This document shows, piece after piece, positions 1-64,000 of a stretch of 64,000 nt of DNA (position 1 is the first letter of the stretch; each line of letters begins with the position of its first letter). Where the stretch lies: assembly GCA_027317105.1 (NCBI GenBank), contig DAHVFH010000039.1:7891-71890 (forward strand). Reading direction: 5' to 3'. Made by a program: the position numbers and the translations under genes. The stretch is from Cytophagales bacterium. Lineage in GTDB: Bacteria; Bacteroidota; Bacteroidia; Cytophagales; Cyclobacteriaceae. The notes beneath the pieces were generated by a model. That model saw only the letters and a list, made by a program, of their open reading frames with translations, ran no database searches and had not been told where the DNA came from.

Positions 1-377
1 GTCTTCTGCCCATGTTTAAAAATATTAATACAATGAAAATTGATCTGGATGCCTTTTGGTTTTTGCAGCATTTCCATATAGGAAAGTAGTATTGCATCGT
101 GAACTGGGAGCAGACCTTCCTGAACTTTCAATTCCACACAAATCAAATTCTCTACCTAAAACATCTAATCTCAATTCTGCCTCAAGTTCTAATCCTTTGT
201 ACTCTAAAGGCACACAAACTTGATTTTGAAAAGTTATGCTTTGGATTTCCAATTCTTTCAAAAAACATTTTTTATAAACACTTTCCAATAACCCTGAACC
301 GAGATGTGATGGACTTCAATGGCACATCCGATAATTTGATAGGTAAGTTCATCCAAGTATTTCTTTGTGGTTTGCAT
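1..377 (-). pseudogene. GxxExxY-family (PD-(D/E)XK-like) protein gene disrupted by two frameshifts; 3' end runs off the window
   Basis: The minus-strand reading starts at the ATG at 377 and gives MQTTKKYLDELTYQIIGCAIEVH. Homology continues in a second frame as HLGSGLLESVYKKCFLKELEIQSITFQNQVCVPLEYKGLELEAELRLDVL, where GLLESVY is the GxxExxY signature. It then continues in a third frame as VENLICVELKVQEGLLPVHDAILLSYMEMLQKPKGIQINFHCINIFKHGQKT down to position 1. The shifts lie near 304-311 and at an extra G at 155-156. The neighbouring frames are closed by stops just before each switch point. Confidence 0.6.
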
Positions 378-431
378 TTTCTATGTTTCCGCCTATGCTA
401 CTATGCTTCTATGTGGTTCAGTCTACTTTAT

Positions 432-896
432 TTATAACTCTAATTCAAATAGGGCTTCAATTTCAACCGGAATGTTGTCAGGCAGTGAACCCATACCCAC
501 TGCACTACGTACGCCAACACCATTATCCGGTCCCCACACTTGAGCAAACAATTCGCTACAACCATTGATAACAAAGGGGTGTTTTTCAAAGGAAGGGATG
601 GAATTGACCATGCCCAAAATTTTAATCACGCGCTTGATCTTGTTAAAACTTCCGAGATTACTTTTTATTGTCGAAAGCATGGCGAGCCCAACTTGACGCG
701 CAGCAAATTTAGCTTCTTCGACATTCAAGTCAAGCCCCACTTTGCCGATGATGAGGCTTCCATCATTTTTTACTGTGCCGTGTCCGGAAAGGAAAACATG
801 ATTACCGTCAATTAAAAATGGTTTGTAAACGCCCAATGGTTTAGGCGCAGGGGGCAAGGATAGTCCTAGTTCTTCAAATCGTTGATCTGGTGTCAT
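432..896 (-). CDS. RidA/YjgF family protein (endoribonuclease L-PSP-like)
   Basis: The ORF 432..938 is trimmed to the Met of MTPDQRFEELGL (ATG at 896), which avoids overlap with the upstream permease. The fold-typical sequence GHGTV...IGKVG...EEAKFAARQVGL...VRSAVGMGSLPDNIPVEIEALFEL is present. Confidence 0.75.
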   Translation of the reverse strand: MTPDQRFEELGLSLPPAPKPLGVYKPFLIDGNHVFLSGHGTVKNDGSLIIGKVGLDLNVEEAKFAARQVGLAMLSTIKSNLGSFNKIKRVIKILGMVNSIPSFEKHPFVINGCSELFAQVWGPDNGVGVRSAVGMGSLPDNIPVEIEALFELEL

Positions 897-906
897 TGCA
901 AAAAAA

Positions 907-2220
907 TTAGATGAAAGATTGTAAAATAAAAACGCCAATAAGTCCGCAGATGGAAATAATCGTCTCCATTAGCGACCACGACAAAAATGTTTCTTTAATA
1001 GTTAAATTGAAATATTCTTTGTAAAGCCAGAACCCAGAGTCGTTGACGTGAGAAAACATAAGGCTTCCGGCACCGACCGCCAGCACCATCAGGTTGGGAT
1101 CGGCTTGCGTTGAAACGACCGCTGGGGCGATGATACCCGCAGCGGTAATTCCCGCAACAGTGGCTGACCCAAGACTAACGCGGATGACAGCCGCGATCAG
1201 CCAGCCGAGCAACAAGGGGTTAATGTTGAGGGAATGCATTGACTTGCCGATTTCATCACCGATCCCGCTGTCAATCAGGATTTCTTTTAATGCGCCACCA
1301 CCCGCTACAATTAATAAAATCAATACCACATCTTTCACAGAATCCTGGTAGAAGCTCATGATTTTGCTCATCCGTATTTTTCGCCCTATCCCTAGCGAGA
1401 AAGTCGCGACTGTTAGTGAGAGCAACATTACAATGTCCGGATCACTGAGGAAGGAGATCAAATTTACCAAGCTTCCTTCCGTTGGTAAAAAAGGTTTGCA
1501 AATGGTGGTGGTGGCCAATAATAAAACGGGGAGCAATGCCGAAAAAATTGAGTTGGCCAAGCTAGGGAGCTGATCTTTTGATAGCGTGGCAGGCTTGAAA
1601 GTTTCAAGCGGTTGTGATTTTATATTTTTTAAAGTGCTCGCGAATACAGGCCCAGCTAAAATCACGGAAGGTATGGCGATGGTGACTCCATAAAGTAATG
1701 TCTTCCCAAGGTCAGCATGGAACTGACCTACAAGAGCCGTTGGTGAAGGGTGGGGAGGGAGAAATCCGTGCGTCACCGAGAGGGCAGCCAGCAATGGAAT
1801 ACCCAAATAGACAACAGGCATTTTGTGCTGATAAGCCACTACAAAAACCAAAGGAACAGCGAGTACGAATCCGACATTATAAAAGAGCGGAATACCAATA
1901 ACAAATCCGGTTATCATCAACGCCCATTGCATATAGCGTACTCCAAATAACTTCATCATCCCCGCAGTGATTTGTTGAGCTGCTCCGCTTTCGGCTACTA
2001 ATTTTCCGAGCATGGCTCCTGCAATGATGATGATTACCAGGGAGCCGAGAAGATCGCCAATCCCTTTACGGATGGAAATGATAATTGAATTGAGTTCCAT
2101 CCCCAACAAAATGCCGGCTATAATCGACACGACCAGAAAAGCAAGAAAGGCATTCACCTTTAGCTTGGAGATGAGTACCACCAGCAGAACAATACAAAAA
2201 AATACAATGAGAAGAGACAC
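907..2220 (-). CDS. GntP-family (gluconate:H+ symporter-like) permease
   Basis: 437-aa polytopic membrane protein with a GntP-like N-terminus (LLVVLISKLKVNAFLAFLVVSI..GMEL..I..SI..G.G..LGSL) and C-terminus (HVNDSGFWLYKEYF). Confidence 0.75.
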   Translation of the reverse strand: MSLLIVFFCIVLLVVLISKLKVNAFLAFLVVSIIAGILLGMELNSIIISIRKGIGDLLGSLVIIIIAGAMLGKLVAESGAAQQITAGMMKLFGVRYMQWALMITGFVIGIPLFYNVGFVLAVPLVFVVAYQHKMPVVYLGIPLLAALSVTHGFLPPHPSPTALVGQFHADLGKTLLYGVTIAIPSVILAGPVFASTLKNIKSQPLETFKPATLSKDQLPSLANSIFSALLPVLLLATTTICKPFLPTEGSLVNLISFLSDPDIVMLLSLTVATFSLGIGRKIRMSKIMSFYQDSVKDVVLILLIVAGGGALKEILIDSGIGDEIGKSMHSLNINPLLLGWLIAAVIRVSLGSATVAGITAAGIIAPAVVSTQADPNLMVLAVGAGSLMFSHVNDSGFWLYKEYFNLTIKETFLSWSLMETIISICGLIGVFILQSFI

Positions 2221-2323
2221 CGGCTATTGCTTTACCGGTTCAAGATAAGAAATGATTATTAAAAACGCCCTCACAAATCTTCTTAAAAAAATTAGCAAAA
2301 GTAGTGTACTTGGAATGACCTGA

Positions 2324-3178
2324 TTACTTAGGAGCCATAACCATTTTTTTCCCAACGGGAAATATCAGTCCGCCTTCCCAAGTCCACTGAAGAGAGAAGA
2401 AGTGCTGGCGGGCGGTGCCGAGGTGAGCGTATCCTAATTTAGTGTTTGTGTAATTAGCAAATGCGCCCTGGGCGTCCGTTTGGATAAAAAGATATTTTAA
2501 GAATGAAATTCTTAGCCCCAAACTTGTGGCGGCTACCCAACCATGATAATGAAAATAACCTGGGTCGTAGTCGCCAAGAATTTTGTCTATGGTATAGGAG
2601 ATCATTGGTCCAGCGCCAACGGTAGCAATCGCACTGATTTGAACATTTTTTCTGGTTATCAGTTTTTGTCTTTTTACCAGGCTAAGAATGAGGTAATTAT
2701 TACCGTTGGTATGCTGAATGTGTATGAGGGTGTCGTTCAATGGCACTACAGCATCAATTGGGGTACCGTTGATTTCCCCTTTCATGTGGATATTCTGCCA
2801 AGGGGTGACTACATATTTTAAATGATTCCAACCTAATTCTATCCCAAAGTCATGTTTATCATTGAAAAACAATCCTGCTTTCAGGTCATACTGAGGTATC
2901 GTTAATCGCTCAGGCTGCCAATACCGATCCATATCGGGTTTGTCTTTTGCCTTAGCGTCATAAAGCATCACGTTCAGCTGCTCCGTATTTTGAGCGTTGT
3001 GGTAGATAACGTGAATATTGCTTTTTGAATACCAATCGCGGTTGTAACCCCATGAGAAGTAGAACTGGGCTTTCCTTTTTGGTTTTTGTGGTGTTAAATC
3101 TTGTGCTGTGGAGAATCTAATCAGTCCTAGAAAAGATACCGCGAGTAAGAGTAGTTTAGTCAGCTTCACATTGCCCAT
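2324..3178 (-). CDS. Hypothetical secreted protein, probable outer-membrane beta-barrel
   Basis: Signal peptide LLLLAVSFLGLIRFSTAQ. Alternating hydrophobic/aromatic beta-strand pattern with a C-terminal aromatic-rich segment. No family recognised. Confidence 0.45.
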   Translation of the reverse strand: MGNVKLTKLLLLAVSFLGLIRFSTAQDLTPQKPKRKAQFYFSWGYNRDWYSKSNIHVIYHNAQNTEQLNVMLYDAKAKDKPDMDRYWQPERLTIPQYDLKAGLFFNDKHDFGIELGWNHLKYVVTPWQNIHMKGEINGTPIDAVVPLNDTLIHIQHTNGNNYLILSLVKRQKLITRKNVQISAIATVGAGPMISYTIDKILGDYDPGYFHYHGWVAATSLGLRISFLKYLFIQTDAQGAFANYTNTKLGYAHLGTARQHFFSLQWTWEGGLIFPVGKKMVMAPK

Positions 3179-3237
3179 TTAAAAATTGAAGCCGCAAAAC
3201 TAAAGAATTGTGTAAACACTTCAATCGATATAAAAAA

Positions 3238-3963
3238 TCATTTCAGCATTTTTTCCCTCGTAAGATAAAGTTGTCTAAGGGACAGAAAGTGAAGCCCATA
3301 GGCCAATGGAACCAATAGTCCAGGTAGCCAGCTAAATGGAAATAGGGTTACTATTGTATTAGCCGGTTCGTCAATGAAAATCTTTAATGGGGAAGGCATT
3401 GATAAAATGGCAGTAACCACAATGTTCACTAACAAAGCTAAACAGAGGATATTCCAAATTACTTGACTTGTTTTTGAAATTTTTCCTTTTGCAATTAACA
3501 AGGCGATGATCGGGGCACTTGCACCAGTGAGTACATCAAAGTTTTGACCTTCAAACGTCATTTGTATGGGTACTTGGTTTTTAAGGTACATTGCCCAAAG
3601 TAAAAGCTCTACAAAAAAACGAAATGTTTGAAGTTGAACTATTTTTTGGTTGGGAATAATCAACAAAAGATCATTCATTGTCTTTGAGAAGGAGAAGACC
3701 AGAATGGAAATGAATGGGATTGTTAAAATAGGCAAGACGTTAAACGGAAAAACAAGGAAGTTTCCCATCCACCCGCTCAGCGACCAAAACGTAACAAATA
3801 ATCCCCAAGCCAGCAATGCCACTAAAAACAATGTAGTAAATTGGCCTTTCCTTGCAAGCGGCCACGGACCCAGTCTTACTGCTTTTTTGATTTCTAAGAA
3901 CAGATAAGAATAACTGCTGATTGTCAGAATGATAAAGCCTGATTGAATTCCCAGCAAATGCAT
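3238..3963 (-). CDS. Hypothetical polytopic membrane protein
   Basis: 241-aa ORF with about 7 hydrophobic segments. No motif recognised, and the start codon is uncertain. Confidence 0.45.
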   Translation of the reverse strand: MHLLGIQSGFIILTISSYSYLFLEIKKAVRLGPWPLARKGQFTTLFLVALLAWGLFVTFWSLSGWMGNFLVFPFNVLPILTIPFISILVFSFSKTMNDLLLIIPNQKIVQLQTFRFFVELLLWAMYLKNQVPIQMTFEGQNFDVLTGASAPIIALLIAKGKISKTSQVIWNILCLALLVNIVVTAILSMPSPLKIFIDEPANTIVTLFPFSWLPGLLVPLAYGLHFLSLRQLYLTREKMLK

Positions 3964-3988
3964 TATAGGTTGAATTGTGAATCAAGTT

Positions 3989-4029
3989 AAAAAAGAAATA
4001 GGCAAATGCTGGTTACTGCATCTGCCTAT
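3989..4029 (-). terminator. Rho-independent terminator downstream of trxA
   Basis: On the minus strand, ATAGGCAGATGC-AGTAACCA-GCATTTGCCTAT forms a 12-bp stem with one mismatch. It is followed by a TTCTTTTTT tract, 20 nt after the trxA stop. Confidence 0.6.
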
Positions 4030-4050
4030 CTGAAATGAGTCAGCGATTTC

Positions 4051-4374
4051 TTAGGCTACCTGCGCCTGTAATTTGGAAGCCAGTACCGACTTGGGCACAG
4101 CCCCAACTTGCTTATCTACAATTTCTCCGTTTTTGAAGACAAGGAGGGTGGGGATGGATCGGACGCCATAACGAGCAGTAATTTGAGGATTTTCATCCAC
4201 ATTTAACTTGGCGATGACTGCTTTGCCTTCGTATTCGCCTGCTAATTCTTCCACTAAAGGTCCAATCATTTTGCAGGGTCCACACCATTCAGCCCAAAAA
4301 TCAACCAAAACCGGCTTGTCGCCTTTTAAAGTCTCATCAAAATTTGCGTCAGTAAGTTCTTTTGTTTTGCCCAT
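4051..4374 (-). CDS. trxA: Thioredoxin
   Basis: WCGPCK active site with [15 protein letters not shown]...[12 protein letters not shown]. The start was moved to MGKTKELTD (ATG at 4374). Confidence 0.93.
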
Positions 4375-4410
4375 ATAGAAGTTGTTATTTTTAAATTCTC
4401 TTATTGAACG

Positions 4411-4418
4411 CAAATATA
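4411..4418 (-). promoter_or_regulatory. Candidate Bacteroidetes-type -7 promoter element (TAnnTTTG) for trxA
   Basis: The minus strand reads TATATTTG, 37-44 nt upstream of the trxA ATG, with a TTG 17 nt further upstream. This is a motif match only. Confidence 0.3.
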
Positions 4419-4650
4419 AGCGAATTTAGTTCCGGCAATTAAGAATTAGAAGTAAACAAAAGTCGTGGCCTTGACATTTTGCTCGGAGACTGCATTTTCG
4501 GCTAGGGCATCTTAGTTTTGCATTTCGTAGAATTAACGCAAGTTTGTTTATAAAATGTTTCGAAGCGGGGAAAGAGGCTCAATGCGTAAATTACATTCTT
4601 TACAGGATGTGGTACTTTTTAGAAAGTTGACGAATTTATCAGCGAAGTAT

Positions 4651-6501
4651 ATGAAGATATTCACGAAGATTTTTTTATCTCACACCCTTATCGGTTTTTT
4701 CACGTTGATAGTCTTTTCGTTTATCTTTTACTTTATTTTGCGAGATGCCTTGATAAAACGGACAATCGATCAACTTTCTTCGATCAACGTCCTAAAGAAG
4801 AATCAGATTGAAAATCATTTTTTGCAGATCCAAAAAGAACTTCAATTTATTTTAATTCATGATTTGAAGTTAGATGAAGTTGGGGTGTTGGCTAAGGAAG
4901 AGTCTTTGGATCCAAATCAATTCCCCATTCAGACAAAGAAAGAAATTAACGCCATTTGCGATGTCTACAATTTTAGTGGGATAACCGTGTTATCTAAAAA
5001 GGGGCAACAGATATTTTCAACAACAAATTCTATCATACCATCAGTCCTTTTAAATAGATATCGACTTCCATTGTCTGGCAATTTTGGTGTACTTGACATT
5101 TCTAATCAGGTAAAATCAGATAGTACGCTTTTACTATATGTTATCCCCTGTATTTCGAAGGAGGGAGGGAGTTATGTTTTGGTTCATGAGAACTTTAAGG
5201 AAATTCAAAAACTTCTTCAAGAAACAACGGGCATGGGAAATACGGGCGAATCCTACTTGGTAGGAAATGATTTACGGATGCGCTCCGCTTCCAGATTCTT
5301 CCCTTTAAAATTGCCAAGGAGAATTGAGGTGAGAACGGACGCGTCAATGAGTACCTTAGCGGCACCCTCTGGCAATCACCTCATCACAGACTATCGTGGG
5401 GAAAAGGTGGTAAGTTATTACCGCAAGATTGATGCGCCACAACTGGGATGGACCTTGATCTCAGAAATAGATTGGAGCGAGGCAATGAAGCCAATCATTC
5501 GATTACGGAATTACCTTATCATGATTACTTTTGGCCTAAGTATGATCATTATCGTGAGTACGGTATTTGTATCGAATGCTATTTCCAGACCCATACTTTA
5601 TTTAAAGGACATTATTGGTTTGTTATCCAAGGGTGTCATCCCGATGAGAAAATTGCATATTGCTAACCGCGATGAAGTCGGACAAATTGCAAGCGCAATT
5701 GATCAGCTCATAGCAGGTTTGAAACGAACGAGAGATTTTGCTTATGCAATTGGGTCTGGAAAATTTGATACACCATTTACCACGCTAAGTGATCAGGATG
5801 CCCTCGGTTTGGCACTCCTCCACATGCGAGATCAACTGAGGGACTTAAATGAACGTGAAATTCGGTTAATCCGTGAGAAAACGGGTGCGGTTCTTGAAGG
5901 CCAGGAAAATGAAAGAAAAAGAATCGTACAGGATTTACATGATGGCGTGGGTCAACTTTTGACGGCCATTCGATTGCGGGTTGAGATGATGGAAGATGAT
6001 ACTTTATTACGCAAAGAAATAATGACTCTAATAAATGAGACTATAACGGAAGTAAAAAGGATTTCCTATAATATGATGCCTAATGCCATTGTCGATTTTG
6101 GCCTGGAGGCGGCTTTGAGGGGATTGTGTGAAAATTGCAGATCAATATCATCCTTATCGTTTGACCTTCTTTATGTAGTGGAAGTGGAAAGTGAATTAAA
6201 CTTTGAAATATCCATTGCAATTTATCGGATAGTGCAAGAGGGAATTAATAATATCATCAAACATGCCTACGCAAAAAATGTAGACGTGCAGGTGATAGAT
6301 AAAGGGGACGAAATTTACCTCTTATTGAAAGATGATGGAAGGGGGTTTAATATGGAGGAGATACAGAAGAAAAGTGGATTTGGTATTAGGAATATGAAAG
6401 AAAGGGCAACTTTACTAAATGGAAATTTAGAGATCCATACAAGCCCCGGTATGGGCACTGTGATAGAGGTTAACATTCCAACCAAAAAAAATAATGGATA
6501 G
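4651..6501 (+). CDS. Sensor histidine kinase (extracytoplasmic sensor domain, HAMP, HisKA_3, HATPase_c; NarX/DegS class)
   Basis: Two TM helices flank a roughly 270-aa periplasmic domain, followed by a HAMP-like linker. The H-box ERKRIVQDLHDGVGQLL is present, along with an N-box (EGINNIIKHA) and G-box (DDGRGF...GFGIRNM). The likely start is MKIFTKIF at 4651. Confidence 0.85.
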   Translation: MKIFTKIFLSHTLIGFFTLIVFSFIFYFILRDALIKRTIDQLSSINVLKKNQIENHFLQIQKELQFILIHDLKLDEVGVLAKEESLDPNQFPIQTKKEINAICDVYNFSGITVLSKKGQQIFSTTNSIIPSVLLNRYRLPLSGNFGVLDISNQVKSDSTLLLYVIPCISKEGGSYVLVHENFKEIQKLLQETTGMGNTGESYLVGNDLRMRSASRFFPLKLPRRIEVRTDASMSTLAAPSGNHLITDYRGEKVVSYYRKIDAPQLGWTLISEIDWSEAMKPIIRLRNYLIMITFGLSMIIIVSTVFVSNAISRPILYLKDIIGLLSKGVIPMRKLHIANRDEVGQIASAIDQLIAGLKRTRDFAYAIGSGKFDTPFTTLSDQDALGLALLHMRDQLRDLNEREIRLIREKTGAVLEGQENERKRIVQDLHDGVGQLLTAIRLRVEMMEDDTLLRKEIMTLINETITEVKRISYNMMPNAIVDFGLEAALRGLCENCRSISSLSFDLLYVVEVESELNFEISIAIYRIVQEGINNIIKHAYAKNVDVQVIDKGDEIYLLLKDDGRGFNMEEIQKKSGFGIRNMKERATLLNGNLEIHTSPGMGTVIEVNIPTKKNNG

Positions 6502-7129
6502 AATAAAGCTAATTCTAGCGGATGATCATCCCCTTATCAGGGCTGGATTTAGGTCGTTGTTGGGAAGAAATAAGGCCTTTGAGATTGTCGGAGAGGCCGA
6601 AACGGGTAAAGAATTATTATTGCTAGCTTCCGAAAAAGCACCTGATATTATTTTAGTGGACATTACTATTCCGGTGATTAACGGCCTTGATGCGATGGTT
6701 CAATTAAAAAAAATTAATCCGAATTTGAAATTTATTATTTTGACGATGCATGACGAGGCGGGGTATGTGATCAAGGCGCTGAAAAATGGGGCTCATGGTT
6801 ATCTACTCAAAAATATAGAGATTGCTGAATTGGAAAAAGCTATTCAAACGGTTTACGAAGGAGGAAAATATTTCAGTCCTTTTGTAACTAATATTCTCGC
6901 GGAGTCGGTTAACAAACAAACGGTAATTGACCATGAGGAAATTACTTTGCGTGAAAAAGAAGTTCTGAATTTGGTGGCGGATGGACAAAGTACTAAGCAA
7001 ATTGCGGCCAAATTAAAAATTAGCATCCGAACGGTGGAATCCCATCGACTGAACATGCTTAAAAAGTTAGAAGTAAATAATTCATCGGAGCTTATAAAGA
7101 AGGCAATCGACCTTAAAATATTGGGATGA
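6494..7129 (+). CDS. NarL/LuxR-family response regulator
   Basis: REC domain (ILADDHPL...DIILVDITIP...) plus a C-terminal LuxR HTH (LTLREKEVLNLVADGQSTKQIAAKLKISIRTVESHR). It overlaps the kinase stop by 8 nt. Confidence 0.9.
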   Translation: MDRIKLILADDHPLIRAGFRSLLGRNKAFEIVGEAETGKELLLLASEKAPDIILVDITIPVINGLDAMVQLKKINPNLKFIILTMHDEAGYVIKALKNGAHGYLLKNIEIAELEKAIQTVYEGGKYFSPFVTNILAESVNKQTVIDHEEITLREKEVLNLVADGQSTKQIAAKLKISIRTVESHRLNMLKKLEVNNSSELIKKAIDLKILG

Positions 7130-7253
7130 CTCGGGGGAAAAACCCTGATGAGAATTTCAGATAAACACTAATAGGGCACTCCGTATTTACCCTGATAAAG
7201 AGTCCTGTCATTCTAACGTACTTGTACATAAGAATTAATAAATCTTTTGTACT

Positions 7254-7547
7254 ATGAAACGTATTCTTATCATTAGCTTCTTTTTGGTTGTGGCCCATCT
7301 TGGTTTGAGCCAGAATATTGCCGTCAACGACCCCACGTATTCAGCAAACAATTATAAACACCCAAATAAAGCAGCGTATGCTAAAAAGCACATGGTCAAT
7401 GCGATAATATTTGAGAGAGCAAAAGTTAGCCAGTTGGTAAACTACAAGAAACCCTATAGTCTATTAATGGCTGAAGTTTTCGTGATACCTGCTTCAAAGA
7501 AAGCTTCAAAATCAAGAAAATCGTATAAACACCCTCAAGGTTTATAG
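7254..7547 (+). CDS. Small secreted hypothetical protein
   Basis: Signal peptide ILIISFFLVVAHLGLSQ and a lysine-rich body with a repeated (N/S)YKHP motif. No family recognised. Confidence 0.4.
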   Translation: MKRILIISFFLVVAHLGLSQNIAVNDPTYSANNYKHPNKAAYAKKHMVNAIIFERAKVSQLVNYKKPYSLLMAEVFVIPASKKASKSRKSYKHPQGL

Positions 7548-7671
7548 CTGGCGGCCTCTGTTTTTCACTGAACGGATAATTCGCTCTACTTGTCAGATGC
7601 TGGTTTCCGTTAAATACTGGAAGTGAAAAGTGAACAGTGATTGCGTTAAAGGCGAATCAGCGAATTTATAA

Positions 7672-10600
7672 TTATGACACTACTTCTAAATTTAAGCTCT
7701 TGATCTTCCGGAACTTCTCCACCATTTCATTCACTGGCTTCACCCTAAATTTCCGCGATAGCAATTCCAGATTAATTTTCTCCTGATCGTCTTGGATTTT
7801 TAAATACAAAGGACAGGCACCACTGTATTCGTTGCAAAGGCTTTCGATCTGAGAAATCAGCTCGGAACTAATGTTTACCGAATTCATTTTGATCTGCAAC
7901 CCTTTAGTGCGTTTCAAACCTAATTCGTTTAGCAGTTCAATGCTCTTGAACTTAAACTCCATGCTCATGTCGCCCCAGGTTTTTCGCGATACGCGTCCTT
8001 CAATGAACAGGAACAAACCCGGCATGAGGAAGGATTTATATTTCAGGTAGTCCTCGCTCCACATGGTGAATTCGTATTTGCCACTGTAATCTTCAATGGA
8101 CAATTTTCCAAACGGCTTTCCGGTTTTGGTAATACGATGTTCCACCGATGACACGATGCCTCCGAGTTTACAATCTTTGCCTTCTTTGTTGTCAAGGTCG
8201 TTGAGTTCCGTGACCGGCATATTGGTAAACGTCTCCAGTTCGAATTTAAAATTATCGAGTGGATGGCCGGAGATATAAACGCCAACCACTTCCTTCTCGA
8301 AGTGCAGTTTTTCGATTTCGCTGAACGGTTCTATCGGATCAATTTTAGGTTGTGGCATTTGTGTGCCGGTAGTGCCACCGAACAAGCTGGCTTGCGCGCT
8401 GTCAGTTTCTTGTTGCAGTTTGCTGGCGTAACGAATTACTTTTTCAGATAATGAAATGTCGCCTTCTTTGCCGGCAATGTATTGCCTGCGGTGATATTGG
8501 GGAAAGCAATCAAAAGCACCAGATAACGCCAGGCATTCAAAAGTTTTTTTGTTGACAGACCTTTGGTTGAGCCGTTTGGCAAAATCAAAGATGTCTGCGA
8601 AAGTGCCATGTGCATCACGCTCATGGATAATTGCTTCTACCGCAGCATCGCCCGTACCTTTTATTGCGCCAAGCCCAAAACGGATTTCACCTTTTTTGTT
8701 TACTTCAAAAAATACACCCGATTCATTCACGTGCGGCCCCAATACTTCAATGCCTTGCCTACGGCATTCTTCTATAAAAAAGGTTACCTTATCGAGATTG
8801 CTTTGTGAGTGGGTAAGCACTGCGGCCATGTATTCGGCCGGATAGTTAGCTTTAAGGTAAGCCGTTTGATAGGCGACCAAAGAATAGCACGTAGAGTGAG
8901 ATTTATTAAACGCATATTGGGCAAAGGCTTCCCAGTCTTTCCATATTTTTTCGGCAATACGCTCATCGTGGTTGTTCTTTTTACATCCCTCGATAAACTT
9001 CGGCTTCATTTTATCAAGTACCTCAATTTGCTTTTTACCCATGGCTTTACGCAGCACATCGGCATCGCCTTTGCTAAAGTTGGCCAGCTTCTGCGAGAGC
9101 AACATCACTTGCTCTTGGTACACGGTAATGCCATAGGTGTCTTTCAGGTATTCTTCCATCTCCGGCAAGTCGTATTTGATGGTCTCGCGACCGTTCTTGC
9201 GAGCAATGAAGTTGGGGATGTATTCCATTGGGCCCGGCCGATATAGGGCATTCATGGCGATTAAATCCTCGAATTTGTCTGGCTTCAGCCCTTTGAGGTA
9301 ATTGAGCATACCATCGCTTTCAAATTGAAATGTGCCGATCGTCTCACCTCGCTGATAAAGCTGGAAGGTCTTTAGGTCGTCAAGCGGAATCTTATCAATA
9401 TCGATTTCAATGCCGTGTCGTTTTTTGATGTTTCGTAAGGCCGTGGTGATAATGGTTAGCGTGGTTAAACCTAAAAAGTCCATCTTCAAAAGTCCAGCGC
9501 TCTCCACCACGCTGTTGTCGAACTGGGTGATAAGCATCTCACCATCTTTTGCCTTTGAGACGGGCACAAACTTGGTGAGGTCATCGGGTGTAATGATGAC
9601 ACCACAAGCATGCGTTCCAGTATTACGAAGTGAGCCTTCGAGAATAACGGCCTGCTTGAGCACTTGCGCTTTTAGGTCTGTGCCCTTTTTAAATTCACTT
9701 AATTCTTTCACCTCTTCGAAAGCTTTTGCCAGCGTTGTGCCCGGCCGCTCAGGCACCAGTTTGGCAAGTGTATTCGATTCCGACAAAGGAAGTTCCATCA
9801 CCCGGGCGCAGTCGCGGATAGCTGATTTGGCGGCCATCGTACCGTAAGTGATGATCTGGGCAACTTGATTTTTCCCGTATTTTTCGATGACGTATTTTAA
9901 TACTTTATCGCGGCCTTCATCGTCAAAGTCAATGTCAATATCAGGAAGCGAGACCCGATCCGGATTTAAAAACCGTTCGAAAAGTAAATCATAGGCAATT
10001 GGGTCGACATTGGTAATGCCCGTGCAAAAAGCGACCACGGAGCCTGCCGCTGAACCACGGCCAGGCCCTACGCTTACACCCATTTCGCGCGCCTTTGAAG
10101 TAAAATCTTGGACGATCAAAAAATAGCCTGGGTAACCTGTCTTCTTGATGGTTTCCAGTTCAAACTCGATCCGTTCTTCAATCGCTGACGTTACCTCAAC
10201 GTATTTTCTTTTTGCCCCCAGGTAGGTTAAGTGTTTGAGGTAATCATCTTCTGTTGCAAATGCCGAAGGAATCTCAAACTTGGGAAGCAATACATCCCGC
10301 TTTAGTTCATACTTTTCTACTTTATCAATGATCTCGCTCAAGGTGTCTATGGCCTCGGGCCTATCACGGAAGAGTAGTTTCATTTCTTCTTGTGATTTAA
10401 AGTAGAATTCGGTGTTGGGCAAACCAAAACGAGTGCCGCGGCCTGACCCGATTGGCGTGGATTGAAACTCGCCTTCTTTTATGCACAACAATACGTCATG
10501 TGCATTGGCCTCTTCTTTTTCTAAATAATAACACTCGTTGGCCGCGAAATATTTTACCTTATATGCGTTTGCAAATTTTAACAGCGTTTCGTTTACCCTT

Positions 10601-11859
10601 TCTTCTTCTCGTGTGCTGTGCCGATTTAGTTCGATATAAAAATCCTCACCAAAAATTTTATGCCATCGTACAAAAGCCTCTTCGGCTTGTCGTTCGCCAA
10701 CATGTAATATTAAATGAGGGATTTCGCTGCTTAGCCCACCCGTGGTGGCGATCAACCCTTCCTTAAATTGTTCGACTAGTGCGATATCAATCCTTGGATA
10801 AAGTCCGTAAAGCCCCTCGGTAAATCCCAACGAACTTAGCGTAGATAGGTTATGGTATCCTTTCTTGTTTTTTGCAAGCAGTATCTGGGTAAATCGTTTG
10901 TCAGGATTATCCTTTGTGAATTTTGTTTTCTTTCTGTCATCCGATAAATAGAATTCACAACCCACAATGGGTTTGATGTTGTGCTTAAAGGCTTCACTTA
11001 CAAATTCAAAGGCGCCATACATGTTGCCCAGATCGGTAATAGCCACCGCGGGCATTTTTTGTTCCTTTGCCTTTAAAATCAGCCGGGTTACATCAGGGGT
11101 GGCTTGAAGCACTGAATATTGTGTGTGCACATGCAAATGACAAAATGGATGAGTAGATAGATCCACCTCCGCTCCCGATGAATAATCAATTTCTTTTTTC
11201 TTCTCTCGTTTGGCCGAGTTCCCTACTTCCAGGTTGGGTTCTTCATATTCAATTTTTGCCAAAGGCGTTTCATCAAATGGCTTCACTACTCTTTTATCCA
11301 TTAAGCCAAAAAACGAACGCGCGGTGGCGGCCACATCGTAACTGGCATCATGCGCATCTTTAAATTTCTCACCAAAAAGTATTTCATACAATTCGGTAAG
11401 CCGAGGCATTTTCAATTTTCCGCCTATACCGCCTTGGAGTTGACAGAATTCAGTGGCTGCAATGCCCGTATCCAATTTTGGTAAGGATAGAAAATACTCA
11501 TGCGGATGGGATGAACGGATTAATTCAGCCCCAATAATATTGATGTCAAATTCTATATTATGACCTACAAGCAATTTCGAGTTGGCCAAATCCTTTTCAA
11601 AAAGGGCTATTACTTTTTTAAGCTCATGTCCTTCTTCTTGGGCGCGCTTAGTAGAAATGCCATGAATCTGCTCTGCCTTGAAAGGAATGTCAAAGCCATC
11701 CGGTCTCACCAGAAAGCTTTGTTGCGCTTTCAGCTTACCGTACTGATCATGCAATTGCCAAGCTAGCTGCACCAGGCGAGGCCAGTTTTCAAGGTCGGTA
11801 AGGGGAGCGGTTTTATTATGCGGGATGCCCGTGGTTTCGGTATCGAAAATTAAATACAT
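7672..11859 (-). CDS. dnaE: DNA polymerase III alpha subunit (DnaE) with N-terminal DnaQ-like DEDDh 3'-5' exonuclease domain
   Basis: Exo I is LIFDTETTG, Exo II is VGHNIEFDINII and Exo III is HDASYDVAATA. These are followed by the PHP domain (HLHVHTQYSVLQA) and the polymerase core (GPGRGSAAGS, PDIDIDF, LKMDFLGL, YRPGPM, FNKSHS). The start is set at MYLIFDTETTG (ATG at 11859). Confidence 0.92.
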   Translation of the reverse strand: MYLIFDTETTGIPHNKTAPLTDLENWPRLVQLAWQLHDQYGKLKAQQSFLVRPDGFDIPFKAEQIHGISTKRAQEEGHELKKVIALFEKDLANSKLLVGHNIEFDINIIGAELIRSSHPHEYFLSLPKLDTGIAATEFCQLQGGIGGKLKMPRLTELYEILFGEKFKDAHDASYDVAATARSFFGLMDKRVVKPFDETPLAKIEYEEPNLEVGNSAKREKKKEIDYSSGAEVDLSTHPFCHLHVHTQYSVLQATPDVTRLILKAKEQKMPAVAITDLGNMYGAFEFVSEAFKHNIKPIVGCEFYLSDDRKKTKFTKDNPDKRFTQILLAKNKKGYHNLSTLSSLGFTEGLYGLYPRIDIALVEQFKEGLIATTGGLSSEIPHLILHVGERQAEEAFVRWHKIFGEDFYIELNRHSTREEERVNETLLKFANAYKVKYFAANECYYLEKEEANAHDVLLCIKEGEFQSTPIGSGRGTRFGLPNTEFYFKSQEEMKLLFRDRPEAIDTLSEIIDKVEKYELKRDVLLPKFEIPSAFATEDDYLKHLTYLGAKRKYVEVTSAIEERIEFELETIKKTGYPGYFLIVQDFTSKAREMGVSVGPGRGSAAGSVVAFCTGITNVDPIAYDLLFERFLNPDRVSLPDIDIDFDDEGRDKVLKYVIEKYGKNQVAQIITYGTMAAKSAIRDCARVMELPLSESNTLAKLVPERPGTTLAKAFEEVKELSEFKKGTDLKAQVLKQAVILEGSLRNTGTHACGVIITPDDLTKFVPVSKAKDGEMLITQFDNSVVESAGLLKMDFLGLTTLTIITTALRNIKKRHGIEIDIDKIPLDDLKTFQLYQRGETIGTFQFESDGMLNYLKGLKPDKFEDLIAMNALYRPGPMEYIPNFIARKNGRETIKYDLPEMEEYLKDTYGITVYQEQVMLLSQKLANFSKGDADVLRKAMGKKQIEVLDKMKPKFIEGCKKNNHDERIAEKIWKDWEAFAQYAFNKSHSTCYSLVAYQTAYLKANYPAEYMAAVLTHSQSNLDKVTFFIEECRRQGIEVLGPHVNESGVFFEVNKKGEIRFGLGAIKGTGDAAVEAIIHERDAHGTFADIFDFAKRLNQRSVNKKTFECLALSGAFDCFPQYHRRQYIAGKEGDISLSEKVIRYASKLQQETDSAQASLFGGTTGTQMPQPKIDPIEPFSEIEKLHFEKEVVGVYISGHPLDNFKFELETFTNMPVTELNDLDNKEGKDCKLGGIVSSVEHRITKTGKPFGKLSIEDYSGKYEFTMWSEDYLKYKSFLMPGLFLFIEGRVSRKTWGDMSMEFKFKSIELLNELGLKRTKGLQIKMNSVNISSELISQIESLCNEYSGACPLYLKIQDDQEKINLELLSRKFRVKPVNEMVEKFRKIKSLNLEVVS

Positions 11860-12026
11860 GCAAGTAGTGGTTGAAATGTAAAAATAGGTCAGTAATGTGA
11901 AGAACAAAACCTATCCCAATTTTGGAATAACAAGTCTTATTGGGAATAATAGCAAGATTAATTATTTCTAAATAGTTGACATACAATAATTTACAAATTG
12001 GGTATTTCATTAGCTTATGATTGAAT

Positions 12027-12155
12027 ATGAACACTTCAATTATTTTTATGAAAATGCTTTTTAGCAAAGTTTTGGACTTTATCAAGAAGGAATGGTTTCT
12101 GCTGGTTATGATAGCAACCATCGCACTGATTGTATTTCTGTTTAAGAAGCTCTAA
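12027..12155 (+). CDS. Possible small single-TM membrane protein (42 aa; below the ORF-track cutoff)
   Basis: MNTSIIFMKMLFSKVLDFIKKEWFLLVMIATIALIVFLFKKL. It has one clear hydrophobic helix and lies upstream of sdhC. There is no other support. Confidence 0.25.
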   Translation: MNTSIIFMKMLFSKVLDFIKKEWFLLVMIATIALIVFLFKKL

Positions 12156-12258
12156 AAGTCGTCAAATAGTTTTTCAACAAGACGATCACATCTGATTTAG
12201 GCAAGATTAAAATAGTATTATAAAGGCATCTTAAATTGTTTGGTAATTCTTTGACGAG

Positions 12259-12266
12259 TATTTTTG
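12259..12266 (+). promoter_or_regulatory. Candidate -7 promoter element (TATTTTTG) upstream of sdhC
   Basis: Matches TAnnTTTG, 24 nt upstream of the sdhC ATG, with a TTTG at 12239-12242. This is a motif match only. Confidence 0.25.
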
Positions 12267-12289
12267 GCTCGTTACCAAACAATTTTTCG

Positions 12290-12961
12290 ATGAAATGGCT
12301 TATTGACCTTTTTACCAGTTCCCTAGGAAGGAAACTTTTGATGGCCCTTACGGGTTTGTTTCTCATCAGTTTTCTGGTGATTCATTGCACCATAAACGCC
12401 ATGATATTTCTTAATGACGGTGGCGAGGCGTTTTCTAAGTGGGGTCATTTCATGGGCACCAACCCCATCATCCGCACATTAGAAATCGGGTTGGTGGCTG
12501 GGTTTCTCATCCACATCGTTCAAGGCCTTGCACTTTGGCGAGCAAACCACGCAGCCCGTCCAGTGAAGTATAGCGTGTCTAAGGCTCCAGCCAATGGTAC
12601 TTGGTATAGCCGTAGTATGGGTATACTCGGCACATTGCTTTTGTTGTTTTTGATCATGCACACTTCGCACTTCTGGATCCCCAACCGCACCAATCAGTTT
12701 ACGCAAGGCGAAGAGTTGCCGCTCTATAAAATGATGTTTGAAGTGTTTTCGAATCCTTGGGTTGTGTTCTTCTATGTGATTGGATGTGTGTCTTTGTTTT
12801 GGCATTTACTCCATGGATTTGCCAGCGCGTTTCAATCACTTGGCTTGAACCACTTAAAATATAATGGCATTATTTCGTTTGTAGGTACTGCCTTTTCAAT
12901 CGTTGTGCCACTGATCTTCGCCTTGATGCCGATAGCGGTTTATTTCAGATGGATAAATTAA
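12290..12961 (+). CDS. sdhC: Succinate dehydrogenase/fumarate reductase cytochrome b subunit (b558 type)
   Basis: SSLGRKLLMALTGLFLISFLVIHCTINA, five TM helices with conserved His residues, located directly upstream of sdhA/sdhB. The start was moved to MKWLIDLF (12290). Confidence 0.85.
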   Translation: MKWLIDLFTSSLGRKLLMALTGLFLISFLVIHCTINAMIFLNDGGEAFSKWGHFMGTNPIIRTLEIGLVAGFLIHIVQGLALWRANHAARPVKYSVSKAPANGTWYSRSMGILGTLLLLFLIMHTSHFWIPNRTNQFTQGEELPLYKMMFEVFSNPWVVFFYVIGCVSLFWHLLHGFASAFQSLGLNHLKYNGIISFVGTAFSIVVPLIFALMPIAVYFRWIN

Positions 12962-13085
12962 TTCAACACTAGATTTTATTTAATAAGACATTATTGAAAT
13001 ATGAAATGGCCATTAAGATACTCTACATCAAACGGTATGATGATCTCGGCCATTCCATGTGACCACTAAAAACAATGATTAACAC

Positions 13086-15011
13086 ATGAAACTCGAATCC
13101 AAAGTTCCGGAAGGCCCATTGGCTGAAAAATGGACAAAACATAAATTCAATTTAAAGTTGGTCAACCCGGCCAACAAAAGGAAATACGAAATTATTGTGG
13201 TGGGCACGGGCTTGGCAGGCGCTTCTGCAGCCGCTTCCCTCGCTGAGTTGGGATACAATGTAAAAGCATTTTGCTTTCAGGATAGTCCACGCAGGGCACA
13301 TAGCATTGCCGCCCAGGGAGGAATAAATGCTGCGAAGAATTATCAAAATGATGGAGATAGCGTTTACCGTTTGTTCTATGACACAATCAAAGGTGGTGAC
13401 TATCGGTCAAGAGAAGGCAATGTATATCGACTGGCCGAAGTAAGTGTAAATATTATCGATCAATGTGTTGCACAAGGCGTGCCGTTTGCTCGTGAATATG
13501 GTGGCCTTTTGGCAAACCGTTCTTTTGGCGGTGCGCAAGTTTCAAGAACATTTTATGCCCGCGGTCAAACCGGACAGCAGTTATTGTTAGGTGCCTATAG
13601 CGCGTTGAACCGTCAGATTGCCAACGGCAAAGTAAAAATGCACACCCGCACTGAAATGTTGGATGTAGTGGTGGTGGATGGAAAAACGCGCGGAATCATT
13701 ACCCGCGATTTAGTTACAGGCAAAATTGAGTCGCATAGTGGACATGCCGTATTGCTTTGCACTGGCGGTTATGGTAATGTGTTTTATCTCTCCACCAACG
13801 CAAAGGGATCTAACGTAACCGCGGCTTGGCGGGCGCATAAAAAAGGGGCTTTGTTTGGCAATCCTTGTTTCACACAAATTCATCCCACTTGCATACCCGT
13901 TTCGGGCGATCATCAATCAAAGTTGACGTTGATGTCAGAATCATTGCGCAATGACGGACGGGTATGGGTTCCGAAAACTGCCCATAAGGGATTGAAGGCT
14001 AAGGAAGCCGCTTCCATTCCCGAAGGCGATCGCGACTATTTCCTGGAGCGCAAGTATCCCTCTTTTGGAAATCTTGTTCCTCGTGATGTGGCTTCGAGAA
14101 ATGCAAAAATGATGTGCGATGAAGGGCGAGGTGTTGGCGCAACCGGGCTGGCGGTATTTCTTGATTTCTCGGATGCGATCAAACGCGATGGCAAGGATTT
14201 GATATCGGCCAAATATGGTAACTTGTTTGACATGTACAAGCAAATCACCGGTGACGATCCCTACCAGATGCCGATGATGATTTTTCCGGCTGTGCATTAT
14301 ACCATGGGAGGCCTTTGGGTGGACTATAATTTGATGACTAACGTTCCTGGCCTTTATGCATTGGGGGAAGCCAATTTTACTGATCATGGAGCAAACCGGC
14401 TAGGAGCAAGCGCACTCATGCAGGGATTGGCCGATGGGTATTTTGTAATTCCGTACACAATAGGCGATTACTTAGCTAACATTGGTTGGAACGATAAAGT
14501 AGGTACGGATCATCCTGCTTTTAAAGAGGCGATCGACAAGGTTAATGATCGGGTCACTAAACTACTCTCGATTAAAGGGAAAAAGACTGTGGATGAATTT
14601 CACCGCGAACTTGGCTTGACCATGTGGGAATACTGCGGCATGTCGCGTAACGAGGAAGGTTTAAAAACGGCAAAAAAGAAAATCCAGGAACTCCGGGAAG
14701 AATTCTGGAAGAATGTAGACGTGGTGGGCAGTGCCAACGAACTGAACATGGAATTGGAGAAGGCTGGCCGGGTAGCTGATTTTATGGAATTGGGTGAACT
14801 GATGGTAGATGATGCGCTGAACCGCTCAGAATCCTGTGGTGGTCACTTCCGTGAAGAATCACAAACGCCTGAAGGGGAAGCCTTACGAAAGGATGATGAA
14901 TTCAGCTTTGTCTCTGCTTGGGAATACAAAGGCGACAATCAACCTGAAGAGTTGCATAAAGAAGAATTGCGTTTTGAAAATGTTAAGTTGACGCAGCGTA
15001 GTTATAAATAA
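13086..15011 (+). CDS. sdhA: Succinate dehydrogenase/fumarate reductase flavoprotein subunit
   Basis: FAD-binding [12 protein letters not shown], the covalent-FAD His region [14 protein letters not shown], and HYTMGGL. Confidence 0.95.
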
Positions 15012-15059
15012 TGTGTGTATGTGTTTAGGTGTTGACGTTCTGGATGTGTTGATGTTTTT
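15012..15059. repeat. Degenerate GT-rich ~16-nt tandem units in the sdhA-sdhB spacer
   Basis: TGTGTGTATGTGTTTAGGTGTTGACGTTCTGGATGTGTTGATGTTTTT. It shares GTGTTGACGTT and GATGTGTTGAYGTTTT with the argG-argC spacer at 59661-59715. Confidence 0.5.
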
Positions 15060-15123
15060 GAATTAAACCTTAAACTTTCAACAACTATTAACGATTAACT
15101 GATAACCAATAAAGATAAAGGAA

Positions 15124-15891
15124 ATGAAGATTACATTGAAGGTTTGGAGACAAAAAAGCAGGACAGCCAAAGGTGAGTTCAAGACTTATCAGGCAGATCA
15201 TGTTTCTTCTGATATGTCGTTCCTTGAAATGCTGGATGTATTAAATACCAGCCTGATTAAAAAAGGGGAGGAGCCGATTCATTTTGATCACGATTGCCGT
15301 GAAGGCATTTGTGGCATGTGTAGTTTGTATATCAACGGCCATCCGCACGGCCCACTTCAAACCACTACTTGCCAGTTGCACATGCGTTCTTTCCACGATG
15401 GACAAACGATTACCGTGGAACCCTGGCGCGCAAAGGCGTTCCCAATCATTAAAGATCTTGTTGTCGATCGTTCAGCCTTTGATCGGATTCAACAAGCCGG
15501 AGGCTATGTGAGTGTAAGCACCGGAGGCGTTCCGGATGCCAACGAAATTGCCATTCCTAAGAAAATAGCTGACGAGGCATTTGATTCTGCGGCTTGTATA
15601 GGTTGCGGTGCCTGTGTGGCCGCCTGTAAAAATGCTTCCGCCATGTTGTTTGTCAGTGCTAAAGTTTCACAATTGGCATTGTTGCCACAAGGCCATGCCG
15701 AACGCAAAGAACGGGTAGAGAAAATGGTCGCTCAAATGGATGCTGAAGATTTTGGTGCTTGCACCAATACCCGTGCCTGCGAGGCCGAATGCCCTAAGGC
15801 GATTTCTGTTACCAATATAGCCCGAATGAACCGCGAATATTTCTCTGCGGTGTTCAGCAGTTATGAAGTTACGGTTGGGGGAGGGGATTAG
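15124..15891 (+). CDS. sdhB: Succinate dehydrogenase/fumarate reductase iron-sulfur subunit
   Basis: 2Fe-2S cluster [10 protein letters not shown], 4Fe-4S/3Fe-4S clusters [11 protein letters not shown] and [12 protein letters not shown]. Confidence 0.95.
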
Positions 15892-15967
15892 ATTTTTTTA
15901 TCAAACTTAAATAATGAATGAAATAAAAAATGATCAAATGATTATTCGAAGCAACTAATAAATCAAA

Positions 15968-16324
15968 TTACTTCACCAACCCTAACTTGTGTTGCCAAAC
16001 ACCCGCAATACTTTGTGCACGGCTTTTCACCTCTTCGGCCGTTGTGCCTGCAAAATTTTCATCCACCGTTAGCTTGAATAATTCTAGCCAGCGTTGGAAA
16101 TGCGAGGATTCAATCTTTAGCGGAATATGTTTTTGAAATGGATTACCCTGATAGCTGTGATCGCCCAATAACATGGATGACCAGAAATTGTACATCACAG
16201 GAAGGTGTTTTGGCCAATCCACATGGCTGAAGACCGGAGCGAGCAACGCATCGGCCTGGACTTTCGCATAAAATAGCTGGACCAATAATTCAATGTGAGG
16301 TCGGGATTGGATATCACTTACCAT
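15968..16324 (-). CDS. Group III truncated haemoglobin
   Basis: 118 aa. LFYAKVQADALLAPVF..W..HL..MYNFWSSMLLGDHSYQGNPFQKH...F..WLELF closely follows the pattern of Campylobacter Ctb-type trHb. Confidence 0.75.
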   Translation of the reverse strand: MVSDIQSRPHIELLVQLFYAKVQADALLAPVFSHVDWPKHLPVMYNFWSSMLLGDHSYQGNPFQKHIPLKIESSHFQRWLELFKLTVDENFAGTTAEEVKSRAQSIAGVWQHKLGLVK

Positions 16325-16645
16325 TTATAGCATTTTTTCTTTCACGATCATAAATACATTCTCCTGCGCGATTCCAATTACTTCGTGCTCTTCATTCACA
16401 GGAATTTGATAGGTGTCCATTTCAGAAAACTTTAGGTCCATAGAATTTATATGGAAGAGAATTTCACCTTTGAGTACGGTTAGTAAGGCCGGCACTGAGG
16501 TTTTATGTTTAGCGAGGACTTGGCCTTTCACTAAACCCACGGCAAAGATATTCAATATGGCTGAATTGCTTATAGACAAGGTCGCGGGTTTTAGCGGGTT
16601 GAATTTAATTTCGGAATAGATGTTCATCATTTTAATAGTAAACAA
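16325..16645 (-). CDS. Cupin-domain protein
   Basis: 106 aa with a small beta-barrel pattern (LTVLKGEILFHIN...YQIPVNEEHEV). Abuts the trHb gene and overlaps the upstream membrane-protein gene. Confidence 0.55.
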   Translation of the reverse strand: MFTIKMMNIYSEIKFNPLKPATLSISNSAILNIFAVGLVKGQVLAKHKTSVPALLTVLKGEILFHINSMDLKFSEMDTYQIPVNEEHEVIGIAQENVFMIVKEKML

Positions 16646-17066
16646 ATCTGAAACTTAGGCCTGTGATGACAAAGCTTATGGCAAGAATAGTAGCCATAAT
16701 AATATGGAAGGCAAGGTTAGGCAACTGCTGCACGGTTAGCTTTGGAATGATAAACAACCTTGCATGAATGGCAAACCCGATGGTGGCTACCAATAACATA
16801 ATCTTGACCCACAAATAAATGTGGTGTGGTGTTGATAGTGACCACCAATTATGAAAGGGGACATATTGCATGGCCATCCAAAAGCCAGTAACTACCTGAA
16901 GGAGTAGAGCGGGTATCCCCACCCGCTCATATTGTTTTTCAAAATCTAAAATTATATTAATGTTCTTTTCTTTCATGGCTTTAGGAAGAAAAGCCAGTGA
17001 CAAAATGAGGTGGCCTCCTGCCCAAACGGCAGCACCCAATACATGGAATAAAACGAGCCACTTCAT
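16632..17066 (-). CDS. CopD/HemJ-like four-helix membrane protein
   Basis: MKWLVLFHVLGAAVWAGGHLIL resembles the conserved His-containing first helix of the CopD/HemJ superfamily. 4 TM helices, 144 aa. Confidence 0.5.
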   Translation of the reverse strand: MKWLVLFHVLGAAVWAGGHLILSLAFLPKAMKEKNINIILDFEKQYERVGIPALLLQVVTGFWMAMQYVPFHNWWSLSTPHHIYLWVKIMLLVATIGFAIHARLFIIPKLTVQQLPNLAFHIIMATILAISFVITGLSFRFVYY

Positions 17067-17075
17067 TTGCTTGAG

Positions 17076-17648
17076 TTATTTTTTTGTCGGAGGCAACAAT
17101 ACCCCATCAATTACATAAACCACTCCGTTTGACGCGGGAACAGTGGCCACGATGTTTGCACCGTTTACGGTGTACTTTCCATCTTTTACGCTAATGGTGA
17201 TGTCATCCAAATTTACTTGGTTTATCTTTTGGCCGTCTTTCAAGTTTTCTAATTTGTAAACACCAACTGAAACATGGTATTCTAAAATATTCCGCAAGGC
17301 ATCTTTGCTCTCTGGTTTCAATAGACCTTCAACGGTACCAGCAGGCAACTTGTCAAAGGCAGCGTTAGTAGGTGCAAAAACGGTAAACGGCCCGGCATTC
17401 GATAATGCATCTACATAGCCGGCTGTCTTTAATGCGGTAACCAACGTAGTGTGATCGGCAGAGCCTACGGCAACACCCACTACATTCTTTTCAGAGACAT
17501 CATCTTTTACAGTTGATTGACCGATTTGATCAGGAACGCTTGCTGCAGAGGTGGTAGCTTCATCTTCTTGAGTTTTCCCACTGTTGCAGGCGGTGATTAG
17601 CATCGCAATGAACATAGCCGTAGCTAAGGCGTTTATTTTCGTTTTCAT
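17076..17648 (-). CDS. Fasciclin (FAS1) domain lipoprotein
   Basis: Lipobox LITAC. FAS1 motifs TVFAPTNAAFDKLP and NGVVYVIDGVLLP. Confidence 0.85.
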   Translation of the reverse strand: MKTKINALATAMFIAMLITACNSGKTQEDEATTSAASVPDQIGQSTVKDDVSEKNVVGVAVGSADHTTLVTALKTAGYVDALSNAGPFTVFAPTNAAFDKLPAGTVEGLLKPESKDALRNILEYHVSVGVYKLENLKDGQKINQVNLDDITISVKDGKYTVNGANIVATVPASNGVVYVIDGVLLPPTKK

Positions 17649-17719
17649 GGTGTTGAATTTTAATTTTTGGAATTTGATTTTAGTTAGTCGGTGATTTTAT
17701 TTAATCTATATTTTATGAG

Positions 17720-18487
17720 TCAAATGTCTTTTTTTAGAAATACTTTTATGGATATTAGAAATGGAATAATTACCCACAGCCCCAACACACCAAGTGAATA
17801 AAGGATACCTAAACTACTGCCAAAGAAATTTTTGTAAAACGCGCCAGTGTATCCCATGAGCGCAGAAATATCGAGTTTGAGTAAAATCACAATTCGCGCA
17901 AGATCAACAGGATTAAGGGAAACCAACATCAGCGTAATTTTCTCTAAAGGGTAGTCACTGAAAGAGTAAATGATGTAGAGTAATAGGCCATCGTAAATCA
18001 GCGAAAAATAAAACCAAAACAATAAGGCTACACCAATTCCTTTAGCCTTATCGCGTGTGCTGATGGAAGCGGCAAAGCCAAGTGCCACGAAAACCAGGGT
18101 GAGCATCAGCCCCGATAGAATCAGCACCATAGATTCTGCGCTGTTGTTTAACAACAATACCGGTATGCCGATGCCTACGAGATAGGAAGTGCAAAGTGCA
18201 GCCGACACGGCAATAAATTCACTTGCAAAAATGGCCTTTCGATTTATGGGTTGGGATAGCATCAATTCAATAAATTCATACGAATTGAAAAAATGGATCG
18301 TAGTGAAAATGATGCTCACTAACGGCACCACCATCAAAATAATATTCAACAAACTTAGCGTGGCTTTGCTGCTATCGCTGTCAAGGGAGAACATGCTTAA
18401 CGATACGAGCAACAGAAAGAAAGTATAAAACAGGACAAACCGATTTCGTAGAATGTCAAGCAATGCATATTTCGCAATCTTCATCAT
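17720..18487 (-). CDS. nosY: ABC-2 type permease NosY
   Basis: 255-aa protein with 6 TM helices, immediately downstream of and overlapping the nosF-like ATPase within the nosZ-L-D-F-Y order. Confidence 0.8.
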   Translation of the reverse strand: MMKIAKYALLDILRNRFVLFYTFFLLLVSLSMFSLDSDSSKATLSLLNIILMVVPLVSIIFTTIHFFNSYEFIELMLSQPINRKAIFASEFIAVSAALCTSYLVGIGIPVLLLNNSAESMVLILSGLMLTLVFVALGFAASISTRDKAKGIGVALLFWFYFSLIYDGLLLYIIYSFSDYPLEKITLMLVSLNPVDLARIVILLKLDISALMGYTGAFYKNFFGSSLGILYSLGVLGLWVIIPFLISIKVFLKKDI

Positions 18488-19206
18488 AGGGCAAACTCGG
18501 TTTGATTTTGTTTCATCATGGAAGCAATGGCCTTCCCTAATTTTTCTTCTCCGGTTTGTTCTTTCAGGTTTTCAATGCTATTGTCGCACAGCAATTTGCC
18601 ATCTTCGAGGCAAAGCAAATGCGTGGACAGTTCGTCCAGATCGCTGAGGATGTGTGAAGAGATAATAAATACTTTTTCTTTCTTTTTTCCTGAAAGGATT
18701 TTTTCTTTGATAATTTCCACCGCAATGGGATCTAAACCGGCAGTAGGCTCATCCAATATAAGAATGGCAGGATCAAACAAAAATGCCAGGGCGGCACTTA
18801 CTTTTTGTCGCGTGCCACCGGACAACGTGTGCATACGCTTGTCGGCTATTTTGCGGAGGCCAAATTCATTGATGAGATCATCATCGGTAGTTACTTGAGC
18901 AGGCCGGATATCTAAAATCATGTCCAGCAACTGGCCAATTTTCATGTTATCAGGATAGCGTCCGATTTGGGGCATGTAGCCGATGTTCTCACGATACTCC
19001 CATTTTCCTAAAATGGGTTCGTCATTCACTAAAATGTAGCCGTCATCCTGGATCACCATTCCTAAGATACATTTGATAAGCGTGGTTTTGCCTGAGCCAT
19101 TCGGCCCAACGAGGGCATAGGAAATGCCCCCTTCCAGGCGCGTACTGATTTTTTGCAGCACGTTTAGTTTTCCGAAATTCTTTGTTAGTTCATGAACTAA
19201 TATCAT
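18484..19206 (-). CDS. nosF: ABC transporter ATP-binding protein NosF
   Basis: Walker A GPNGSGKTT, signature LSGGTRQK, Walker B ILILDEP. Located between nosD and nosY. Confidence 0.88.
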   Translation of the reverse strand: MILVHELTKNFGKLNVLQKISTRLEGGISYALVGPNGSGKTTLIKCILGMVIQDDGYILVNDEPILGKWEYRENIGYMPQIGRYPDNMKIGQLLDMILDIRPAQVTTDDDLINEFGLRKIADKRMHTLSGGTRQKVSAALAFLFDPAILILDEPTAGLDPIAVEIIKEKILSGKKKEKVFIISSHILSDLDELSTHLLCLEDGKLLCDNSIENLKEQTGEEKLGKAIASMMKQNQTEFAL

Positions 19207-20431
19207 ACGCTTTCATTTGTGGATGATCATCACGCAGATTCTCCGGGATGATGACAGGAACTAATTTTTCAGCGCGATCAAGCATAAAAACCAAAAAACT
19301 TCGCCAAAGCATGACCGCTGTTGGCATTTTTTCTACGATCATGGAGTACACGCTCACCGGATGAAAGGGTATGTCGCCAATGCCATCATGCCCCATGTCA
19401 TAACCATCGTATTTATCCCAATAGTTTGCATCCAGTCGGTTGGCCGTGAGCGAACCGTTGGTGGAAAGATCGAAGGTGTTGCCCACGAAATTATTTTTTT
19501 CGAACACATTTTCGATGCTGCTGGCTTGCAGTTTTACCGCCCATCCATTTTCGCGAAACTGATTGTTGGCAAACGTTCCCCGGTTGACACCTTCCAGATA
19601 GATGCCTACTGTATTTTTATAGAAACGATTATTTTCAATGATGCAATCACTAATTTCTTTTAGCAATAGGCCGTAGGCGGAAGAACCCCAGTTCTCCATA
19701 AATAAATTATTGAACATCTTCACTTTTTTTGAAAACATCACCGCGACACCAGCGCCATTGTCTTTAAATGTATTGTTGCGATACTCATCGTTGTGGGAAA
19801 ACATAAAATGTAAGCCGTAGCGCAGATTGTGATGGCTTACGTTTCCTTGAATGACCGAGTGGGTTACAAACTCAAAATAGATCCCATCGCGGTGCCCTTC
19901 AACGGTATTGTTGATAATGCGAATGCTGTCACATTTCCAGAGATGGATGCCGTTGCCGGATTGTGCATCGCGCTGGTTGCGTGCTTTCAATTTGTTGCCG
20001 GATATCAGACTATTCGTTGAGCCTTTAAGGTGGATGCCAAAAAAGGCATCTTCAATGATATTGTCAATGATCCTGAGATTTTTTACCGACTCACCCGTGA
20101 TCGCGGAAATGTCATTCACATCAGAGATGCCGGTATTGATAATTTTTAAACCTTGTAGGGTGACAAAGGGTGCTGTTAATGTGAAATTCTCGTACTTATT
20201 TTCCCCATCAATAACGGGCAACCCTTGCCCGATTAGTACCAGCGATTTATTGACGATGATATTCCCTTCTTTGAAATAACCCGATTTAATTAATAAGGTA
20301 TCACCGGGTTGCGCTTTTAAGATCGTGGTTTTGATAGACGGATTTGCACCATCTTTGCTAACTACCCAAGTTTTACCAAAAAGTAAAGTGGAAAAATGAA
20401 GTATAGTAAGCAAAAGGAAAAGGCGTATCAT
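19190..20431 (-). CDS. nosD: Periplasmic beta-helix protein NosD (nitrous-oxide reductase maturation)
   Basis: 413 aa with repeated parallel beta-helix units (N.I..N.I....GI.L) and nos cluster context. Confidence 0.85.
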   Translation of the reverse strand: MIRLFLLLTILHFSTLLFGKTWVVSKDGANPSIKTTILKAQPGDTLLIKSGYFKEGNIIVNKSLVLIGQGLPVIDGENKYENFTLTAPFVTLQGLKIINTGISDVNDISAITGESVKNLRIIDNIIEDAFFGIHLKGSTNSLISGNKLKARNQRDAQSGNGIHLWKCDSIRIINNTVEGHRDGIYFEFVTHSVIQGNVSHHNLRYGLHFMFSHNDEYRNNTFKDNGAGVAVMFSKKVKMFNNLFMENWGSSAYGLLLKEISDCIIENNRFYKNTVGIYLEGVNRGTFANNQFRENGWAVKLQASSIENVFEKNNFVGNTFDLSTNGSLTANRLDANYWDKYDGYDMGHDGIGDIPFHPVSVYSMIVEKMPTAVMLWRSFLVFMLDRAEKLVPVIIPENLRDDHPQMKAYDISS

Positions 20432-20871
20432 TTTTTAAATTGCGTTACCACTTCTCCCCAGCTCATATAAATGCCATGCCATTCTTTGTTGAATGAATCC
20501 AAATCTATTTTACTGGTAAAGGCGGCCACCTGGCCAGCCATTGGGCTTTTGATAACCGGTGATTTGACATAAAAACCATCCCGCGCATCGAACAATTCTC
20601 CAGGGTGTGCATAGTCGATCACCAACTTGTGTAAATACTCTTCTTGTGGCTCGGCCTCGGAGTTGTAAAAATTAAGGAAACAGATGGCATCATCAAATTT
20701 ATAAACTTTGCCTTTTTTGGTGACCAGTTCAGCACCAAATTTTTTGTCCATCAAAGTCATTTTACAAAACTGACAGACATCTTTTCCAAAGGTTAGTGGC
20801 TCAGGTTCCGTAGAGCATGAATTTATAAGCAGAGAAAACATTACCAAGCCGCACAAAATAATTTCCTTCAT
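20428..20871 (-). CDS. nosL: Copper chaperone lipoprotein NosL
   Basis: Lipobox LINSC, CQFCKM motif, MAGQVAAF. Located between the nosB-like gene and nosD. Confidence 0.85.
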   Translation of the reverse strand: MKEIILCGLVMFSLLINSCSTEPEPLTFGKDVCQFCKMTLMDKKFGAELVTKKGKVYKFDDAICFLNFYNSEAEPQEEYLHKLVIDYAHPGELFDARDGFYVKSPVIKSPMAGQVAAFTSKIDLDSFNKEWHGIYMSWGEVVTQFKK

Positions 20872-20872
20872 T

Positions 20873-21451
20873 CTAATTATTTTTTTTGCTTCGCCATTCG
20901 TAGACCAATAGACCGAATAAAAGAAAACTTACACCGATTAAAATCCAAGCACCAATATCGGGTCCGGAGAAAGCGGTAAAGTTTAAAAGCACCTTTGTGC
21001 CGATCAGCGGTGGTTGATACGCCATTCCTGGAATGCGAATGGGCGCATCGGGATTTAGATTGTGGCCATAGTCGTAACCCCAATTGTAAAAATCAACAAG
21101 GCCTGCTGCCCCTGCTCCCAATATTATAAGAAAATAAGCGGCAAGCATGAACCGCTTATTGACCCAGCTTACAAGCAAGCCAAACATGATAAGTGCGCCT
21201 AAGAGGTAGATCATATAACTAAATTCAGGAAACATGCTCACCTCAATCGTCTTCATACCAATGTAATGATTTAGACCACTGATTGTTTTTACGTTCCCCG
21301 TAAGGTTGTTGATCCATATTTTCATGGTAAGGCCTTCGGGATATTGTGGAGCCCACATGAGGATCTGCCAAATTGGAACGAAGTAGGCGATGATCAGCGC
21401 CAACGCACTTAGCCCAGCGGCTATCCTGGTAAAAGGTTTTAATGATTTCAT
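20873..21451 (-). CDS. NosB-like integral membrane protein (clade II nos cluster component)
   Basis: Four TM helices, directly downstream of nosZ as in clade II clusters. The start could be 21490 or the Met of MKSLKPF at 21451. Confidence 0.6.
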   Translation of the reverse strand: MKSLKPFTRIAAGLSALALIIAYFVPIWQILMWAPQYPEGLTMKIWINNLTGNVKTISGLNHYIGMKTIEVSMFPEFSYMIYLLGALIMFGLLVSWVNKRFMLAAYFLIILGAGAAGLVDFYNWGYDYGHNLNPDAPIRIPGMAYQPPLIGTKVLLNFTAFSGPDIGAWILIGVSFLLFGLLVYEWRSKKNN

Positions 21452-21505
21452 CCTAAATATTTTGAAATGACGCCTCGTACGAGGCGCCATGATTCAACCT
21501 GTAAA

Positions 21506-23503
21506 CTAATGAGCTTCTTTCGTGTCGGTATCTTCAACTACACCCGTTCCAAATTTGATGGGCACATTACTGCCAACTGGCGATACTCTTACGTAGCCCG
21601 ACATCTCCTGATGAAGTGCTGAACAAAAGTCGGTGCAGTAAAAGGGAACTATGCCTACTTCGGTAGGTTTCCATTTCAGTGTTTGGGTTTCGCCCGGCAG
21701 GACAAGCATCTCTGCATTGGCCGCACCGCGAATGGCAAAGCCGTGGGGCACATCCCAGTCTTGCTCAAGATTGGTAAGATGAAAATAGACTTCATCGCCC
21801 ATGCGTATGCCTTCGATATTGTCAGGAGTAAGGTGTGACCGGATGGCGGTCATGTAAACATGAACCTGATTGCCTTTGCGCTCCACTTTGGTTTTTCCCT
21901 CACCTTTAGAAACATAAGGATTAGTGTTTTCCTCTATCTTATAAATTTTCATCGAGTTGGGCGCGATCATATTGGCCGGAATAGATTGGGCGTAATGCGG
22001 CTCGCCAACAGTAGGGAAGTCTAATAGGAGCTGCATTTTATCACCAGAGATGTCATATAGTTGCGCAGATTGTGCTAACTCAGGTCCGGTAGGTAAGTAT
22101 CTGTCTTTCGTAATTTTATTGTAGGCCACCACATATTTTCCCCATGGCTTTTTGGTGTCACCACCGGGTATGGACAAATGACCAATGGAGTAGTAGGTAG
22201 GAACACGATCTAACACTTCAAGCGTCTTCACATTCCATTTTACAATTTCTGAAGAAATAAACATGGAGGTATAGGCATTACCCTTTTCATCAAATTCGGT
22301 GTGCAAGGGGCCAAGGCCTGGTCTTTTCACCTCGCCATGAAGGGCGGCTTCATATTTTATGACTGGCATGCCAGCAAACTCTCCTTCAAAGGCTTTGTCT
22401 GCGATAGCCTTTTGAAATTTTGTAAAGGAAAAAACGGGAATGAGTGCCGCTAATTTTCCGCTCCCCACAATGTATTCACCGGTAGGGTCTACATCGCAGC
22501 CGTGTGGCGACTTAGGACAAGGAATGAAATAGACCACGTCTTTCAGTTCAGCCGGATCGAGTTGGATCACTTCCTTCTCGAGCGTAGAAGTGGCTGTAGA
22601 ACTTTTTTCATCGAAGGTATTGTGCGTGTAATTGGATTTTACTTTTATGCCTTTTCCTTGCTTCACATATTCCGCACATTTTTTCCAGTTAACGGCCATA
22701 ATATAGTCTTTGTCTTTTTGCGAAGCATTTACTTCCAACAAAGTATAAGCTTGCTCGGTATTGTAGCAGGAGAAGAAAAACCAATCGTGGGAGGGCCCTT
22801 TGCCCGAGTGGCTCAAGTCGAAGTTAAACCCAGGTGTGCGTAATTGGAAGTCAATACTCATTCTTCCAGATTGTGGATCTACCTTAATGAAACTTACCGT
22901 TCCTTTAAAATTCTTCTTGAACGAACTGATGGGCACATCACGGTTGTCGCCCATGGGTATGCTAAACCGGGTTCCCGCTATAACATATTCAGTGTTTTCT
23001 GTGATAAAAGGGGAGGAGTGATTACCGCCACTGTTAGGCAGTTCAATAATTTCATCTGTTCTGAATGTTTTTAAATTGATGCGCGCCACACGTGGTGTGT
23101 TGTTACCGTTGGCAAAAGCCCAGCGACCGTCATGAACACCATCGGTTTCCGATAATTCAACATGGTGAAGATCGTCCCAGGGAATATAACCGCGCGAAGT
23201 TTTCAACATGTCTTTTGTTTCTTCGGTGTAGCCGTAACCATTTTCTGGGAACACAGAAAAGACAGGGATGATTTTTAATAATCGGCCGGAAGGTAGTCCA
23301 TACACACTCATCTGTCCATTAAATCCTCCGGAAACGAAATTGTAGAACTCATCATACTTACCCGGTGCTACATATACTTTTTCTGCCGCCCCGCCTTCCA
23401 CGGCAGCCTTTGGCCCTTTTGGTTTACAATTGTACAGGAATGTTGACAGCGCAACAAAGACGATGAGTCCGAATAGTATTCTAATGTTGGTTTTCATATT
23501 CAT
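21506..23503 (-). CDS. nosZ: Nitrous-oxide reductase, clade II (Sec/lipoprotein-type signal)
   Basis: 665 aa with a beta-propeller body and a C-terminal CuA cupredoxin CTDFCSALHQEMSGY. The N-terminus is MNMKTNIRILFGLIVFVALSTFLYNC, with no twin-arginine. Flanked by a cytochrome c gene and nosL/D/F/Y. Confidence 0.95.
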   Translation of the reverse strand: MNMKTNIRILFGLIVFVALSTFLYNCKPKGPKAAVEGGAAEKVYVAPGKYDEFYNFVSGGFNGQMSVYGLPSGRLLKIIPVFSVFPENGYGYTEETKDMLKTSRGYIPWDDLHHVELSETDGVHDGRWAFANGNNTPRVARINLKTFRTDEIIELPNSGGNHSSPFITENTEYVIAGTRFSIPMGDNRDVPISSFKKNFKGTVSFIKVDPQSGRMSIDFQLRTPGFNFDLSHSGKGPSHDWFFFSCYNTEQAYTLLEVNASQKDKDYIMAVNWKKCAEYVKQGKGIKVKSNYTHNTFDEKSSTATSTLEKEVIQLDPAELKDVVYFIPCPKSPHGCDVDPTGEYIVGSGKLAALIPVFSFTKFQKAIADKAFEGEFAGMPVIKYEAALHGEVKRPGLGPLHTEFDEKGNAYTSMFISSEIVKWNVKTLEVLDRVPTYYSIGHLSIPGGDTKKPWGKYVVAYNKITKDRYLPTGPELAQSAQLYDISGDKMQLLLDFPTVGEPHYAQSIPANMIAPNSMKIYKIEENTNPYVSKGEGKTKVERKGNQVHVYMTAIRSHLTPDNIEGIRMGDEVYFHLTNLEQDWDVPHGFAIRGAANAEMLVLPGETQTLKWKPTEVGIVPFYCTDFCSALHQEMSGYVRVSPVGSNVPIKFGTGVVEDTDTKEAH

Positions 23504-23515
23504 TAAAAGTTAGAT

Positions 23516-23989
23516 TTATTTTTCGCCATCATTTTTGCGCATAAATTCAAGCACATCTCGCGCATCGCCAATCGCCATATTTTGGTTGGGCATACGCATT
23601 AAACAGAGTTCTAATAATTTCTGCGCTTCTGGATCTTTCTCCAACATGACATCAGTATTGGTGATCATGTTCATGATCCATTCTGGAGCCCTCTTTTTTG
23701 TAACGCCTTGCCAGCCTGGACCAACGATGCGTTGATCTGTTAATTTATGACAGGCAGAACATTTCATTTCGTAAATGGCCAAACCACGGGTAACACGATC
23801 TTGTTCGATGGGATGGTGTAGCGTTACGTTTTTTACTGCGCCTAATCCTTTTGTGGGATTGGTTATGGCTTCCTTTAAAGCTGTCTTTTGCTGCTCCGGG
23901 GTCGGAAATTCCTCAGCATTTTTAGGCTTGTCGGGAGCGCAGGCACTGAACACAGAAATACTGAAAAAGAATACAATAATTTTATTCAT
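23516..23989 (-). CDS. Monohaem c-type cytochrome lipoprotein (NosC-like electron donor)
   Basis: Lipobox VFSAC and CSACH haem motif with a distal Met region. It is the first gene of the nos operon. Confidence 0.8.
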   Translation of the reverse strand: MNKIIVFFFSISVFSACAPDKPKNAEEFPTPEQQKTALKEAITNPTKGLGAVKNVTLHHPIEQDRVTRGLAIYEMKCSACHKLTDQRIVGPGWQGVTKKRAPEWIMNMITNTDVMLEKDPEAQKLLELCLMRMPNQNMAIGDARDVLEFMRKNDGEK

Positions 23990-24044
23990 GGTGGTTTTGA
24001 TTTTTTATTTAGAAGCGAAAGTACTTCCTGCTGGGTTTTGGCTT

Positions 24045-24083
24045 TATGATCTGAGTCATAAAAAAGTATGATTTAAATCATAC
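24045..24083. promoter_or_regulatory. Two tandem FNR-like palindromes upstream of the nos operon
   Basis: TATGATCTGAGTCATA (24045-24060) and GTATGATTTAAATCATAC (24066-24083), with centres 22 bp apart, 56-94 nt upstream of the cytochrome c ATG. A TACTTTCG (near TAnnTTTG) element lies at 24016-24023 on the minus strand. Confidence 0.6.
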
Positions 24084-24183
24084 TCAGACGAGGTTAAGGG
24101 CAGAACACCAGGTATTGTGAGGATCGAAAATTTTGTTAATGCAAGAGTGATTTTCTAAAGGCTAAAATTTGCAATCAAATTTT

Positions 24184-24936
24184 TTATTCAGCTGGTAATT
24201 TATTATGAACAATAAAACTGATGGAAAGGAGTAACGACATAGCCAAGACGGCAGGAAGCGCTATGAAGAGCCATCCTAATCCAGGTCTATTTTTACCTGT
24301 TTTGGGATCGTAATTAAAGCAAGAGAACAATATGTTTTTATTGGGTAACCGATACGTAGGTGAGTAAATATTATTGACACTACTAATTAATAAATCCAAA
24401 TCTAGTTTATCCCTTATCCCAATTAATTTTTTTGTGATATATCCTTCTTTATTTATTCCGACCAAAAGCGCATCATGGTCATATTGGCTTCGTACGCTGT
24501 CCCAGCGCGGATAAAAGCCAATGGATTGATTTAGTAACGCAATACTATCGGTAACGGCAAAAATCCATTTTTTATTGTTTTCTAATCCTAGCTTTTGCGC
24601 CAGAAGATTCATATCTCCCAACCTATCTCTTGGATCAAAACTAAGAACTAAAATAGTGAAAGGATTATCACTGTTTATGAATTGCAAATTCTCCTTTAGC
24701 TGTAATAAAAAAGGATTGCATACGCCCGCGCACTTTGTAAAAATGAGTGCTAAGAGTAGCGGCTTTTTATTATTGAGATCAGTGAAAGTAAGTTGTTGGT
24801 TTCTGCTTACGCGTATAGGGGCGTTATAGATTCTTTCGTAAATATTTGTTTCCTCCTCAATACCTGAAGCTGTTTGAGCATTCGCAAAAAACCAGGAATT
24901 TATCGTTACGAAGGTGAAAACAATATTTTTAAACAT
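24184..24936 (-). CDS. senC: SCO1/SenC-like copper chaperone with C-terminal TM anchor
   Basis: Thioredoxin-fold CxxxC (FTKCAGVCNP) with a downstream YDHDALLVGINKEGYI (SCO His motif). Overlaps the end of the heme-copper subunit I gene. Confidence 0.7.
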   Translation of the reverse strand: MFKNIVFTFVTINSWFFANAQTASGIEEETNIYERIYNAPIRVSRNQQLTFTDLNNKKPLLLALIFTKCAGVCNPFLLQLKENLQFINSDNPFTILVLSFDPRDRLGDMNLLAQKLGLENNKKWIFAVTDSIALLNQSIGFYPRWDSVRSQYDHDALLVGINKEGYITKKLIGIRDKLDLDLLISSVNNIYSPTYRLPNKNILFSCFNYDPKTGKNRPGLGWLFIALPAVLAMSLLLSISFIVHNKLPAE

Positions 24937-26345
24937 CCTTTATAAATCTTAAAAAAGAAAATTAAAATTGCAGTTAAATATATAGTAGCAAAAATGGCTC
25001 CCATGGTAGCCAAAGGTGCAGCGGCAGTAAAATCTGTTGGGTAGTTACTGTATCTGCGAGGAATTGAATCCGCTCCACCAATATAAAAAGCTAAAAGAAA
25101 CCCAATCCCACCTATCAGGAGTATTGCCAATGTTAGCTTTGTAAATTTTCCATCTTCAATATTTTTAGTAAACTGATTGGTGAACCAATAAAAGAATGCA
25201 AGGCTAAACAACACGTTTCCCATGGCGTTATAGGTGTGAAAATGTGCTGGGACCCAAAGGGTATTGTGAAGGAGGACATTGTTCGTGATGGTCGCATCAA
25301 TCACAGCTCCGAGACCTCCAATCACCCAACCTGCTACACCAATAAAAAATAGCAAGTTGGTAAGCGACCATTTTATTTCGGTACGATAGACCGCTATAAA
25401 CACACTAAACACTGTAACTCCCGCGGCAGGTAAACTTGCCAGATAGGACGCTAATTGTCCTATAATTTGGAATCCTTCAGGTTGAGCAAAATCCATATAT
25501 AAATGATGGAAAAAGGCGGTAAGGATAAAAATCAAAGTAAGGTTCCATGCCAACGCTACATACCATGTAGTTCTCCATTTTGGCCTTCCACTAACTTCTG
25601 AAAACAACTCGTAGATAACAGCTAGACCTAAATAGAGCATTTCATTCGCTATTGTATGCCCGAAAAAATAAGTAAGGTTTTTCATCAATAATGCATCATT
25701 CAAAAAATTGCCGTTTGAGAAATATTCAGCAAAAAATAGGGCGATTAGAATCACTGCGGCAAACAGACAGGTAATAATGCCAATCAGCGTAATCATTGTA
25801 ATAAGGATGAAAGGTGGTGTTTCTACTTTTGGATTTTTCCTGAAATGTTGCCAGGCGAATACTTGAGCTATCGAGTATTTTTTAAGTAATTGAGTCATCA
25901 AGCTTATACTCCAAATTAACCATCCGAGGCCAAACACCGTTAAAGAAACTAAAAAAAGTGGAGTTGCCCACGTTGCCCACATTACCTTAAATGGCAATGG
26001 ATAAAGGAAAGTCCATCCTGCATGAAATTTTCCTACGAAAGTAGTGGTCCAGAAAATCAATACACCAATAACCGTAAGCACGTAAGCGATAACATTTGCT
26101 GTGTAACTTGTTTTTACATAACGCTGCATTAAATAATTAACTGCTGCCATGCCTGCCACAAACCAAATACCAATCATGGTAAGCCCATGAGTAGTCATAT
26201 TTGAGTAAAAAGTGATAGGCGATTGTTCAATAATCTCTCCCTGGTTGAGCCGCATAAGTATGCCAAGGACGATACTGACAATGAACAAAACGAGTACAGT
26301 GATAATCCAAACAGCGGTGATTTTTTTTATTTTTATGGATTCCAT
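24906..26345 (-). CDS. Heme-copper oxidase superfamily subunit I, sNOR-like (candidate nitric-oxide reductase)
   Basis: 12-TM protein with H53 (TTHGLTM), H230 (FFGHTIAN), H280/H281 (AFFHHLY) and H368/H370 (AHFH). The helix-VI motif is H-T-I-A-N (25644-25658) rather than H-P-x-V-Y. Confidence 0.75.
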   Translation of the reverse strand: MESIKIKKITAVWIITVLVLFIVSIVLGILMRLNQGEIIEQSPITFYSNMTTHGLTMIGIWFVAGMAAVNYLMQRYVKTSYTANVIAYVLTVIGVLIFWTTTFVGKFHAGWTFLYPLPFKVMWATWATPLFLVSLTVFGLGWLIWSISLMTQLLKKYSIAQVFAWQHFRKNPKVETPPFILITMITLIGIITCLFAAVILIALFFAEYFSNGNFLNDALLMKNLTYFFGHTIANEMLYLGLAVIYELFSEVSGRPKWRTTWYVALAWNLTLIFILTAFFHHLYMDFAQPEGFQIIGQLASYLASLPAAGVTVFSVFIAVYRTEIKWSLTNLLFFIGVAGWVIGGLGAVIDATITNNVLLHNTLWVPAHFHTYNAMGNVLFSLAFFYWFTNQFTKNIEDGKFTKLTLAILLIGGIGFLLAFYIGGADSIPRRYSNYPTDFTAAAPLATMGAIFATIYLTAILIFFFKIYKGCLKILFSPS

Positions 26346-26366
26346 GATCTTATGATTTATGCATTT

Positions 26367-26918
26367 CTATTTAACTATAAAGGATGATCTCATGCCATGA
26401 TGGGCCATTCCACAAAACTCCAAGCATAGAATGTTGTACTTGCCCGGCTCTTTAAACTTATGTCGGAGGCGGTTTACATAGCCGGGCATAGCCTGAGTTT
26501 GAGTGATTAAGGTGTTTGATTGATCGTAGATTGCAAAACCATGATTTACATCGAGACTCGTAACCCTGAATTCGACCAGTTCATTAGCGGGTAATTCTAT
26601 AGGTTCGCCAGAAGGACTTTTAGGATCAATAGCCTTTTCAGAAAGGATGAAAGCAAATTGCATTGCTGACACATGAACTATTTTTTTCGGAGTTTCATCA
26701 GCAAAAAGAAAATATGGCGACTTTGGAATAGTTACGGATGCAAAAATACCCAGTACTACAAATAGGATGAGTAAAAACCAAAACCGCTTTCTTAAGGGAT
26801 TGGACATTCCTTGCTTTTCTTGTCCTGCCTTTTTTGAAGAGGCATATACGTAAGTAAAGACAACCGTGGTTATGCCAGCCAAGATTAGAAATACTAGTAA
26901 GATCATTTGTTGTTGCAT
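26367..26918 (-). CDS. Heme-copper oxidase subunit II-like CuA cupredoxin protein
   Basis: Two N-terminal TM helices, with CuA ligands in LDVNHGFAIY and CLEFCGMAHHGM. Confidence 0.8.
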   Translation of the reverse strand: MQQQMILLVFLILAGITTVVFTYVYASSKKAGQEKQGMSNPLRKRFWFLLILFVVLGIFASVTIPKSPYFLFADETPKKIVHVSAMQFAFILSEKAIDPKSPSGEPIELPANELVEFRVTSLDVNHGFAIYDQSNTLITQTQAMPGYVNRLRHKFKEPGKYNILCLEFCGMAHHGMRSSFIVK

Positions 26919-27086
26919 ATTAGATGAATTTATATCCTTAAATAAAATTATAGTTATTTCTTTGTTTTATTTGGCTTTTCCCTGTAATATTTATTTCCAA
27001 TTTGCTTACACACTAAAGTGTAACTCAACAACGCAGTCGCTACAAATGAAGCCTCCTAGATGTATATCGAATAACTAACTATCAAG

Positions 27087-27108
27087 CTTTATGATTCTGA
27101 TCATAAAG
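27087..27108. promoter_or_regulatory. FNR-like palindrome upstream of the NOR-like operon
   Basis: CTTTATGAT-TCTG-ATCATAAAG is a perfect 9+4+9 inverted repeat. It lies between the Crp-family gene stop and the subunit II start. Confidence 0.55.
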
Positions 27109-27136
27109 AAAACATCCTTAATCCATCTCGAATGTA

Positions 27137-27736
27137 TTAAACCAGAATTTTGTGTTTTTGCAAACGAAGCTTGCCAGCGGCTTCTAATTTTTTAACTGTT
27201 CGGATAATGGTTTCTACCCGCAAGCCCGTCATGTCGGCCATTTGTTGGCGTGTCAATGAAATTAGAGACTGTGCCCGGTAATCCGTATTACCCCTGGTTT
27301 CATTTTTCAGCCGATTCAATAAATTTAGTACCCTGTTTTCGGGACGATCAAAGGCAATCGAAGCGAGCGCTTTATTTTTATTGCGAAGGCGTTCACATAA
27401 AATCTGATCCAGCTTTAAATGGAGGTCAAAATTATTTTTGATTAAATCGAAAAAATCTTCTGTCCTCATCTTCCATATGCTTGAATTTTCTAGTGCAACT
27501 GCAGTGCTCGGATAAGGAAATTTGGAAAGGATCGGAGGTTCACCAAAGCTTTCTCCTTTGTGGGCAATTCCCTGAATAAATTCCTGCCCTTCATCACTGC
27601 GTGAGATCATTTTAACAGCGCCTGTTTCGAGTTGAAAATAATGGAAGGCATCTTCTCCTTCCCTAAAAATAACAGCTCCTTTTTTGAACTTAATAAGTAT
27701 CGCATGATAGGTCTCAAGAATTTTTCTTGCTATCAT
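27137..27736 (-). CDS. Crp/Fnr-family transcriptional regulator (Dnr/NnrR-like, no N-terminal Cys cluster)
   Basis: cNMP-binding-like beta-roll (FREGEDAFHYFQLETGAVKM) and a C-terminal HTH LTRQQMADMTGLRVETIIRTVKKL. It lacks the FNR Cys motif. Confidence 0.85.
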   Translation of the reverse strand: MIARKILETYHAILIKFKKGAVIFREGEDAFHYFQLETGAVKMISRSDEGQEFIQGIAHKGESFGEPPILSKFPYPSTAVALENSSIWKMRTEDFFDLIKNNFDLHLKLDQILCERLRNKNKALASIAFDRPENRVLNLLNRLKNETRGNTDYRAQSLISLTRQQMADMTGLRVETIIRTVKKLEAAGKLRLQKHKILV

Positions 27737-27909
27737 TTTACATGAGGGTTAGCATCTTTACTTTCCGTTTTCTTATCCTCAAAAAGCATCCGCACAGACG
27801 GCCCATAGGTGTCGTCATATTGCCCGGTTTTCATGTTCCAGATAAAAGCGCCTAGAAAGGCTATGGCAATGGTAAGCGAAATGAAAATGAGCAGGATGAT
27901 GATTTCCAT
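27733..27909 (-). CDS. ccoS: CcoS/FixS (cbb3-type oxidase maturation protein), 58 aa, absent from the ORF track
   Basis: Minus-strand translation gives MEIIILLIFISLTIAIAFLGAFIWNMKTGQYDDTYGPSVRMLFEDKKTESKDANPHVK. One TM helix plus the GQ(Y/F)DD signature. It lies directly downstream of ccoI, and its stop overlaps the regulator's ATG (ATGA). Confidence 0.8.
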   Translation of the reverse strand: MEIIILLIFISLTIAIAFLGAFIWNMKTGQYDDTYGPSVRMLFEDKKTESKDANPHVK

Positions 27910-27926
27910 GTGGCTTGCTTTAAAAG

Positions 27927-30338
27927 TTATAGCTTATTTCTGAATGCTCGCTCACCAACCCAATTGACAGCCAGCGTACTAAACCCCACTACGCTGACAC
28001 TGCTGATCGGCATAAGGATAGCCGCAATGAGTGGCGATAGATTTCCAGTAATGGCAAAACTGAGCGTAATAAAATTATAGAGAAACGAAATGCCAAATGC
28101 TATTTTCAGGATGACGATCGCTGATTTACTTAAAGCAAGAAATTGGTTTAAGTTTTTCAGTTGTTTGCCCAGTAGAATACCATCGCTGGCCGGAGTGAAG
28201 ATGCCGGTGTCGTCTGTCACGGCTACGCCCAAGTCACTTTGTTTTAATGCACCCGAATCGTTGAGACCATCGCCTACCATCATCACGCGATGGCCATTTT
28301 GCTGGAGGTTAGAAACGAAATGAAGCTTGTCTAATGGGGTTTGATTGAAATAAAGCCCCTTGTCAGAAAGAAAAACCGATTGCATCCGCCCTTTTTCTGA
28401 AGGGTTATCGCCCGAAAGCAAAAAGACCGACAGTTTGGTATTGATCTTGGCGATCAATTCTTTCAACCCGTTTCGCAATGACGTTTCGATTTTGAAATAG
28501 CCGCGTACCTCGCCATCAATCGAAACAAAAACCATAGATTGACTTTCGGTAATTACTTTTTCAAATCCAACAAACCGAGCAGATCCTATTTTTAACTGAT
28601 GATTGATTATCACGCCTGCAATTCCTTCTGAAGGAACTTCCTCGAAAGTAGAAAGTGGCATTGGTGATGCCGCTATTGACTTGGCAATAGTGCGACTTAG
28701 CGGATGGACGGATGAGGCCGTGAGTGCTTTCACCATACCGAGCTCTTCAGAAGAAAGTGTGCCATTAAACGTAATGGTTGATGCGCCTTGCGTTACCGTG
28801 CCAGTTTTGTCGAAGACAATTGAATCGATGGCGGCCATCCGCTCGATCACATCGGCATTTTTTAAATAGAAACCATTTCGCCCAAACACGCGGAGCATAT
28901 TGCCAAAAGTGAATGGTGCTGCCAAGGCCAGCGCGCAAGGGCAAGCCACAATCAACACCGAAGTGAAAATCAACCACATTTGGTTGGGTGAAACAAAGTG
29001 CCAATAAATGGCCGTCATTGCGGCAATGCCTAAAATCACCCAGGTGAATTTTTGAGCAACGGTGTCAATCATTTTTTTGTATCGGCTCTCTTCATTTTTA
29101 TGAAATGTCTCATAGTTCCATAGGCTCGTCAGGTGACTTTGCGCTATTTTTTTCTCTACCACAAATTCAGCAGGTTGTCCAATCAATCTTCCCCCGCCAT
29201 AAATCAAGGCTCCCTCTTGAACATGCACAGGCTTTGATTCACCAGTCACAAAACTGTAATCGATGAAAGCTTGTTTGCTCATTAAATAGCTATCCGCGGG
29301 AACAATTTCCATATTCCTTATCTGGATTATATCTCCTTTTTCCAAATGATGAACCAGAAGGGGGTTCCAATCGTTGTCGATTTTCTTATTGACCGCTAGC
29401 GGGAAATACGATTTGTAATCCCTGTCAAAGGCAAGGCTGTCATACGTTTTGCTTTGAAACCACCGACCGATCAGCAAAAAGAAAACGAGTCCTGAAAGTG
29501 AGTCGAGATAACCAGGGCCTTGATGGGCGAGGATGTCGTAAGCACTGCGTAAAAAAAGTACGGCAAGTCCCACGGCAATCGGCACGTCAATGTTGATCCG
29601 CTTTTGCCTGAAGCTTTTCCATGCCGCTATGAAGTAGTCTTGACCACTGTAAAGAACCACAGGCATTACTAGAAGCAGATTTAAATATGAAAATAAAGTG
29701 CGTAGTTGAGCGTCTGAATTATCGAGCCCCAGGTATTCTGGGAAACTGAGCATCATGATGTTGCCAAAACAGAAACCAGCCACAGTAAGCCGGATAATTA
29801 ACGCTTTGCTAAGTGCCGCTGTCGGCTTTATCTCTTCCAATGTAATCAACGGGGCATATCCCAAAGAAGATAGCAATCTGGCCACTGCAGCTAGTGAAAT
29901 TTTGCTGGGGTTAAAATCGAGGGTGATTTGCCTGTGGCTGAAATTTACTTCTGACCGGATCACGCCACTGTTTAGGCGTTTTAGGTTTTCCAGTAGCCAT
30001 ATACAGGAGATGCAGTGGATATTGGGGATGGAAAATTGTGCCCTGCTGAAAGAATCGGATTGGAAGGTTATTATTTTTTTTGCAATCTCCGGATCGTCAA
30101 GAAAAGCAAAACTTTCTTCGCGTACATGACGCAACGAGACGCCCGGACTTTCGTCAAGGGAATAGTATTCGCAGAGATTGTTTTCGTCCAGGATTTCATA
30201 TACGGTTTTGCATCCATAGCAACAAAAGGAATTTTCTCCGGAAAGCACCACTTCCTTTTCACATACCAATCCACAGTGGGCGCATTTCACCGTGCGCTCA
30301 ACGGGTAGGTTGGCTATTTCCAACAGGTCACTGTTCAT
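27927..30338 (-). CDS. ccoI: Copper-translocating P1B-type ATPase, CcoI/FixI type
   Basis: N-terminal Cys-rich CcoI-type domain (CAHCGLVCE...CCYGCKTVYEIL), HMA CxxC (HCISCIW), CPC (ACPCALALA), DKTGT and GDGLND. Confidence 0.9.
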   Translation of the reverse strand: MNSDLLEIANLPVERTVKCAHCGLVCEKEVVLSGENSFCCYGCKTVYEILDENNLCEYYSLDESPGVSLRHVREESFAFLDDPEIAKKIITFQSDSFSRAQFSIPNIHCISCIWLLENLKRLNSGVIRSEVNFSHRQITLDFNPSKISLAAVARLLSSLGYAPLITLEEIKPTAALSKALIIRLTVAGFCFGNIMMLSFPEYLGLDNSDAQLRTLFSYLNLLLVMPVVLYSGQDYFIAAWKSFRQKRINIDVPIAVGLAVLFLRSAYDILAHQGPGYLDSLSGLVFFLLIGRWFQSKTYDSLAFDRDYKSYFPLAVNKKIDNDWNPLLVHHLEKGDIIQIRNMEIVPADSYLMSKQAFIDYSFVTGESKPVHVQEGALIYGGGRLIGQPAEFVVEKKIAQSHLTSLWNYETFHKNEESRYKKMIDTVAQKFTWVILGIAAMTAIYWHFVSPNQMWLIFTSVLIVACPCALALAAPFTFGNMLRVFGRNGFYLKNADVIERMAAIDSIVFDKTGTVTQGASTITFNGTLSSEELGMVKALTASSVHPLSRTIAKSIAASPMPLSTFEEVPSEGIAGVIINHQLKIGSARFVGFEKVITESQSMVFVSIDGEVRGYFKIETSLRNGLKELIAKINTKLSVFLLSGDNPSEKGRMQSVFLSDKGLYFNQTPLDKLHFVSNLQQNGHRVMMVGDGLNDSGALKQSDLGVAVTDDTGIFTPASDGILLGKQLKNLNQFLALSKSAIVILKIAFGISFLYNFITLSFAITGNLSPLIAAILMPISSVSVVGFSTLAVNWVGERAFRNKL

Positions 30339-30345
30339 GAAGCAA

Positions 30346-31176
30346 TCATTTGGTCTTATACGTCCAGATAGGGCACTCGATGTGATTCACCACATCTTCC
30401 GCAATGCTTCCGCTCATCAGGTGGGCAAGGCCTGTTCGCCCATGGGTGCCCATGGCTACCATGTCGGCCTTTACTTCTTTTGCGAAATTTGTAAGCCCAG
30501 ACTCTTGATTGATATCGTTGAAGATATTGATGGTAAAATCTCTGAACATATAACGTTTAGCAAACCCATTGAGGAGCTGACGTGTCTCTAGGTCGCGTTT
30601 AAAATTCGAAGGCGTGTTGATGTAAACAATGTGCAGTTTAGCTTTAAAGAAATCCTGCAATTTTTTGACTTGGGTAGCTAGTACTTCTTCCTCTTCCTGA
30701 AGGGCATTTGGGAAAACGATATTCTTGATCGCACCTTTGCTGTATTTCTTGATGGCAATCATCGGCACAGAAGAAAGCCGCACTATCTTTTCGGTGTTCG
30801 AGCCTACAATAATTTCCTTCAATCCGGAAGCCCCTCGGGTACCCATTACGATAAGGTCAACCTTATTCTCTTGTGCCATGTTAATGATGGAAGAGGCCGT
30901 AGGGCCGTAGGCTACTTCCCATGTTATCTTTGGTCCTTCCTTGGCCCACTTGGCTTTCATTTTTGAGAAGTTTTTCAATGCACTTTCCTTGCTGTCCTTC
31001 AAGTAAACTTCCTCTAAAGAAAGTGAGGGCATAAGCATGGTGTCGTACATCACCGGAAGTTCTATTACGTGAAGCAAAATCACCTGTCCGTCACTCTCGT
31101 TGGCAAGATCGATGGCAAACCGAAAAGCGTTGGTGGCAGATTCAGAAAAATCGCAGGGTACTAATATCTTTTTCAT
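30346..31176 (-). CDS. Universal stress protein (tandem Usp domains)
   Basis: MKKILVPCDFSE...GTRGASGL and a second domain ending GTHGRTGLAHLMSGSIAE. The start was moved to 31176. Confidence 0.85.
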   Translation of the reverse strand: MKKILVPCDFSESATNAFRFAIDLANESDGQVILLHVIELPVMYDTMLMPSLSLEEVYLKDSKESALKNFSKMKAKWAKEGPKITWEVAYGPTASSIINMAQENKVDLIVMGTRGASGLKEIIVGSNTEKIVRLSSVPMIAIKKYSKGAIKNIVFPNALQEEEEVLATQVKKLQDFFKAKLHIVYINTPSNFKRDLETRQLLNGFAKRYMFRDFTINIFNDINQESGLTNFAKEVKADMVAMGTHGRTGLAHLMSGSIAEDVVNHIECPIWTYKTK

Positions 31177-31232
31177 AAAGTATTTGATTTGTTGTAACAA
31201 AGAGGTAGGTATTGAAATATTTCGTTTTAGAT

Positions 31233-32087
31233 TCAATTAGAGTTAATCACATACGTTAATACAGGCATGGAAGAATGGTTAATCACATCCTCCGTTATGC
31301 TGCGGCTTAAGACACTGGAGAATCCTGTTCGTTTTCGGGAAGCCATAGCAATTGCGTCTGCTTTTATCCCCGAGGCGAAATGAAGGATTCCTTCTTCTTC
31401 CTCATAATCACTAAAGACATTCAATGTGTAATTGGTCAAGTTCATTTTTGCTACAAAGTTTGCCATTTCTTTTTTTACTTCGTGATCGGGTTGGAATTCC
31501 ATTGGCGTGTTGACCCTTACCAAATGGAGCGTAGCGTAGTAAGTTTCCTGCATCAACTTCACGATTTCAATGAAGCTTCTTTCCCCTTCGTTTAAGGAGG
31601 TAGCATAAACAATGTTTTTGTATTCTGTTGTAGTTGGTTTTTCGTGAACAGAAAAGACCGGTCGTTTTGAGTATCTTACCACTCTTTCGGTATTTGAACC
31701 GATCAAAGCCTCTTCTATTTTCGTGCGCCCGGATGTGCCCATCACTACTAAGTCAGCTTTGAAAGCTGAAATGATGGATCGTATTCCATGGAAAGGATTG
31801 CCAATCTTCAGCTGAGTGTAAATGATCACTTCTGAAGTCTTGACACTCCGTTCTGCTTCTTCTAATAGGTTTTTACCCTTATTTATGAGTTCCAACACAT
31901 AACGTTTTTCTTCCTGATTTGAATAGCCTGCAATCTGCTCCTCAGCATTAAAAGACAATTCCATAGGCTGCTCTATGACATGCAACAAGATGATATCAGC
32001 CTTTGTTTTCCTGGCAATACCGATCGCAGTTTCAAGTGCCCATTGTGCTGGTTGGGAAAAATCGGTTGGCACAAGTATTTTTTTCAT
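31233..32087 (-). CDS. Universal stress protein (tandem Usp domains)
   Basis: MKKILVPTDFSQ...GTSGRTKIEEALIGSNTE plus a second Usp domain. Confidence 0.85.
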   Translation of the reverse strand: MKKILVPTDFSQPAQWALETAIGIARKTKADIILLHVIEQPMELSFNAEEQIAGYSNQEEKRYVLELINKGKNLLEEAERSVKTSEVIIYTQLKIGNPFHGIRSIISAFKADLVVMGTSGRTKIEEALIGSNTERVVRYSKRPVFSVHEKPTTTEYKNIVYATSLNEGERSFIEIVKLMQETYYATLHLVRVNTPMEFQPDHEVKKEMANFVAKMNLTNYTLNVFSDYEEEEGILHFASGIKADAIAMASRKRTGFSSVLSRSITEDVINHSSMPVLTYVINSN

Positions 32088-32210
32088 GGTCATAACCTTG
32101 TCATCAAAAAAAAGAGAGATTTAGACTACCTAAATTTCATTTCAAAAATATTCTTGAGTAAAGATCGATGTTCATGGACAACAGATGGCCTTAACAGGCT
32201 CATAAAAAAA

Positions 32211-32226
32211 TATGATTTTGATCATC
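32211..32226. promoter_or_regulatory. FNR-like palindrome upstream of the USP-ccoI gene string
   Basis: TATGAT-TTTG-ATCATC flanked by A7 and T5 tracts, about 125 nt upstream of the USP ATG. Confidence 0.5.
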
Positions 32227-32378
32227 TTTTTATAACTTCTGCATTACCGATTCAGATTAAATGATGGTAGTACATTACTTGATGGATGTTGAAATACGTG
32301 TATTTAAAACCTTAATCGTGCCACCTCTCCAAGCAATGGTCTCGACCTAAATAGCGACTCTAAAATTGACTTATAAAA

Positions 32379-32816
32379 TCAGGCTATGGCAAGAATGTGT
32401 GCTGAATCTGGAACAATTACCAATGGCACTTCAATGTGTGTAAGCAGTTCGTCTACCGATTCTTTGTTGTTGTTAATCAGTTCTTTGCTCATGACCACGA
32501 ATAAAACGTTACCGTGGCTAACGTGTTCTTGAACCCTGCCTTGAATGAATCCAATTTCGGATTGAAAATCATATGATAGTGTTTTGTTTTTGAACAGTTT
32601 TTTGGCAACGACTTCAAAATTTCTACTCGCTTCTTCCTCCATTTTATTTTTTGCGGAAAGCATATTATTGTCTTTTGCTAAGAGGTTGAGTCGTTGTGGG
32701 TGTGAAATGTTAAGGTGAGCACTCAACTTCTCGGCCATACTTGCAGCCCACTCCAATGCTTGAATGGAGGATTTCGAAAAATCAATAACGCACAAGATAG
32801 ACGGTGCTTTTTTCAA
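32379..32816 (-). CDS. Universal stress protein (single domain, divergent)
   Basis: 145 aa with a Usp-like N-terminus (ILCVIDFSKSS..ALEWA) and a VPLVIVP C-terminal strand. The ATP-binding Gly motif is not evident. Confidence 0.6.
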   Translation of the reverse strand: MKKAPSILCVIDFSKSSIQALEWAASMAEKLSAHLNISHPQRLNLLAKDNNMLSAKNKMEEEASRNFEVVAKKLFKNKTLSYDFQSEIGFIQGRVQEHVSHGNVLFVVMSKELINNNKESVDELLTHIEVPLVIVPDSAHILAIA

Positions 32817-32898
32817 AGGGATTAGGTATTACTATTATTTATTAGGTAAAGGTCTGTGTCTTGAGTAATAGAAACATCCATGTGGGTCAGTGGAAAAA

Positions 32899-32912
32899 AT
32901 GATTTTAATCAT
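32899..32912. promoter_or_regulatory. FNR-like palindrome in the divergent USP / histidine-kinase intergenic region
   Basis: ATGAT-TTTA-ATCAT preceded by A6, 26 nt upstream of the kinase ATG and about 90 nt upstream of the USP ATG. Confidence 0.5.
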
Positions 32913-32937
32913 GTAACTTGCCTCCTTAACTTGTTAA

Positions 32938-34194
32938 ATGCCGGCATCTTTTGAACTTTCAGTCGTATCCAACGAAGCTTTTCGAGAGATTTTTCAAAGC
33001 ATGACTGAGGGTATTATTGTGATTGACAAATCCGGAAAAATATTGGTAGCCAATAGGGTGGCGGAAGAAATGTTTGGGTACAAGCAAAATGAACTGAGTG
33101 GAAAGGATTTGGAAGTGCTTTTGCCTGAAGAGTATAAAAGTGGCCACGTTAAACTTCGCGATAACTTTAATAAGAATCCATCACCGAGAAGGATGGGGCA
33201 TGGTAGGGATCTTAAAGCATTAAAGAAAGACGGAAAGGAATTTCCAGTGGAAATTAGCCTAAGTTATTCACAGACTGAAGATAGTTTCATTGCCATCGCA
33301 TTCATCAGCGATATTTCGTGGCGCAAAAATTCAGAGGAAGCTATGAAAAGGAGCGAGGAGCAGCTTATTGTCTATGCCTCAGAGCTTGAACGGAAAGTAA
33401 AGGCTCGTACGGAAGATTTAAATTCTAGTATCCAAGAGCTTGAACGTGAGATAATTGAACGAAAGAAAGCGGAAGAAGAGGCGCTGAAATCAGTAGAACG
33501 GGAGCGTGAGCTTAGCGAGCTGAAATCCAAGTTTGTTTCCATTGCTTCACACGAGTTTCGTACACCACTTAGTACAGTGCTTAGTTCCATCGCGCTAATT
33601 GAGCAATATAAGGAACGGGGCGAGCTGGATAAGATCGATAAACACACCAATCGTGTGCGGTCTTCCGTAAAGCATTTGACGACTATCTTGGATGATTTTC
33701 TTTCACTTGGAAAATTAGAAGAAGGAAAGGTTGACTTGGCGAAAGAGCCAGTAAATCTTGACAGCCTGCTGATGGATATTATTGAGGAAATGCGCGCATC
33801 CCTTAAAGAAGGACAGCAAATTGTGATCGATAAAATTCCTGATCTACACCTCCTTACAGATGGCCGAATTTTACGTAATATTTTGTTCAACTTAATTTCC
33901 AACTCCAGCAAATACTCAGGACCCAATAAACACATTTTCATTAGCTGCTCACTCAAAGAAAGTGTCATCAAAATCAGCATTCGCGATGAAGGGATGGGCA
34001 TTCCTCCCCAAGAACAGAAGCATTTGTTCGAGCGGTTCTTCAGGGCTAGCAATGTGACTTCTATTCAAGGGACAGGCCTTGGGCTGAACATTGTGAAAAG
34101 ATATGTGGAGTTGTTGAACGGCTCGATAAATTTTGTAAGTGAATATGGAAAAGGCAGTACCTTTGCGATAACTATTCCGATTGAACAACGATGA
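32938..34194 (+). CDS. PAS-domain sensor histidine kinase (cytoplasmic)
   Basis: S-box PAS (GIIVIDKSGKILVAN...LLPEEYKSGHVKLRDNF...GHGRDLKALKKDGKEFPVEISLS), coiled-coil linker, H-box FVSIASHEFRTPL, N-box and G-boxes (DEGMGI, GTGLGL). No TM segment. Confidence 0.9.
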   Translation: MPASFELSVVSNEAFREIFQSMTEGIIVIDKSGKILVANRVAEEMFGYKQNELSGKDLEVLLPEEYKSGHVKLRDNFNKNPSPRRMGHGRDLKALKKDGKEFPVEISLSYSQTEDSFIAIAFISDISWRKNSEEAMKRSEEQLIVYASELERKVKARTEDLNSSIQELEREIIERKKAEEEALKSVERERELSELKSKFVSIASHEFRTPLSTVLSSIALIEQYKERGELDKIDKHTNRVRSSVKHLTTILDDFLSLGKLEEGKVDLAKEPVNLDSLLMDIIEEMRASLKEGQQIVIDKIPDLHLLTDGRILRNILFNLISNSSKYSGPNKHIFISCSLKESVIKISIRDEGMGIPPQEQKHLFERFFRASNVTSIQGTGLGLNIVKRYVELLNGSINFVSEYGKGSTFAITIPIEQR

Positions 34195-35252
34195 AAAAAA
34201 TTCTATTAATCGAAGACAATCTTGAGGTTAGGGAAAACACGGCAGAGATCCTTTCCCTGGCAAACTACGAAGTACTCACAGCCGAAAACGGAAAGGTGGG
34301 CGTAAAGCTCGCCTTCGAAAAATTACCGGACCTGATCATTTGTGATATCATGATGCCCGAGCTTGACGGCTATGGGGTCTTGCATATTTTAGGGAAAGAT
34401 GCCACTGCTTCGCTGATCCCCTTTATCTTCCTTACGGCCAAAGCGGAAAAATCTGAAATAAGAAAAGGGATGAACCTTGGTGCGGATGACTACCTCACCA
34501 AACCCTTTGATGATACCGAGCTTTTGAATGCCGTGGAAGCTCGACTTAATAAACAGTCGATGCGCACCAAGGAATACCATAATACCCTTGAGGGGCTGGA
34601 TAACTTCATCATCGATGCACAGAAAATTTTGAAGCTCAATGACCTCTGCAAAGACCGGAAATTAAAACACTTCAAAAAGAAAAGTGAAATTTTTATGGAA
34701 GGGGATCTCCCACTTAATATTTTCTTTGTAAAATCGGGTAATGTAAAAACTTTTAAATCCAATCAAGACGGAAAAGAACTGATCACCAATCTTTATGGGC
34801 CCAGTGATTTTTTTGGATTTGAACCAATAATAGAAAACATTCATTACCGGGAATCAGCCGTTGCGCTTGAGGATACTGAAATTGTGCAAGTGCCAAAACA
34901 GGATTTTCTTACTTTGCTGTTTGGCCAACCCGATGTTTCCTCAAGTTTTATTGGCTTATTATGCAAAAAGGTAGCTGATAAAGAAAATCAGTTACTCAAC
35001 CTGGCCTACAATTCAGTGCGGCAACGGATAGCGGAAGCACTGTTGAAACTGGCGGAAGGAAAAACAGAAAAAGATAACATACACATATCGCGCGAAGATT
35101 TAGCGAAAATAGTGGGCACCGCACCGGAGTCTGTAATTCGTGGTCTTTCCGATTTTAAAGAAGAAAAGCTCATCGAAATTGAAAGTGGAAAAATAAGAGT
35201 AATTCACCCTAAAGGCCTAGGGAAAGTAGTGCGATGGAATGTAGCCTTGTAG
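34191..35252 (+). CDS. Hybrid response regulator: REC domain fused to Crp/Fnr-type effector and HTH domains
   Basis: REC (ILLIEDN...LIICDIMMPELDG...LTAK...KPF), then a cNMP-binding-like beta-roll (FMEGDLPLNIFFVKSGNVK) and a Crp HTH (ISREDLAKIVGTAPESVIRGLSDF). ATGA overlap with the kinase gene. Confidence 0.85.
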   Translation: MKKILLIEDNLEVRENTAEILSLANYEVLTAENGKVGVKLAFEKLPDLIICDIMMPELDGYGVLHILGKDATASLIPFIFLTAKAEKSEIRKGMNLGADDYLTKPFDDTELLNAVEARLNKQSMRTKEYHNTLEGLDNFIIDAQKILKLNDLCKDRKLKHFKKKSEIFMEGDLPLNIFFVKSGNVKTFKSNQDGKELITNLYGPSDFFGFEPIIENIHYRESAVALEDTEIVQVPKQDFLTLLFGQPDVSSSFIGLLCKKVADKENQLLNLAYNSVRQRIAEALLKLAEGKTEKDNIHISREDLAKIVGTAPESVIRGLSDFKEEKLIEIESGKIRVIHPKGLGKVVRWNVAL

Positions 35253-35278
35253 AAAATTTGATTTGACTTCCCTTCACT

Positions 35279-36085
35279 TTAATTATTAAGCGCACCATTA
35301 TTCACCCAGCAAGTTATCAACGCGATTTGTTGCTGTGTTAATTTCCCTCCTGGAGGCATATTGCTATTGATGGCTCCAACAATGGATGCCCCACTTGCCT
35401 TTATCGAAGTGTACGAGGAAAGATTGGGGTTTCGGTTTCCACTATGGCAACTGCTGCAATTGGCCACAATAATCGGGCTGATATCGGATTTATAGCTCGG
35501 CCCGTTCGAGGCTAACGTAGTAGAACCTGAAGTTGGACAATTCGAAGCATCCACCGCATTGACGGAATAGTTTCCTGCGTTAAGACCGCTAAACGTATTG
35601 CTCGGTTGGAACGAACCATTATTCAATTGGTATTGAACTGTACCTTGAGCCCCGCTTGGGGTTACGGTAATGGTTCCATTGGGCGTTGGGCATCCGGAAT
35701 TGGGTACGGTAGCAATAGAGATGGTAAGGGAGGATTGCGCATTGTTAATAGTAGCTATCTGCGAGGCAGAACATCCATTTTTATCTTTCACTGATAGGGT
35801 ATAATTTCCAGCTTTTAAGCCATTAAAGACAGAATCGGATTGGTAGGACCCACCGTTAATACTGAAACTATAATTTCTTATTCCTCGCGTAGCAAGGATG
35901 GTCAGGCTGCCATCACTGGCATCACAGGTGGAGGTGTTAACCACCGTTGCGGTTAAGGAAATATTAAAGCCAGCACACAGGCTTGATATTTCATTGAAGT
36001 GATTGTAAGTACAAGAAGTCAATAACATGGTAAACAGGGTCACAGCTATTTTCCTTTTTTTCTTGACAATCTTTATGTTCATCAC
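35279..36085 (-). CDS. Lipoprotein with two SprB-type repeats and a C-terminal PSCyt1-like CxxCH domain
   Basis: Lipobox LLTSC. Repeats (TCDASDGSLTI...GNYTLSVKDKNGC and GCPTPNGTITV...GNYSVNAVDASNC). The C-terminus is CSSCHSG...MPPGGKLTQQQIALITCWVNNGA. Confidence 0.6.
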   Translation of the reverse strand: MMNIKIVKKKRKIAVTLFTMLLTSCTYNHFNEISSLCAGFNISLTATVVNTSTCDASDGSLTILATRGIRNYSFSINGGSYQSDSVFNGLKAGNYTLSVKDKNGCSASQIATINNAQSSLTISIATVPNSGCPTPNGTITVTPSGAQGTVQYQLNNGSFQPSNTFSGLNAGNYSVNAVDASNCPTSGSTTLASNGPSYKSDISPIIVANCSSCHSGNRNPNLSSYTSIKASGASIVGAINSNMPPGGKLTQQQIALITCWVNNGALNN

Positions 36086-36095
36086 AAATCAGTAA

Positions 36096-36659
36096 TTAAA
36101 GGACTTTATAGATGCAGGCAACTTGAACTTTAACGGAAGGGGAGATTTTATCTTTCACCGGACCCGGAATTTTAATCTTATAATCTTCCAACGACACTTT
36201 GAACGATGCTTCAGATGAAATAATTCCTTCTTTTACTTTAATCGAACATGGAACAACCACTTCTTTTTTCACGTTGTGAATTGTCAATAGGCCAATGACG
36301 GTTGTGGAGTAGATGCCCTCCTTTTTCAAATTAATTTTAGATACGTCTTCAAAATTCCCTATAAATGTGGCTTTCGGATACTTCTCACTTTCCATATAGT
36401 TCTCATTGAAATGTTCTTGCATCAATCCGCGCTTGAATTCAAATCCTTTAATAAGAGCGGCAAACTCCATTTGTCCACTGCTGATATCAAAAACGCTGGT
36501 TACCGATTTGTTAATTGCATCAATATCCTCCAACGCAGTTCCGGCAGAGAAAGTGATCGTGCCCGTTTTTGTGAAATAACGGTTTTGTGAAAATCCAATC
36601 TGGCCTAATAGAAGGAAGGCGAATAGAAGGGACGTATGTTGGTGTATAATTTTTGGCAT
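36096..36659 (-). CDS. YceI-family (polyisoprenoid-binding-like) protein
   Basis: Signal peptide and YceI-like pattern (ITFSA...FEFKRGLMQEHFNENYMESEKYPKATF...LTIHNVKKEV). Confidence 0.7.
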   Translation of the reverse strand: MPKIIHQHTSLLFAFLLLGQIGFSQNRYFTKTGTITFSAGTALEDIDAINKSVTSVFDISSGQMEFAALIKGFEFKRGLMQEHFNENYMESEKYPKATFIGNFEDVSKINLKKEGIYSTTVIGLLTIHNVKKEVVVPCSIKVKEGIISSEASFKVSLEDYKIKIPGPVKDKISPSVKVQVACIYKVL

Positions 36660-36660
36660 A

Positions 36661-37095
36661 TTATTTTAACGGATTCAGAACACAATTATTAACCACTACA
36701 TCGATCAGTTTACCGGTACATTTACCTTTAATTTGAATAAGGTCTCCCTTTTTCAACGTCTGGATGTTCGAAGATTCCGCATCGTAAAAGCTACACGTGA
36801 TGGTAGCCATCGGATCAGCGGCATCAAGAAATATCGTGTTTGACGCCAGGTTTATTTCACTTATTTTTCCGGTTATCAATAAAATTTTGTCGCTGTATTT
36901 TTGTGTCGCAGCGGCTTCATCCAGCGTAAAATCTTTCATCAGCGCAACAGCACTGAGTTCATAGACCGGCTTTTCATAGCGAGTATCTGTTGGTTTCCTC
37001 ATGAATAAGTAGCTACCCACAAGTGCGGCAATGATGAGAAACAGAAAAATTATTAACGCGATTCGTTTCATCTCTAATAAATTATTTAAAATCAA
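36661..37095 (-). CDS. OB-fold (tRNA_anti-like) membrane-anchored protein
   Basis: N-terminal TM helix, then ALMKDFTLDEAAATQKYSDKILLITGKISEI...ITCSF...GDLIQIKGKCTG, typical of the tRNA_anti-like family. Confidence 0.55.
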   Translation of the reverse strand: MILNNLLEMKRIALIIFLFLIIAALVGSYLFMRKPTDTRYEKPVYELSAVALMKDFTLDEAAATQKYSDKILLITGKISEINLASNTIFLDAADPMATITCSFYDAESSNIQTLKKGDLIQIKGKCTGKLIDVVVNNCVLNPLK

Positions 37096-37098
37096 TTC

Positions 37099-38439
37099 TT
37101 ATCTCACCTTAAACCAAAAAGCGGTACGGAGTCCGATCAATTGCATTGACTTTTGATCAAACCCTTGACCAAGACCGTGCTCATAAAAAAGAGCAGCTTC
37201 CCATATCCCTTTATTTTTATTTCGTTTGATTGTTAAACCCGCTGAGGTACTTAACGTACTTCCAAAAAACCGAAACTCACGGTAGTTATTAAATGTTGTG
37301 GTCCGGTCGGTTTCAGAAGTTCCATAAACGTCTGGGCGAACATAATTGTACTGCGATTGTTTTGATAAAAGTATGTACGGTGTGTAGCCCGCCCGTAACA
37401 CAAACTGCCTTTTCTCCGAAATCCATCTTCGGTATTTTATATTTAAAGGAATGGAAATAAGCCGACTAGTAAGCGTTGCTGTTTCGCAGCTACCTAGCTG
37501 GGGGTTGTATTGTACGTAAGGAGGGATATCATTGTGATTTAACAGATTTTGGGTTGTGGTATAATCTATCCCTGACTCAAAACTTATTCGAGGAGTAATT
37601 AACCAGTCTGCGGTAAGCCCAACACGTGGGGTAATACCCCCATCACCGCGAGCAAAAATTCCCTTTACTAAATCAAGGTGTGGCGCAATCTGGATTCCAA
37701 GTTTATTAAAGTAATGTTTTTCCAATGCGTTTTTTGCTGCTAAGGAGGATTTACCTTGTGGGATAATCTTTATGGTTTTTCTTGGTTGGGCTTTTTCGGT
37801 GTTCATCGTAAAGAGCTTCATGGTCGGTGGCAGTGGTGTGGGTACCATCAGATCAGTCGGAGAAACGTGTATAGCAAATTGGACAGGCCGAGTACTTTTC
37901 TTATGCAACAATAAAAATAGTTCACCATGATCTTCGGTGAGAAGCCCCTCATCTTTAAGTCGCTCGTATACGGGCTGTGGAATATTTTTCTTTCCACCCA
38001 CATCCAATTTATAAACTAAATCAAGTGCGGAAAGACCGTTGGATTCATTTTCTTGTACTAAATGAAATTGAAATTTGGGTGACGTTAATGAAACCGGCAA
38101 CGGCCTAATTTCTTTTTGCTGAGTCAATTCCTTTTGCAGGTGCTCAATAATCAAATTCAGTGAATCCATCGTATTGGCATAAGAAATCACTGGTTCAAGC
38201 AATGCGACTGGATTGTTTTGTTCAACAGAGTTGTGAATAAAGAAATAAGTATTGATAGCGGTAAGAAGAAATAACGAAGCAATGAAAACGTTTCTTACTC
38301 CGTTTCGGCCATGCCAGGGGGTAGGTTGAAAACTACCTAGCCGTTCATGAAGACCTTCCAGGGCAGAGGCGTCAAAAGTCGGATCTTCATAGTTCTTTAA
38401 CTTGCCTTTCAGCAAATCATCGAATTTATTGTCATCCAT
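37099..38439 (-). CDS. Membrane protein with anti-sigma-like N-terminus, one TM helix and a C-terminal beta-barrel-like domain
   Basis: Overlaps the ECF sigma stop by 8 nt. TM helix NVFIASLFLLTAINTYFFI. The C-terminal ~200 aa has an alternating beta-strand pattern ending ...LIGLRTAFWFKVR. Confidence 0.55.
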   Translation of the reverse strand: MDDNKFDDLLKGKLKNYEDPTFDASALEGLHERLGSFQPTPWHGRNGVRNVFIASLFLLTAINTYFFIHNSVEQNNPVALLEPVISYANTMDSLNLIIEHLQKELTQQKEIRPLPVSLTSPKFQFHLVQENESNGLSALDLVYKLDVGGKKNIPQPVYERLKDEGLLTEDHGELFLLLHKKSTRPVQFAIHVSPTDLMVPTPLPPTMKLFTMNTEKAQPRKTIKIIPQGKSSLAAKNALEKHYFNKLGIQIAPHLDLVKGIFARGDGGITPRVGLTADWLITPRISFESGIDYTTTQNLLNHNDIPPYVQYNPQLGSCETATLTSRLISIPLNIKYRRWISEKRQFVLRAGYTPYILLSKQSQYNYVRPDVYGTSETDRTTTFNNYREFRFFGSTLSTSAGLTIKRNKNKGIWEAALFYEHGLGQGFDQKSMQLIGLRTAFWFKVR

Positions 38440-38923
38440 TTTGTTCGGATTTTTCGTTTGCTTCCATATTCAAATACTTCTTCAATTTTATCCGTGCCAT
38501 GTTTAGGTTCGATTTGCTTGTGCCCTCATTAATGTTCAACTTCTGCGCAATTTCAGAGTGTTTAAAACCTTCAATGACAAAGAGGTTGAAAACCGAGCGA
38601 TAGGAAGGTGGCAATTCCTGAATGGCATTGATAATCACTTCTTCACCCAGATTACTGAACACTTCAGGTAGAAGTCGTTCGTTTTTCATATAAGAAATGT
38701 CTACTTGATGGTAATGTTTTTCGTTTCTACGATAATGATCGATTGAGGCATTGACCATGATCGTCCGCAGCCAGCCTTTAAAAGAAAGCCCGGTAGAGTA
38801 CTTTTCCAGGTTAGTCAATATTTTAAAAAAGCCATCGTTCACAATGTCGGTTGCCTCCTCGCGAGATCGGGCATAACGTAAACAAATCCCCATAGCAAAA
38901 CCGTAAAACTGCTTATAAAGCAT
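38432..38923 (-). CDS. ECF-type RNA polymerase sigma-70 factor (annotated from the first ATG; homology extends upstream to 39001)
   Basis: Region 2 (DIVNDGFFKI...GWLRTIMVNASIDHYRR) and region 4 (ELPPSYRSVFNLFVIEGFKHSEIAQKLNINEGTSKSNL). The frame stays open 26 codons upstream (IIETIADKELQKLIQACRKGDRKSQD) with no ATG/GTG/TTG. Confidence 0.8.
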   Translation of the reverse strand: MLYKQFYGFAMGICLRYARSREEATDIVNDGFFKILTNLEKYSTGLSFKGWLRTIMVNASIDHYRRNEKHYHQVDISYMKNERLLPEVFSNLGEEVIINAIQELPPSYRSVFNLFVIEGFKHSEIAQKLNINEGTSKSNLNMARIKLKKYLNMEANEKSEQNG

Positions 38924-39150
38924 GTCTTGACTCTTCCGGTCACCTTTCCGGCAAGCTTGAATGAGCTTCTGAAGTTCTTTGTCCGCTATCGTTTCAATAA
39001 TCTACAAAATAAGGTATGTTGTGTACTTTTCATTCACGTGATCTTCTGCGGAAGGGTTGGTAGCCTAAATACTTTTATGTTGAAAACCAACCATTTTGAA
39101 AAGCATTGCGTAATTTATGAAAATGATGGATTCTGCCTGATACAATTTAC

Positions 39151-39519
39151 ATGGTGAGAAATTTAAAAAAAAAGGTATTCGTCATTTGTAGTAGTCTCAT
39201 TCTTTTGAATTTTGCTGGTTGCCGGCACAATCCGGATATTCCCGTTTCTCCTATTTTCACCTTCGATAAAGACGTTAGGACAATCACCCTTAATAACTGC
39301 GCCACCGTAGGATGCCATGACGGCTCCAGCAGACGAAGGCCTTTAATCACCTATGCAGAAGTATTGCATTATGTAACCCCCGGAAAGCCTTACAGCAGCG
39401 GTTTATTTACGACAATCATCAAACTAGGCGAAGGCAAAATGCCCCCGCGAGGCCTTCTAGCCGATGAGCAGATCAAGTCGGTTTATATTTGGATTTTGCA
39501 GGGTGCGAAAGAGAATTGA
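39151..39519 (+). CDS. Small lipoprotein with a PSCyt1-like domain carrying a CX4CH motif
   Basis: Lipobox LNFAGC. NNCATVGCHDG...GKMPPRGLLADEQIKSVYIWILQGA. Confidence 0.55.
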   Translation: MVRNLKKKVFVICSSLILLNFAGCRHNPDIPVSPIFTFDKDVRTITLNNCATVGCHDGSSRRRPLITYAEVLHYVTPGKPYSSGLFTTIIKLGEGKMPPRGLLADEQIKSVYIWILQGAKEN

Positions 39520-39520
39520 G

Positions 39521-39895
39521 ATGAAAAACAAAATCGTCCTTCTCATAGTTTTTACATTCTTGTTAGCCAGTGGCTGTTACTATGATTCGTTTGAAGCGCT
39601 TCACCCTTTAGATGGCTACATCAATCCTTGTGACACTACGTTGCAGTCCACGTACACCTCTTCCATTCAACTCATCATTACCTATAACTGCATCTCCTGC
39701 CACAATGCAACTTATGCGGGCGGAAATGTTAATCTTACCACTTATGATCAGGTAAAACTGTATTCCAGCAATGGAAAGATCCCGAATTCTATTTTAAGAA
39801 ATTCAGGATACAACCCAATGCCACCAACCCAGGCGCTTGCGGCTTGCCAAACTCAACGAATTCAACAATGGATCACCAACAACTACCCGCAATGA
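39521..39895 (+). CDS. Small lipoprotein with a PSCyt1-like CxxCH domain
   Basis: The start was moved to MKNKIVLLIVF (39521). Lipobox LLASGC. YNCISCHN...NPMPPTQALAACQTQRIQQWITNN. Confidence 0.55.
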   Translation: MKNKIVLLIVFTFLLASGCYYDSFEALHPLDGYINPCDTTLQSTYTSSIQLIITYNCISCHNATYAGGNVNLTTYDQVKLYSSNGKIPNSILRNSGYNPMPPTQALAACQTQRIQQWITNNYPQ

Positions 39896-40776
39896 AAAAA
39901 AACCTATTCTTAATTTTTTTTCTTTCTTCCTCATTCAACCTCATCGCACAGAGTTTACTTGACGAGGTGGAAAAGAAATCGCCATCACCAAAAGATCATA
40001 CCATCGCCACCTTTAAAGGAACACGGTTGGTGAACTTTCACACCGTAGAAACCCTTCGAAAAGGATCTTTGGAAGTAAGGATAGCCCATCGTTTTGGTGC
40101 CTTCTCTGGTGGCGCCACCACCTTCTGGGGATTGGACGGCCCAGCCACTATCCAATTGCGAATTGATTATGCTATCACTGATCGACTGATGGTTGGACTG
40201 GGTCGCGCCTCCGATCATAAGATGGTGGATAGTTTTGTGAAATATCGAATTCTTCGACAAACCACGAACGGGTCGATGCCAATTTCGGTTACTGGACTCG
40301 CGAGTGTAAATGTAGACTCAGAACCGAACAGTTTATTAGGGGTGGACTATTATCAATATTTCAGTAGTCGATTAGTGTACATGGCCTCAACGATGATTGC
40401 ACGAAAATTCAATTCCAAATTTAGCTTGCAGATTAGTCCTGTGTATATTCATTACAACCAGGTGCAAAACCTTACCGATAAAAATGATATGTTTAGCCTG
40501 GTGGGGTCGGGGAGGTATAAATTTACAAAGCGGACAGCATTAACGTTTGAATATATGCAGCGGGTTACTACTTATTCTGCAAACATGTCGCAATATCATA
40601 ATGTGTTGAGTATTGGTTTTGATATTGAAACCGGAGGTCACGTATTCCAGGTCTTTGTGACCAACGGCTATTCGATCAATGAGGTTCGAACCATTCCCTA
40701 TACTACATCAGGATTTTCTAAGGGTATGATGTTGGGCTTCAATCTTTCACGGGTTTTTTCAACGCGTAAAAAATGA
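39892..40776 (+). CDS. Secreted beta-barrel-like protein (resembles the DUF5777-type family; assignment from memory)
   Basis: The start MKKNLFLIFF (39892) overlaps the previous stop (ATGA). Signal peptide. GTRLVNFHTVETLRKGSLEVRIAHRFG and the C-terminal strand GFNLSRVF. Confidence 0.5.
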   Translation: MKKNLFLIFFLSSSFNLIAQSLLDEVEKKSPSPKDHTIATFKGTRLVNFHTVETLRKGSLEVRIAHRFGAFSGGATTFWGLDGPATIQLRIDYAITDRLMVGLGRASDHKMVDSFVKYRILRQTTNGSMPISVTGLASVNVDSEPNSLLGVDYYQYFSSRLVYMASTMIARKFNSKFSLQISPVYIHYNQVQNLTDKNDMFSLVGSGRYKFTKRTALTFEYMQRVTTYSANMSQYHNVLSIGFDIETGGHVFQVFVTNGYSINEVRTIPYTTSGFSKGMMLGFNLSRVFSTRKK

Positions 40777-40894
40777 CCATGGATGATGCCACCAAATGCC
40801 TCCTAATGACGTTGAAAATGACCTATTTGATTGGTATTGTTATGTTAGATTCTCTTACAATGCTAATGTTTAGCAGTTATTATAAATATTTTTT

Positions 40895-41401
40895 ATGAAG
40901 TGCCTGAAGCTCTTCGTGATGGGTATTTTTTTGGTTACGGTTGTTCCCGTTTTTTCACAGATTTCCGTTGGTTCAAACCTGGCCTTCCCGAGCGGCCATT
41001 GGTCAGATTGGGGAGATGAAGGCTTTGGTGTTTCTGCCAGTTATGAAGGAGCTGTTCACTCCAAATTAAATTGGTCATTATCAGTAGGCACATTGGTTTT
41101 TATTGGGAGGAACTATGACTTTGGCGTTACCAACGCAAAATATTATAACCAAATTGTTGTTCCAATTACCGGTGGCCTAAAATATTATTTTCTTAAAGAA
41201 AGTAGCGGGTTTTACGGTGCGGCTGATTTGGGATTATTTTTTGGCAATAACAATCAGGGGATGAAAATTGGTTTTTCTCCTGGGGTTGGATACCGGTTAA
41301 AGAAATTCGATTTTAGCCTTCGCGCTAATTTAATTTCTAATTTAAGTTATTGGGGAATTAGGGCAGCTTATACTTTTCCGTCAAAGTTGAATGGAAAATG
41401 A
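40895..41401 (+). CDS. Small outer-membrane beta-barrel protein (about 8 strands)
   Basis: Signal peptide VVPVFSQ, alternating aromatic strands, C-terminal IRAAYTF. Confidence 0.5.
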   Translation: MKCLKLFVMGIFLVTVVPVFSQISVGSNLAFPSGHWSDWGDEGFGVSASYEGAVHSKLNWSLSVGTLVFIGRNYDFGVTNAKYYNQIVVPITGGLKYYFLKESSGFYGAADLGLFFGNNNQGMKIGFSPGVGYRLKKFDFSLRANLISNLSYWGIRAAYTFPSKLNGK

Positions 41402-41448
41402 CTTCTCTTAAAATTGTTTTGGTTAAAATTATTTGTTTGGTAAAAGAA

Positions 41449-41859
41449 TCAACCTGATATCGTAAGTGTTGTACCGCTTAATGTTACTTTATACTGTGCT
41501 AATGCCGAAGGGGGTGGCCCACTTACTACTTGCCCTGTGCTGTTGTAAACCCCACCGTGACAAGGGCAGGTGAATTGCTTGGAAGAACCACTATAGTTTA
41601 CTGTGCATCCGGCATGGGTGCAAATCGAAGACAAAGCAATGTAGGTTGATTTAGCTGTGCATATAATGTATATTCCTTGATCCAGAATAAAGCCTCCAAT
41701 GGTATTTAAAGCTTTATTAGCGGAGGCCGTAAGGTCAACAGTAAAATTGGCCGTTGGTTTAGGGCTTACCCCATTTTGCGCGCAGCTTTGCAATAGTTCC
41801 AACAGAACACCTATTCCGAGTACTCCACTCGTGTTGGCTATGAATTCCCTTCGTTGCAT
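41449..41859 (-). CDS. Rieske [2Fe-2S] domain protein with Tat-type signal
   Basis: MQRREFIANTSGVLGIGVL, CTHAGC...CPCHGG. Confidence 0.85.
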   Translation of the reverse strand: MQRREFIANTSGVLGIGVLLELLQSCAQNGVSPKPTANFTVDLTASANKALNTIGGFILDQGIYIICTAKSTYIALSSICTHAGCTVNYSGSSKQFTCPCHGGVYNSTGQVVSGPPPSALAQYKVTLSGTTLTISG

Positions 41860-41946
41860 ATGTATTTTGTTATTTGGATTTTCCTTTCCCTTTATTCACG
41901 AAGAAATGTTGTAAAGGGTTGGTCAAATTAAACCCTAAAAAAAAAG

Positions 41947-41980
41947 GCAGGTTGATAACCTACCTTTTTTGAGATGTTGA
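41947..41980 (-). terminator. Rho-independent terminator after the cytochrome c-porin-cytochrome c operon
   Basis: AAAAAAAAA-GGCAGGTT-GAT-AACCTACC-TTTTTT forms an 8-bp stem with one mismatch, flanked by A and T runs. It starts 7 nt after the stop of the 93-aa cytochrome gene. Confidence 0.6.
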
Positions 41981-41986
41981 TGGATA

Positions 41987-42268
41987 TTATCGCGCAGCCT
42001 GGAGAAATTCTACAATTTTATTGCGTTCCGATTCTGTGATTAAGGCTCGTGTTTGCATGTGCATGCCAATCGTTTCCCATTGATCTCCTGAGAAAGAGCC
42101 CGGGGCAGGAGTATTATGACAGTGTTGGCAATTTTCTGCCCACAACTGGGCACCTGATTTGGAAGCTACCTTTTGACTGGCTACGCAACTTGCAATCGTG
42201 AAGGCAGTGACAACAGCAAATCCTATGGTTGAGATGAATCCGATTTTATTTATCAGTAGTTTTTTCAT
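41987..42268 (-). CDS. Small monohaem c-type cytochrome lipoprotein
   Basis: Lipobox-like TIASC. CQHCHN with a downstream HMQTRA Met region. 93 aa. Confidence 0.65.
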   Translation of the reverse strand: MKKLLINKIGFISTIGFAVVTAFTIASCVASQKVASKSGAQLWAENCQHCHNTPAPGSFSGDQWETIGMHMQTRALITESERNKIVEFLQAAR

Positions 42269-42282
42269 GGCAATTTTGTTGA

Positions 42283-43542
42283 TTACAATTGAATGGAAAA
42301 TTGAATATGGAATGCCTGTGTTTTGGTATTCGGTACTGGTGATGTGAATAAGCTTTGATCAACCGTACTCTTCGAGTTAAGAACCTCGTAAGTGACGCGT
42401 ACTACGGTTCGCCAATTGATCCAGTAGTTAAGGCCATAATCCGTTTGCGTGGTATTGGCACCCCAGACGGAGTTTTTAGGTGTATTATATTGACCATACC
42501 GAAACGCCAACTCTAAATTTTTTATAAAATCTATTTGTGACTCTGTTGGTCGAATGGAAAGTTGTCCATATCCGGAAGTAGAACTGTTGTTGAAGGTGTA
42601 TGATTTTGTTGCATCTAACGGATTAACATAAGTCGCTGTTCCCACGTCTACGACATTATACTGACTTTTTACATTAATAAGCACAGGGCTCAAATTCTTT
42701 ACATAGTTAAGGTCAAACGCATACAGATTGGCCCGAACGTCTGCATAAGTCATATTACCATTTGATACTCCTCCTGTCATTCCGGAAACACCTATTTCAA
42801 GTGAATTATTTGAAAAGGGTAATAGCCCTAACCGACCAACAAATGTTTTGTTACGCGCAGCAGCACCTAAGTTGACATTTGTTAATGTTCCGTTATTCAC
42901 AGTGGGGTCGATTGTTAACCCGTTTGTAACAGCAAGGTCATAGTTCCATTTCATGGATCCTAACGGCAGACCACCGGATACGCCAAATCCATAATCTTGG
43001 GCTGTTGGTAAACCAATAGGGTCTGTAGCAACCTTGTTAATCCATGCCGCTGCCAATTTTTTTGTGTACATACCAAAAGGTACAACGAAATAACCACCCC
43101 TAAAAATTAGGTTTGGTTTTGCGAAATAGGATATGGCGGCCCAGTTAACGCCAACACCGTCATTATTGAAGGATGGCTCAAATTCCAATAACACTTTTTT
43201 TCCTTGTCTCCATAAAAGCATTGGGCTAAATTCATACGAATCGGTGCCAAATGCACTTGCCTTTAGCGGGGCAGACCCATCGTTGGATGTTGTCTTTCCG
43301 CTTGCATAGCCAAAAGTTGTTAATCCAACTACTACAAAATGATCCAGCCCTGGTTTATGCAAGGCCGCGTGTTTCTCCAACATTGCAATTCTTGCATCAG
43401 TGACTGAATCTTTTTTTGCTTGTTCTTCCCTGGTTAGCATTTGTTGCGCATCAGCTAGATTAAATACCAAGCACCAAGTGGCTACCGTCAGAATCCCAAC
43501 CGTAGATACTCTTTTTCGTTTATTCCAAATATAATTTTCCAT
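42283..43542 (-). CDS. Outer-membrane porin (OprO/P-like architecture)
   Basis: Signal peptide, N-terminal coiled segment (LTREEQAKKDSVTDARIAMLEKH), then about 16 amphipathic strands, ending FHIQFSIQL. Confidence 0.6.
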   Translation of the reverse strand: MENYIWNKRKRVSTVGILTVATWCLVFNLADAQQMLTREEQAKKDSVTDARIAMLEKHAALHKPGLDHFVVVGLTTFGYASGKTTSNDGSAPLKASAFGTDSYEFSPMLLWRQGKKVLLEFEPSFNNDGVGVNWAAISYFAKPNLIFRGGYFVVPFGMYTKKLAAAWINKVATDPIGLPTAQDYGFGVSGGLPLGSMKWNYDLAVTNGLTIDPTVNNGTLTNVNLGAAARNKTFVGRLGLLPFSNNSLEIGVSGMTGGVSNGNMTYADVRANLYAFDLNYVKNLSPVLINVKSQYNVVDVGTATYVNPLDATKSYTFNNSSTSGYGQLSIRPTESQIDFIKNLELAFRYGQYNTPKNSVWGANTTQTDYGLNYWINWRTVVRVTYEVLNSKSTVDQSLFTSPVPNTKTQAFHIQFSIQL

Positions 43543-43557
43543 AGCTGATTGTGTTTT

Positions 43558-43980
43558 TTATTTTTTCGAAGACGCTTCAAGTTTGCGAATGTAGTTGACC
43601 AGCTGCCACCGTTGGGTTTCGGTTAGCATTCCTTTATAGGAAGCCATTGGTGGATTGCCTTCAGTGAGTTTCCAAAAAACTGCACCATCACTTTCTTCAC
43701 GCACGGAGATGGCCAAAAAATTTGCTGGCCTTGGCTCAAGACTTACCCCTGCCGCCCCATTTCCTTTACCTTTTTCCCCATGGCAAATGAAACACATGGA
43801 CTCATAGATTTTCTTTCCGGCAGCTACGGCCGCCTGATCGTTCTTAAATGGATTTGTAAGCTTGTCGGCAGAAGCAGGAGCCTTCCATGTCGACTTTTGT
43901 GCTATAACATTTATCGATACGAATAGCAGAACAACAAGCATGACTGATAATTTTAAAAATGTGAAGATTGATAGGTTCAT
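43558..43980 (-). CDS. Class I c-type cytochrome
   Basis: Signal peptide, CFICHGEKGKGNG, distal Met in NPPMASYKGMLT. 140 aa. Confidence 0.8.
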   Translation of the reverse strand: MNLSIFTFLKLSVMLVVLLFVSINVIAQKSTWKAPASADKLTNPFKNDQAAVAAGKKIYESMCFICHGEKGKGNGAAGVSLEPRPANFLAISVREESDGAVFWKLTEGNPPMASYKGMLTETQRWQLVNYIRKLEASSKK

Positions 43981-44087
43981 AGTGTTTAATTTTTGCTGTT
44001 AGTGATTTGAATTAGTTCTCCTTAGTGAATTATGGGACAATACTACAATTTGGGGTATGCCTAATTGATGATAGGCGTCAAAGGGGG

Positions 44088-44105
44088 ACATGATTTACAT
44101 CATGT
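44088..44105. promoter_or_regulatory. FNR-like palindrome upstream of the cytochrome c-porin operon
   Basis: ACATGAT-TTAC-ATCATGT is a perfect 18-nt palindrome followed by T6, 108-125 nt upstream of the cytochrome c ATG. Confidence 0.5.
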
Positions 44106-44108
44106 TTT

Positions 44109-44402
44109 TTGGAAATGTCTATCCAAATCTCAAATGGCTGGTATTTTTTTGAACTAGCAAAGAACGGTGAAGGCTATTTTGCCGGTGAGGTTAAGGATGG
44201 CAGCGTCATGTTGTTGGTCGAAGTGTTATTTTTGTTTACCGTCTCCATCGACACCATCCATCCGCTTAGCATTTTACTTTCCGAAAAGATTGAAGCCTGT
44301 CTCCCAATCTTAAAAGAAAAGGTAGTGAACCTCGCCAATGAATTGATGAAAGTGCCGGAAGAAAATGCTGAAGTAACGGTAGCTTCAGTGCTGCTAAGTT
44401 AA
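44109..44402 (+). CDS. Hypothetical ORF (weak)
   Basis: 97-aa ORF with a TTG start and no recognisable motif, lying in a ~600-bp region without convincing coding signal. Confidence 0.2.
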   Translation: MEMSIQISNGWYFFELAKNGEGYFAGEVKDGSVMLLVEVLFLFTVSIDTIHPLSILLSEKIEACLPILKEKVVNLANELMKVPEENAEVTVASVLLS

Positions 44403-44721
44403 GACCGTATCTGAACCACAAATACCAGATCTATCCCACTTTTGTTAAGCTTGACAATCTTTGTATGTGACTGTCAAGGGTCAATTATCTTTTACCTTAG
44501 TTAAAACGGTAACTTTAGCCATTGGCAGGAATACTGATGCAGGACTATGACCCTAATGAGCCAGGCCTGGCTATACGCCTGATCGGTATCAAGGTGAAGA
44601 AAATGGATTTTGATGAAGTGTTTGAAATACACAACCGCTCGATGGTTTGATTAAAGAGTTGTTGCAGAACTCCTAACAGATTTCTACTTTGTGGGTTGAA
44701 TTAAATCAAAGCAATCCCACT

Positions 44722-46716
44722 ATGAAATATTTTGTGCCTCTTCTGTTGCTGTTATCTACTTCCGCGACCTTTTCGCAAAAGCCCTTTGTCCCGTCTGATG
44801 TATATAAGATAAAATCGATTTCTGACCCTCAAGTTTCACCAGAAGGAAAATGGGTAGCCTTTGTACTATCGACACCTGATTCTGCCAAAGATAAATCGAT
44901 ATCAAATATTTGGATGATTAATTGGGATGGCAGTGAATCGGTAAAACTTACAGCCAGTCAGGATGGCGAAAGCCGCCCACGATGGTCTCCCGATGGAAAA
45001 TATTTAACCTTTCTTTCTTCGCGTTACGATACCAAGTCCTCACAAATTTGGAAAATGGACAGACGCGGAGGCGAGGCGGAAAAGCTTACCGAATTAAAAT
45101 TCAGTATTGGCGATTATGTGTGGAGTCCGGATTCAAAAAAAATTGTTTTGGTCATTCAAGATCAGGAATCTTCTGATGAGATTGAAAAAAAGAAAAGTGC
45201 AAAGCCCATTGTCATTGATCGTTATCATTTCAAATCGGATGGACAAGGATATATGGAGCGCAAACGTAGTCATCTTTATTTGTTCGATATGGAGACCAAA
45301 AAATTGGATACGCTCACAAAAGGTGATTTTGATGAAACTCTTCCGATATGGTCACCCGACAGCAAACGAATTGTTTTTGTAAGCAACAGGACGGTGGATC
45401 CAGATCGAAACAGCAATACAGATTTGTGGGCCATTGAAGCCGAAAGAAATACACCGATGAAACAGCTTACGAAATGGACCGGTGCGGATACCAATCCTGC
45501 TTTTAGCCCTGATGGAAAATGGATTGCCTATTTGAAATCCCAATTGCCAACCTATAGTATGTATGATCAACCCCAACTGGCGTTGATTCCAGCAGATGGG
45601 GGGGAGCCAAAAATATTGAATGCCACACTCGACCGCGATGTTTCATCGCCTCATTGGGCGAATGACAGCCAATCGATTTATGTAAACAGTGAAGATGACC
45701 GAAGAAGTAATGTGGCAGCTTTTGACTTGTCGGGAAGTAAAAAGAATATCACATCAGGTGATCACGTTGTGCATTCCTTGCAGCTTGGAGGTAGCAATTG
45801 GGTAGCGTTGGTCAGTGATCCAACTACTCCAAGTGAAATTTATGCCATTGAAAATGGAACCCCACGCAGACTTACGCACGTGCATGAAGAATTTATAAAA
45901 TCAAAGCGATTGGCTAACGTAGAAGCATTCAATTCAAAGAGTAAAGATGGTACTGATGTCGGTTCGCTGCTCTACCGGCCTTTTGGAAAATCAAAAGAAG
46001 AAAAACTTCCCTTGATTTTGTGGATTCATGGAGGGCCAACTGGACAGGATGATTTTCAGTTTGAAATGATCCCTCAGGTTTTGGCCGCCAAAGGTTATGC
46101 TGTAGCTTGCGTGAACTACAGAGGAAGCAATGGACGTGGTATGGCTTACAGTAAAGCGATTTCTGGTGACTGGGGAAACAAGGAAGTAGTTGATTTGATT
46201 GGCGCAGTGGATCATTTGATCAAAATTGGAGTGGCAGATCCTGAAAAGCTAGGAATTGGTGGATGGAGCTATGGGGGCATTCTTACGGATTATGTGACTG
46301 CCTCCGATCCACGGTTTAAAGTGGCTGCGAGTGGCGCAGGTAGTGCCTTGCAACTCTCCATGTATGGCACTGATCAGTATGTGTTGCAATATGAAAATGA
46401 ATTGGGTGTGCCTTGGAAAAATATGGACAAGTGGATGAAGGTATCTTACCCGTTTTTAAATGTCGAAAAAATCAAAACCCCCACGTTATACATGGTGGGC
46501 GAAAAGGATTTTAATGTTCCCGCCACTGGCGGTGAGCAAATGTATCAAGCGTTGAAGTCATTGGGCGTGCCTACTGAATTTATTATCTATCCCAATCAAC
46601 ATCATGGTATTCGGGTGCCAAGTTACCAGAAAGACAGGCTTACTCGGTATTTAGATTGGTATGAGAAATATTTAGGGGTGACCAAGCTAAAAGATAAATT
46701 ACTCGAAAAGAAATAG
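44722..46716 (+). CDS. S9-family serine peptidase (beta-propeller plus alpha/beta-hydrolase)
   Basis: Signal peptide from MKYFVPLLLL. Repeated SPDG/SPDSK propeller motifs. Catalytic GGWSYGG, with later D and H (NQHHGI). Confidence 0.88.
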   Translation: MKYFVPLLLLLSTSATFSQKPFVPSDVYKIKSISDPQVSPEGKWVAFVLSTPDSAKDKSISNIWMINWDGSESVKLTASQDGESRPRWSPDGKYLTFLSSRYDTKSSQIWKMDRRGGEAEKLTELKFSIGDYVWSPDSKKIVLVIQDQESSDEIEKKKSAKPIVIDRYHFKSDGQGYMERKRSHLYLFDMETKKLDTLTKGDFDETLPIWSPDSKRIVFVSNRTVDPDRNSNTDLWAIEAERNTPMKQLTKWTGADTNPAFSPDGKWIAYLKSQLPTYSMYDQPQLALIPADGGEPKILNATLDRDVSSPHWANDSQSIYVNSEDDRRSNVAAFDLSGSKKNITSGDHVVHSLQLGGSNWVALVSDPTTPSEIYAIENGTPRRLTHVHEEFIKSKRLANVEAFNSKSKDGTDVGSLLYRPFGKSKEEKLPLILWIHGGPTGQDDFQFEMIPQVLAAKGYAVACVNYRGSNGRGMAYSKAISGDWGNKEVVDLIGAVDHLIKIGVADPEKLGIGGWSYGGILTDYVTASDPRFKVAASGAGSALQLSMYGTDQYVLQYENELGVPWKNMDKWMKVSYPFLNVEKIKTPTLYMVGEKDFNVPATGGEQMYQALKSLGVPTEFIIYPNQHHGIRVPSYQKDRLTRYLDWYEKYLGVTKLKDKLLEKK

Positions 46717-46838
46717 GGTTTTTACTTTCTGACGTTGAGTCTTCTGTGAACTCATCGAAATTGTTCCTTATTATTAAATCGAATAGAAAATTATAAAAAT
46801 GTATTTTTGTAATACTCGATTTACCAGACCAATGACTT

Positions 46839-48698
46839 GTGGAAAATTATTTACCTCTCTTCGTAATTTTTGTTGTAGCGTGGTTTGTGCCGATGATCCT
46901 ATCCTGGCTGGAGGTTTCAAAGCTGCCTTCCGTGATTGTGGAGATCGTGATGGGCGTGATCGTTGGCCCATTTGTGTTGAATTTTATTTCCGGCAATGAA
47001 GCTTCCTTAAATTTCCTTTCCTATACAGGTTTTCTTTTTTTGATTTTCCTCAGTGGGTTAGCCTTGGACATTCAAAAAATAATAACCTCTTTCCCGAGAG
47101 GGAAACTTCAACGTGTCGATTTTATTAGTAACACTTTCCTTGTAGCCGTTCTCATCTATTTGGGTTGTCTCGCGCTTTCCTTTTTGGTCGTTTATGGTCT
47201 TCCTGTGTTCAATGGAATCAACAAAATGTTCCTGGTAATTTTATTGCCTTCCGTGGCACTGAGTATTATTGTGCCCATTATAAAAAGCGATGGAGAGATA
47301 GGCCGAAAATTTGGACAAATTATTTTATTAGAAGGTGCCATTGCCACGATCATGACCATCCTCATGATTGCGATCTATGCGGGCATTTCACGACACAAGG
47401 GTTTTCAATTTGAGCTCCTCCTGTTCCTCATCATTTTTGTGGTATTTTTTGTGGCTTATAAGGTAGGACGATTCTTGAATAGAGCACCATTGTTTCAGCG
47501 GTTACTTTACAAATTGGAACATGCTGCTTCTCAAATACGCATACGCGGATCGATAGCTGTATTATTGCTTTTCGTAGTAATTGCGAGTAGTATTAATATG
47601 GAGCCCGTGTTGGGTGCATTCTTTGCAGGGGCTTTACTTTCATTATTTTTAGCTAAGGATCGGTCTGCGCTTCTATTCAAACTCGATGGCATGAGCTATG
47701 GATTTTTCATTCCCATCTTTTTTATTATGGTAGGAGTGAAGTTAGACATGAATTCGCTGAAGGATTTTTCTGCCAGTTTCAATTTGATCCTTTTGCTCAC
47801 GGTCGCGTTTTATCTTACGCAGTTGGTTCCTGCTTCCATTATGGTAAAACTATTCGGATGGAAAAGATCACTTTCGTCCGGTATTTTACTCACTTCTCGA
47901 TTAGGGCTTACCATTGCTACAGCACAAATTGGATTGTCACTAAATGTAATCAGTCCGGCTACCAATGCAGCTATTGTGGTGGCTGGAATTCTTACTTGCA
48001 TATTATCTCCTATTCTTTATAAATATTTGAATTCCAAAGAGGATCACTATTACAGTATCTACATCGTAGGAGGTGGCCCAGCAGGGTTAGAGCTAGCAAA
48101 ACGTTTAGAGCTTCATGGAATATCATATTTAGTGATAGAATCCCAAACGGAGAATTGGAAAATATTGGAATCAATTGGTATCGAATCAATTTTTGCCAAT
48201 GATCTTAAAGAAGAAGTCTATCGTGGGCTGAAGATTAGACCGGTGGACACGGTGGTAGTCCTTACCCATTCAGATACAAAAAACATTACCATTGCCAAGC
48301 TGCTTAAAACTAAGTTGGGCCACAGCAAGTTAATCACCGTAACCACAAAACCTGAGCTTTACCAAAAGCACAAGGAACTTGATGAGATGCCGGTGGTGAA
48401 TGCGTATGATGTTGTAGCGGCAAGTATTGAAAATGAAATCATTCGACCAGATACCTCACAAGGTTTGACGAATAGTTTTGGGGTTTACAGTGTGGAAGAG
48501 ATTGGGATAAAAAATAAATCTGTAGATGGTAAGCTCGTAAAGGAAATTCCATTTCCGCACGCAGGATCGCTTATTGTCGTTCGAAGGGAAAACGAAATAT
48601 TTATTCCCCATGGAGACACCCAGATGCGGCTCGGTGACCTAGTGACCGTCATAGGTAATGCAGAAGCTTTAGAAGAATTCAGAAAACTTCTTGGCTAA
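46839..48698 (+). CDS. CPA2-family cation:proton antiporter with C-terminal TrkA-N/TrkA-C (RCK) domains
   Basis: GTG start. About 12 TM helices. IVGGGPAGLELAKRL Rossmann motif and a C-terminal RCK_C segment (GDLVTVIGNAEALEEF). Confidence 0.85.
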   Translation: MENYLPLFVIFVVAWFVPMILSWLEVSKLPSVIVEIVMGVIVGPFVLNFISGNEASLNFLSYTGFLFLIFLSGLALDIQKIITSFPRGKLQRVDFISNTFLVAVLIYLGCLALSFLVVYGLPVFNGINKMFLVILLPSVALSIIVPIIKSDGEIGRKFGQIILLEGAIATIMTILMIAIYAGISRHKGFQFELLLFLIIFVVFFVAYKVGRFLNRAPLFQRLLYKLEHAASQIRIRGSIAVLLLFVVIASSINMEPVLGAFFAGALLSLFLAKDRSALLFKLDGMSYGFFIPIFFIMVGVKLDMNSLKDFSASFNLILLLTVAFYLTQLVPASIMVKLFGWKRSLSSGILLTSRLGLTIATAQIGLSLNVISPATNAAIVVAGILTCILSPILYKYLNSKEDHYYSIYIVGGGPAGLELAKRLELHGISYLVIESQTENWKILESIGIESIFANDLKEEVYRGLKIRPVDTVVVLTHSDTKNITIAKLLKTKLGHSKLITVTTKPELYQKHKELDEMPVVNAYDVVAASIENEIIRPDTSQGLTNSFGVYSVEEIGIKNKSVDGKLVKEIPFPHAGSLIVVRRENEIFIPHGDTQMRLGDLVTVIGNAEALEEFRKLLG

Positions 48699-48741
48699 GC
48701 GCATCGCCTTTCATTTTCTTGTAATGATATTTTACTTTTCC

Positions 48742-49971
48742 CTACCTCAATGCTGCCAGACGCTGCAGCAGTGGGGGATGCGAGTAATGAAAGAAAACGT
48801 AAGCCGGATGCGGATATAAGTCGCTGAGCGAATCGACCGAAAGTTTCTTCAGCGCATTGGCCAATGCCTTACCATCATACTTTTCTTTCGCATAATGATC
48901 TGCCTCGAATTCATTTCTACGGCTGTACAGACTCGTAAGCAAACCGGTGATTCCGGAGATAGGGGAGAAGAAAATGGTGAAGGCAATAAGGTTAAGGTGG
49001 ATGCCCATTTGGTCTCCGCCCAAAGCCAGGGAAACATTGGTATTGAAGACCATGAGCGAGAGCACCCAAAGGGTGAAAAAAATCTGGATGACAGACAATA
49101 GGTAGCCGAAAACAATGTGTTTCTTTTTGAAATGCCCAACCTCGTGGGCGAGCACGGCCACCAATTCTTCCTTGGTGTGGTTGGTGATCAAGGTGTCGAA
49201 CAATACAATTTTCTTTTTCTTGCCGAAACCAGAAAAAAAAGCGTTGGCTTTATTTGATCTTTTCGACCCGTCCATCACGAATATGTTATCGAGCGGAAAA
49301 TTTACTTTTTCAGAAAATTCTTCAATCGCGTTTTTTAGCTCTCCTTCAGGCAAGGGCGTAAGCTTGTTGAACAAAGGCAAAATCAGGGACGTGTAAAATA
49401 AGTTGGCTAATAAGATAAAGGCCGAAGCAACCAGACCGAACCAAATCCAGAAAGGAGGCCCGATCTTTTCAATGAGGTAAATCAACGCGGATAGTAAAAT
49501 CCAACCTATTGCGGCACCTAACAAATAACCTTTTGCTTTATCTATAAAGAAAGTTTTTATGGTTGTTTTGTTGAAGCCGTATTTCTCTTCGATGACAAAC
49601 ACCGAATGCCATTGAAATGGAAGCGTGAGTACGTCTGAGGCAATGGCCAGCACGCCAAAAAAGATAAGGGCAAGTGGGATTTCTGAGTGGATATAATTTC
49701 TGAACAAGTTATCCAGCCAGCCGAAGCCGCCAAGCAGAAGCATCAACAAAGAAAGGCATAGGTTAAAAGCTGAGGTTAAGAACGAAAAATTCGTTTGTTC
49801 GCGATGGTAATCCAGCGACTTTAGGTATTTTTCCTTTTCATAGAATTCGGAAATTTCACTAGGGATATCCTTACGTTGGGCACGGAGATTTAGGTATTCC
49901 AGAAATTGATCGAACAGATAACTAACGATGACGATGCCTAAAATGATGTATAAAATAGTTTGTGGGTTCAT
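48742..49971 (-). CDS. M48-family zinc metallopeptidase (Ste24/HtpX-like)
   Basis: HEVGHFKKKH (HExxH) with downstream NEFEAD. Multi-TM N-terminal half. Confidence 0.88.
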   Translation of the reverse strand: MNPQTILYIILGIVIVSYLFDQFLEYLNLRAQRKDIPSEISEFYEKEKYLKSLDYHREQTNFSFLTSAFNLCLSLLMLLLGGFGWLDNLFRNYIHSEIPLALIFFGVLAIASDVLTLPFQWHSVFVIEEKYGFNKTTIKTFFIDKAKGYLLGAAIGWILLSALIYLIEKIGPPFWIWFGLVASAFILLANLFYTSLILPLFNKLTPLPEGELKNAIEEFSEKVNFPLDNIFVMDGSKRSNKANAFFSGFGKKKKIVLFDTLITNHTKEELVAVLAHEVGHFKKKHIVFGYLLSVIQIFFTLWVLSLMVFNTNVSLALGGDQMGIHLNLIAFTIFFSPISGITGLLTSLYSRRNEFEADHYAKEKYDGKALANALKKLSVDSLSDLYPHPAYVFFHYSHPPLLQRLAALR

Positions 49972-50019
49972 GTATTGCAGTAATTTTAAGGGGCAAAGTT
50001 ACATTTTTCAAATTTAGTT

Positions 50020-50415
50020 ATGGCGTTCACCATCAATACTCCTGCGCTTTTATTCCCGGCCATCACGTTACTGATGCTTGCGTATACCAACCGCTTTTTG
50101 GCGCTGGCCACGCTTATCCGCAACCTTCATAAAAAGTACCAACAAGTGCCTGAAGAGCGGGCTTTGGTGCATGAGCAAATCAAGAACCTGAAACGAAGAT
50201 TGGTTTTAATCAAGCAGATGCAGGCATCCGGAATTTTTAGTTTTTTCCTATGCGTGCTTTGCATGTTGTTTGTCTATTTTGGTTTCGAGCTTTGGGGTTT
50301 TGCTACTTTCGGGTTGAGCCTTGTGTTTCTTTTGCTTTCCCTAGGACTTTCTCTCAATGAAGTTTACATTAGTACCCGAGCGCTGGAGATTGAGTTGAAG
50401 GATATGGAGGGCTAA
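50020..50415 (+). CDS. DUF2721-like membrane protein
   Basis: PALLFPAITLLMLAYTNRFLALATLIRNLH is characteristic of the family. 3 TM helices. Confidence 0.6.
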   Translation: MAFTINTPALLFPAITLLMLAYTNRFLALATLIRNLHKKYQQVPEERALVHEQIKNLKRRLVLIKQMQASGIFSFFLCVLCMLFVYFGFELWGFATFGLSLVFLLLSLGLSLNEVYISTRALEIELKDMEG

Positions 50416-51746
50416 GAGGTCAGTAATTTCTGGATTGCCTTATTGGTTTTACCAAACTGAAATGAAGCCAGTGTTCTGTCAAAATTTTCCTTGATTTTAT
50501 CGTTGCACAAATTGCCAATACTTCCTTCGTGAGTGTGATTGATTTTAGTAGAATAAGCAAACGTACCTTCTTCAACAGCTGCTCCAATTTTTTTGTATGC
50601 ATCGCGGAACGGCACGCCAGCCAAAACAAGTTTGTTCACCTCCTCTACGCTGAATAAGAATTTATATTTCTCGTCCTCTAAAATATTGTTTTTGATTTTA
50701 ATGTTGGCCAACATCAACCCTGTCATTTTAAGGCAGTCGTTCAACAACTGGAAGGCAGGAAAGATTTTCTCCTTCAATAATTGAAAGTCGCGATGGTAGC
50801 CCGATGGCAAGTTGCTGGTAAGCAAAACAATTTCGTTCGGTAAGGCCTGGAGTGAATTGCATTTTCCGCGTATCAATTCGAATACATCCGGATTCTTTTT
50901 GTGCGGCATGATGCTGCTGCCTGTAGTAAGTTCATCAGGGAAGGAAACAAATCCAAAATTTTGATTTAAGAAAAGGCAAACGTCCATGGCCAGCTTTGAA
51001 AGCGTGGCCGCCACGTTTGCTAGGGCTTGTGCTACGATTCGTTCCGTTTTGCCGCGTCCCATTTGGGCATACACCACATTGTAGTTCAAATCATCGAAGC
51101 CTAAAAGTTCGGTGGTCATTTTACGGTTTAATGGAAAGGACGATCCGTAACCAGCGGCAGAACCCAAGGGGTTTTTGTTGGTGATGCTGTAAGCGGATTG
51201 AAGTGTGATTAAATCATCAGCGAGGCTTTCAGCAAAAGCACCAAACCAAAGTCCGAAGGAGGAGGGCATAGCCAATTGTAAATGCGTGTAACCTGGAAGA
51301 AGTTGATGTTGATGTTCTTCGCTCTTGGAAATGAGCAGATCAAAAAGATTCTTTATGGCCTCGACTGAATTTTGAATTTCATTTCTCAAAAAGAGCTTGA
51401 TGTCCACCAGTACCTGATCATTGCGGCTGCGGCCACTGTGTATTTTTTTTCCGGCTTCGCCAAGCTTTTTGGTGAGCAGCACTTCAATCTGAGAGTGGAT
51501 ATCTTCTATGCCTTCCTCTATCTTGAAATTTCCCTTTTGGATTTCGGCATAGATGGATTTTAACTCATGAGAAAGGGTAGACCACTCAGCCTTGGTTAAA
51601 AGACCAACCGATTCCAGCATTTGGATATGCGCCAAGGAACCGAGTACATCAAAACGGGAAAGGTAAAGATCCATTTCGCCATCTTTCCCAACTGTAAACT
51701 CACTTACTTCTTTGAGTGAGTCTTTATCTTTTTGCCAGAGTTTCAT
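50412..51746 (-). CDS. argH: Argininosuccinate lyase
   Basis: GSSIMPHKKNPD signature, SRNDQV, 444 aa. Confidence 0.95.
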   Translation of the reverse strand: MKLWQKDKDSLKEVSEFTVGKDGEMDLYLSRFDVLGSLAHIQMLESVGLLTKAEWSTLSHELKSIYAEIQKGNFKIEEGIEDIHSQIEVLLTKKLGEAGKKIHSGRSRNDQVLVDIKLFLRNEIQNSVEAIKNLFDLLISKSEEHQHQLLPGYTHLQLAMPSSFGLWFGAFAESLADDLITLQSAYSITNKNPLGSAAGYGSSFPLNRKMTTELLGFDDLNYNVVYAQMGRGKTERIVAQALANVAATLSKLAMDVCLFLNQNFGFVSFPDELTTGSSIMPHKKNPDVFELIRGKCNSLQALPNEIVLLTSNLPSGYHRDFQLLKEKIFPAFQLLNDCLKMTGLMLANIKIKNNILEDEKYKFLFSVEEVNKLVLAGVPFRDAYKKIGAAVEEGTFAYSTKINHTHEGSIGNLCNDKIKENFDRTLASFQFGKTNKAIQKLLTS

Positions 51747-52321
51747 AAGAACAAGTTATTCAATTTTGCGTACTGAAGCAGCATTATGGTTTTTCCGTCT
51801 TTTATTTCTTGGGTTTCAATCATGCCGTAAGCCTTTTCGAAATCCAGTTCGAGTACGTCAATATCTTCGTGTTCGTCTACCCCACCACCAGCGCTGACTT
51901 TCATAGATTTTTCATATTCCGCAATAAAAAAATAGAGCACCTCAGTCACTGACCCAGGCGACATGTAAGCTTCAAAAATTTTCTTTACGGAAGAAACCTT
52001 GTAGCCTGTTTCTTCTTCTGTCTCTCTTTTAATGCAATCTTCGGGGTTGTCCAGATCGAGCAAGCCAGCGCATGCTTCAATCAACATCCCAGATGGATTT
52101 CCATTAACAAAAGTTGGCAATCGGAATTGTCTGGTAAGGATAATTGTTTTTTGCTTCTTATTATACAAGAGTATCGTAGAGCCATTTCCTCGATCGTACG
52201 CCTCACGGTTTTGGGTCACCCATTGACCGTCCTTCCGTTGAAAATCATAGGTGATTTTTCTAAGCGTATACCAGTTATTTGATAATATTTCGGTGTTGGT
52301 AATTTTTACTCGTTCGTTCAT
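51743..52321 (-). CDS. NUDIX hydrolase (NudK/nucleoside-diphosphate-sugar pyrophosphatase-like)
   Basis: Nudix box AGLLDLDNPEDCIKRETEEETGY. Its stop overlaps the argH start (ATGA). Confidence 0.8.
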   Translation of the reverse strand: MNERVKITNTEILSNNWYTLRKITYDFQRKDGQWVTQNREAYDRGNGSTILLYNKKQKTIILTRQFRLPTFVNGNPSGMLIEACAGLLDLDNPEDCIKRETEEETGYKVSSVKKIFEAYMSPGSVTEVLYFFIAEYEKSMKVSAGGGVDEHEDIDVLELDFEKAYGMIETQEIKDGKTIMLLQYAKLNNLFL

Positions 52322-52417
52322 ATTGAAAATATAGGAATGAATTAATTATAACGGACGATTTGATTACAAGTTTTCGATTAGGTCAATGTAGAGCTCAATC
52401 CCCCTCTCGATGTCTCC

Positions 52418-53419
52418 TCAATAAATAAATTCATCGGCACTGTGAGAACGAGCGGAATCGCCTGGGCCTATTTTAACCGAAGGCACAGGGATCAATGCCT
52501 GATCTGATGTAGTGGGTGAACCATAAAGGTTAAACCCTAGCTTCTTACCCGCTAAAGCCAATGGGTGATTTTCTTCAATGCCAGAAGGACGAAGCCGGAG
52601 GGATCGAGGGGTAACATCACATTTCACATTTTGTTTTACGGTATCAAGAATCTCTTCCAGCGAATAAACGTCTGTAGCGCGACAATCAACGGTAAACTTG
52701 CATTCAGGTGGCACTTGGTTATGCGCCTGCCCTGCATTGATCATCGTTACCGACATTTTTACTTTTCCAAGGGTGGAGGAAATCTTTGGGAACTGGTAAG
52801 TTCTGAGCCATCCAATATCGGTTAGTGCTTCGTAGATTGCATTCACGCCTTCTTCGCGGGCAGCGTGCCCTGCTTTGCCTTTGGCTACACAATCCAAAAC
52901 CAGCAAACCCTTTTCGGCAATAGCCATATCCATCAAGGTAGGCTCGCCTACAATCGCGAAATCGATTTTTGGAAGCTCATTCCAGATCAGCTCGATTCCA
53001 CCCGTTCCTGAAATCTCTTCTTCCGCTGTTGCCGCAAAGACTAAATTGTATTTTAAATTCCGCTCACCGTAGAAATAAAAATAAGTGAGAATCAACGATA
53101 CCAATGGACCACCCGCATCGTTGCTCCCTAATCCATAAAGTTTTCCGTCTTCAATCAAAGGAGAAAATGGATCACGCGTGTAACCTGAATTGGGTTTCAC
53201 CGTATCGTGATGAGAATTTAACAGAATGGTGGGTTTTGCAGGGTCAAAGAATTTGTTTTTTGTCCAAACATTATTCCCTTTGCGGGAAGTCTCAATTTCA
53301 TAATGCTTAAAGAAACTCTCTATTAAGGACGCAGTTTTATTTTCTTCTTTACTGAAAGATGGCACGCTTATTAATTGTTGAAGCAATTCTACGGCAATTG
53401 GAAAAAGGTGTTCTTTCAT
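52418..53419 (-). CDS. argE: M20-family acetylornithine deacetylase-like protein (ArgE), ending at an in-frame TGA with 17 further homologous-looking codons downstream
   Basis: M20 motifs (LNSHHDTV, GLGSNDAGG, AEEE) and operon context. After ...SADEFIY-TGA the same frame reads GDIERGIELYIDLIENL-TAA (52364-52417). Confidence 0.8.
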   Translation of the reverse strand: MKEHLFPIAVELLQQLISVPSFSKEENKTASLIESFFKHYEIETSRKGNNVWTKNKFFDPAKPTILLNSHHDTVKPNSGYTRDPFSPLIEDGKLYGLGSNDAGGPLVSLILTYFYFYGERNLKYNLVFAATAEEEISGTGGIELIWNELPKIDFAIVGEPTLMDMAIAEKGLLVLDCVAKGKAGHAAREEGVNAIYEALTDIGWLRTYQFPKISSTLGKVKMSVTMINAGQAHNQVPPECKFTVDCRATDVYSLEEILDTVKQNVKCDVTPRSLRLRPSGIEENHPLALAGKKLGFNLYGSPTTSDQALIPVPSVKIGPGDSARSHSADEFIY

Positions 53420-53420
53420 A

Positions 53421-54209
53421 TTAAGCGGTTATCAACGTGCCTTTTGTTTCGCGACCTATGTTGGCAATTAAATGTGAATGTTCACCAATCAGCACTTCTT
53501 TTACGCCAGATCGGATTGCCGAGAAGGCGTTTTCTAATTTCGGCAAAATGCCTTCGTGAAAAGATCCCTCATCCAAAAGTTTTTGGTAAAGCTCGCTATT
53601 CAGATTTCGGATCACTGATTTCGGATCATTAACATCTTTCAAAACGCCTTCTTTTTCAAAACAGAAGATAAGCCTGACTTCAAAGTACTTACTTAAGGCG
53701 GTACCCATCACGGCAGTAATCGTATCTGCGTTTGTGTTTAAGATTTCTCCTTGCGCGTGCGTAAGTGGGGCAAAAACAGGAACTGTATTTTGCTGCAAAA
53801 GAAAGTTGAGAAAGGCAGCGTTTACATCCTCGGGTGCGATATCACCGACAAAGCCATAATCGATTTTTCCTATCGGCCGCTTTACCGCGCGAATAAGGTT
53901 TCCATCTGTTCCCGTTACTCCAATCGCGTTGCAGTTTAGATTTTGAAGACGTGCCGTTATTTGTTTGTTGATTAGTCCACTGTAAACCATGGTGACGAGG
54001 TCTCGGGTTGCTGCATCAGTAATTCTTCTACCTTCATGGTACTTCGATACAATACCCAGTTGATCCCCAATCTTGGTCGCAATTTTTCCACCACCGTGAA
54101 TAAGGATTTTTGGTTCCTGAATCGAGGCAAAGTCTGATAGGAAAGTACCTAATGCCTCTTCATTATCCAGCACATTGCCTCCAATTTTAATGATGTAGAG
54201 TTTGTCCAT
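53421..54209 (-). CDS. argB: Acetylglutamate kinase
   Basis: IIKIGGNVL, LIHGGG and NTNADT motifs. 262 aa. Confidence 0.92.
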   Translation of the reverse strand: MDKLYIIKIGGNVLDNEEALGTFLSDFASIQEPKILIHGGGKIATKIGDQLGIVSKYHEGRRITDAATRDLVTMVYSGLINKQITARLQNLNCNAIGVTGTDGNLIRAVKRPIGKIDYGFVGDIAPEDVNAAFLNFLLQQNTVPVFAPLTHAQGEILNTNADTITAVMGTALSKYFEVRLIFCFEKEGVLKDVNDPKSVIRNLNSELYQKLLDEGSFHEGILPKLENAFSAIRSGVKEVLIGEHSHLIANIGRETKGTLITA

Positions 54210-54270
54210 TTTTTAATAACTACGAACTAATCCGCGCTTTTATATCGGGATTGAAGAAGAAAATAATGAT

Positions 54271-54699
54271 TTAGTTTAAGTGAAAGGCGGATGATCCTTG
54301 CGGCCTTATTTTATTGATAATCTGCGCTGCGGAATCCATCCCACCTTTAATTACAGCGTAATTGTTTTCTCCTTGGTAGTATCCCTCGATGTGAAGGATG
54401 CGATAAGCTGTTGTAAATTCATTCAGGATTTTTTTATCAATCTCTGCTAATGATTTCTGATAATCTTTCACGTTGATTTGCGATCTTTTTTTCTTTTGAA
54501 TCGGCTTCCCCTTTATTTCAAGAAAGGAATCAAGGGCGAGTAAAACAGCGTTGTAGGCAGTGCCGCAAGCCATGCGTACATATTTCAGGTCTTCATAATA
54601 ACGGTCTTTTTTGCGTGCCTTCGTTTTTAAAATATCCACAGCATTCTCCATGTAACGAACGGCTTCTCGGTAACGCATTTCCTTTTCCTGTGTACTCAT
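54271..54699 (-). CDS. Small all-helical hypothetical protein (HEPN-like / DUF5618-like; assignment from memory)
   Basis: 142 aa, predicted helical, with ACGTAYNAVLLALDSFLEIKG and AYRILHIEGYY. Sits between argF' and argB. Confidence 0.45.
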   Translation of the reverse strand: MSTQEKEMRYREAVRYMENAVDILKTKARKKDRYYEDLKYVRMACGTAYNAVLLALDSFLEIKGKPIQKKKRSQINVKDYQKSLAEIDKKILNEFTTAYRILHIEGYYQGENNYAVIKGGMDSAAQIINKIRPQGSSAFHLN

Positions 54700-54733
54700 A
54701 ACTCAAATTTACTCAAAATTTCTTCGCTAAGTA

Positions 54734-55687
54734 TCAGCCATTTTTTAAAATCTCACTCAACACCGACTGCGCAGCCCAAACACGATTAGCGGCTTGTTGC
54801 GTAACGATGCTATTGGAACTGTCTAACACTTCATCGCTCAGCTCAACATTTCGTCTCACCGGTAAGCAGTGCATCAGTTTGGCTTTATTCGTGACTTCTA
54901 ATTTTTTGTTGGTAAGCATCCATTTTGGATCGTTGCAGTAAATCCTTCCATAGTCTGAGTAGGTACTCCAGTTTTTAACGTAAACGAAGTCAGCGCCTTT
55001 TAATGCTTCTTCCTGATGGGTGGTGATCGTTGCGCCTTTCGTGAATTTTTCATCCAATTCATAATCTTCCGGATGAGAAATTACAAATTCTGCTTTGTCC
55101 CAGGCATTTACCCATTGTGAAAAACTATTGGCTACGCATTGGGGAAGTGCCTTTACATGAGGCGCCCAAGTCAATACAATTTTAGGTTTTCTTTTTTCTT
55201 GGAAGGATTCCGTGATCGTAATCAAGTCGGTGAGGCTTTGCAGCGGATGAAGCGTAGCACTTTCTAAACTCACCACCGGAATGCCACAATACTTTACAAA
55301 TTGATTGATGTATAATTCTTCGTAATCTTCTTCCTTGTTTTTCAACGATGGAAATGTGCGAATCCCCAGGATGTCAAAATATTTTCCCAGGATCGGTGCA
55401 GCCTCTTTCACATGTTCTACGGTGCTGCCGCTCATGATAGCCTCTTCTTCAAATTCAAGTGCCCAACCATCCTGCCCAACATTAAACACGATAGCGTCCA
55501 TTCCCAAATTCTGCGCTGCGATTTGTGTGCTCAATCGTGTGCGCATGCTTGGGTTAAGAAACAATAAACCAATTCGTTTGCCGCTCCCAAGGTTTTTATC
55601 AACCAGTGGATTTTTTTTATACAAAAGCGCTTTGTCAATTAACTTTTGGATTTCAGGTGAATCGTGTACGGATAAAAATGTCTTCAT
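54734..55687 (-). CDS. argF: N-acetyl/N-succinyl-ornithine carbamoyltransferase (ArgF' type)
   Basis: Carbamoyl-phosphate motif SMRTR (rather than STRTR), HPLQ and HCLP motifs. 317 aa, arg operon context. Confidence 0.85.
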   Translation of the reverse strand: MKTFLSVHDSPEIQKLIDKALLYKKNPLVDKNLGSGKRIGLLFLNPSMRTRLSTQIAAQNLGMDAIVFNVGQDGWALEFEEEAIMSGSTVEHVKEAAPILGKYFDILGIRTFPSLKNKEEDYEELYINQFVKYCGIPVVSLESATLHPLQSLTDLITITESFQEKRKPKIVLTWAPHVKALPQCVANSFSQWVNAWDKAEFVISHPEDYELDEKFTKGATITTHQEEALKGADFVYVKNWSTYSDYGRIYCNDPKWMLTNKKLEVTNKAKLMHCLPVRRNVELSDEVLDSSNSIVTQQAANRVWAAQSVLSEILKNG

Positions 55688-55690
55688 TGT

Positions 55691-56812
55691 TTATGAGAGT
55701 TCGATGGCTAATGCATTTAACAACAGATCAGCTTCTTCTTTTTTTAATGCGAGCGAAGGTAATAACCTCACCGTGTTGGGTTTAGCTTCACCTGTAAAGA
55801 CCCGATGTTTTTGTAATAAATTTGTCCTCAAGCCCGAAGAGGATTCAGGTAAGTCGAAGCCGATCATTAACCCACGGCCGCGAACTTGTGTTATTGTTTT
55901 AAATCCTTTTAATTTTTCGATCCAGTAATTGCCTAATTCAGTGGCGTTATTCATTAAGCTTTCGTTTTGGATAACCTCAAGCACGGCAAGAGAAGCTATG
56001 CAGGCTAGGTAGTTGCCTCCAAATGTTGTGCCGAGCATACCGCTCCACGGCTTGATTTCGGGAGCGATTAAAACTCCTCCAACAGGAAAGCCATTGCCCA
56101 TTCCTTTGGCAATGGTGATCAGATCAGGTTTAATTCCTGAGAATTGATGAGCAAAGAATTTCCCTGTCCGTCCGTAACCGGATTGCACTTCGTCAAGGAT
56201 AAGGAGTGCGCCTACTTCTTTACATTTTTTTGAAATCACTTGAAGAAAAGAATCATTGGGTAATTGGATTCCGCCAACGCCCTGAATCCCTTCAATAATG
56301 ACGGCAGCTATATCTGAATTTATCGCCTCCTTAAAAACTGCTTCATCATTCAAGGGAAGAAATTCAATTTGATGACCGGCATTGAAAGGGGCTACTATCT
56401 TTGGGTTATCGGTGGCGGCTACGGCTCCGGAAGTCCGGCCGTGGAAAGATTTTTTAAAGGCGATCACCTTTTTTCGTCCGTTAACAAACGAAGCTAACTT
56501 CAGCGCGTTTTCATTCGCTTCGGCTCCTGAGTTGCAAAGAAAAAGTTGGTAGTCAGGATAACCTGAAACTTCCCCAAGCTTTTCTGACAGTTGTTCTTGT
56601 AAAGGATTTTGAACGCTATTAGAATAGAACCCTATTTTGTCCAATTGATTTTTTAGCGCATCCACGTAATGAGGATGGCTGTGCCCAATCGAGATAACCG
56701 CATGACCGCCATACAAGTCCAAATATTTATTTCCTTGTTTATCCCAAAGCCAGGAGCCTCGAGCTTTTACAGGTTCGATGTTGAATAGCGGATATACGTC
56801 AAATAACTTCAT
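55691..56812 (-). CDS. argD: Acetylornithine (class III) aminotransferase
   Basis: Class III PLP aminotransferase pattern (LCNSGAEANE, ILDEVQSGYGRTG, TIAKGMGNGFP). Confidence 0.9.
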   Translation of the reverse strand: MKLFDVYPLFNIEPVKARGSWLWDKQGNKYLDLYGGHAVISIGHSHPHYVDALKNQLDKIGFYSNSVQNPLQEQLSEKLGEVSGYPDYQLFLCNSGAEANENALKLASFVNGRKKVIAFKKSFHGRTSGAVAATDNPKIVAPFNAGHQIEFLPLNDEAVFKEAINSDIAAVIIEGIQGVGGIQLPNDSFLQVISKKCKEVGALLILDEVQSGYGRTGKFFAHQFSGIKPDLITIAKGMGNGFPVGGVLIAPEIKPWSGMLGTTFGGNYLACIASLAVLEVIQNESLMNNATELGNYWIEKLKGFKTITQVRGRGLMIGFDLPESSSGLRTNLLQKHRVFTGEAKPNTVRLLPSLALKKEEADLLLNALAIELS

Positions 56813-56823
56813 GTTTCCTTTAC

Positions 56824-57864
56824 TTAAAATTTTTTATTGGCAATTCGTATCGCTTGCTTCAGTTTTTGTTGAAGCAATTTCTTGGAAGGTAAGGCTGTTA
56901 AATACTGGGCTACGCGGATGTTCCCTTTATCAAGGGTTAGCAGTTTGATATGCTCCTCACTTTTGTCGGCACCCAAAATTAAGCCAATTGGCGTTTCCTC
57001 TCCTGAAGTTTTTTCATTTTCATTTAACCAGTTGAGGTACAGTTCCATTTGCGCTTTATAGGCAGGCTTAAATTTGCCGAGCTTCAAATCAATAACGACT
57101 AACCGCTTCAATTTTCTGTGATAGAACAGCAGATCCATTCGATAATCTTCTCCATCAATGGTTATTTTTTTTTGCCTGGCCAGAAAAGCAAAGTCTGTTC
57201 CTAGTTCGATGATAAACCGTTGCAACTCTGATACGATCGCATTCTCTAGGTCTTTTTCGCTAAATGAATCAGAGAGGTTTAAAAAGTCCAACACATACGG
57301 GTCGCGAAAAATCAGATCGTGGCTTACTTTATTTTTTTCTCGCATATTAGCCAACTCCTTTTGTATGAGTTTTTCAGGCTTCTTAGAAATGACCGTTCGC
57401 TCGTAAAGCATACTGTCGATTCGTTCGCGCAATTGGCGTACGCTCCACTTCTCAGTGATGCTCATTTGCGTATAGAATGTTCGCTGCAGCTTATCTTTCA
57501 AGTAGATCAATTCTTTGAGATGTGACCAACTCAATTCTCTCGACAGTGTAGAGAGAATCTTCATCGAGCGAAAAGTCTCTACGGTGTAGAGACAATTCCA
57601 AAGTTGTGGCTTGCTCCAACCAGCACCAAATTCTTCGGTTAATTTTTTAGATAATTTTGTGATGATCTGTTCTCCGTATCTTGCTCTTTTGTTTTTTAGA
57701 ATATCTTGTTTGATCAGGCGTCCAATGTTCCAATAAAGTAAAGTTAGCTCCTGATTCACAATGGTGCTGACACGCTGCTTGCTTTGCGTGATAAGCGATG
57801 CCACCCGACTAAACAAATCACCATGTTTCAATGATTGGCGCTTGTCTTTAGTAAGCTTTTTCAT
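56824..57864 (-). CDS. YhcG-like PDDEXK nuclease-domain protein (DUF1016)
   Basis: N-terminal DUF1016-like helical region (NQELTLLYWNIGRLI...LSWSHLKELI) and a C-terminal nuclease core (RMDLLFYHRKLKRLVVIDLKLGKF...QMELYL). Confidence 0.75.
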   Translation of the reverse strand: MKKLTKDKRQSLKHGDLFSRVASLITQSKQRVSTIVNQELTLLYWNIGRLIKQDILKNKRARYGEQIITKLSKKLTEEFGAGWSKPQLWNCLYTVETFRSMKILSTLSRELSWSHLKELIYLKDKLQRTFYTQMSITEKWSVRQLRERIDSMLYERTVISKKPEKLIQKELANMREKNKVSHDLIFRDPYVLDFLNLSDSFSEKDLENAIVSELQRFIIELGTDFAFLARQKKITIDGEDYRMDLLFYHRKLKRLVVIDLKLGKFKPAYKAQMELYLNWLNENEKTSGEETPIGLILGADKSEEHIKLLTLDKGNIRVAQYLTALPSKKLLQQKLKQAIRIANKKF

Positions 57865-57885
57865 TTATGGCGCGTGGTCAGCTAA

Positions 57886-58686
57886 TTATTTTTTAATAGA
57901 ATTAATTTTCTCAAATGAAGTAATGATCCCCTTGATGAGCGCGGAACTTAACCCTTGATGTTCCATCTCGTTTAAGCCAGCGATAGTACATCCTTCTGGT
58001 GTAGTTACTTTATCAATTTCAATTTCAGGATGTGACTCGCGTGAAAGAAGGAGAGAAGCTGCGCCTTTGGCAGTCTGGGCGGCAATAAGTTGAGCTTCCT
58101 CAGCATCAAAGCCCATTTGAATTCCTCCCTGGGTTGCTGCGCGCACGTAGCGCATAAAGAAGGCAATGCCACTCGCTGCCAATACAGTTGCTGCTTTCAT
58201 TAATCGTTCCTCAACCACCAACGTCTGACCTAAGCCATCGAATAAATTCTTGATTTCCTCCAATTGTTTTGAGGTAGCATCTTTCGCGCAAAGGCAAGTC
58301 ATTGATTGGCCAATGGCAATGGCCGTGTTTGGCATTGCCCGAACAATTGGGGTTTTCTTTTGCAAATGGCCTGCAATTTCTTCGGTCGTGATTCCAGTGA
58401 TCGTTGAAACTAAAATTTGCTTTGAAGAAAGTGACGAAACGATCTCAGCGAGTAATGCTGCTAATTGTTTAGGTTGAACACACAGAACAATTAAGTCAGC
58501 GTTTTTGACACCTTCAATATTGTTCGTCTTTAATTGAAATCCCTCTTTTTTTAAATGCTCGATCTTGGTGAGGTTTCTTCGGGTAATAATGATGTCAGTA
58601 GACTTTGCCATTTTGGATTTTACCAAGCCCTGAGCGATGGCTGTACCCAAATTCCCTCCTCCGATAATTGTTATTTTTTTTGCCAT
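57886..58686 (-). CDS. proC: Pyrroline-5-carboxylate reductase
   Basis: IIGGGNLGTAIAQGL Rossmann motif, a RAMPNTA-type motif and C-terminal TPEGCTIAGL. Confidence 0.9.
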   Translation of the reverse strand: MAKKITIIGGGNLGTAIAQGLVKSKMAKSTDIIITRRNLTKIEHLKKEGFQLKTNNIEGVKNADLIVLCVQPKQLAALLAEIVSSLSSKQILVSTITGITTEEIAGHLQKKTPIVRAMPNTAIAIGQSMTCLCAKDATSKQLEEIKNLFDGLGQTLVVEERLMKAATVLAASGIAFFMRYVRAATQGGIQMGFDAEEAQLIAAQTAKGAASLLLSRESHPEIEIDKVTTPEGCTIAGLNEMEHQGLSSALIKGIITSFEKINSIKK

Positions 58687-58688
58687 GG

Positions 58689-59669
58689 TTAATAACCGAT
58701 TGATTTAAGATGAAGCCCTGTCGTCTCATCAAGTCCGAAAAGTAAATTCATATTTTGCACTGCCTGACCGCTTGCACCTTTTACTAGATTATCGATGGCA
58801 GAGTGGATCACCAGTTTGTCTTCCACTTTCTCTAAATGGATAAGTGCTTTGTTGGTGTTCACGACCAATTTCAAATCAATCATCGATTCAGAAACGTGCG
58901 TGAACGGATGTGATTCGTAATACTTTTTATAGAGTTCGTTCACTTCAGTTATATCTAATTTACAATTCACCATGGATGAAACATAAATCCCCCTTGTAAA
59001 ATCGCCCCGCCACGGAACGAAGTTTACATTTTCTTTAAAGTTGGGTTGGATTAAAGCGAGCGTTCTCTTGATCTCACCAAGATGTTGATGGGTTAAAGTT
59101 TTGTAGGCAGAAATATTATTGGCGCGCCATGTAAAATGCGTGGTCTCTTGCAGTTTTTGTCCTGCACCCGTTGATCCCGTGATCCCTGTGGCGTGTACTT
59201 CCCCTAATATTTTTTTTCCGGCAAGAGGCAGAAGGCCAAGTTGAATGGCAGTGGCAAAACACCCTGGGTTGGCAATGTTGTTGACTTTTTTTATTTCGTC
59301 TCGCTGGAATTCCGGAAGGCCATAAACAAATTCACGATTACCCACTTTATCGCCTAAACGAAAATCATTCCCGAGATCAATTATTTTTGTTGACGCTGTT
59401 ATTTTGTTTTCGGTTAGCCATTTTTTACTTTCTCCATGCCCCATGCAAAGGAATAAAACGTCAGCGTCTGATTGGCCTTCAGAAAACTTTAAAGTTGTTT
59501 CACCAATCAAATCGGTATGTGTTGCGGTTACAAGTTTCCCAACTTGGCTTCTACTTTGGGCAAAAATCAATTCTACGTTTGGATGACGCAATAGCAAACG
59601 AATAGTTTCGCCACCTGTGTAACCGGCTGCCCCAATGATGCCTGCTTTTATTTTATGTGTTGTGTTCAC
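58689..59669 (-). CDS. argC: N-acetyl-gamma-glutamyl-phosphate reductase
   Basis: GAAGYTGGE, catalytic-Cys motif ANPGCFAT. GTG start. Confidence 0.92.
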   Translation of the reverse strand: MNTTHKIKAGIIGAAGYTGGETIRLLLRHPNVELIFAQSRSQVGKLVTATHTDLIGETTLKFSEGQSDADVLFLCMGHGESKKWLTENKITASTKIIDLGNDFRLGDKVGNREFVYGLPEFQRDEIKKVNNIANPGCFATAIQLGLLPLAGKKILGEVHATGITGSTGAGQKLQETTHFTWRANNISAYKTLTHQHLGEIKRTLALIQPNFKENVNFVPWRGDFTRGIYVSSMVNCKLDITEVNELYKKYYESHPFTHVSESMIDLKLVVNTNKALIHLEKVEDKLVIHSAIDNLVKGASGQAVQNMNLLFGLDETTGLHLKSIGY

Positions 59670-59715
59670 GTTTTGATGTGTTGACGTTTTAATGTGTTTA
59701 AGTGTTTATGTTTTG
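59661..59715. repeat. Degenerate GT-rich ~16-nt tandem units in the argG-argC spacer
   Basis: TGTGTTCACGTTTTGA / TGTGTTGACGTTTTAA / TGTGTTTAAG / TGTTTATGTTTTG. Related to 15012-15059. CTGCCTACT repeats follow at 59756-59784. Confidence 0.5.
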
Positions 59716-59773
59716 CCTATTGCCCTTGTCAACGGCCATTTGGCAATTGCTAAAACTGCCTACTGTTAGCTGC

Positions 59774-60976
59774 CTACTGCCTACTTTTATTTCCGTCTTT
59801 CACCTGATGATAAATCGCCACTTGGTTTCCGAAAATTTTGGTAAACCCTTTCACGTCATCGCCAGTCCATCCTAGGTTCATCTCTCCGTATTTTCCAAAC
59901 TTAGCCGACATTAAGTCGTATGGCGAGGTGATGCCATTAATTTGAAAGCGGTAGGGTAGCAACGTGATCGAAACTTCGCCAGTAACTTGTTCTTGGGAGT
60001 CGGTCAAAAACGCTTCGATATTTCTCATGATCGGATCCAGGTATTGCCCTTCGTGAAGCCAGTTGCCGTAGAATTGAGCTAATTGATCTTTCCAGCTGAG
60101 TTGCCATTTGGTAAGCACGTGCTTTTCCAAAGCATGGTGCGCTTTGATTATCAAGACAGGAGCCGCAGCTTCAAAACCAACTCTCCCTTTTATGCCAATG
60201 ATGGTATCGCCTATATGGATATCGCGACCAATGCCGTAAGGCCCGGCAATCGATTGAAGAAACTGAATAGCTTCCACAGGATGAGAAAACTTTTTCTTGT
60301 TTACAGCAACGAGTTCACCCTTCTCAAAACCCAGCATGATTTCTTCATTTTCCTTTTTAGTTACCTGAGTTGGCCAGGCCTCTTCTGGCAACATACCAAG
60401 TGAGTTAAGAGTTTCTTTTCCACCTACCGAGGTTCCCCAGATTCCCTTGTTGATCGAATATTTAGCTTTCTCAGCACTAAAGGCAATTCCGTTAGCCTTC
60501 AGATAATTAACTTCCTCTTCGCGGCTCAATTTCTTGTCGCGGATGGGGGTGATGATTTCCAATCCTGGTGCCAGAATTTGAAACACCATGTCGAAGCGCA
60601 CTTGGTCGTTGCCTGCACCGGTACTTCCATGGGCAACCGCATCAGCATTGATTTCTTTGGCGTAATTGGCTACGGTCAGTGCTTGAGACATCCTTTCAGC
60701 GCTAACGCTCAATGGATAGGTGGCATTCTTTAATACGTTGCCATAAACCAAAAATCGGATTACTTTTTCATAATAGTTTTTAGTCTCCTCAATGGTTTTA
60801 TGTGATTTTGCGCCAAGATTTAAAGCTCTCTTTTCAATATCTTTGATTTCAGCATCATCAAAGCCGCCCGTATTCACTATAAGTGTATGGACTTCATAAC
60901 CGAGTTCTTTCGATAAATAAATTGCACAATATGAAGTGTCGAGTCCACCGCTAAATGCCAATACTACCTTTTTCAT
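59774..60976 (-). CDS. argG: Argininosuccinate synthase
   Basis: AFSGGLDTS ATP-binding motif, GSTGAGNDQVRF. 400 aa. Confidence 0.95.
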   Translation of the reverse strand: MKKVVLAFSGGLDTSYCAIYLSKELGYEVHTLIVNTGGFDDAEIKDIEKRALNLGAKSHKTIEETKNYYEKVIRFLVYGNVLKNATYPLSVSAERMSQALTVANYAKEINADAVAHGSTGAGNDQVRFDMVFQILAPGLEIITPIRDKKLSREEEVNYLKANGIAFSAEKAKYSINKGIWGTSVGGKETLNSLGMLPEEAWPTQVTKKENEEIMLGFEKGELVAVNKKKFSHPVEAIQFLQSIAGPYGIGRDIHIGDTIIGIKGRVGFEAAAPVLIIKAHHALEKHVLTKWQLSWKDQLAQFYGNWLHEGQYLDPIMRNIEAFLTDSQEQVTGEVSITLLPYRFQINGITSPYDLMSAKFGKYGEMNLGWTGDDVKGFTKIFGNQVAIYHQVKDGNKSRQ

Positions 60977-61016
60977 TTTTAGACCTAAAATTTATCGTTA
61001 TAATTATTAACCTACA

Positions 61017-61763
61017 TTACCAGAAAAGGAAGCTAAAAAAATTGGGTTTCTTTTGTTCATTATCGCCCTCTTTTTTGCGTCTTCCCTTTAAAAGGACAAA
61101 TTGTTTAAACTTTACCCAACGGTCAAACAATTTTAAATTTCCCTCGAATCTTCTCCTTTTATGGAATTCAATTTCCCCATCGGCAGTAACTACTTCTTTA
61201 ATCGGTTCAACGTGCTTTTTCGCGGCCTCCACAGGGTCGTAGAGCATGGCCGTACACATGCAGTTCTTGCGCTCTTTACTTTTTAATATCTCGTAATTCA
61301 CGCAACTAGTACAACCTTTCCAGAACTCTTCATCGGTGGTGAGTTCTGAGTAGGTGACCGGTTCGTACCCCAAGTCGGAGTTGATTTTCATTACGGCCAA
61401 ACCCGTAGTGAGTCCGAATATTTTAGCGTTGGGATATTTCTTTTTAGAAAGTTCAAAGACTTTCTTCTTGATCTCTGTGGCGACTCCGCTTTTACGATAA
61501 GGAGGTGAGACAATCAATCCGCTATTGGCCACAAATTTCTCATGTTCCCATGATTCGATATAGCAAAAGCCCACCCACTCTCCAGAATCGGAGATCGCAA
61601 TGACGGCCTTTCCTTCTTCCATCTTCCTGATGATGTATTCTGGCGACCTTCTGGCTATTCCAGTGCCACGCGCTTTGGCCGATTCGGCCATTTCGTTGAT
61701 AATTGTTTCTGCAAAATGTACATCAGCCATTGTGGCTTGACGCACAGAAATATTGTTGTTCAC
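61017..61763 (-). CDS. GNAT-family N-acyltransferase heading the arg operon (putative glutamate N-acyltransferase) with a Cys-containing C-terminal extension
   Basis: GNAT core (VSPPYRKSGVATEIKKKVF). GTG start. The C-terminal ~90 aa contains GCTSCVN...NCMCT and a basic tail. Confidence 0.7.
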   Translation of the reverse strand: MNNNISVRQATMADVHFAETIINEMAESAKARGTGIARRSPEYIIRKMEEGKAVIAISDSGEWVGFCYIESWEHEKFVANSGLIVSPPYRKSGVATEIKKKVFELSKKKYPNAKIFGLTTGLAVMKINSDLGYEPVTYSELTTDEEFWKGCTSCVNYEILKSKERKNCMCTAMLYDPVEAAKKHVEPIKEVVTADGEIEFHKRRRFEGNLKLFDRWVKFKQFVLLKGRRKKEGDNEQKKPNFFSFLFW

Positions 61764-61816
61764 GTTCGTTTCGAAGTTGTGTAAGTGTTAGGGATAAAAA
61801 ATAAAAAGCAAAAAGT

Positions 61817-61837
61817 CAAAATACCCTGGGTATTTTG
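61817..61837. promoter_or_regulatory. Perfect 10+1+10 palindrome upstream of the arg operon (candidate operator or hairpin)
   Basis: CAAAATACCC-T-GGGTATTTTG, 54-74 nt upstream of the GNAT start codon. Confidence 0.35.
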
Positions 61838-62166
61838 GATAATCCTACCAATAAAAGAGGCTGTTATCAGATTCGGATGCGCCTATGCGGTTGCCTGCCC
61901 ACACAGTGTACAGAGTTGTGGGACTTCAATGCCGGGCGGCAATTGATGGAATCAGCAATATTGGGGCCGTTCCGTTGTATGTTGAATTCTTTTTCCAATT
62001 CGCGTTTGTGGTTTTACCGTTAGATAAAAGGCATTCAGTTAATATTTGTTTACGCAAAATTAAACGTTAAAATTTTAAATAAGTCAATACCTTTACAAAG
62101 TTTTTATTAAATCTTGCCTTTCAACTGTTAGGTTGGGGTAATAACAAATCACTAAAGTAAACGATT

Positions 62167-63018
62167 ATGAGCAAGAAAATAGTTAGGGTTGGAAATATCG
62201 AATGTGGTTCCGATGAGCTTTTCCTCATCTCAGGTCCTTGTGTGATCGAAGAGGAGAAGATCATGATGAAGACGGCCGAAAAGCTTAAAGAGGTTTCGGA
62301 AAGGATGAAAATCAAGATTATCTATAAATCCTCCTTTCAAAAGGACAATCGCAGTAGTCTGAAATACTATAATGGCCCTGGCCTTGAAAAAGGAGTAAAG
62401 TTGCTGTCCAAAATCAAAGAACAGTTCGGTTTCCCCTTGTTGACGGACATCCATTACCCTGATCAGGCAGATGCAGCAGGGGCTGTAGTTGATGTACTTC
62501 AAATACCTGCTTATTTGTGTATGCAAACATCTTTAATGGTGGCAGCTGCCAAAACCGGACGGGTGATCAATATAAAGCACGGACAGTTTCTTGCTCCTGA
62601 CAATATGAAACACCCGGTCACCAAATGCGTGGAAGCAGGCAATGACCAGATTATTTTGACCGAACGCGGCTATACATTTGGTTATAACGACTTGATTGTA
62701 GACCCGCGAAGCTTTTATCACATGGGCAAAATCGGGTATCCGGTGGTGTTTGACATTACCCACTCCATTCGGAAGTATGGAATACCCAGCGCAGATGCTA
62801 AGGGCGGGGCTCGTGAATTTTTACCTGTGCTTTCTCGCGCAGGAGTGGCTTCCGGAGTAGACGGAATATTTGTGGAAACTCACCCAGAGCCTGAAAAGGC
62901 ACTATGCGATGCTGCCAGCCAACTGTGTGTTTATGATTTAGAAGAATTTTTGAAGCCGCTTATTGAACTTCATCAGATTGAAGTGAAATACCGCGAGCAA
63001 ACTGCTGTATTGAAATAA
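62167..63018 (+). CDS. kdsA: 3-deoxy-8-phosphooctulonate (KDO-8-P) synthase
   Basis: 283 aa. GPCVIE, FKSSFQKDNRSS, DVLQIPAYLCMQT, DITHS. Confidence 0.93.
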   Translation: MSKKIVRVGNIECGSDELFLISGPCVIEEEKIMMKTAEKLKEVSERMKIKIIYKSSFQKDNRSSLKYYNGPGLEKGVKLLSKIKEQFGFPLLTDIHYPDQADAAGAVVDVLQIPAYLCMQTSLMVAAAKTGRVINIKHGQFLAPDNMKHPVTKCVEAGNDQIILTERGYTFGYNDLIVDPRSFYHMGKIGYPVVFDITHSIRKYGIPSADAKGGAREFLPVLSRAGVASGVDGIFVETHPEPEKALCDAASQLCVYDLEEFLKPLIELHQIEVKYREQTAVLK

Positions 63019-63046
63019 CCATTAATAATAAACCCGAACTACAATT

Positions 63047-64000
63047 ATGGAATTATACCTAGACTCTGCCGATCTCAAGGAAATTGAAGATGCTTTTCAA
63101 CTTGGCTTTCTCACTGGGCTTACGACCACTCCTACTTTTATGCACCGGGGCGGGATCACCGATGTGGATGGTTTGATTGTAAAACTCTCTAAAATTGTTC
63201 CTGTCCTTCAGATTGAAGCATTAGGTGACACAGCTCAAGATGTGTTAAAGGAAGCAAAACGCCAGTTGGCTTTGGGGCTCGACCCAAAGAAGACGGTTTT
63301 TAAAATCCCAGTTTCCTTAGAAGGCGTGAAGGCCTGTAATTTATTGAGAAGGGAAGGTTTATTGGTGAATGTGCATTTGATTTACACGTTGCAACAGGCC
63401 TACATGGCCATGCAAGCCGGTGCTTCTTATGTTTGTCCACTGGTTGGCCGTTTGCAAGATCAAGGCCATGATGCGCTTGACTTGGTTGACCAATGTGTGT
63501 TTGCAGTGAATCATTATGGCTATGATACTAAAGTGATGTTCTCCTCGGTGCGCAATGCCGAGCACGTGCGCAACGCAATCAATGCTGGTGTTCATACCAT
63601 CACTGTGCCCTGGAAGATTTTGAAATCGCTGACCGAAAATAATTTCACCACCTTAGGTACGCAGCAATTTGTAGAGCACACGCGCCTGATGACGGTGAAA
63701 GTAAAAGACGCCATCAACAAAGTGAACCCTATTGTTTCAGCTGACACTACCCTCACAGAAGCGATCGTGAAAATGACTGAGTTTGGCTTCGGGGCGATCA
63801 CGATTACCGATGGAAGTGGTAAAGTATCGGGTGTCTTTACGGATGGAGACTTACGTAGAAAACTTCAGCAAGATGGAAGAAACGTGCTCGGGCAAAAGAT
63901 GGGCGACTTTAAATACAGTGCGCCTATTGCCATCGATGCCAACGCGTTGCTTACAGATGCTGCCGATATTTTCAAGAAGTCGAAAGTGGATACTATTTTA
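63047..64000 (+). CDS. Fusion protein: FSA/TalC-like (transaldolase-family) aldolase domain plus KdsD/KpsF-type CBS pair; 3' end beyond the window (not in the ORF track)
   Basis: Open frame from the ATG at 63047 to the window end (318 codons). N-terminus MELYLDSADLKEIE...GLTTTPTF...TVFKIPVS (Schiff-base Lys context)...PLVGRL...SVRN. Then CBS-like VKDAINKVNPIVSADTTLTEAIVKMTEFGFGAITITDGSGKVSGVFTDGDLRRKL. Confidence 0.75.
   Translation, partial: MELYLDSADLKEIEDAFQLGFLTGLTTTPTFMHRGGITDVDGLIVKLSKIVPVLQIEALGDTAQDVLKEAKRQLALGLDPKKTVFKIPVSLEGVKACNLLRREGLLVNVHLIYTLQQAYMAMQAGASYVCPLVGRLQDQGHDALDLVDQCVFAVNHYGYDTKVMFSSVRNAEHVRNAINAGVHTITVPWKILKSLTENNFTTLGTQQFVEHTRLMTVKVKDAINKVNPIVSADTTLTEAIVKMTEFGFGAITITDGSGKVSGVFTDGDLRRKLQQDGRNVLGQKMGDFKYSAPIAIDANALLTDAADIFKKSKVDTIL

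Follow-up and report, generated by a model that had tools for sequence, protein, structure and literature searches.

Two related classes of putative CRP/FNR-type operators at a Cytophagales clade II nos locus suggest a cascade of two regulators

Gene content of the locus

The window, i.e., the whole 64-kb stretch of Cytophagales DNA analyzed here, contains a nos operon, a NOR-like operon, a USP/ccoI string, a divergent USP–kinase pair and a cytochrome c–porin operon, together with two genes for Crp-type regulators (Table 1). NosZ is of the Sec type (clade II), scoring 943 bits where 625 is the cut-off, and downstream of the nos genes, in the same orientation, come genes for fasciclin, CopD-like, cupin and truncated-globin proteins. 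The COX1-like protein has HTIAN where HPEVY is expected, which makes it Tyr-less and NOR-like by a published criterion for haem-copper proteins (PMC11214002). The genes of the usp286-usp296-ccoI-ccoS-crp199 string are separated by gaps or overlaps of -4, 7, 17 and -4 nt and would probably be co-transcribed. The divergent USP–kinase pair is kept in the related loci L092–L096, and L092 repeats the entire arrangement of the window, including the usp286-usp296-ccoI-ccoS-crp synteny. Domain and family searches bore out the labels given to nosD, nosL, the COX1-, COX2- and SCO1-like proteins, the Crp/Fnr protein, the CcoI ATPase, CcoS, three USPs, the PAS kinase, the REC-cNMP-HTH_Crp protein and the cytochromes c. 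The "porin" had no match in Pfam or NCBIfam; its structure model (pLDDT 75) is a beta-barrel with OprP/OprO as the closest match.

Table 1. Genes, boxes and predicted promoter elements in the window (bits, score against the weight matrix; LLR, class log-likelihood ratio, positive toward class A)
Feature	Coordinates	Strand	Sequence	Bits	LLR	Remarks
Clade II nos operon	15968..23989	-				cytochrome c, nosZ, 205-aa membrane protein, nosL, nosD, nosF, nosY
Predicted Bacteroidetes sigma-A -7 box, nos promoter	24016..24023	-	TACTTTCG			starts 29.5 nt downstream of s1
Box s1	24045..24060	.	TATGATCTGAGTCATA	18.4	+13.1	class A; proximal nos-promoter site, predicted centre ~-41.5
Box s2	24067..24082	.	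TATGATTTAAATCATA	20.0	+6.3	class A; distal nos-promoter site, predicted centre ~-63.5; 22 bp upstream of s1
NOR-like operon	24184..26918	-				COX2-like, COX1-like (Tyr-less), SCO1/SenC-like
Box s3	27090..27105	.	TATGATTCTGATCATA	18.7	+12.3	class A; upstream of NOR-like operon
crp199	27137..27736	-				nos-linked Crp/Fnr regulator; one Cys; recognition helix RVETIIRT; proposed class A binder
ccoS	27733-27909	-				family label checked
usp286-usp296-ccoI-ccoS string	27733..32093	-				ends in crp199
Box s4	32211..32226	.	GATGATCAAAATCATA	17.7	+1.2	read toward usp286; between classes by score; promoter of usp286-usp296-ccoI-ccoS-crp199
usp145	32379..32816	-				divergent from kinase gene
Box s5	32898..32913	.	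CATGATTAAAATCATT	17.0	-4.7	read toward usp145; class B-like; between usp145 and kinase gene
Haem-PAS histidine kinase, FixL/DosP-like	32938..34194	+				PAS, HisKA, HATPase_c domains
REC-cNMP-HTH_Crp fusion response regulator (REC-Crp)	34191..35252	+				recognition helix APESVIRG; proposed class B binder
Cytochrome c–porin operon	41449..43980	-				cytochrome c, OprP-like porin, cytochrome c, Rieske protein
Predicted -7 box, cytc140 promoter	44038-44045		TAGTATTG			
Weaker second box, cytc140 promoter	44067..44082	.	TTTGACGCCTATCATC	8.9		read toward cytc140; predicted centre ~-41.5; 22 bp downstream of s6
Box s6	44089..44104	.	CATGATGTAAATCATG	16.0	-5.2	read toward cytc140; class B-like; predicted centre ~-63.5

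The regulators are of two kinds. Crp199 has a single Cys and hence would carry no Fe-S cluster, and it reached none of the NCBIfam cut-offs for CRP, FNR or FixK; its orthologues adjoin nos in 20 of the 27 loci with at least 3 kb of flank on each side. The second is the REC-Crp fusion, encoded next to a kinase whose PAS domain recovered FixL or DosP in 13 of its 14 significant PDB matches (E 1e-10 to 1e-14), with His70 falling at the position of the proximal His of DosP in the alignment. The kinase/REC-Crp orthologues have a class B box (see below) in their own divergent promoter in all six loci, and in four of these they abut ccoNOQP.

Six intergenic palindromes in the window

An earlier, sequence-only reading of this DNA had described six intergenic copies of one palindrome, five of them perfect in both cores and rare by chance. 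Our counts bear this out: ATGATNNNNATCAT matches exactly at 24068, 27091, 32212, 32899 and 44090, as against an average of 0.11 in dinucleotide shuffles (none of 100 reached five), and a sixth copy at 24046, ATGATCTGAGTCAT, departs from ATGAT-N4-ATCAT by a single mismatch. All six lie between ORFs, in a window whose non-coding share is about 7% (greedy ORF cover). When all 5-mer palindromes with a 4-nt spacer were enumerated, ATGAT ranked first in the window.

We then scored the window with a weight matrix derived only from TGA-N6-TCA sites adjoining crp199 orthologues in other genomes, with the flanks left free. The six boxes score 16.0–20.0 bits and are the only matches of at least 14 bits, with 0.89 expected; the best match after them is 13.4 bits at 1357, and a fourth TATGA-N6-TCATA at 29099, within ccoI, scores just 11.2 bits. 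Thus, the concern that copies inside coding sequence had been missed can be set aside for strong ones. The placement of the boxes upstream of the nos, NOR-like, USP/ccoI and cytochrome c–porin operons also stood once the gene labels had been checked, as did their description as a variant FNR site with A for T at the outer base: they are TGA-N6-TCA sites of the CRP/FNR type with A beside the TGA.

Promoter geometry

The Bacteroidetes -7 box covers -12 to -5 (PMC9723704), and box centres lying 29.5 or 51.5 nt upstream of a predicted -7 box would therefore stand at about -41.5 or -63.5. These predicted centres are where CRP/FNR activators classically bind (class II and class I, respectively), often as 22-bp tandems, and the geometry is consistent with activation. 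The TAnnTTcG box of the nos promoter recurs at the same 29.5-nt distance in L001, L002, L006 and L053. Of 42 crp-proximal class B sites, 31 have a TAnnTTTG-like -7 box that begins exactly 29.5 nt from their centre; such a box is found at 29.5 or 30.5 nt in 17 of 37 class A sites and at 29.5 nt in 11 of 21 distal sites, and in the ccoNO promoters the -7 box starts 51.5 nt from the site centre in seven of seven. Four of the five promoters in the window have a second TGA, placed exactly 22 bp further downstream than that of the box itself; these include the half-sites at 32200-32202 (downstream of s4) and 32887-32889 (downstream of s5).

The box before the NOR-like operon is present as previously read, 31 nt past the crp199 stop codon and 179.5 nt ahead of the COX2-like start codon, but lacks canonical promoter geometry: the expected spacing to a -7 box was looked for at s3 and not found. 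The centre of s5 is just 32.5 nt from the kinase start codon, a closeness that makes any action of s5 on the kinase operon conjectural, and the equivalent box in L091–L096 lies 32.5–38.5 nt upstream of it.

Conservation in related loci

Boxes are kept in orthologous promoters across about 85 related Cytophagales loci, which were selected for carrying one of the regulators. The crp199 set comprises 78 non-redundant loci (552 kb) with orthologues 44–64% identical. In an unbiased enumeration of palindromes over this set, ATGAT-N4-ATCAT ranked first (42 copies vs. 14 for the next), as did TATGA-N6-TCATA (69 vs. 10); the canonical FNR box TTGAT-N4-ATCAA was not enriched, with just three copies in the same 552 kb. 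The bias of the motif toward non-coding DNA held, with 82% of the 130 sites of at least 14 bits in the related loci being intergenic vs. 11% of the DNA being non-coding.

Conservation in orthologous promoters held for part of the proposed regulon. The box is kept in many nos promoters, in all six orthologous USP/kinase divergent promoters and in all three orthologous cytochrome–porin promoters (L097, L098 and L099, the last repeating the s6-type tandem arrangement), and a related box precedes the USP/ccoI string in L001 and L002. It did not hold for the NOR-like operon, as no box was found at the orthologues in L100–L102, where the operons adjoin an Rrf2 regulator. In L001 and L002, the box in the s3-equivalent place after crp would drive cytc-nosZ.

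Two box classes with different targets

Across the related loci, the predicted targets include cytc-nosZ, RIC/YtfE-type proteins (21 ORFs, the biggest target cluster beyond the window's own gene set), the nos-adjoining fasciclin, truncated globin, nirK, ccoNO, USPs and crp199; these make up a nitrogen-oxide and low-O2 set. The sites fall into two statistically distinct classes. Class A, TATGAY-N4-RTCATA, is symmetric and precedes nos, RIC/YtfE, globin and nirK, whereas class B, nCTGAY-AAAA-RTCATn, is oriented, has an A-tract spacer and precedes the cbb3 oxidase, USPs and the nos-linked crp gene. Both outer TA dinucleotides occur in 41/56 N-oxide targets vs. 5/58 O2-type targets, and an A4/T4 spacer in 4/56 vs. 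42/58 (Fisher p ~1e-13 for each, with class definitions drawn up after inspecting the target lists). The single 14-bp box proposed earlier is refined in two ways: the conserved unit is 16 bp (TATGAY-N4-RTCATA), and the box is of two kinds with different target genes.

In the window, s1 and s2 (nos) and s3 (NOR-like operon) are class A, and s5 and s6 are class B-like; s4, on which the sequence score is undecided, is provisionally placed with class B because it has an A-tract spacer and points toward usp286. The window class B boxes share the ATGAT...ATCAT core with class A. In more than 40 loci, crp199 has a class B box immediately before it. The stretch from crp199 to nos holds class A sites, and in many loci both classes stand upstream of one crp gene at fixed, distinct positions (58.5 and ~210 nt).

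Proposed mechanism and alternative explanations

We consider it probable, though well short of firmly so, that the boxes are operators of Cytophagales CRP/FNR-family activators with two specificities, arranged as a kinase -> REC-Crp -> Crp199 cascade. The sites, their conservation, the two classes, the geometry, the domain content and the gene linkage are observed; which protein binds which class and which signals are sensed are the more conjectural parts. Activators with an E-x-x-I-R helix would bind [A/C]TGA-N6-TCA[T/G] rather than TTGA-N6-TCAA. At low O2, the FixL-like haem-PAS kinase would phosphorylate the REC-Crp fusion, which would then activate the class B promoters of the USPs, the cytochrome c–porin operon and usp-usp-ccoI-ccoS-crp199. 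The resulting rise in Crp199, which probably senses NO or a related N-oxide, would activate class A promoters, namely clade II nos and perhaps the NOR-like operon. In place of the single low-O2/NO regulon first proposed, the two box classes probably serve, in a cascade, the two regulators that the sequence-only reading had named.

A simpler scheme, which we regard as unlikely but worth weighing, has one regulator, either Crp199 or REC-Crp, acting on all six boxes in a single low-O2/NO regulon, with the class differences reflecting promoter context (A-tract bending, an UP-like element) instead of different proteins. Crp199 and REC-Crp indeed share the recognition helix E-x-x-I-R, where FNR reads E-x-x-S-R, and therefore sequence alone cannot assign the classes to the proteins; ATGAY-N4-RTCAT is common to all six boxes, and the scores of s2 and s4 fall between those typical of either class. 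Against this stand the split of the classes by target gene, the loci with both classes at fixed positions before one crp gene, and the linkage of each regulator gene to its own site class and targets. Less probable still is a different assignment, in which the two regulators trade classes or class B belongs to a third protein, e.g., an Fe-S FNR with its gene outside the window. Beside class B boxes at usp296, L045 and L058 have a gene for a stand-alone Crp/Fnr protein of 238 aa, with a TETVIR helix and cysteines like those of FNR, and the class B boxes before crp199 could be autoregulatory. Yet this protein shares 40% identity with the Crp part of REC-Crp, and so probably belongs to the same clade and does the same job; the window has no gene for it, and the class A sites between crp199 and nos also speak against a different assignment. 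Moreover, class B boxes covary with the REC-Crp helix, APESVIRG pairing with [T/A]ATGA boxes and ASESVIRV with CTGA boxes, a covariation that amounts to one split between two clades. The residue that varies between these helices aligns with FNR V208; of the residues by which FNR contacts its box, E209, S212 and R213 (PMC4505428), the S212 position is Ile in all four aligned Cytophagales proteins.

We give very little credence to the possibility that the boxes are not operators of this family at all, being instead AT-rich palindromes that arose by chance, hairpins or terminators at the RNA level, or binding sites of another family, e.g., Fur. The boxes can fold into short AU-rich hairpins, a U run follows that of s2, s3 lies shortly past a stop codon, and stability beyond that of their own shuffles is seen for the hairpin of s6 (z -9.3) and for s1 and s2 folded as a pair. 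However, of five hairpins examined, three are weak: two (-1.4 and -2.5 kcal/mol) are no better than shuffles, and the third, that of s3, reaches just -7.0 kcal/mol (z -3.5). Specific bases are conserved without compensatory changes. There is a loose likeness between the class B core TGATAAAAATCA and part of a Fur box, but the latter has a central spacer of 1 nt, not 4 nt. Chance is excluded by the shuffles, the palindrome ranking and the matrix scan. A strict TGA-N6-TCA spacing, as seen here, is characteristic of CRP/FNR activators, and so are tandems at 22 bp and a fixed phasing (-41.5/-63.5) to -7 boxes. The two-specificity cascade offers a testable model for the control of N2O respiration in an important group of N2O-consuming bacteria.

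Comparison with known systems

In the ANR-DNR (Pseudomonas) and FixLJ-FixK2-NnrR (Bradyrhizobium) systems, an O2-responsive regulator feeds a second, haem-type CRP/FNR protein that acts on nir, nor and nos (PMC1274295, PMC6710368, PMC5582078). The proposed Cytophagales system resembles these in its two tiers, its related TGA-N6-TCA operators and the presence of a dnrN/RIC-type gene, the cbb3 oxidase and ccoI/ccoS in the regulon (Rodionov 2005, PMC1274295). It differs in having A or C beside the TGA, with an outer T in class A, in the near absence of TTGAT-N4-ATCAA from its loci, in a recognition helix with Ile for Ser212, in its Bacteroidetes -7 element, and in its target, a clade II nos cluster of the Sec type that lacks nosR; further, the FixJ and FixK functions are apparently fused in the single REC-cNMP-HTH_Crp protein.

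For the NssA/B/C-type Crp/Fnr regulators of Campylobacterota (Wolinella, Nitrosophilus), a role in the control of nap, nor and clade II nos has been proposed, likewise through boxes upstream of predicted transcription starts (PMC11539149). Unlike the Cytophagales system, they use TTGA-N6-TCAA and have no kinase/REC input described; both their phylum and their protein subfamily are others. As in E. coli FNR/CRP, a dimer would sit on an inverted repeat, whose centre in E. coli is at -41.5 for class II and near -61.5 for class I activation, and the recognition-helix Glu and Arg contacts are conserved; unlike in E. coli, Crp199 has a single Cys and would lack the Fe-S cluster of FNR, and the upstream site would lie at -63.5 in a 22-bp tandem. 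Finally, the window kinase matches the haem-PAS O2 sensors FixL and DosP in its PAS domain and aligned proximal His, with haem binding predicted, but unlike FixL, which pairs with FixJ (REC and a LuxR-type HTH), its partner is the REC-cNMP-HTH_Crp fusion.

Gene content of the locus

Family searches with Pfam and NCBIfam bore out the gene labels that had been proposed from the sequence alone. The nos genes recognized code for a cytochrome c, NosZ, NosL and NosD, with the NosZ being of the Sec-type (clade II) and scoring 942.7 bits against the cut-off of 625 for the TIGR04246 equivalog. In the same searches, the genes for COX2-like, COX1-like and SCO1-like (SCO1/SenC-like) proteins were found to form one operon (hereafter the NOR-like operon). 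Its COX1-like subunit I, which goes by the NCBI name "cbb3-type cytochrome c oxidase subunit I", scores far under the NCBIfam oxidase cut-offs and features FFGHTIANEM in place of HPEVY, with an Asn where the oxidases have the cross-linked Tyr. Non-oxygen-reducing enzymes of the NOR type are recognized by the lack of the cross-linked Tyr in the active site (PMC11214002), and the earlier label of sNOR-like is upheld by this criterion; the gene order, COX2–COX1–SCO1/SenC-like, is likewise consistent with an sNOR-type NO reductase.

Also in the cluster are three USPs (usp145, usp286 and usp296), a PAS histidine kinase, a REC–cNMP–HTH_Crp response regulator (REC-Crp), the CcoI ATPase and Crp199, a 199-aa Crp/Fnr protein. 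The genes of the usp286–usp296–ccoI–ccoS–crp199 string are separated by −4, 7, 17 and −4 nt, with the stop codon of the 58-aa CcoS overlapping the start of crp199. A further operon codes for a cytochrome c, a 419-aa protein, a second cytochrome c and a Rieske protein (the cytochrome–porin operon). For the 419-aa protein no Pfam or NCBIfam family was found, and its homologs across Bacteroidota are annotated as hypothetical; its predicted structure (pLDDT 75) is a β-barrel nearest to the phosphate/anion porins OprP and OprO. The name of porin that it had been given thus finds support in the model and none in family matches, and the protein may serve as an anion channel induced at low O2. Kinship with a DUF3570 barrel, a target in one related locus (L041), was considered and rejected, as the two are unrelated. 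Elsewhere in the window, an ECF sigma factor gene with a gene for a 446-aa protein downstream stands divergent from two small cytochrome c-like ORFs and a DUF5777 membrane β-barrel gene; homologs of the latter genes adjoin crp199 in L040 and L044, and the interval between the ECF gene and the divergent genes has no box.

Recovery of the boxes from the window and from related loci

The sequence-only reading had reported five perfect copies and one imperfect copy of a palindromic box, all intergenic, and these were reproduced with their coordinates: a pattern search of the window gave five exact matches to ATGATNNNNATCAT and a sixth copy with a single mismatch, all between ORFs, against a chance expectation of 0.11 matches from shuffles of the window (0 of 100 attaining five). 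When all 5-mer palindromes with spacers of 2–6 nt were enumerated, ATGAT-N4 emerged as the top palindrome in the window.

Relatives of Crp199 in reference genomes are all from Cytophagales, with 45–64% identity, and a metagenome scan using their alignment provided 80 more loci. Of the 27 loci whose flanks extend for 3 kb or more both ways, 20 have a clade II nos cluster adjoining the Crp199 ortholog. We then enumerated motifs in 78 non-redundant loci (552 kb), the related loci having been picked for carrying the regulators. The commonest N4 palindrome was ATGAT, with 42 copies versus 14 for the runner-up and just 3 for the canonical TTGAT-N4-ATCAA, and the commonest N6 palindrome was TATGA (69 versus 10); conservation therefore extends over a 16-mer, TATGAY-N4-RTCATA. 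A 20-bp, iteratively refined matrix drifted to degeneracy (its sites rising from 117 to 204, on a background of 2.7 hits per window) and was therefore replaced by a non-iterated one seeded solely on TGA-N6-TCA near crp orthologs. Among the 130 sites of at least 14 bits in the related loci, 82% are intergenic versus 11% of the DNA. The genes downstream of them include crp199 itself, cytc–nosZ, ccoNO, a truncated globin, NirK, OsmC, an Rrf2 regulator and USPs, together with a cluster of 21 DUF2249–ScdA_N–hemerythrin (RIC/YtfE/DnrN-type) proteins and the same fasciclin protein that follows nosY in the window. These targets are what a regulon for nitrogen oxides and low oxygen contains.

With the weight matrix derived from other genomes, s1–s6 (the six boxes) score 16.0–20.0 bits, and no other window site reaches 14 bits (0.89 expected; the runner-up scores 13.4). 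Hence, no strong copy in coding sequence was overlooked, as had been feared. A fourth TATGA-N6-TCATA, TATGAAATGTCTCATA, lies within ccoI with a matrix score of 11.2 and is probably there by chance. The TGA-N6-TCA inverted-repeat core is present in all six boxes and invariant among the orthologous sites, and the canonical FNR/ANR/DNR box TTGAT-N4-ATCAA has no copy in the window.

Two classes of box

Sorting the sites by target gene revealed two distinct boxes. The first, symmetric TATGAYynnrRTCATA (class A), is found before nos, RIC, fasciclin, globin and nirK genes, and also distally, ~210 nt upstream of crp199. The second, nCTGAYAAAARTCATn (class B), is found 54.5–58.5 nt upstream of crp199, before ccoNO and USPs and between the divergent USP and kinase genes, with the orientation of its A-tract spacer tracking the downstream gene. 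In these classes, which were drawn up post hoc after inspection of the target genes, both outer TA dinucleotides occur in 41/56 first-group versus 5/58 second-group sites, and an A4/T4 spacer in 4/56 versus 42/58 (Fisher p ~1e-13 for each). By log-likelihood, s1 (+13.1), s2 (+6.3) and s3 (+12.3) belong to class A, s5 (−4.7) and s6 (−5.2) are class B-like, and s4 (+1.2) falls between the classes. The class B boxes of this genome and its nearest relatives have A, not C, adjoining the TGA, which is why a single box had been perceived: its shared ATGAT..ATCAT-type core is retained, while the one class gives way to two.

Coordinates of features in the window and in related loci (prefixed L)
Feature	Location	Strand	Remarks
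Box s1, nos	24045		core at 24046, single mismatch; s1/s2 counterparts in L001, L002, L006, L007, L012, L039, L053, L058, L063, L075, L086, L092 and others
Box s2, nos	24067		core at 24068
s2 as RNA hairpin	24062-24090	-	
Box s3, NOR-like operon	27090		core at 27091
Box s4, usp286 string	32211		core at 32212
Box s5, usp145/kinase	32898		core at 32899
Box s6, cytochrome–porin operon	44089		core at 44090
TATGA-N6-TCATA in ccoI	29099-29114		
Fasciclin, CopD-like, cupin and truncated globin genes	15968-17648	-	after nosY, same strand
Tyr-less COX1-like subunit I	24906-26345	-	
crp199	27137-27736	-	
PAS histidine kinase	32938-34194	+	
REC-Crp	34191-35252	+	
ECF region	37099-40776		
ECF sigma factor gene	38432-38923		
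Boxless interval	38924-39150		
Cytochrome c-like ORFs and DUF5777 barrel	39151-40776		divergent from ECF gene
419-aa protein	42283-43542	-	
Region before crp199 with ~55-aa stretch	L051:5770-5990		example; stretch present in L013, L020, L031, L035, L040, L042, L045, L048, L051, L054, L057, L068, L069, L073, L077
238-aa Crp/Fnr	L045:652-1368		
238-aa Crp/Fnr	L058:986-1702		
Second REC–cNMP–HTH_Crp paralog region	L095:5247-7326		boxes at 6133 and 6155
Tandem boxes before USP gene	L097:6669-6706		TTTGACAAAAATCAGT and TTTGATGGATGTCATC

Promoter geometry

Operators of CRP/FNR proteins are centered near −41.5 (class II), or at −61.5 and farther upstream (class I). The σA promoters of Bacteroidetes have a −7 box, TAnnTTTG, covering −12 to −5 (PMC9723704). 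As these promoters differ, −7 boxes were sought directly instead of by a σ70 promoter scan. The distance from the site center to the start of such a −7 box is exactly 29.5 nt in 31/42 class B crp-proximal sites and in 11/21 distal sites, and 29.5 or 30.5 nt in 17/37 class A sites; in the ccoNO promoters it is 51.5 nt in 7/7. Given the position of the −7 box, these distances predict centers at −41.5 and −63.5. In the window, the nos promoter would have s1 at −41.5 and s2 at −63.5 with the predicted −7 box TACTTTCG, and the cytochrome–porin promoter would have s6 at −63.5 and a weaker TGA-N6-TCA at −41.5 with the predicted −7 box TAGTATTG. In each of the two USP promoters, the box (s4 or s5) is followed at exactly 22 bp by a TGA half-site. 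No −7 box was found at the expected distance from s3, which lies 179.5 nt from the COX2-like start codon.

That the boxes are Fur boxes was rejected on their spacing and on the activator geometry. That they are terminators or other hairpins was rejected chiefly on the ground that specific bases, and not pairing, are conserved. Five hairpins were tested and three proved weak, two being no stabler than their own shuffles (−1.4 and −2.5 kcal/mol) and that of s3 reaching just −7.0 kcal/mol (z −3.5); those of s6 (z −9.3) and of the s1+s2 pair are more stable than shuffles, so the case against hairpins rests mainly on base conservation. In the minus-strand transcript, s2 presents a 9-bp AU-rich hairpin followed by UUUUUU ~100 nt past the SCO1-like gene, and might also act as a weak terminator for the NOR-like operon. 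Judged from sequence, s1–s6 are very probably CRP/FNR-type operators of a low-O2/N-oxide regulon.

Conservation of the individual sites

Conservation in orthologous promoters was observed for the nos sites, s4, s5 and s6, and failed for the NOR-like operon, the one operon for which the regulon of the sequence-only reading found no such backing. The s4 counterpart is ATGATCACAATCAA, with TATTTTTG at class II distance before usp296 in L001 and L002, and in L092 the entire usp–usp–ccoI–ccoS–crp string lies behind a single box located between usp144 and the kinase gene. Counterparts of s5 lie 32.5–38.5 nt before the kinase start codon in 6/6 orthologous loci; L091 keeps an s5-type box without a Pfam-recognized USP gene opposite the kinase. 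Those of s6 precede the orthologous cytochrome–porin operon in L097, L098 and L099 (52–85% protein identity), with the tandem arrangement recurring in L099. In L097, two boxes are also found 22 bp apart, the spacing seen in the window, before a USP gene that follows the cytochrome–porin operon.

The NOR-like operon is 76–86% conserved across Bacteroidota, with its Tyr-less subunit I conserved to this degree in Cytophagales, Flavobacteriales, Chitinophagales, Saprospiraceae and Bacteroidales. In L100–L102 it has no box, and hence no counterpart to s3; there it adjoins Rrf2 and RIC genes, a neighborhood suggestive of NsrR-like control in other genomes. As the box after crp drives nos directly in L001 and L002, the window looks like a case of the NOR-like operon having been inserted behind this crp-trailing box. 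The fasciclin and globin genes beyond nosY own class A boxes in other genomes and have none in the window; here they are probably transcribed by read-through from nos.

Candidate regulators and sensor

With a single Cys and without an N-terminal extension, Crp199 lacks the FNR set C20, C23, C29 and C122; it is therefore not an Fe–S FNR. It reached no NCBIfam equivalog, and DNR (3dkw, E 5e-12) is among its best PDB matches, one of several that are equally distant. Its linkage and presumed regulon are DNR/NnrR-like, with crp199 adjoining nos and class A boxes preceding nos, RIC, nirK and globin genes. The contacts of E. coli FNR with its box are made by E209, S212 and R213 (PMC4505428). Crp199, REC-Crp and their relatives retain the Glu and Arg and have Ile for Ser212 (E-x-x-I-R, not the E-x-x-S-R of FNR); this fits the altered base beside the TGA, a base contact that we infer. 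In a subgroup of loci, a conserved in-frame stretch of ~55 aa (MKKxxxPSxLxDYNSIWNPLLxAF...) comes before crp199, an arrangement absent from the window. In these loci, a class A box lies ~44 nt before the upstream ATG, and within the stretch, 58.5 nt upstream of the short start, there is a class B box that has a −7 box to itself; the two promoters might possibly give rise to a long and a short isoform of Crp.

The kinase PAS domain matches essentially only the FixL and DosP heme domains in PDB, with its His70 aligning with the DosP proximal His; on sequence evidence the kinase has the FixL-type layout of a heme-PAS-like domain followed by HisKA and HATPase_c. The output of REC-Crp is cNMP_binding plus HTH_Crp_2, and not the LuxR/FixJ-type HTH of a FixJ-type regulator. 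Its orthologs (70–78% identity) are common across Cytophagales, and those of Ohtaekwangia, Chryseosolibacter and two more genomes adjoin ccoNOQP–GH and ccoS/ccoI, with ccoNO bearing class B boxes in these four. The recognition helix covaries with the boxes, APESVIRG going with ATGA and ASESVIRV with CTGA. L045 and L058 code for a Crp/Fnr protein of 238 aa that stands alone. It shares 40% identity with the Crp half of REC-Crp and has cysteines aligned to FNR C20, C23 and C122 and a TETVIR helix; its gene adjoins usp296–ccoI–crp199–nos. This homolog suggests that REC replaced an Fe–S-sensing N-terminus in the fusion lineage. L095 has a second REC–cNMP–HTH_Crp paralog, with the helix TESLNR, whose gene and that of a USP diverge, and two boxes are spaced 22 bp apart there; the USP–regulator module seems to have been duplicated with an altered helix.

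A proposed cascade and its relation to known systems

In the cascade that we propose, the putative heme kinase would sense low O2 and phosphorylate REC-Crp, which would then activate the class B promoters. One of these would drive the closely packed usp286–usp296–ccoI–ccoS–crp199 genes, and Crp199 would in turn act on the class A promoters, with NO or another N-oxide as a probable co-signal because its regulon comprises RIC, globin, nirK and nos genes. We lean modestly towards this two-regulator cascade with the classes assigned in this way.

Bacteroidota with clade II nosZ are viewed as important sinks of the greenhouse gas N2O, and to our knowledge their nos clusters are without NosR. In the searchable literature we found no account of the regulation of these clusters in Bacteroidota and no mention of the ATGAT-N4-ATCAT box, with string searches giving only papers on the canonical FNR box; Rodionov 2005 and Matsui 2013 cover neither the clade nor the motif. 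The comparisons provide a testable regulatory map of two box consensuses, two candidate regulators, a candidate O2 sensor and predicted promoter positions across ~100 related genomes and metagenome contigs, which could help predict when such organisms express N2O reductase. They also present a natural case of a lone Ser-to-Ile change in the recognition helix of a CRP/FNR protein accompanying an altered operator.

Taken as a whole, and offered tentatively, at slightly less than even confidence, this would be an undescribed Cytophagales O2-to-N-oxide cascade for clade II N2O reductase: a FixL-like kinase acting on a REC/FNR-like fusion (FixJ and FixK in one, with the Fe–S N-terminus replaced), which acts through an oriented A-tract box on a nos-linked regulator with a 16-bp box, perhaps with long and short isoforms in some lineages. 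Its two-tier logic is held in common with ANR–DNR and FixLJ–FixK2–NnrR, whereas the cascade differs from both systems in box, recognition helix, promoter type and domain arrangement.

What the first reader, a model, noticed from the sequence alone, without database searches (positions are those of the whole stretch)
24184..26918. Heme-copper 'oxidase' beside nosZ looks like an sNOR-type nitric-oxide reductase (CuA subunit II, subunit I, SenC)
Three co-directional genes make up the unit.
- Subunit II (183 aa) carries a full CuA ligand set (VNHGFAIY; CLEFCGMAHHGM).
- Subunit I (479 aa) has all six canonical His ligands (H53, H230, H280/281, H368/370). Helix VI reads H-T-I-A-N (25644-25658), so Asn sits where A- and B-family oxygen reductases have the His-cross-linked Tyr (H-P-x-V-Y).
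- An SCO1/SenC-like chaperone (CAGVC) follows.

The same trio, norS/norY/senC, is what the ammonia-oxidiser literature and the Hemp/Gennis heme-copper classification call sNOR. Loss of the active-site Tyr is a hallmark of NOR-like members. The genes lie between a Dnr-like regulator and a clade II nos cluster, which fits an NO to N2O to N2 module. As far as I know, this enzyme class has little or no biochemical characterisation in Bacteroidota.
Basis: partly seen in the sequence, partly recalled or inferred. Interest (0 to 1): 0.65.

Follow-up and report, generated by a model that had tools for sequence, protein, structure and literature searches.

The report
sNOR-type nitric-oxide reductase beside nosZ
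Three genes beside a nitrous-oxide reductase cluster in a Bacteroidota genome from mine drainage encode a heme-copper enzyme of the known but never purified sNOR family, which most likely reduces NO to N2O and shares a regulatory DNA motif with nosZ.

Summary
On the minus strand lie a CuA subunit II (26918-26367), a 479-aa heme-copper subunit I (26345-24906) and a Sco/SenC copper chaperone (24936-24184).

Subunit I belongs to a large family that always has Asn where oxygen reductases have the cross-linked Tyr. In my tree this family separates 100/100 from the nearest Tyr-bearing oxidases. It contains three proteins the literature calls sNOR: Ruegeria (Silicibacter) pomeroyi, Ca. Methylomirabilis, and Bacillaceae "type II". 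So the sNOR reading is supported.

Three points are new:
- **nosZ linkage is rare.** None of 80 related genomic loci has nosZ within 10 kb. Relatives instead sit beside NO-stress genes (RIC, Rrf2), NirK or nitrite transporters.
- **Shared operator.** A perfect 16-bp palindrome, TATGAT-N4-ATCATA, occurs exactly twice in the 64 kb: once upstream of the sNOR operon and once upstream of cytochrome c-nosZ.
- **Distinct subclade.** The Bacteroidota-type clade carries a Glu (E235) right after the active-site Asn, which no other family member I examined has.

NO-reductase activity is inferred, because no sNOR has been characterised biochemically. This is a new member of a known kind, of moderate interest.

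The parts
26367..26918 (-). sNOR subunit II (NorS-like): two N-terminal membrane helices plus a periplasmic cupredoxin domain with a full CuA site (H126, C165, E167, C169, H173, M176)
24906..26345 (-). sNOR subunit I (NorY-like), 479 aa with 12 helices. Heme and CuB/FeB ligands are H53, H230, H280, H281, H368 and H370.
25644..25658 (-). Helix VI motif H230-T-I-A-N234. N234 replaces the cross-linked Tyr (ba3 Y237). The next codon, E235, is specific to the Bacteroidota-type clade.
24184..24936 (-). Sco/SenC-type copper chaperone with a signal peptide, a thioredoxin fold (C69-x3-C73, H154) and a C-terminal membrane anchor. Its start overlaps the end of subunit I by 31 nt.
27090..27105 (.). Perfect 16-bp palindrome TATGATTCTGATCATA, about 170 bp upstream of the subunit II start. 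Candidate Crp/Fnr-type operator.
24045..24082 (.). Two tandem copies of the same palindrome between the Sco gene and the cytochrome c gene, upstream of cytochrome c-nosZ. 24067-24082 is perfect and 24045-24060 has one mismatch.
27137..27736 (-). Crp/Fnr-family regulator (cNMP-binding domain plus HTH_Crp_2) with a single Cys and therefore no FNR-type Cys cluster. Candidate binder of the palindromes.
23516..23989 (-). Mono-heme c-type cytochrome (CSACH) with a lipoprotein-like signal sequence (…VFSAC). Candidate electron donor to the CuA centres of NosZ and possibly sNOR.
   Evidence: homologues sit directly upstream of subunit II in 13 loci of the sister clade
21506..23503 (-). Sec-dependent (clade II) nitrous-oxide reductase NosZ
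   Evidence: TIGR04246, 943 bits
17720..21490 (-). nos accessory genes: a 205-aa membrane protein, then nosL, nosD, nosF and nosY
27927..30338 (-). Copper-type P1B ATPase with a FixI/CcoI-type N-terminal metal-binding domain (PF12156). Probable copper supply for the cuproenzymes of this island.

Best explanation

**Proposed mechanism.**
- Shown from sequence: subunit II is held in the membrane by two helices and carries a periplasmic CuA centre. Subunit I has the two His ligands for a low-spin heme, the proximal His for a high-spin heme, and three His ligands for a CuB or FeB metal.
- Inferred: electrons pass from a periplasmic c-type cytochrome to CuA, then to the low-spin heme, then to the binuclear centre.
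- Shown: the Tyr that supplies the fourth electron for O2 reduction is replaced by Asn.
- Inferred: the site therefore performs the two-electron reaction 2 NO + 2 H+ + 2 e- -> N2O + H2O.
- Inferred: a polar stripe on one face of helix VI (N234, Y238, Y245, E246) takes the place of the ba3 K-pathway residues Y237, Y244 and Y248. It may carry protons from the cytoplasm, which would make the reaction electrogenic.
- Inferred: the Sco protein loads copper into CuA.

**Role in this genome.** The operon and the adjacent cytochrome c-nosZ operon carry the same TATGAT-N4-ATCATA palindrome. A Crp/Fnr-family regulator probably switches them on together, giving a NO -> N2O -> N2 module. No nitrite reductase lies in the window, so the NO may come from elsewhere in the genome or from neighbouring organisms. 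The role could therefore be detoxification as much as respiration.
For: **Family membership.**
- All 120 closest homologues read G-H-x3-N-E.
- All 85 diverse family members I aligned keep Asn at that position, together with HHLYMDF and HNTLWVPAHFHTY.
- A neighbour-joining tree (61 sequences, 473 columns) separates the H-x3-N family from the nearest GHPxVY proteins in 100 of 100 bootstraps.
- Inside the family are the NC10/Ca. Methylomirabilis protein (35% identity, E 6e-91), a 493-aa Cytobacillus protein (32%) and the Ruegeria pomeroyi megaplasmid protein (32%, E 2e-72). The best Tyr-bearing oxidases reach only 25-29%.
- The literature names these anchors or their lineages as sNOR: Damo_0801-0802 (PMC6094997); Silicibacter and Geobacillus, with active-site residue N (table in PMC8756737, after Hemp & Gennis 2008); and B. 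azotoformans "type II" with 12 helices, a two-helix subunit II and linked senC (PMC3475470).
- The ba3 Ser309 position is Ala307 in the window's protein (Ala in 56 and Ser in 19 of the 85 family members), in line with the missing Ser reported for sNOR. An acidic residue sits at 246 (PMC11214002).

**Conserved unit.** The order subunit II, subunit I, Sco holds in essentially all 80 loci from many phyla.

**Links to nitrogen oxides elsewhere.**
- RIC, DUF2249 and Rrf2 genes lie directly upstream in the 85%-identical Cyclobacteriaceae homologue.
- Among the 80 loci, RIC is a neighbour in 8, Rrf2 in 10 and a formate/nitrite transporter in 3.
- A contig carrying an 84%-identical homologue has NirK (347 bits on TIGR02376), a NirV-like protein and a truncated haemoglobin beside the trio.
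- Ruegeria has a divergent Rrf2 gene and a nitrite transporter. Thermomicrobium roseum has a nitrite transporter.

**Co-regulation here.** The perfect 16-bp palindrome occurs only twice in 64 kb, both times in the promoter regions of the two operons. The core TGAT-N4-ATCA occurs 9 times against 1.7 expected.
Against: - No sNOR has been purified or assayed (PMC11214002, PMC13592168).
- In N. europaea the sNOR genes rise 2.7- to 10.8-fold under O2 limitation. Those authors argue it may be a high-affinity oxidase (10.1101/765727).
- The family's nearest Tyr-bearing relatives in the protein library match O2-reducing ba3 and aa3 oxidases best, and it probably still holds copper, the metal so far tied to O2 chemistry.
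- I did not include ammonia-oxidiser NorY, bNOR or eNOR sequences, so the placement rests on three anchors and a distance tree.
- The palindrome is not upstream of subunit II in relatives (3 of 79). nosZ is not linked in relatives (0 of 80).
- No RNA data exist for this organism.
- The structural model of subunit I is poor (pLDDT 64), so the proton path is read from sequence register only.
Confidence: 0.65

Rival explanations
1. It is a high-affinity terminal oxidase or O2 scavenger, not an NO reductase. It would be expressed under hypoxia with NosZ to keep O2 away from the oxygen-sensitive N2O reductase or to respire trace O2.
For: - The N. europaea sNOR genes are strongly induced under O2 limitation, and the authors propose an oxidase role (10.1101/765727).
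- The family's nearest Tyr-bearing relatives in the protein library match O2-reducing ba3 and aa3 oxidases best.
- The local regulon includes universal-stress proteins, a PAS kinase and an FNR-like operator, which fits a hypoxia response.
Against: - The cross-linked Tyr is absent in all 85 family members.
- No Tyr sits at the helix VII position that C-family oxidases use; positions 272-276 are all aliphatic, aromatic Phe or Thr.
- Canonical four-electron O2 reduction needs that Tyr (PMC11214002).
- Neighbours in other genomes are specific to NO or nitrite (RIC, NirK, nitrite transporters, truncated haemoglobin), not to O2.
Confidence: 0.15
2. It is an NO detoxification enzyme with no respiratory role. 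Its position next to nosZ would be a recent rearrangement, and the shared palindrome would reflect a general stress or hypoxia regulon.
For: - nosZ is linked in 0 of 80 related loci.
- The commonest informative neighbours are nitrosative-stress genes (RIC, Rrf2, DUF2249).
- There is no nirK or nirS in the 64 kb window.
- The palindrome also precedes universal-stress protein genes.
Against: - This differs from the main explanation only in physiological purpose. The chemistry is the same.
- Only the two adjacent operons carry perfect copies of the palindrome.
- The conserved helix VI polar stripe suggests proton uptake from the cytoplasm, and so energy conservation.
Confidence: 0.15
3. It is a heme-copper enzyme with a different substrate, for example another N-oxide or a peroxide, or it serves as a sensor. 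The clade-specific E235 and Asn residues would then mark a new activity.
For: - E235, N355, N373 and N377 are 95-100% conserved in the Bacteroidota-type clade and essentially absent from the rest of the family.
- Other branches of this superfamily have been proposed as NO dismutases or N2O reductases (PMC11214002).
Against: - No positive evidence points to another substrate.
- The core ligand set and the Asn are those of sNOR and of bNOR, and bNOR does reduce NO.
Confidence: 0.05

Closest known systems
sNOR (NorSY-SenC), named from ammonia-oxidising bacteria. Also reported in Silicibacter/Ruegeria, Geobacillus and Bacillus "type II", and Ca. Methylomirabilis (Stein 2007; Hemp & Gennis 2008; Murali et al. 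2024)
   Same: - Asn at the Tyr position and six His ligands.
- 12-helix subunit I of about 480-500 aa.
- CuA subunit II with two membrane helices.
- sco/senC immediately downstream.
- Ala307 at the ba3 S309 position, and an acidic residue at 246.
- 32-35% identity with E values from 1e-72 to 1e-91, and the same 100/100 clade.
   Different: - It sits in a separate, Bacteroidota- and Ignavibacteriota-dominated subclade with E235, N355, N373 and N377.
- It has no fourth "orf1" or CbaC-like membrane protein gene.
- The Sco protein has an extra C-terminal segment with a conserved Cys206 and a membrane anchor.
- It lies next to a clade II nos cluster.
bNOR (qCuANOR) of Bacillus azotoformans, a biochemically proven NO reductase
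   Same: It has the same active-site pattern (His3 plus Asn at the Tyr position), a CuA subunit and a linked senC (PMC3475470, PMC11214002).
   Different: bNOR subunit I is about 568 aa with 13 helices. Its subunit II has one helix, and it has a 46-aa third subunit. It is confined to Bacillales and is reported not to be closely related to sNOR. I did not include it in my tree.
Thermus thermophilus ba3 (B-family O2 reductase)
   Same: It shares the fold, the heme and CuB His ligands, CuA subunit II, and the K-pathway Tyr248, which matches Y245.
   Different: ba3 has the cross-linked Tyr237 plus Ser309, Thr312 and Thr315. Here those positions are Asn234, Ala307, Val310 and Phe313. The phmmer E value is only about 1e-7.
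eNOR of Rhodothermus marinus, the only B-family-derived NOR characterised in the Bacteroidetes sensu lato
   Same: It is a CuA-containing, B-family-derived NO reductase with a conserved K-type channel (PMC11214002).
   Different: eNOR has Gln, not Asn, at the Tyr position (table in PMC8756737) and is a separate family. I did not compare sequences.

Membership tests
sNOR | Heme-copper subunit I with all six canonical His ligands | tested here: met
   H53, H230, H280, H281, H368 and H370 are invariant in 85 family members and align to the ba3 ligands.
sNOR | Cross-linked Tyr replaced by Asn (active-site residue "N") | tested here: met
   N234 aligns to ba3 Y237. Asn is present in 85 of 85 aligned members and in 120 of 120 close homologues. 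The definition comes from PMC8756737 (appendix table) and PMC3475470.
sNOR | Subunit II with a cupredoxin fold and a complete CuA site | tested here: met
   H126, C165, E167, C169, H173 and M176 are present and at least 95% conserved. Pfam COX2 is above its cut-off.
sNOR | Short 12-helix subunit I and a subunit II with two N-terminal helices (Bacillus "type II" description) | tested here: met
   The protein is 479 aa, with 12 long helices in the model. Subunit II has two hydrophobic segments at 6-24 and 46-64. The description is in PMC3475470.
sNOR | sco/senC gene linked to the structural genes | tested here: met
   It overlaps subunit I by 31 nt. The Cu ligands and the fold are confirmed. The gene order is conserved in the 80 loci.
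sNOR | Groups phylogenetically with named sNORs and apart from O2 reductases | tested here: met
   Neighbour-joining bootstrap is 100/100 for the H-x3-N family, which contains the Ruegeria, NC10 and Cytobacillus anchors. This is a distance method, with no bNOR, eNOR or nNOR references.
sNOR | Groups with the name-giving ammonia-oxidiser NorY | not tested
   I could not retrieve a NorY sequence. The profile search returned Ruegeria, Phaeobacter, Thiobacillus and Gallionellaceae proteins but none labelled Nitrosomonas.
sNOR | K-channel region altered: ba3 Ser309 missing and a conserved Glu elsewhere | tested here: inconclusive
   Position 307 is Ala in this protein, and Ala in 56 and Ser in 19 of 85 members. 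E246 is Glu in 62 and Asp in 8 of 85. The paper's figure identifying its Glu is not available, so the identity of that Glu is my inference (PMC11214002).
sNOR | Fourth gene (orf1 or CbaC-like membrane protein) in the cluster | tested here: not met
   The 195 bp after the Sco gene lead straight to cytochrome c. The Ruegeria orf1 has a homologue in only 1 of 80 loci. This gene is an accessory, not used to define the family in PMC11214002.
sNOR | NO-reductase activity | not testable with these tools
   No sNOR has been assayed (PMC11214002, PMC13592168).
B-family O2 reductase (ba3 type) | His-Tyr cross-link motif H-P-x-V-Y in helix VI | tested here: not met
   The window reads H-T-I-A-N.
cNOR / qNOR / nNOR | Glu at the Tyr position as a fourth FeB ligand, with a heme c or quinol donor module (cNOR/qNOR) | tested here: not met
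   Asn, not Glu, sits at position 234, and the donor module is CuA. cNOR structures rank far below the oxidases in Foldseek.
gNOR | One CuB His replaced by Asp, and a subunit II without CuA ligands | tested here: not met
   All three CuB His residues and all CuA ligands are present.

The most novel reading that the evidence does not exclude
The Bacteroidota/Ignavibacteriota-type sNORs may be a functionally distinct subfamily. Its invariant Glu235 next to the active-site Asn, together with Asn355, Asn373 and Asn377, could remodel the binuclear site, for example by supplying a carboxylate ligand or proton relay like the Glu of cNOR. In this genome the enzyme may also be wired to NosZ through a shared lipoprotein cytochrome c and a shared operator. 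That would form a dedicated NO -> N2 pathway in an organism usually scored as a non-denitrifying N2O reducer.
Probability: 0.2. Interest if true: 0.65.

Novelty: new member of a known kind. Interest (0 to 1): 0.42.

Why it matters
**Effect on genome-based N2O budgets.** Bacteroidota with clade II nosZ are usually counted as N2O sinks that make no N2O themselves. NCBI annotation names this enzyme "cbb3-type cytochrome c oxidase subunit I". KEGG-based annotation is reported to file sNOR under cytochrome c oxidase coxA (10.1101/2024.05.17.594689). Standard annotation can therefore miss it.

If it is an NO reductase, these organisms both produce and consume N2O. That changes how their genomes should be read in N2O budgets for soils, wastewater and mine drainage.

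**Scale of the gap.** The family is large: at least 577 relatives turned up among species-representative genomes. None has been studied biochemically.

**A way to test it.** Cultured carriers exist, namely Gelidibacter japonicus, Aquipluma nitroreducens and Flavobacteriaceae bacterium F89. They make direct experiments on this clade possible.

Tried and rejected
- **Ammonia-oxidiser NorY.** I tried two cluster look-ups, a plasmid search and a profile search seeded on the Ruegeria clade. None returned a sequence labelled Nitrosomonas or Nitrosococcus, so I used other literature-named anchors.
- **Window protein in the assembly index.** It is not on record there.
- **RNA evidence.** Only DNA runs, from mine drainage and freshwater, hold the sequence.
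- **Subunit I structure.** The alignment allowed for the job was shallow (at least 76% identity), giving pLDDT 64. Foldseek confirms only a heme-copper oxidase fold and cannot separate the A and B families. I therefore made no geometric claims about E235 or the proton channel.
- **Sigma-70 promoter scan.** It was uninformative, with fewer hits than in shuffled sequence, and Bacteroidota use a different promoter consensus.
- **Published per-genome sNOR table.** The stored part of the supplement of PMC12569097 does not include the genome sheet.
- **nosZ linkage as a conserved family trait.** Rejected, with 0 of 80 loci.
- **bNOR, eNOR, gNOR, nNOR and cNOR membership.** Rejected on active-site residue, subunit architecture or taxon. 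See the membership table.
Full report
**1. What is there**

On the minus strand of the window lie three tightly packed genes:
- 26918-26367, 183 aa
- 26345-24906, 479 aa
- 24936-24184, 250 aa

Only 21 nt separate the first two. The third starts 31 nt before the second ends.

Pfam assigns COX2 to the first (30.7 bits, above its cut-off) and COX1 to the second (E 1e-55). The third gets a sub-threshold SCO1-SenC hit of 19.7 bits against a cut-off of 22.8. No NCBIfam model reaches its cut-off for any of them. That explains why public homologues carry the generic and misleading name "cbb3-type cytochrome c oxidase subunit I".

- VNHGFAIY starts at residue 124 and CLEFCGMAHHGM at residue 165 of subunit II.
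- His sits at 53, 230, 280, 281, 368 and 370 of subunit I.
- H-T-I-A-N is residues 230-234, which is 25658-25644.
- CAGVC starts at residue 69 of the third protein.

**2. The three proteins**

*Subunit II.* It has two hydrophobic N-terminal segments. It also has the full CuA ligand set: H126, C165, E167, C169, H173 and M176. Each is at least 95% conserved in 63 orthologues.

*Subunit I.* It forms 12 long helices in an AlphaFold model (pLDDT is only 64, so I use it for topology only). I aligned a 21-sequence family profile to T. thermophilus ba3 chains in the PDB. The mapping is:

| Window residue | ba3 residue | Role in ba3 |
|---|---|---|
| H53 | H72 | low-spin heme ligand |
| H230 | H233 | CuB ligand |
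| N234 | Y237 | cross-linked Tyr |
| H280/H281 | H282/H283 | CuB ligands |
| H368/H370 | H384/H386 | heme ligands |
| Y245 | Y248 | K-pathway |
| E246 | T249 | - |
| A307 | S309 | K-pathway |
| V310 | T312 | K-pathway |
| F313 | T315 | K-pathway |

*Third protein.* It is a genuine Sco-type copper chaperone despite its weak Pfam score.
- C69, C73, H154 and an SFDP motif are invariant in 66 orthologues.
- Its model (pLDDT 75) matches Sco proteins best: Aquifex aq_2194, B. subtilis Sco, Arabidopsis and human SCO1, with target TM-scores of 0.7-0.8.
- It carries an extra C-terminal segment with a conserved Cys206 and a membrane anchor.

**3. Which family**

I searched 1.8 billion representative proteins and tabulated motifs. 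Everything down to about 27% identity reads G-H-x3-N in helix VI, together with HHLYMDF and HNTLWVPAHFHTY. Below that come proteins with G-H-P-x-V-Y, the oxygen-reductase motif.

In 85 diverse members the invariant residues are H53, K222, H230, N234, H280, H281, D285, W326, D350, N356, H360, N361, H368, H370, Y372 and R430. No member has Tyr at positions 272-276, which includes the position (six residues before the His280-His281 pair) where C-family oxidases keep their alternative cross-link Tyr.

Three proteins inside this family link to published sNOR assignments:
- **NC10 / Ca. Methylomirabilis oxyfera** (P0128). The literature lists one sNOR there, Damo_0801-0802 (PMC6094997). It cannot be the gNOR of the same organism because all the CuB His residues are present.
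- **A 493-aa Cytobacillus protein** (P0141). Its length and features match the "type II" CbaA2 of B. azotoformans and Geobacillus: Asn for Tyr, 12 helices, a two-helix subunit II and linked senC (PMC3475470). B. azotoformans is stated to have qNOR, sNOR and bNOR (PMC11214002).
- **The Ruegeria (formerly Silicibacter) pomeroyi megaplasmid protein**. A table after Hemp & Gennis 2008 gives sNOR the active-site residue N and names Betaproteobacteria, Silicibacter, Deinococcus and Geobacillus as holders (PMC8756737).

BLASTP of the window protein gives these results:

| Target | Identity | E value |
|---|---|---|
| NC10 sNOR (P0128) | 35% | 6e-91 |
| Cytobacillus type II (P0141) | 32% | 3e-79 |
| Ruegeria sNOR (P0444) | 32% | 2e-72 |
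| Best Tyr-bearing proteins | 25-29% | 3e-42 or weaker |

A neighbour-joining tree of 61 sequences on 473 columns recovers the H-x3-N family in 100 of 100 bootstraps against nine Tyr-bearing outgroups. The window sits in a Bacteroidota/Ignavibacteriota clade, and the three anchors sit in another subclade of the same family.

The limits of this test are that it uses a distance method, includes no bNOR, eNOR or nNOR references, and lacks the ammonia-oxidiser NorY, which I could not retrieve. bNOR shares the Asn. It is excluded on published grounds: about 568 aa, 13 helices, a one-helix subunit II, and restriction to Bacillales (PMC3475470, PMC11214002).

**4. Distribution and source**

The best are an Ohtaekwangia MAG (86%) and a Flammeovirgaceae MAG (85%).

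The clade at 46% identity or more is mostly Bacteroidota and Ignavibacteriota, with single Verrucomicrobiales, Acidobacteria and "Deltaproteobacteria" members. More distant relatives span Acidobacteriota, Planctomycetota, Pseudomonadota and others.

The window's exact sequence occurs in a mine-drainage metagenome run. No RNA run holds it. Cultured carriers of the clade include Gelidibacter japonicus, Flavobacteriaceae bacterium F89 and Aquipluma nitroreducens.

**5. Gene neighbourhoods**

The order subunit II, subunit I, Sco is kept in essentially all 80 fetched loci. nosZ is never within 10 kb. The only NosZ hits are to the CuA domain of subunit II.

Other neighbourhoods still point to nitrogen oxides:
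- In the 85%-identical Cyclobacteriaceae homologue, the trio lies directly downstream of, and co-directional with, several genes. These are DUF2249, a RIC/YtfE iron-sulfur repair protein (TIGR03652, 234 bits, above cut-off), DUF1858-DUF2249, an Fe-S assembly protein and an Rrf2 regulator.
- Among the 80 loci, RIC occurs in 8, Rrf2 in 10, DUF2249 in 9 and a formate/nitrite transporter in 3.
- A contig carrying an 84%-identical homologue has several such genes next to the trio. These are a truncated haemoglobin, a second Sco, an FGE-sulfatase (NirV-like) protein and a copper nitrite reductase fused to cytochrome c (TIGR02376, 347 bits, above cut-off).
- Ruegeria has a divergent Rrf2 gene, then Sco, a hypothetical membrane protein, a formate/nitrite transporter and a cytochrome c. 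Thermomicrobium roseum has a formate/nitrite transporter.
- Some homologues have no informative neighbours at all.

**6. Regulation in this genome**

The sequence TATGAT-N4-ATCATA occurs as a perfect 16-bp palindrome exactly twice in 64 kb.
- 27090-27105, about 170 bp upstream of subunit II.
- 24067-24082, in the 195-bp gap upstream of the cytochrome c-nosZ operon.

A one-mismatch copy lies 6 bp away at 24045-24060. Another lies upstream of a universal-stress gene at 32211-32226.

The core TGAT-N4-ATCA occurs 9 times against 1.7 expected, and no shuffle reached 9. The core resembles the FNR/Dnr box TTGAT-N4-ATCAA; that comparison rests on my own knowledge.

Two Crp-family proteins are nearby:
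- The 199-aa regulator just upstream. It has one Cys, so it is not an FNR-type Fe-S sensor.
- A REC-cNMP-HTH_Crp hybrid at 34191-35252, next to a PAS histidine kinase.

The box is not upstream of subunit II in relatives (3 of 79). In this genome the sNOR operon appears to have been recruited into the same regulon as nos. No nirK or nirS lies in the window.

**7. Mechanism**

What the sequence shows:
- A CuA entry site.
- Ligands for two hemes and a CuB or FeB metal.
- No redox-active Tyr.
- A dedicated Sco chaperone.
- Nearby, a FixI/CcoI-type copper ATPase (27927-30338) and NosL/NosDFY.

What I infer:
- Electrons flow from cytochrome c to CuA, then to the low-spin heme, then to the binuclear centre, where two NO are reduced to N2O.
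- N234, Y238 and Y245 fall at i, i+4 and i+11, so they lie on one face of helix VI. With E246 they replace the ba3 Y237-Y244-Y248 stripe. This fits the statement that sNOR has a conserved but altered K-type channel (PMC11214002) and possible electrogenic proton uptake.
- The 157-aa cytochrome c between Sco and nosZ has a lipoprotein-like signal. It is homologous (28-40% identity) to cytochromes encoded directly upstream of subunit II in 13 loci of the sister clade. It could feed both CuA enzymes.

**8. A subclade signature**

In the 42 sequences with at least 46% identity to the window protein, several polar residues are 90-100% conserved yet essentially absent from the other 43 members. They are E235, H108, H167, N355, N373 and N377. 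All 120 closest homologues read N-E.

E235 directly follows the active-site Asn, and the rest of the family has Ile or Leu there. I could not place it in three dimensions. It is the most interesting open detail.

**9. Rivals**

The main rival is a high-affinity oxidase role, proposed for N. europaea sNOR from its induction under O2 limitation (10.1101/765727). The invariant loss of Tyr and the NO- and nitrite-specific neighbours argue against it. Only an assay can settle it.

A purely detoxifying role is compatible with most neighbourhoods and differs only in purpose.

**10. Verdict**

The class is known and already counted in genome surveys (PMC11214002, PMC12569097), so this is a new member of a known kind. 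Its extra value lies in three things: the unusual, operator-backed coupling to clade II nosZ; the clade-specific E235; and the fact that no sNOR has yet been characterised (PMC13592168).

Noticed in passing
window 27090-27105, 24045-24082, 32211-32226, 32898-32913, 44089-44104: A family of TATGAT-N4-ATCATA palindromes, all in intergenic regions. They lie upstream of the sNOR operon, cytochrome c-nosZ, a universal-stress gene, a PAS kinase / Usp divergent pair, and a site about 585 bp upstream of the peptidase gene at 44689. This looks like a local Crp/Fnr-type regulon.
   Followed up: partly
window 25641-25643 (E235), plus subunit I residues H108, H167, N355, N373, N377: These polar residues are 90-100% conserved in the Bacteroidota/Ignavibacteriota-type sNOR clade and essentially absent from the other 43 family members I aligned. 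Glu235 directly follows the active-site Asn.
   Followed up: partly
L083 5191-6474 (also L001 1683-2966): A 427-aa membrane protein with no Pfam family. It has only a faint match to the C-terminal part of COX1 or cbb3 subunit I. It is conserved inside the RIC/DUF2249/Rrf2 cluster next to sNOR in 7 loci. It may be an uncharacterised NO-related membrane protein.
   Followed up: partly
window 30346-32816 and 32938-35252: Three universal-stress-protein genes, two of them tandem-domain, sit next to a PAS histidine kinase and a hybrid regulator (receiver + cNMP-binding + Crp HTH). Together with the copper ATPase this reads as a hypoxia or redox island.
   Followed up: no
window 7672-11907 (minus strand): A 1411-aa DNA polymerase III alpha subunit with an N-terminal RNase_T-type exonuclease domain fused ahead of the PHP domain.
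   Followed up: no
window 35279-36085 (minus strand): A 268-aa protein combining an SprB repeat with a C-terminal c-type cytochrome domain (CSSCH), next to a YceI-like protein.
   Followed up: no
proteins P0192, P0220, P0267: Distant full-length relatives of subunit I in the representative library lack the CuB His ligands altogether. Helix VI reads MLEEFLR or similar, and there is no HH pair. They may be non-catalytic or differently metallated heme-copper-like proteins.
   Followed up: no
L091 10271-13589: In a contig carrying an 84%-identical sNOR homologue, a truncated haemoglobin, a second Sco, a NirV-like FGE-sulfatase protein and a NirK-cytochrome c fusion lie right after the sNOR trio. 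This gives a nirK-sNOR linkage in place of the nosZ linkage seen here.
   Followed up: partly
window 17076-17648 (minus strand): A fasciclin-domain protein is encoded just downstream of nosY, at the end of the nos cluster.
   Followed up: no
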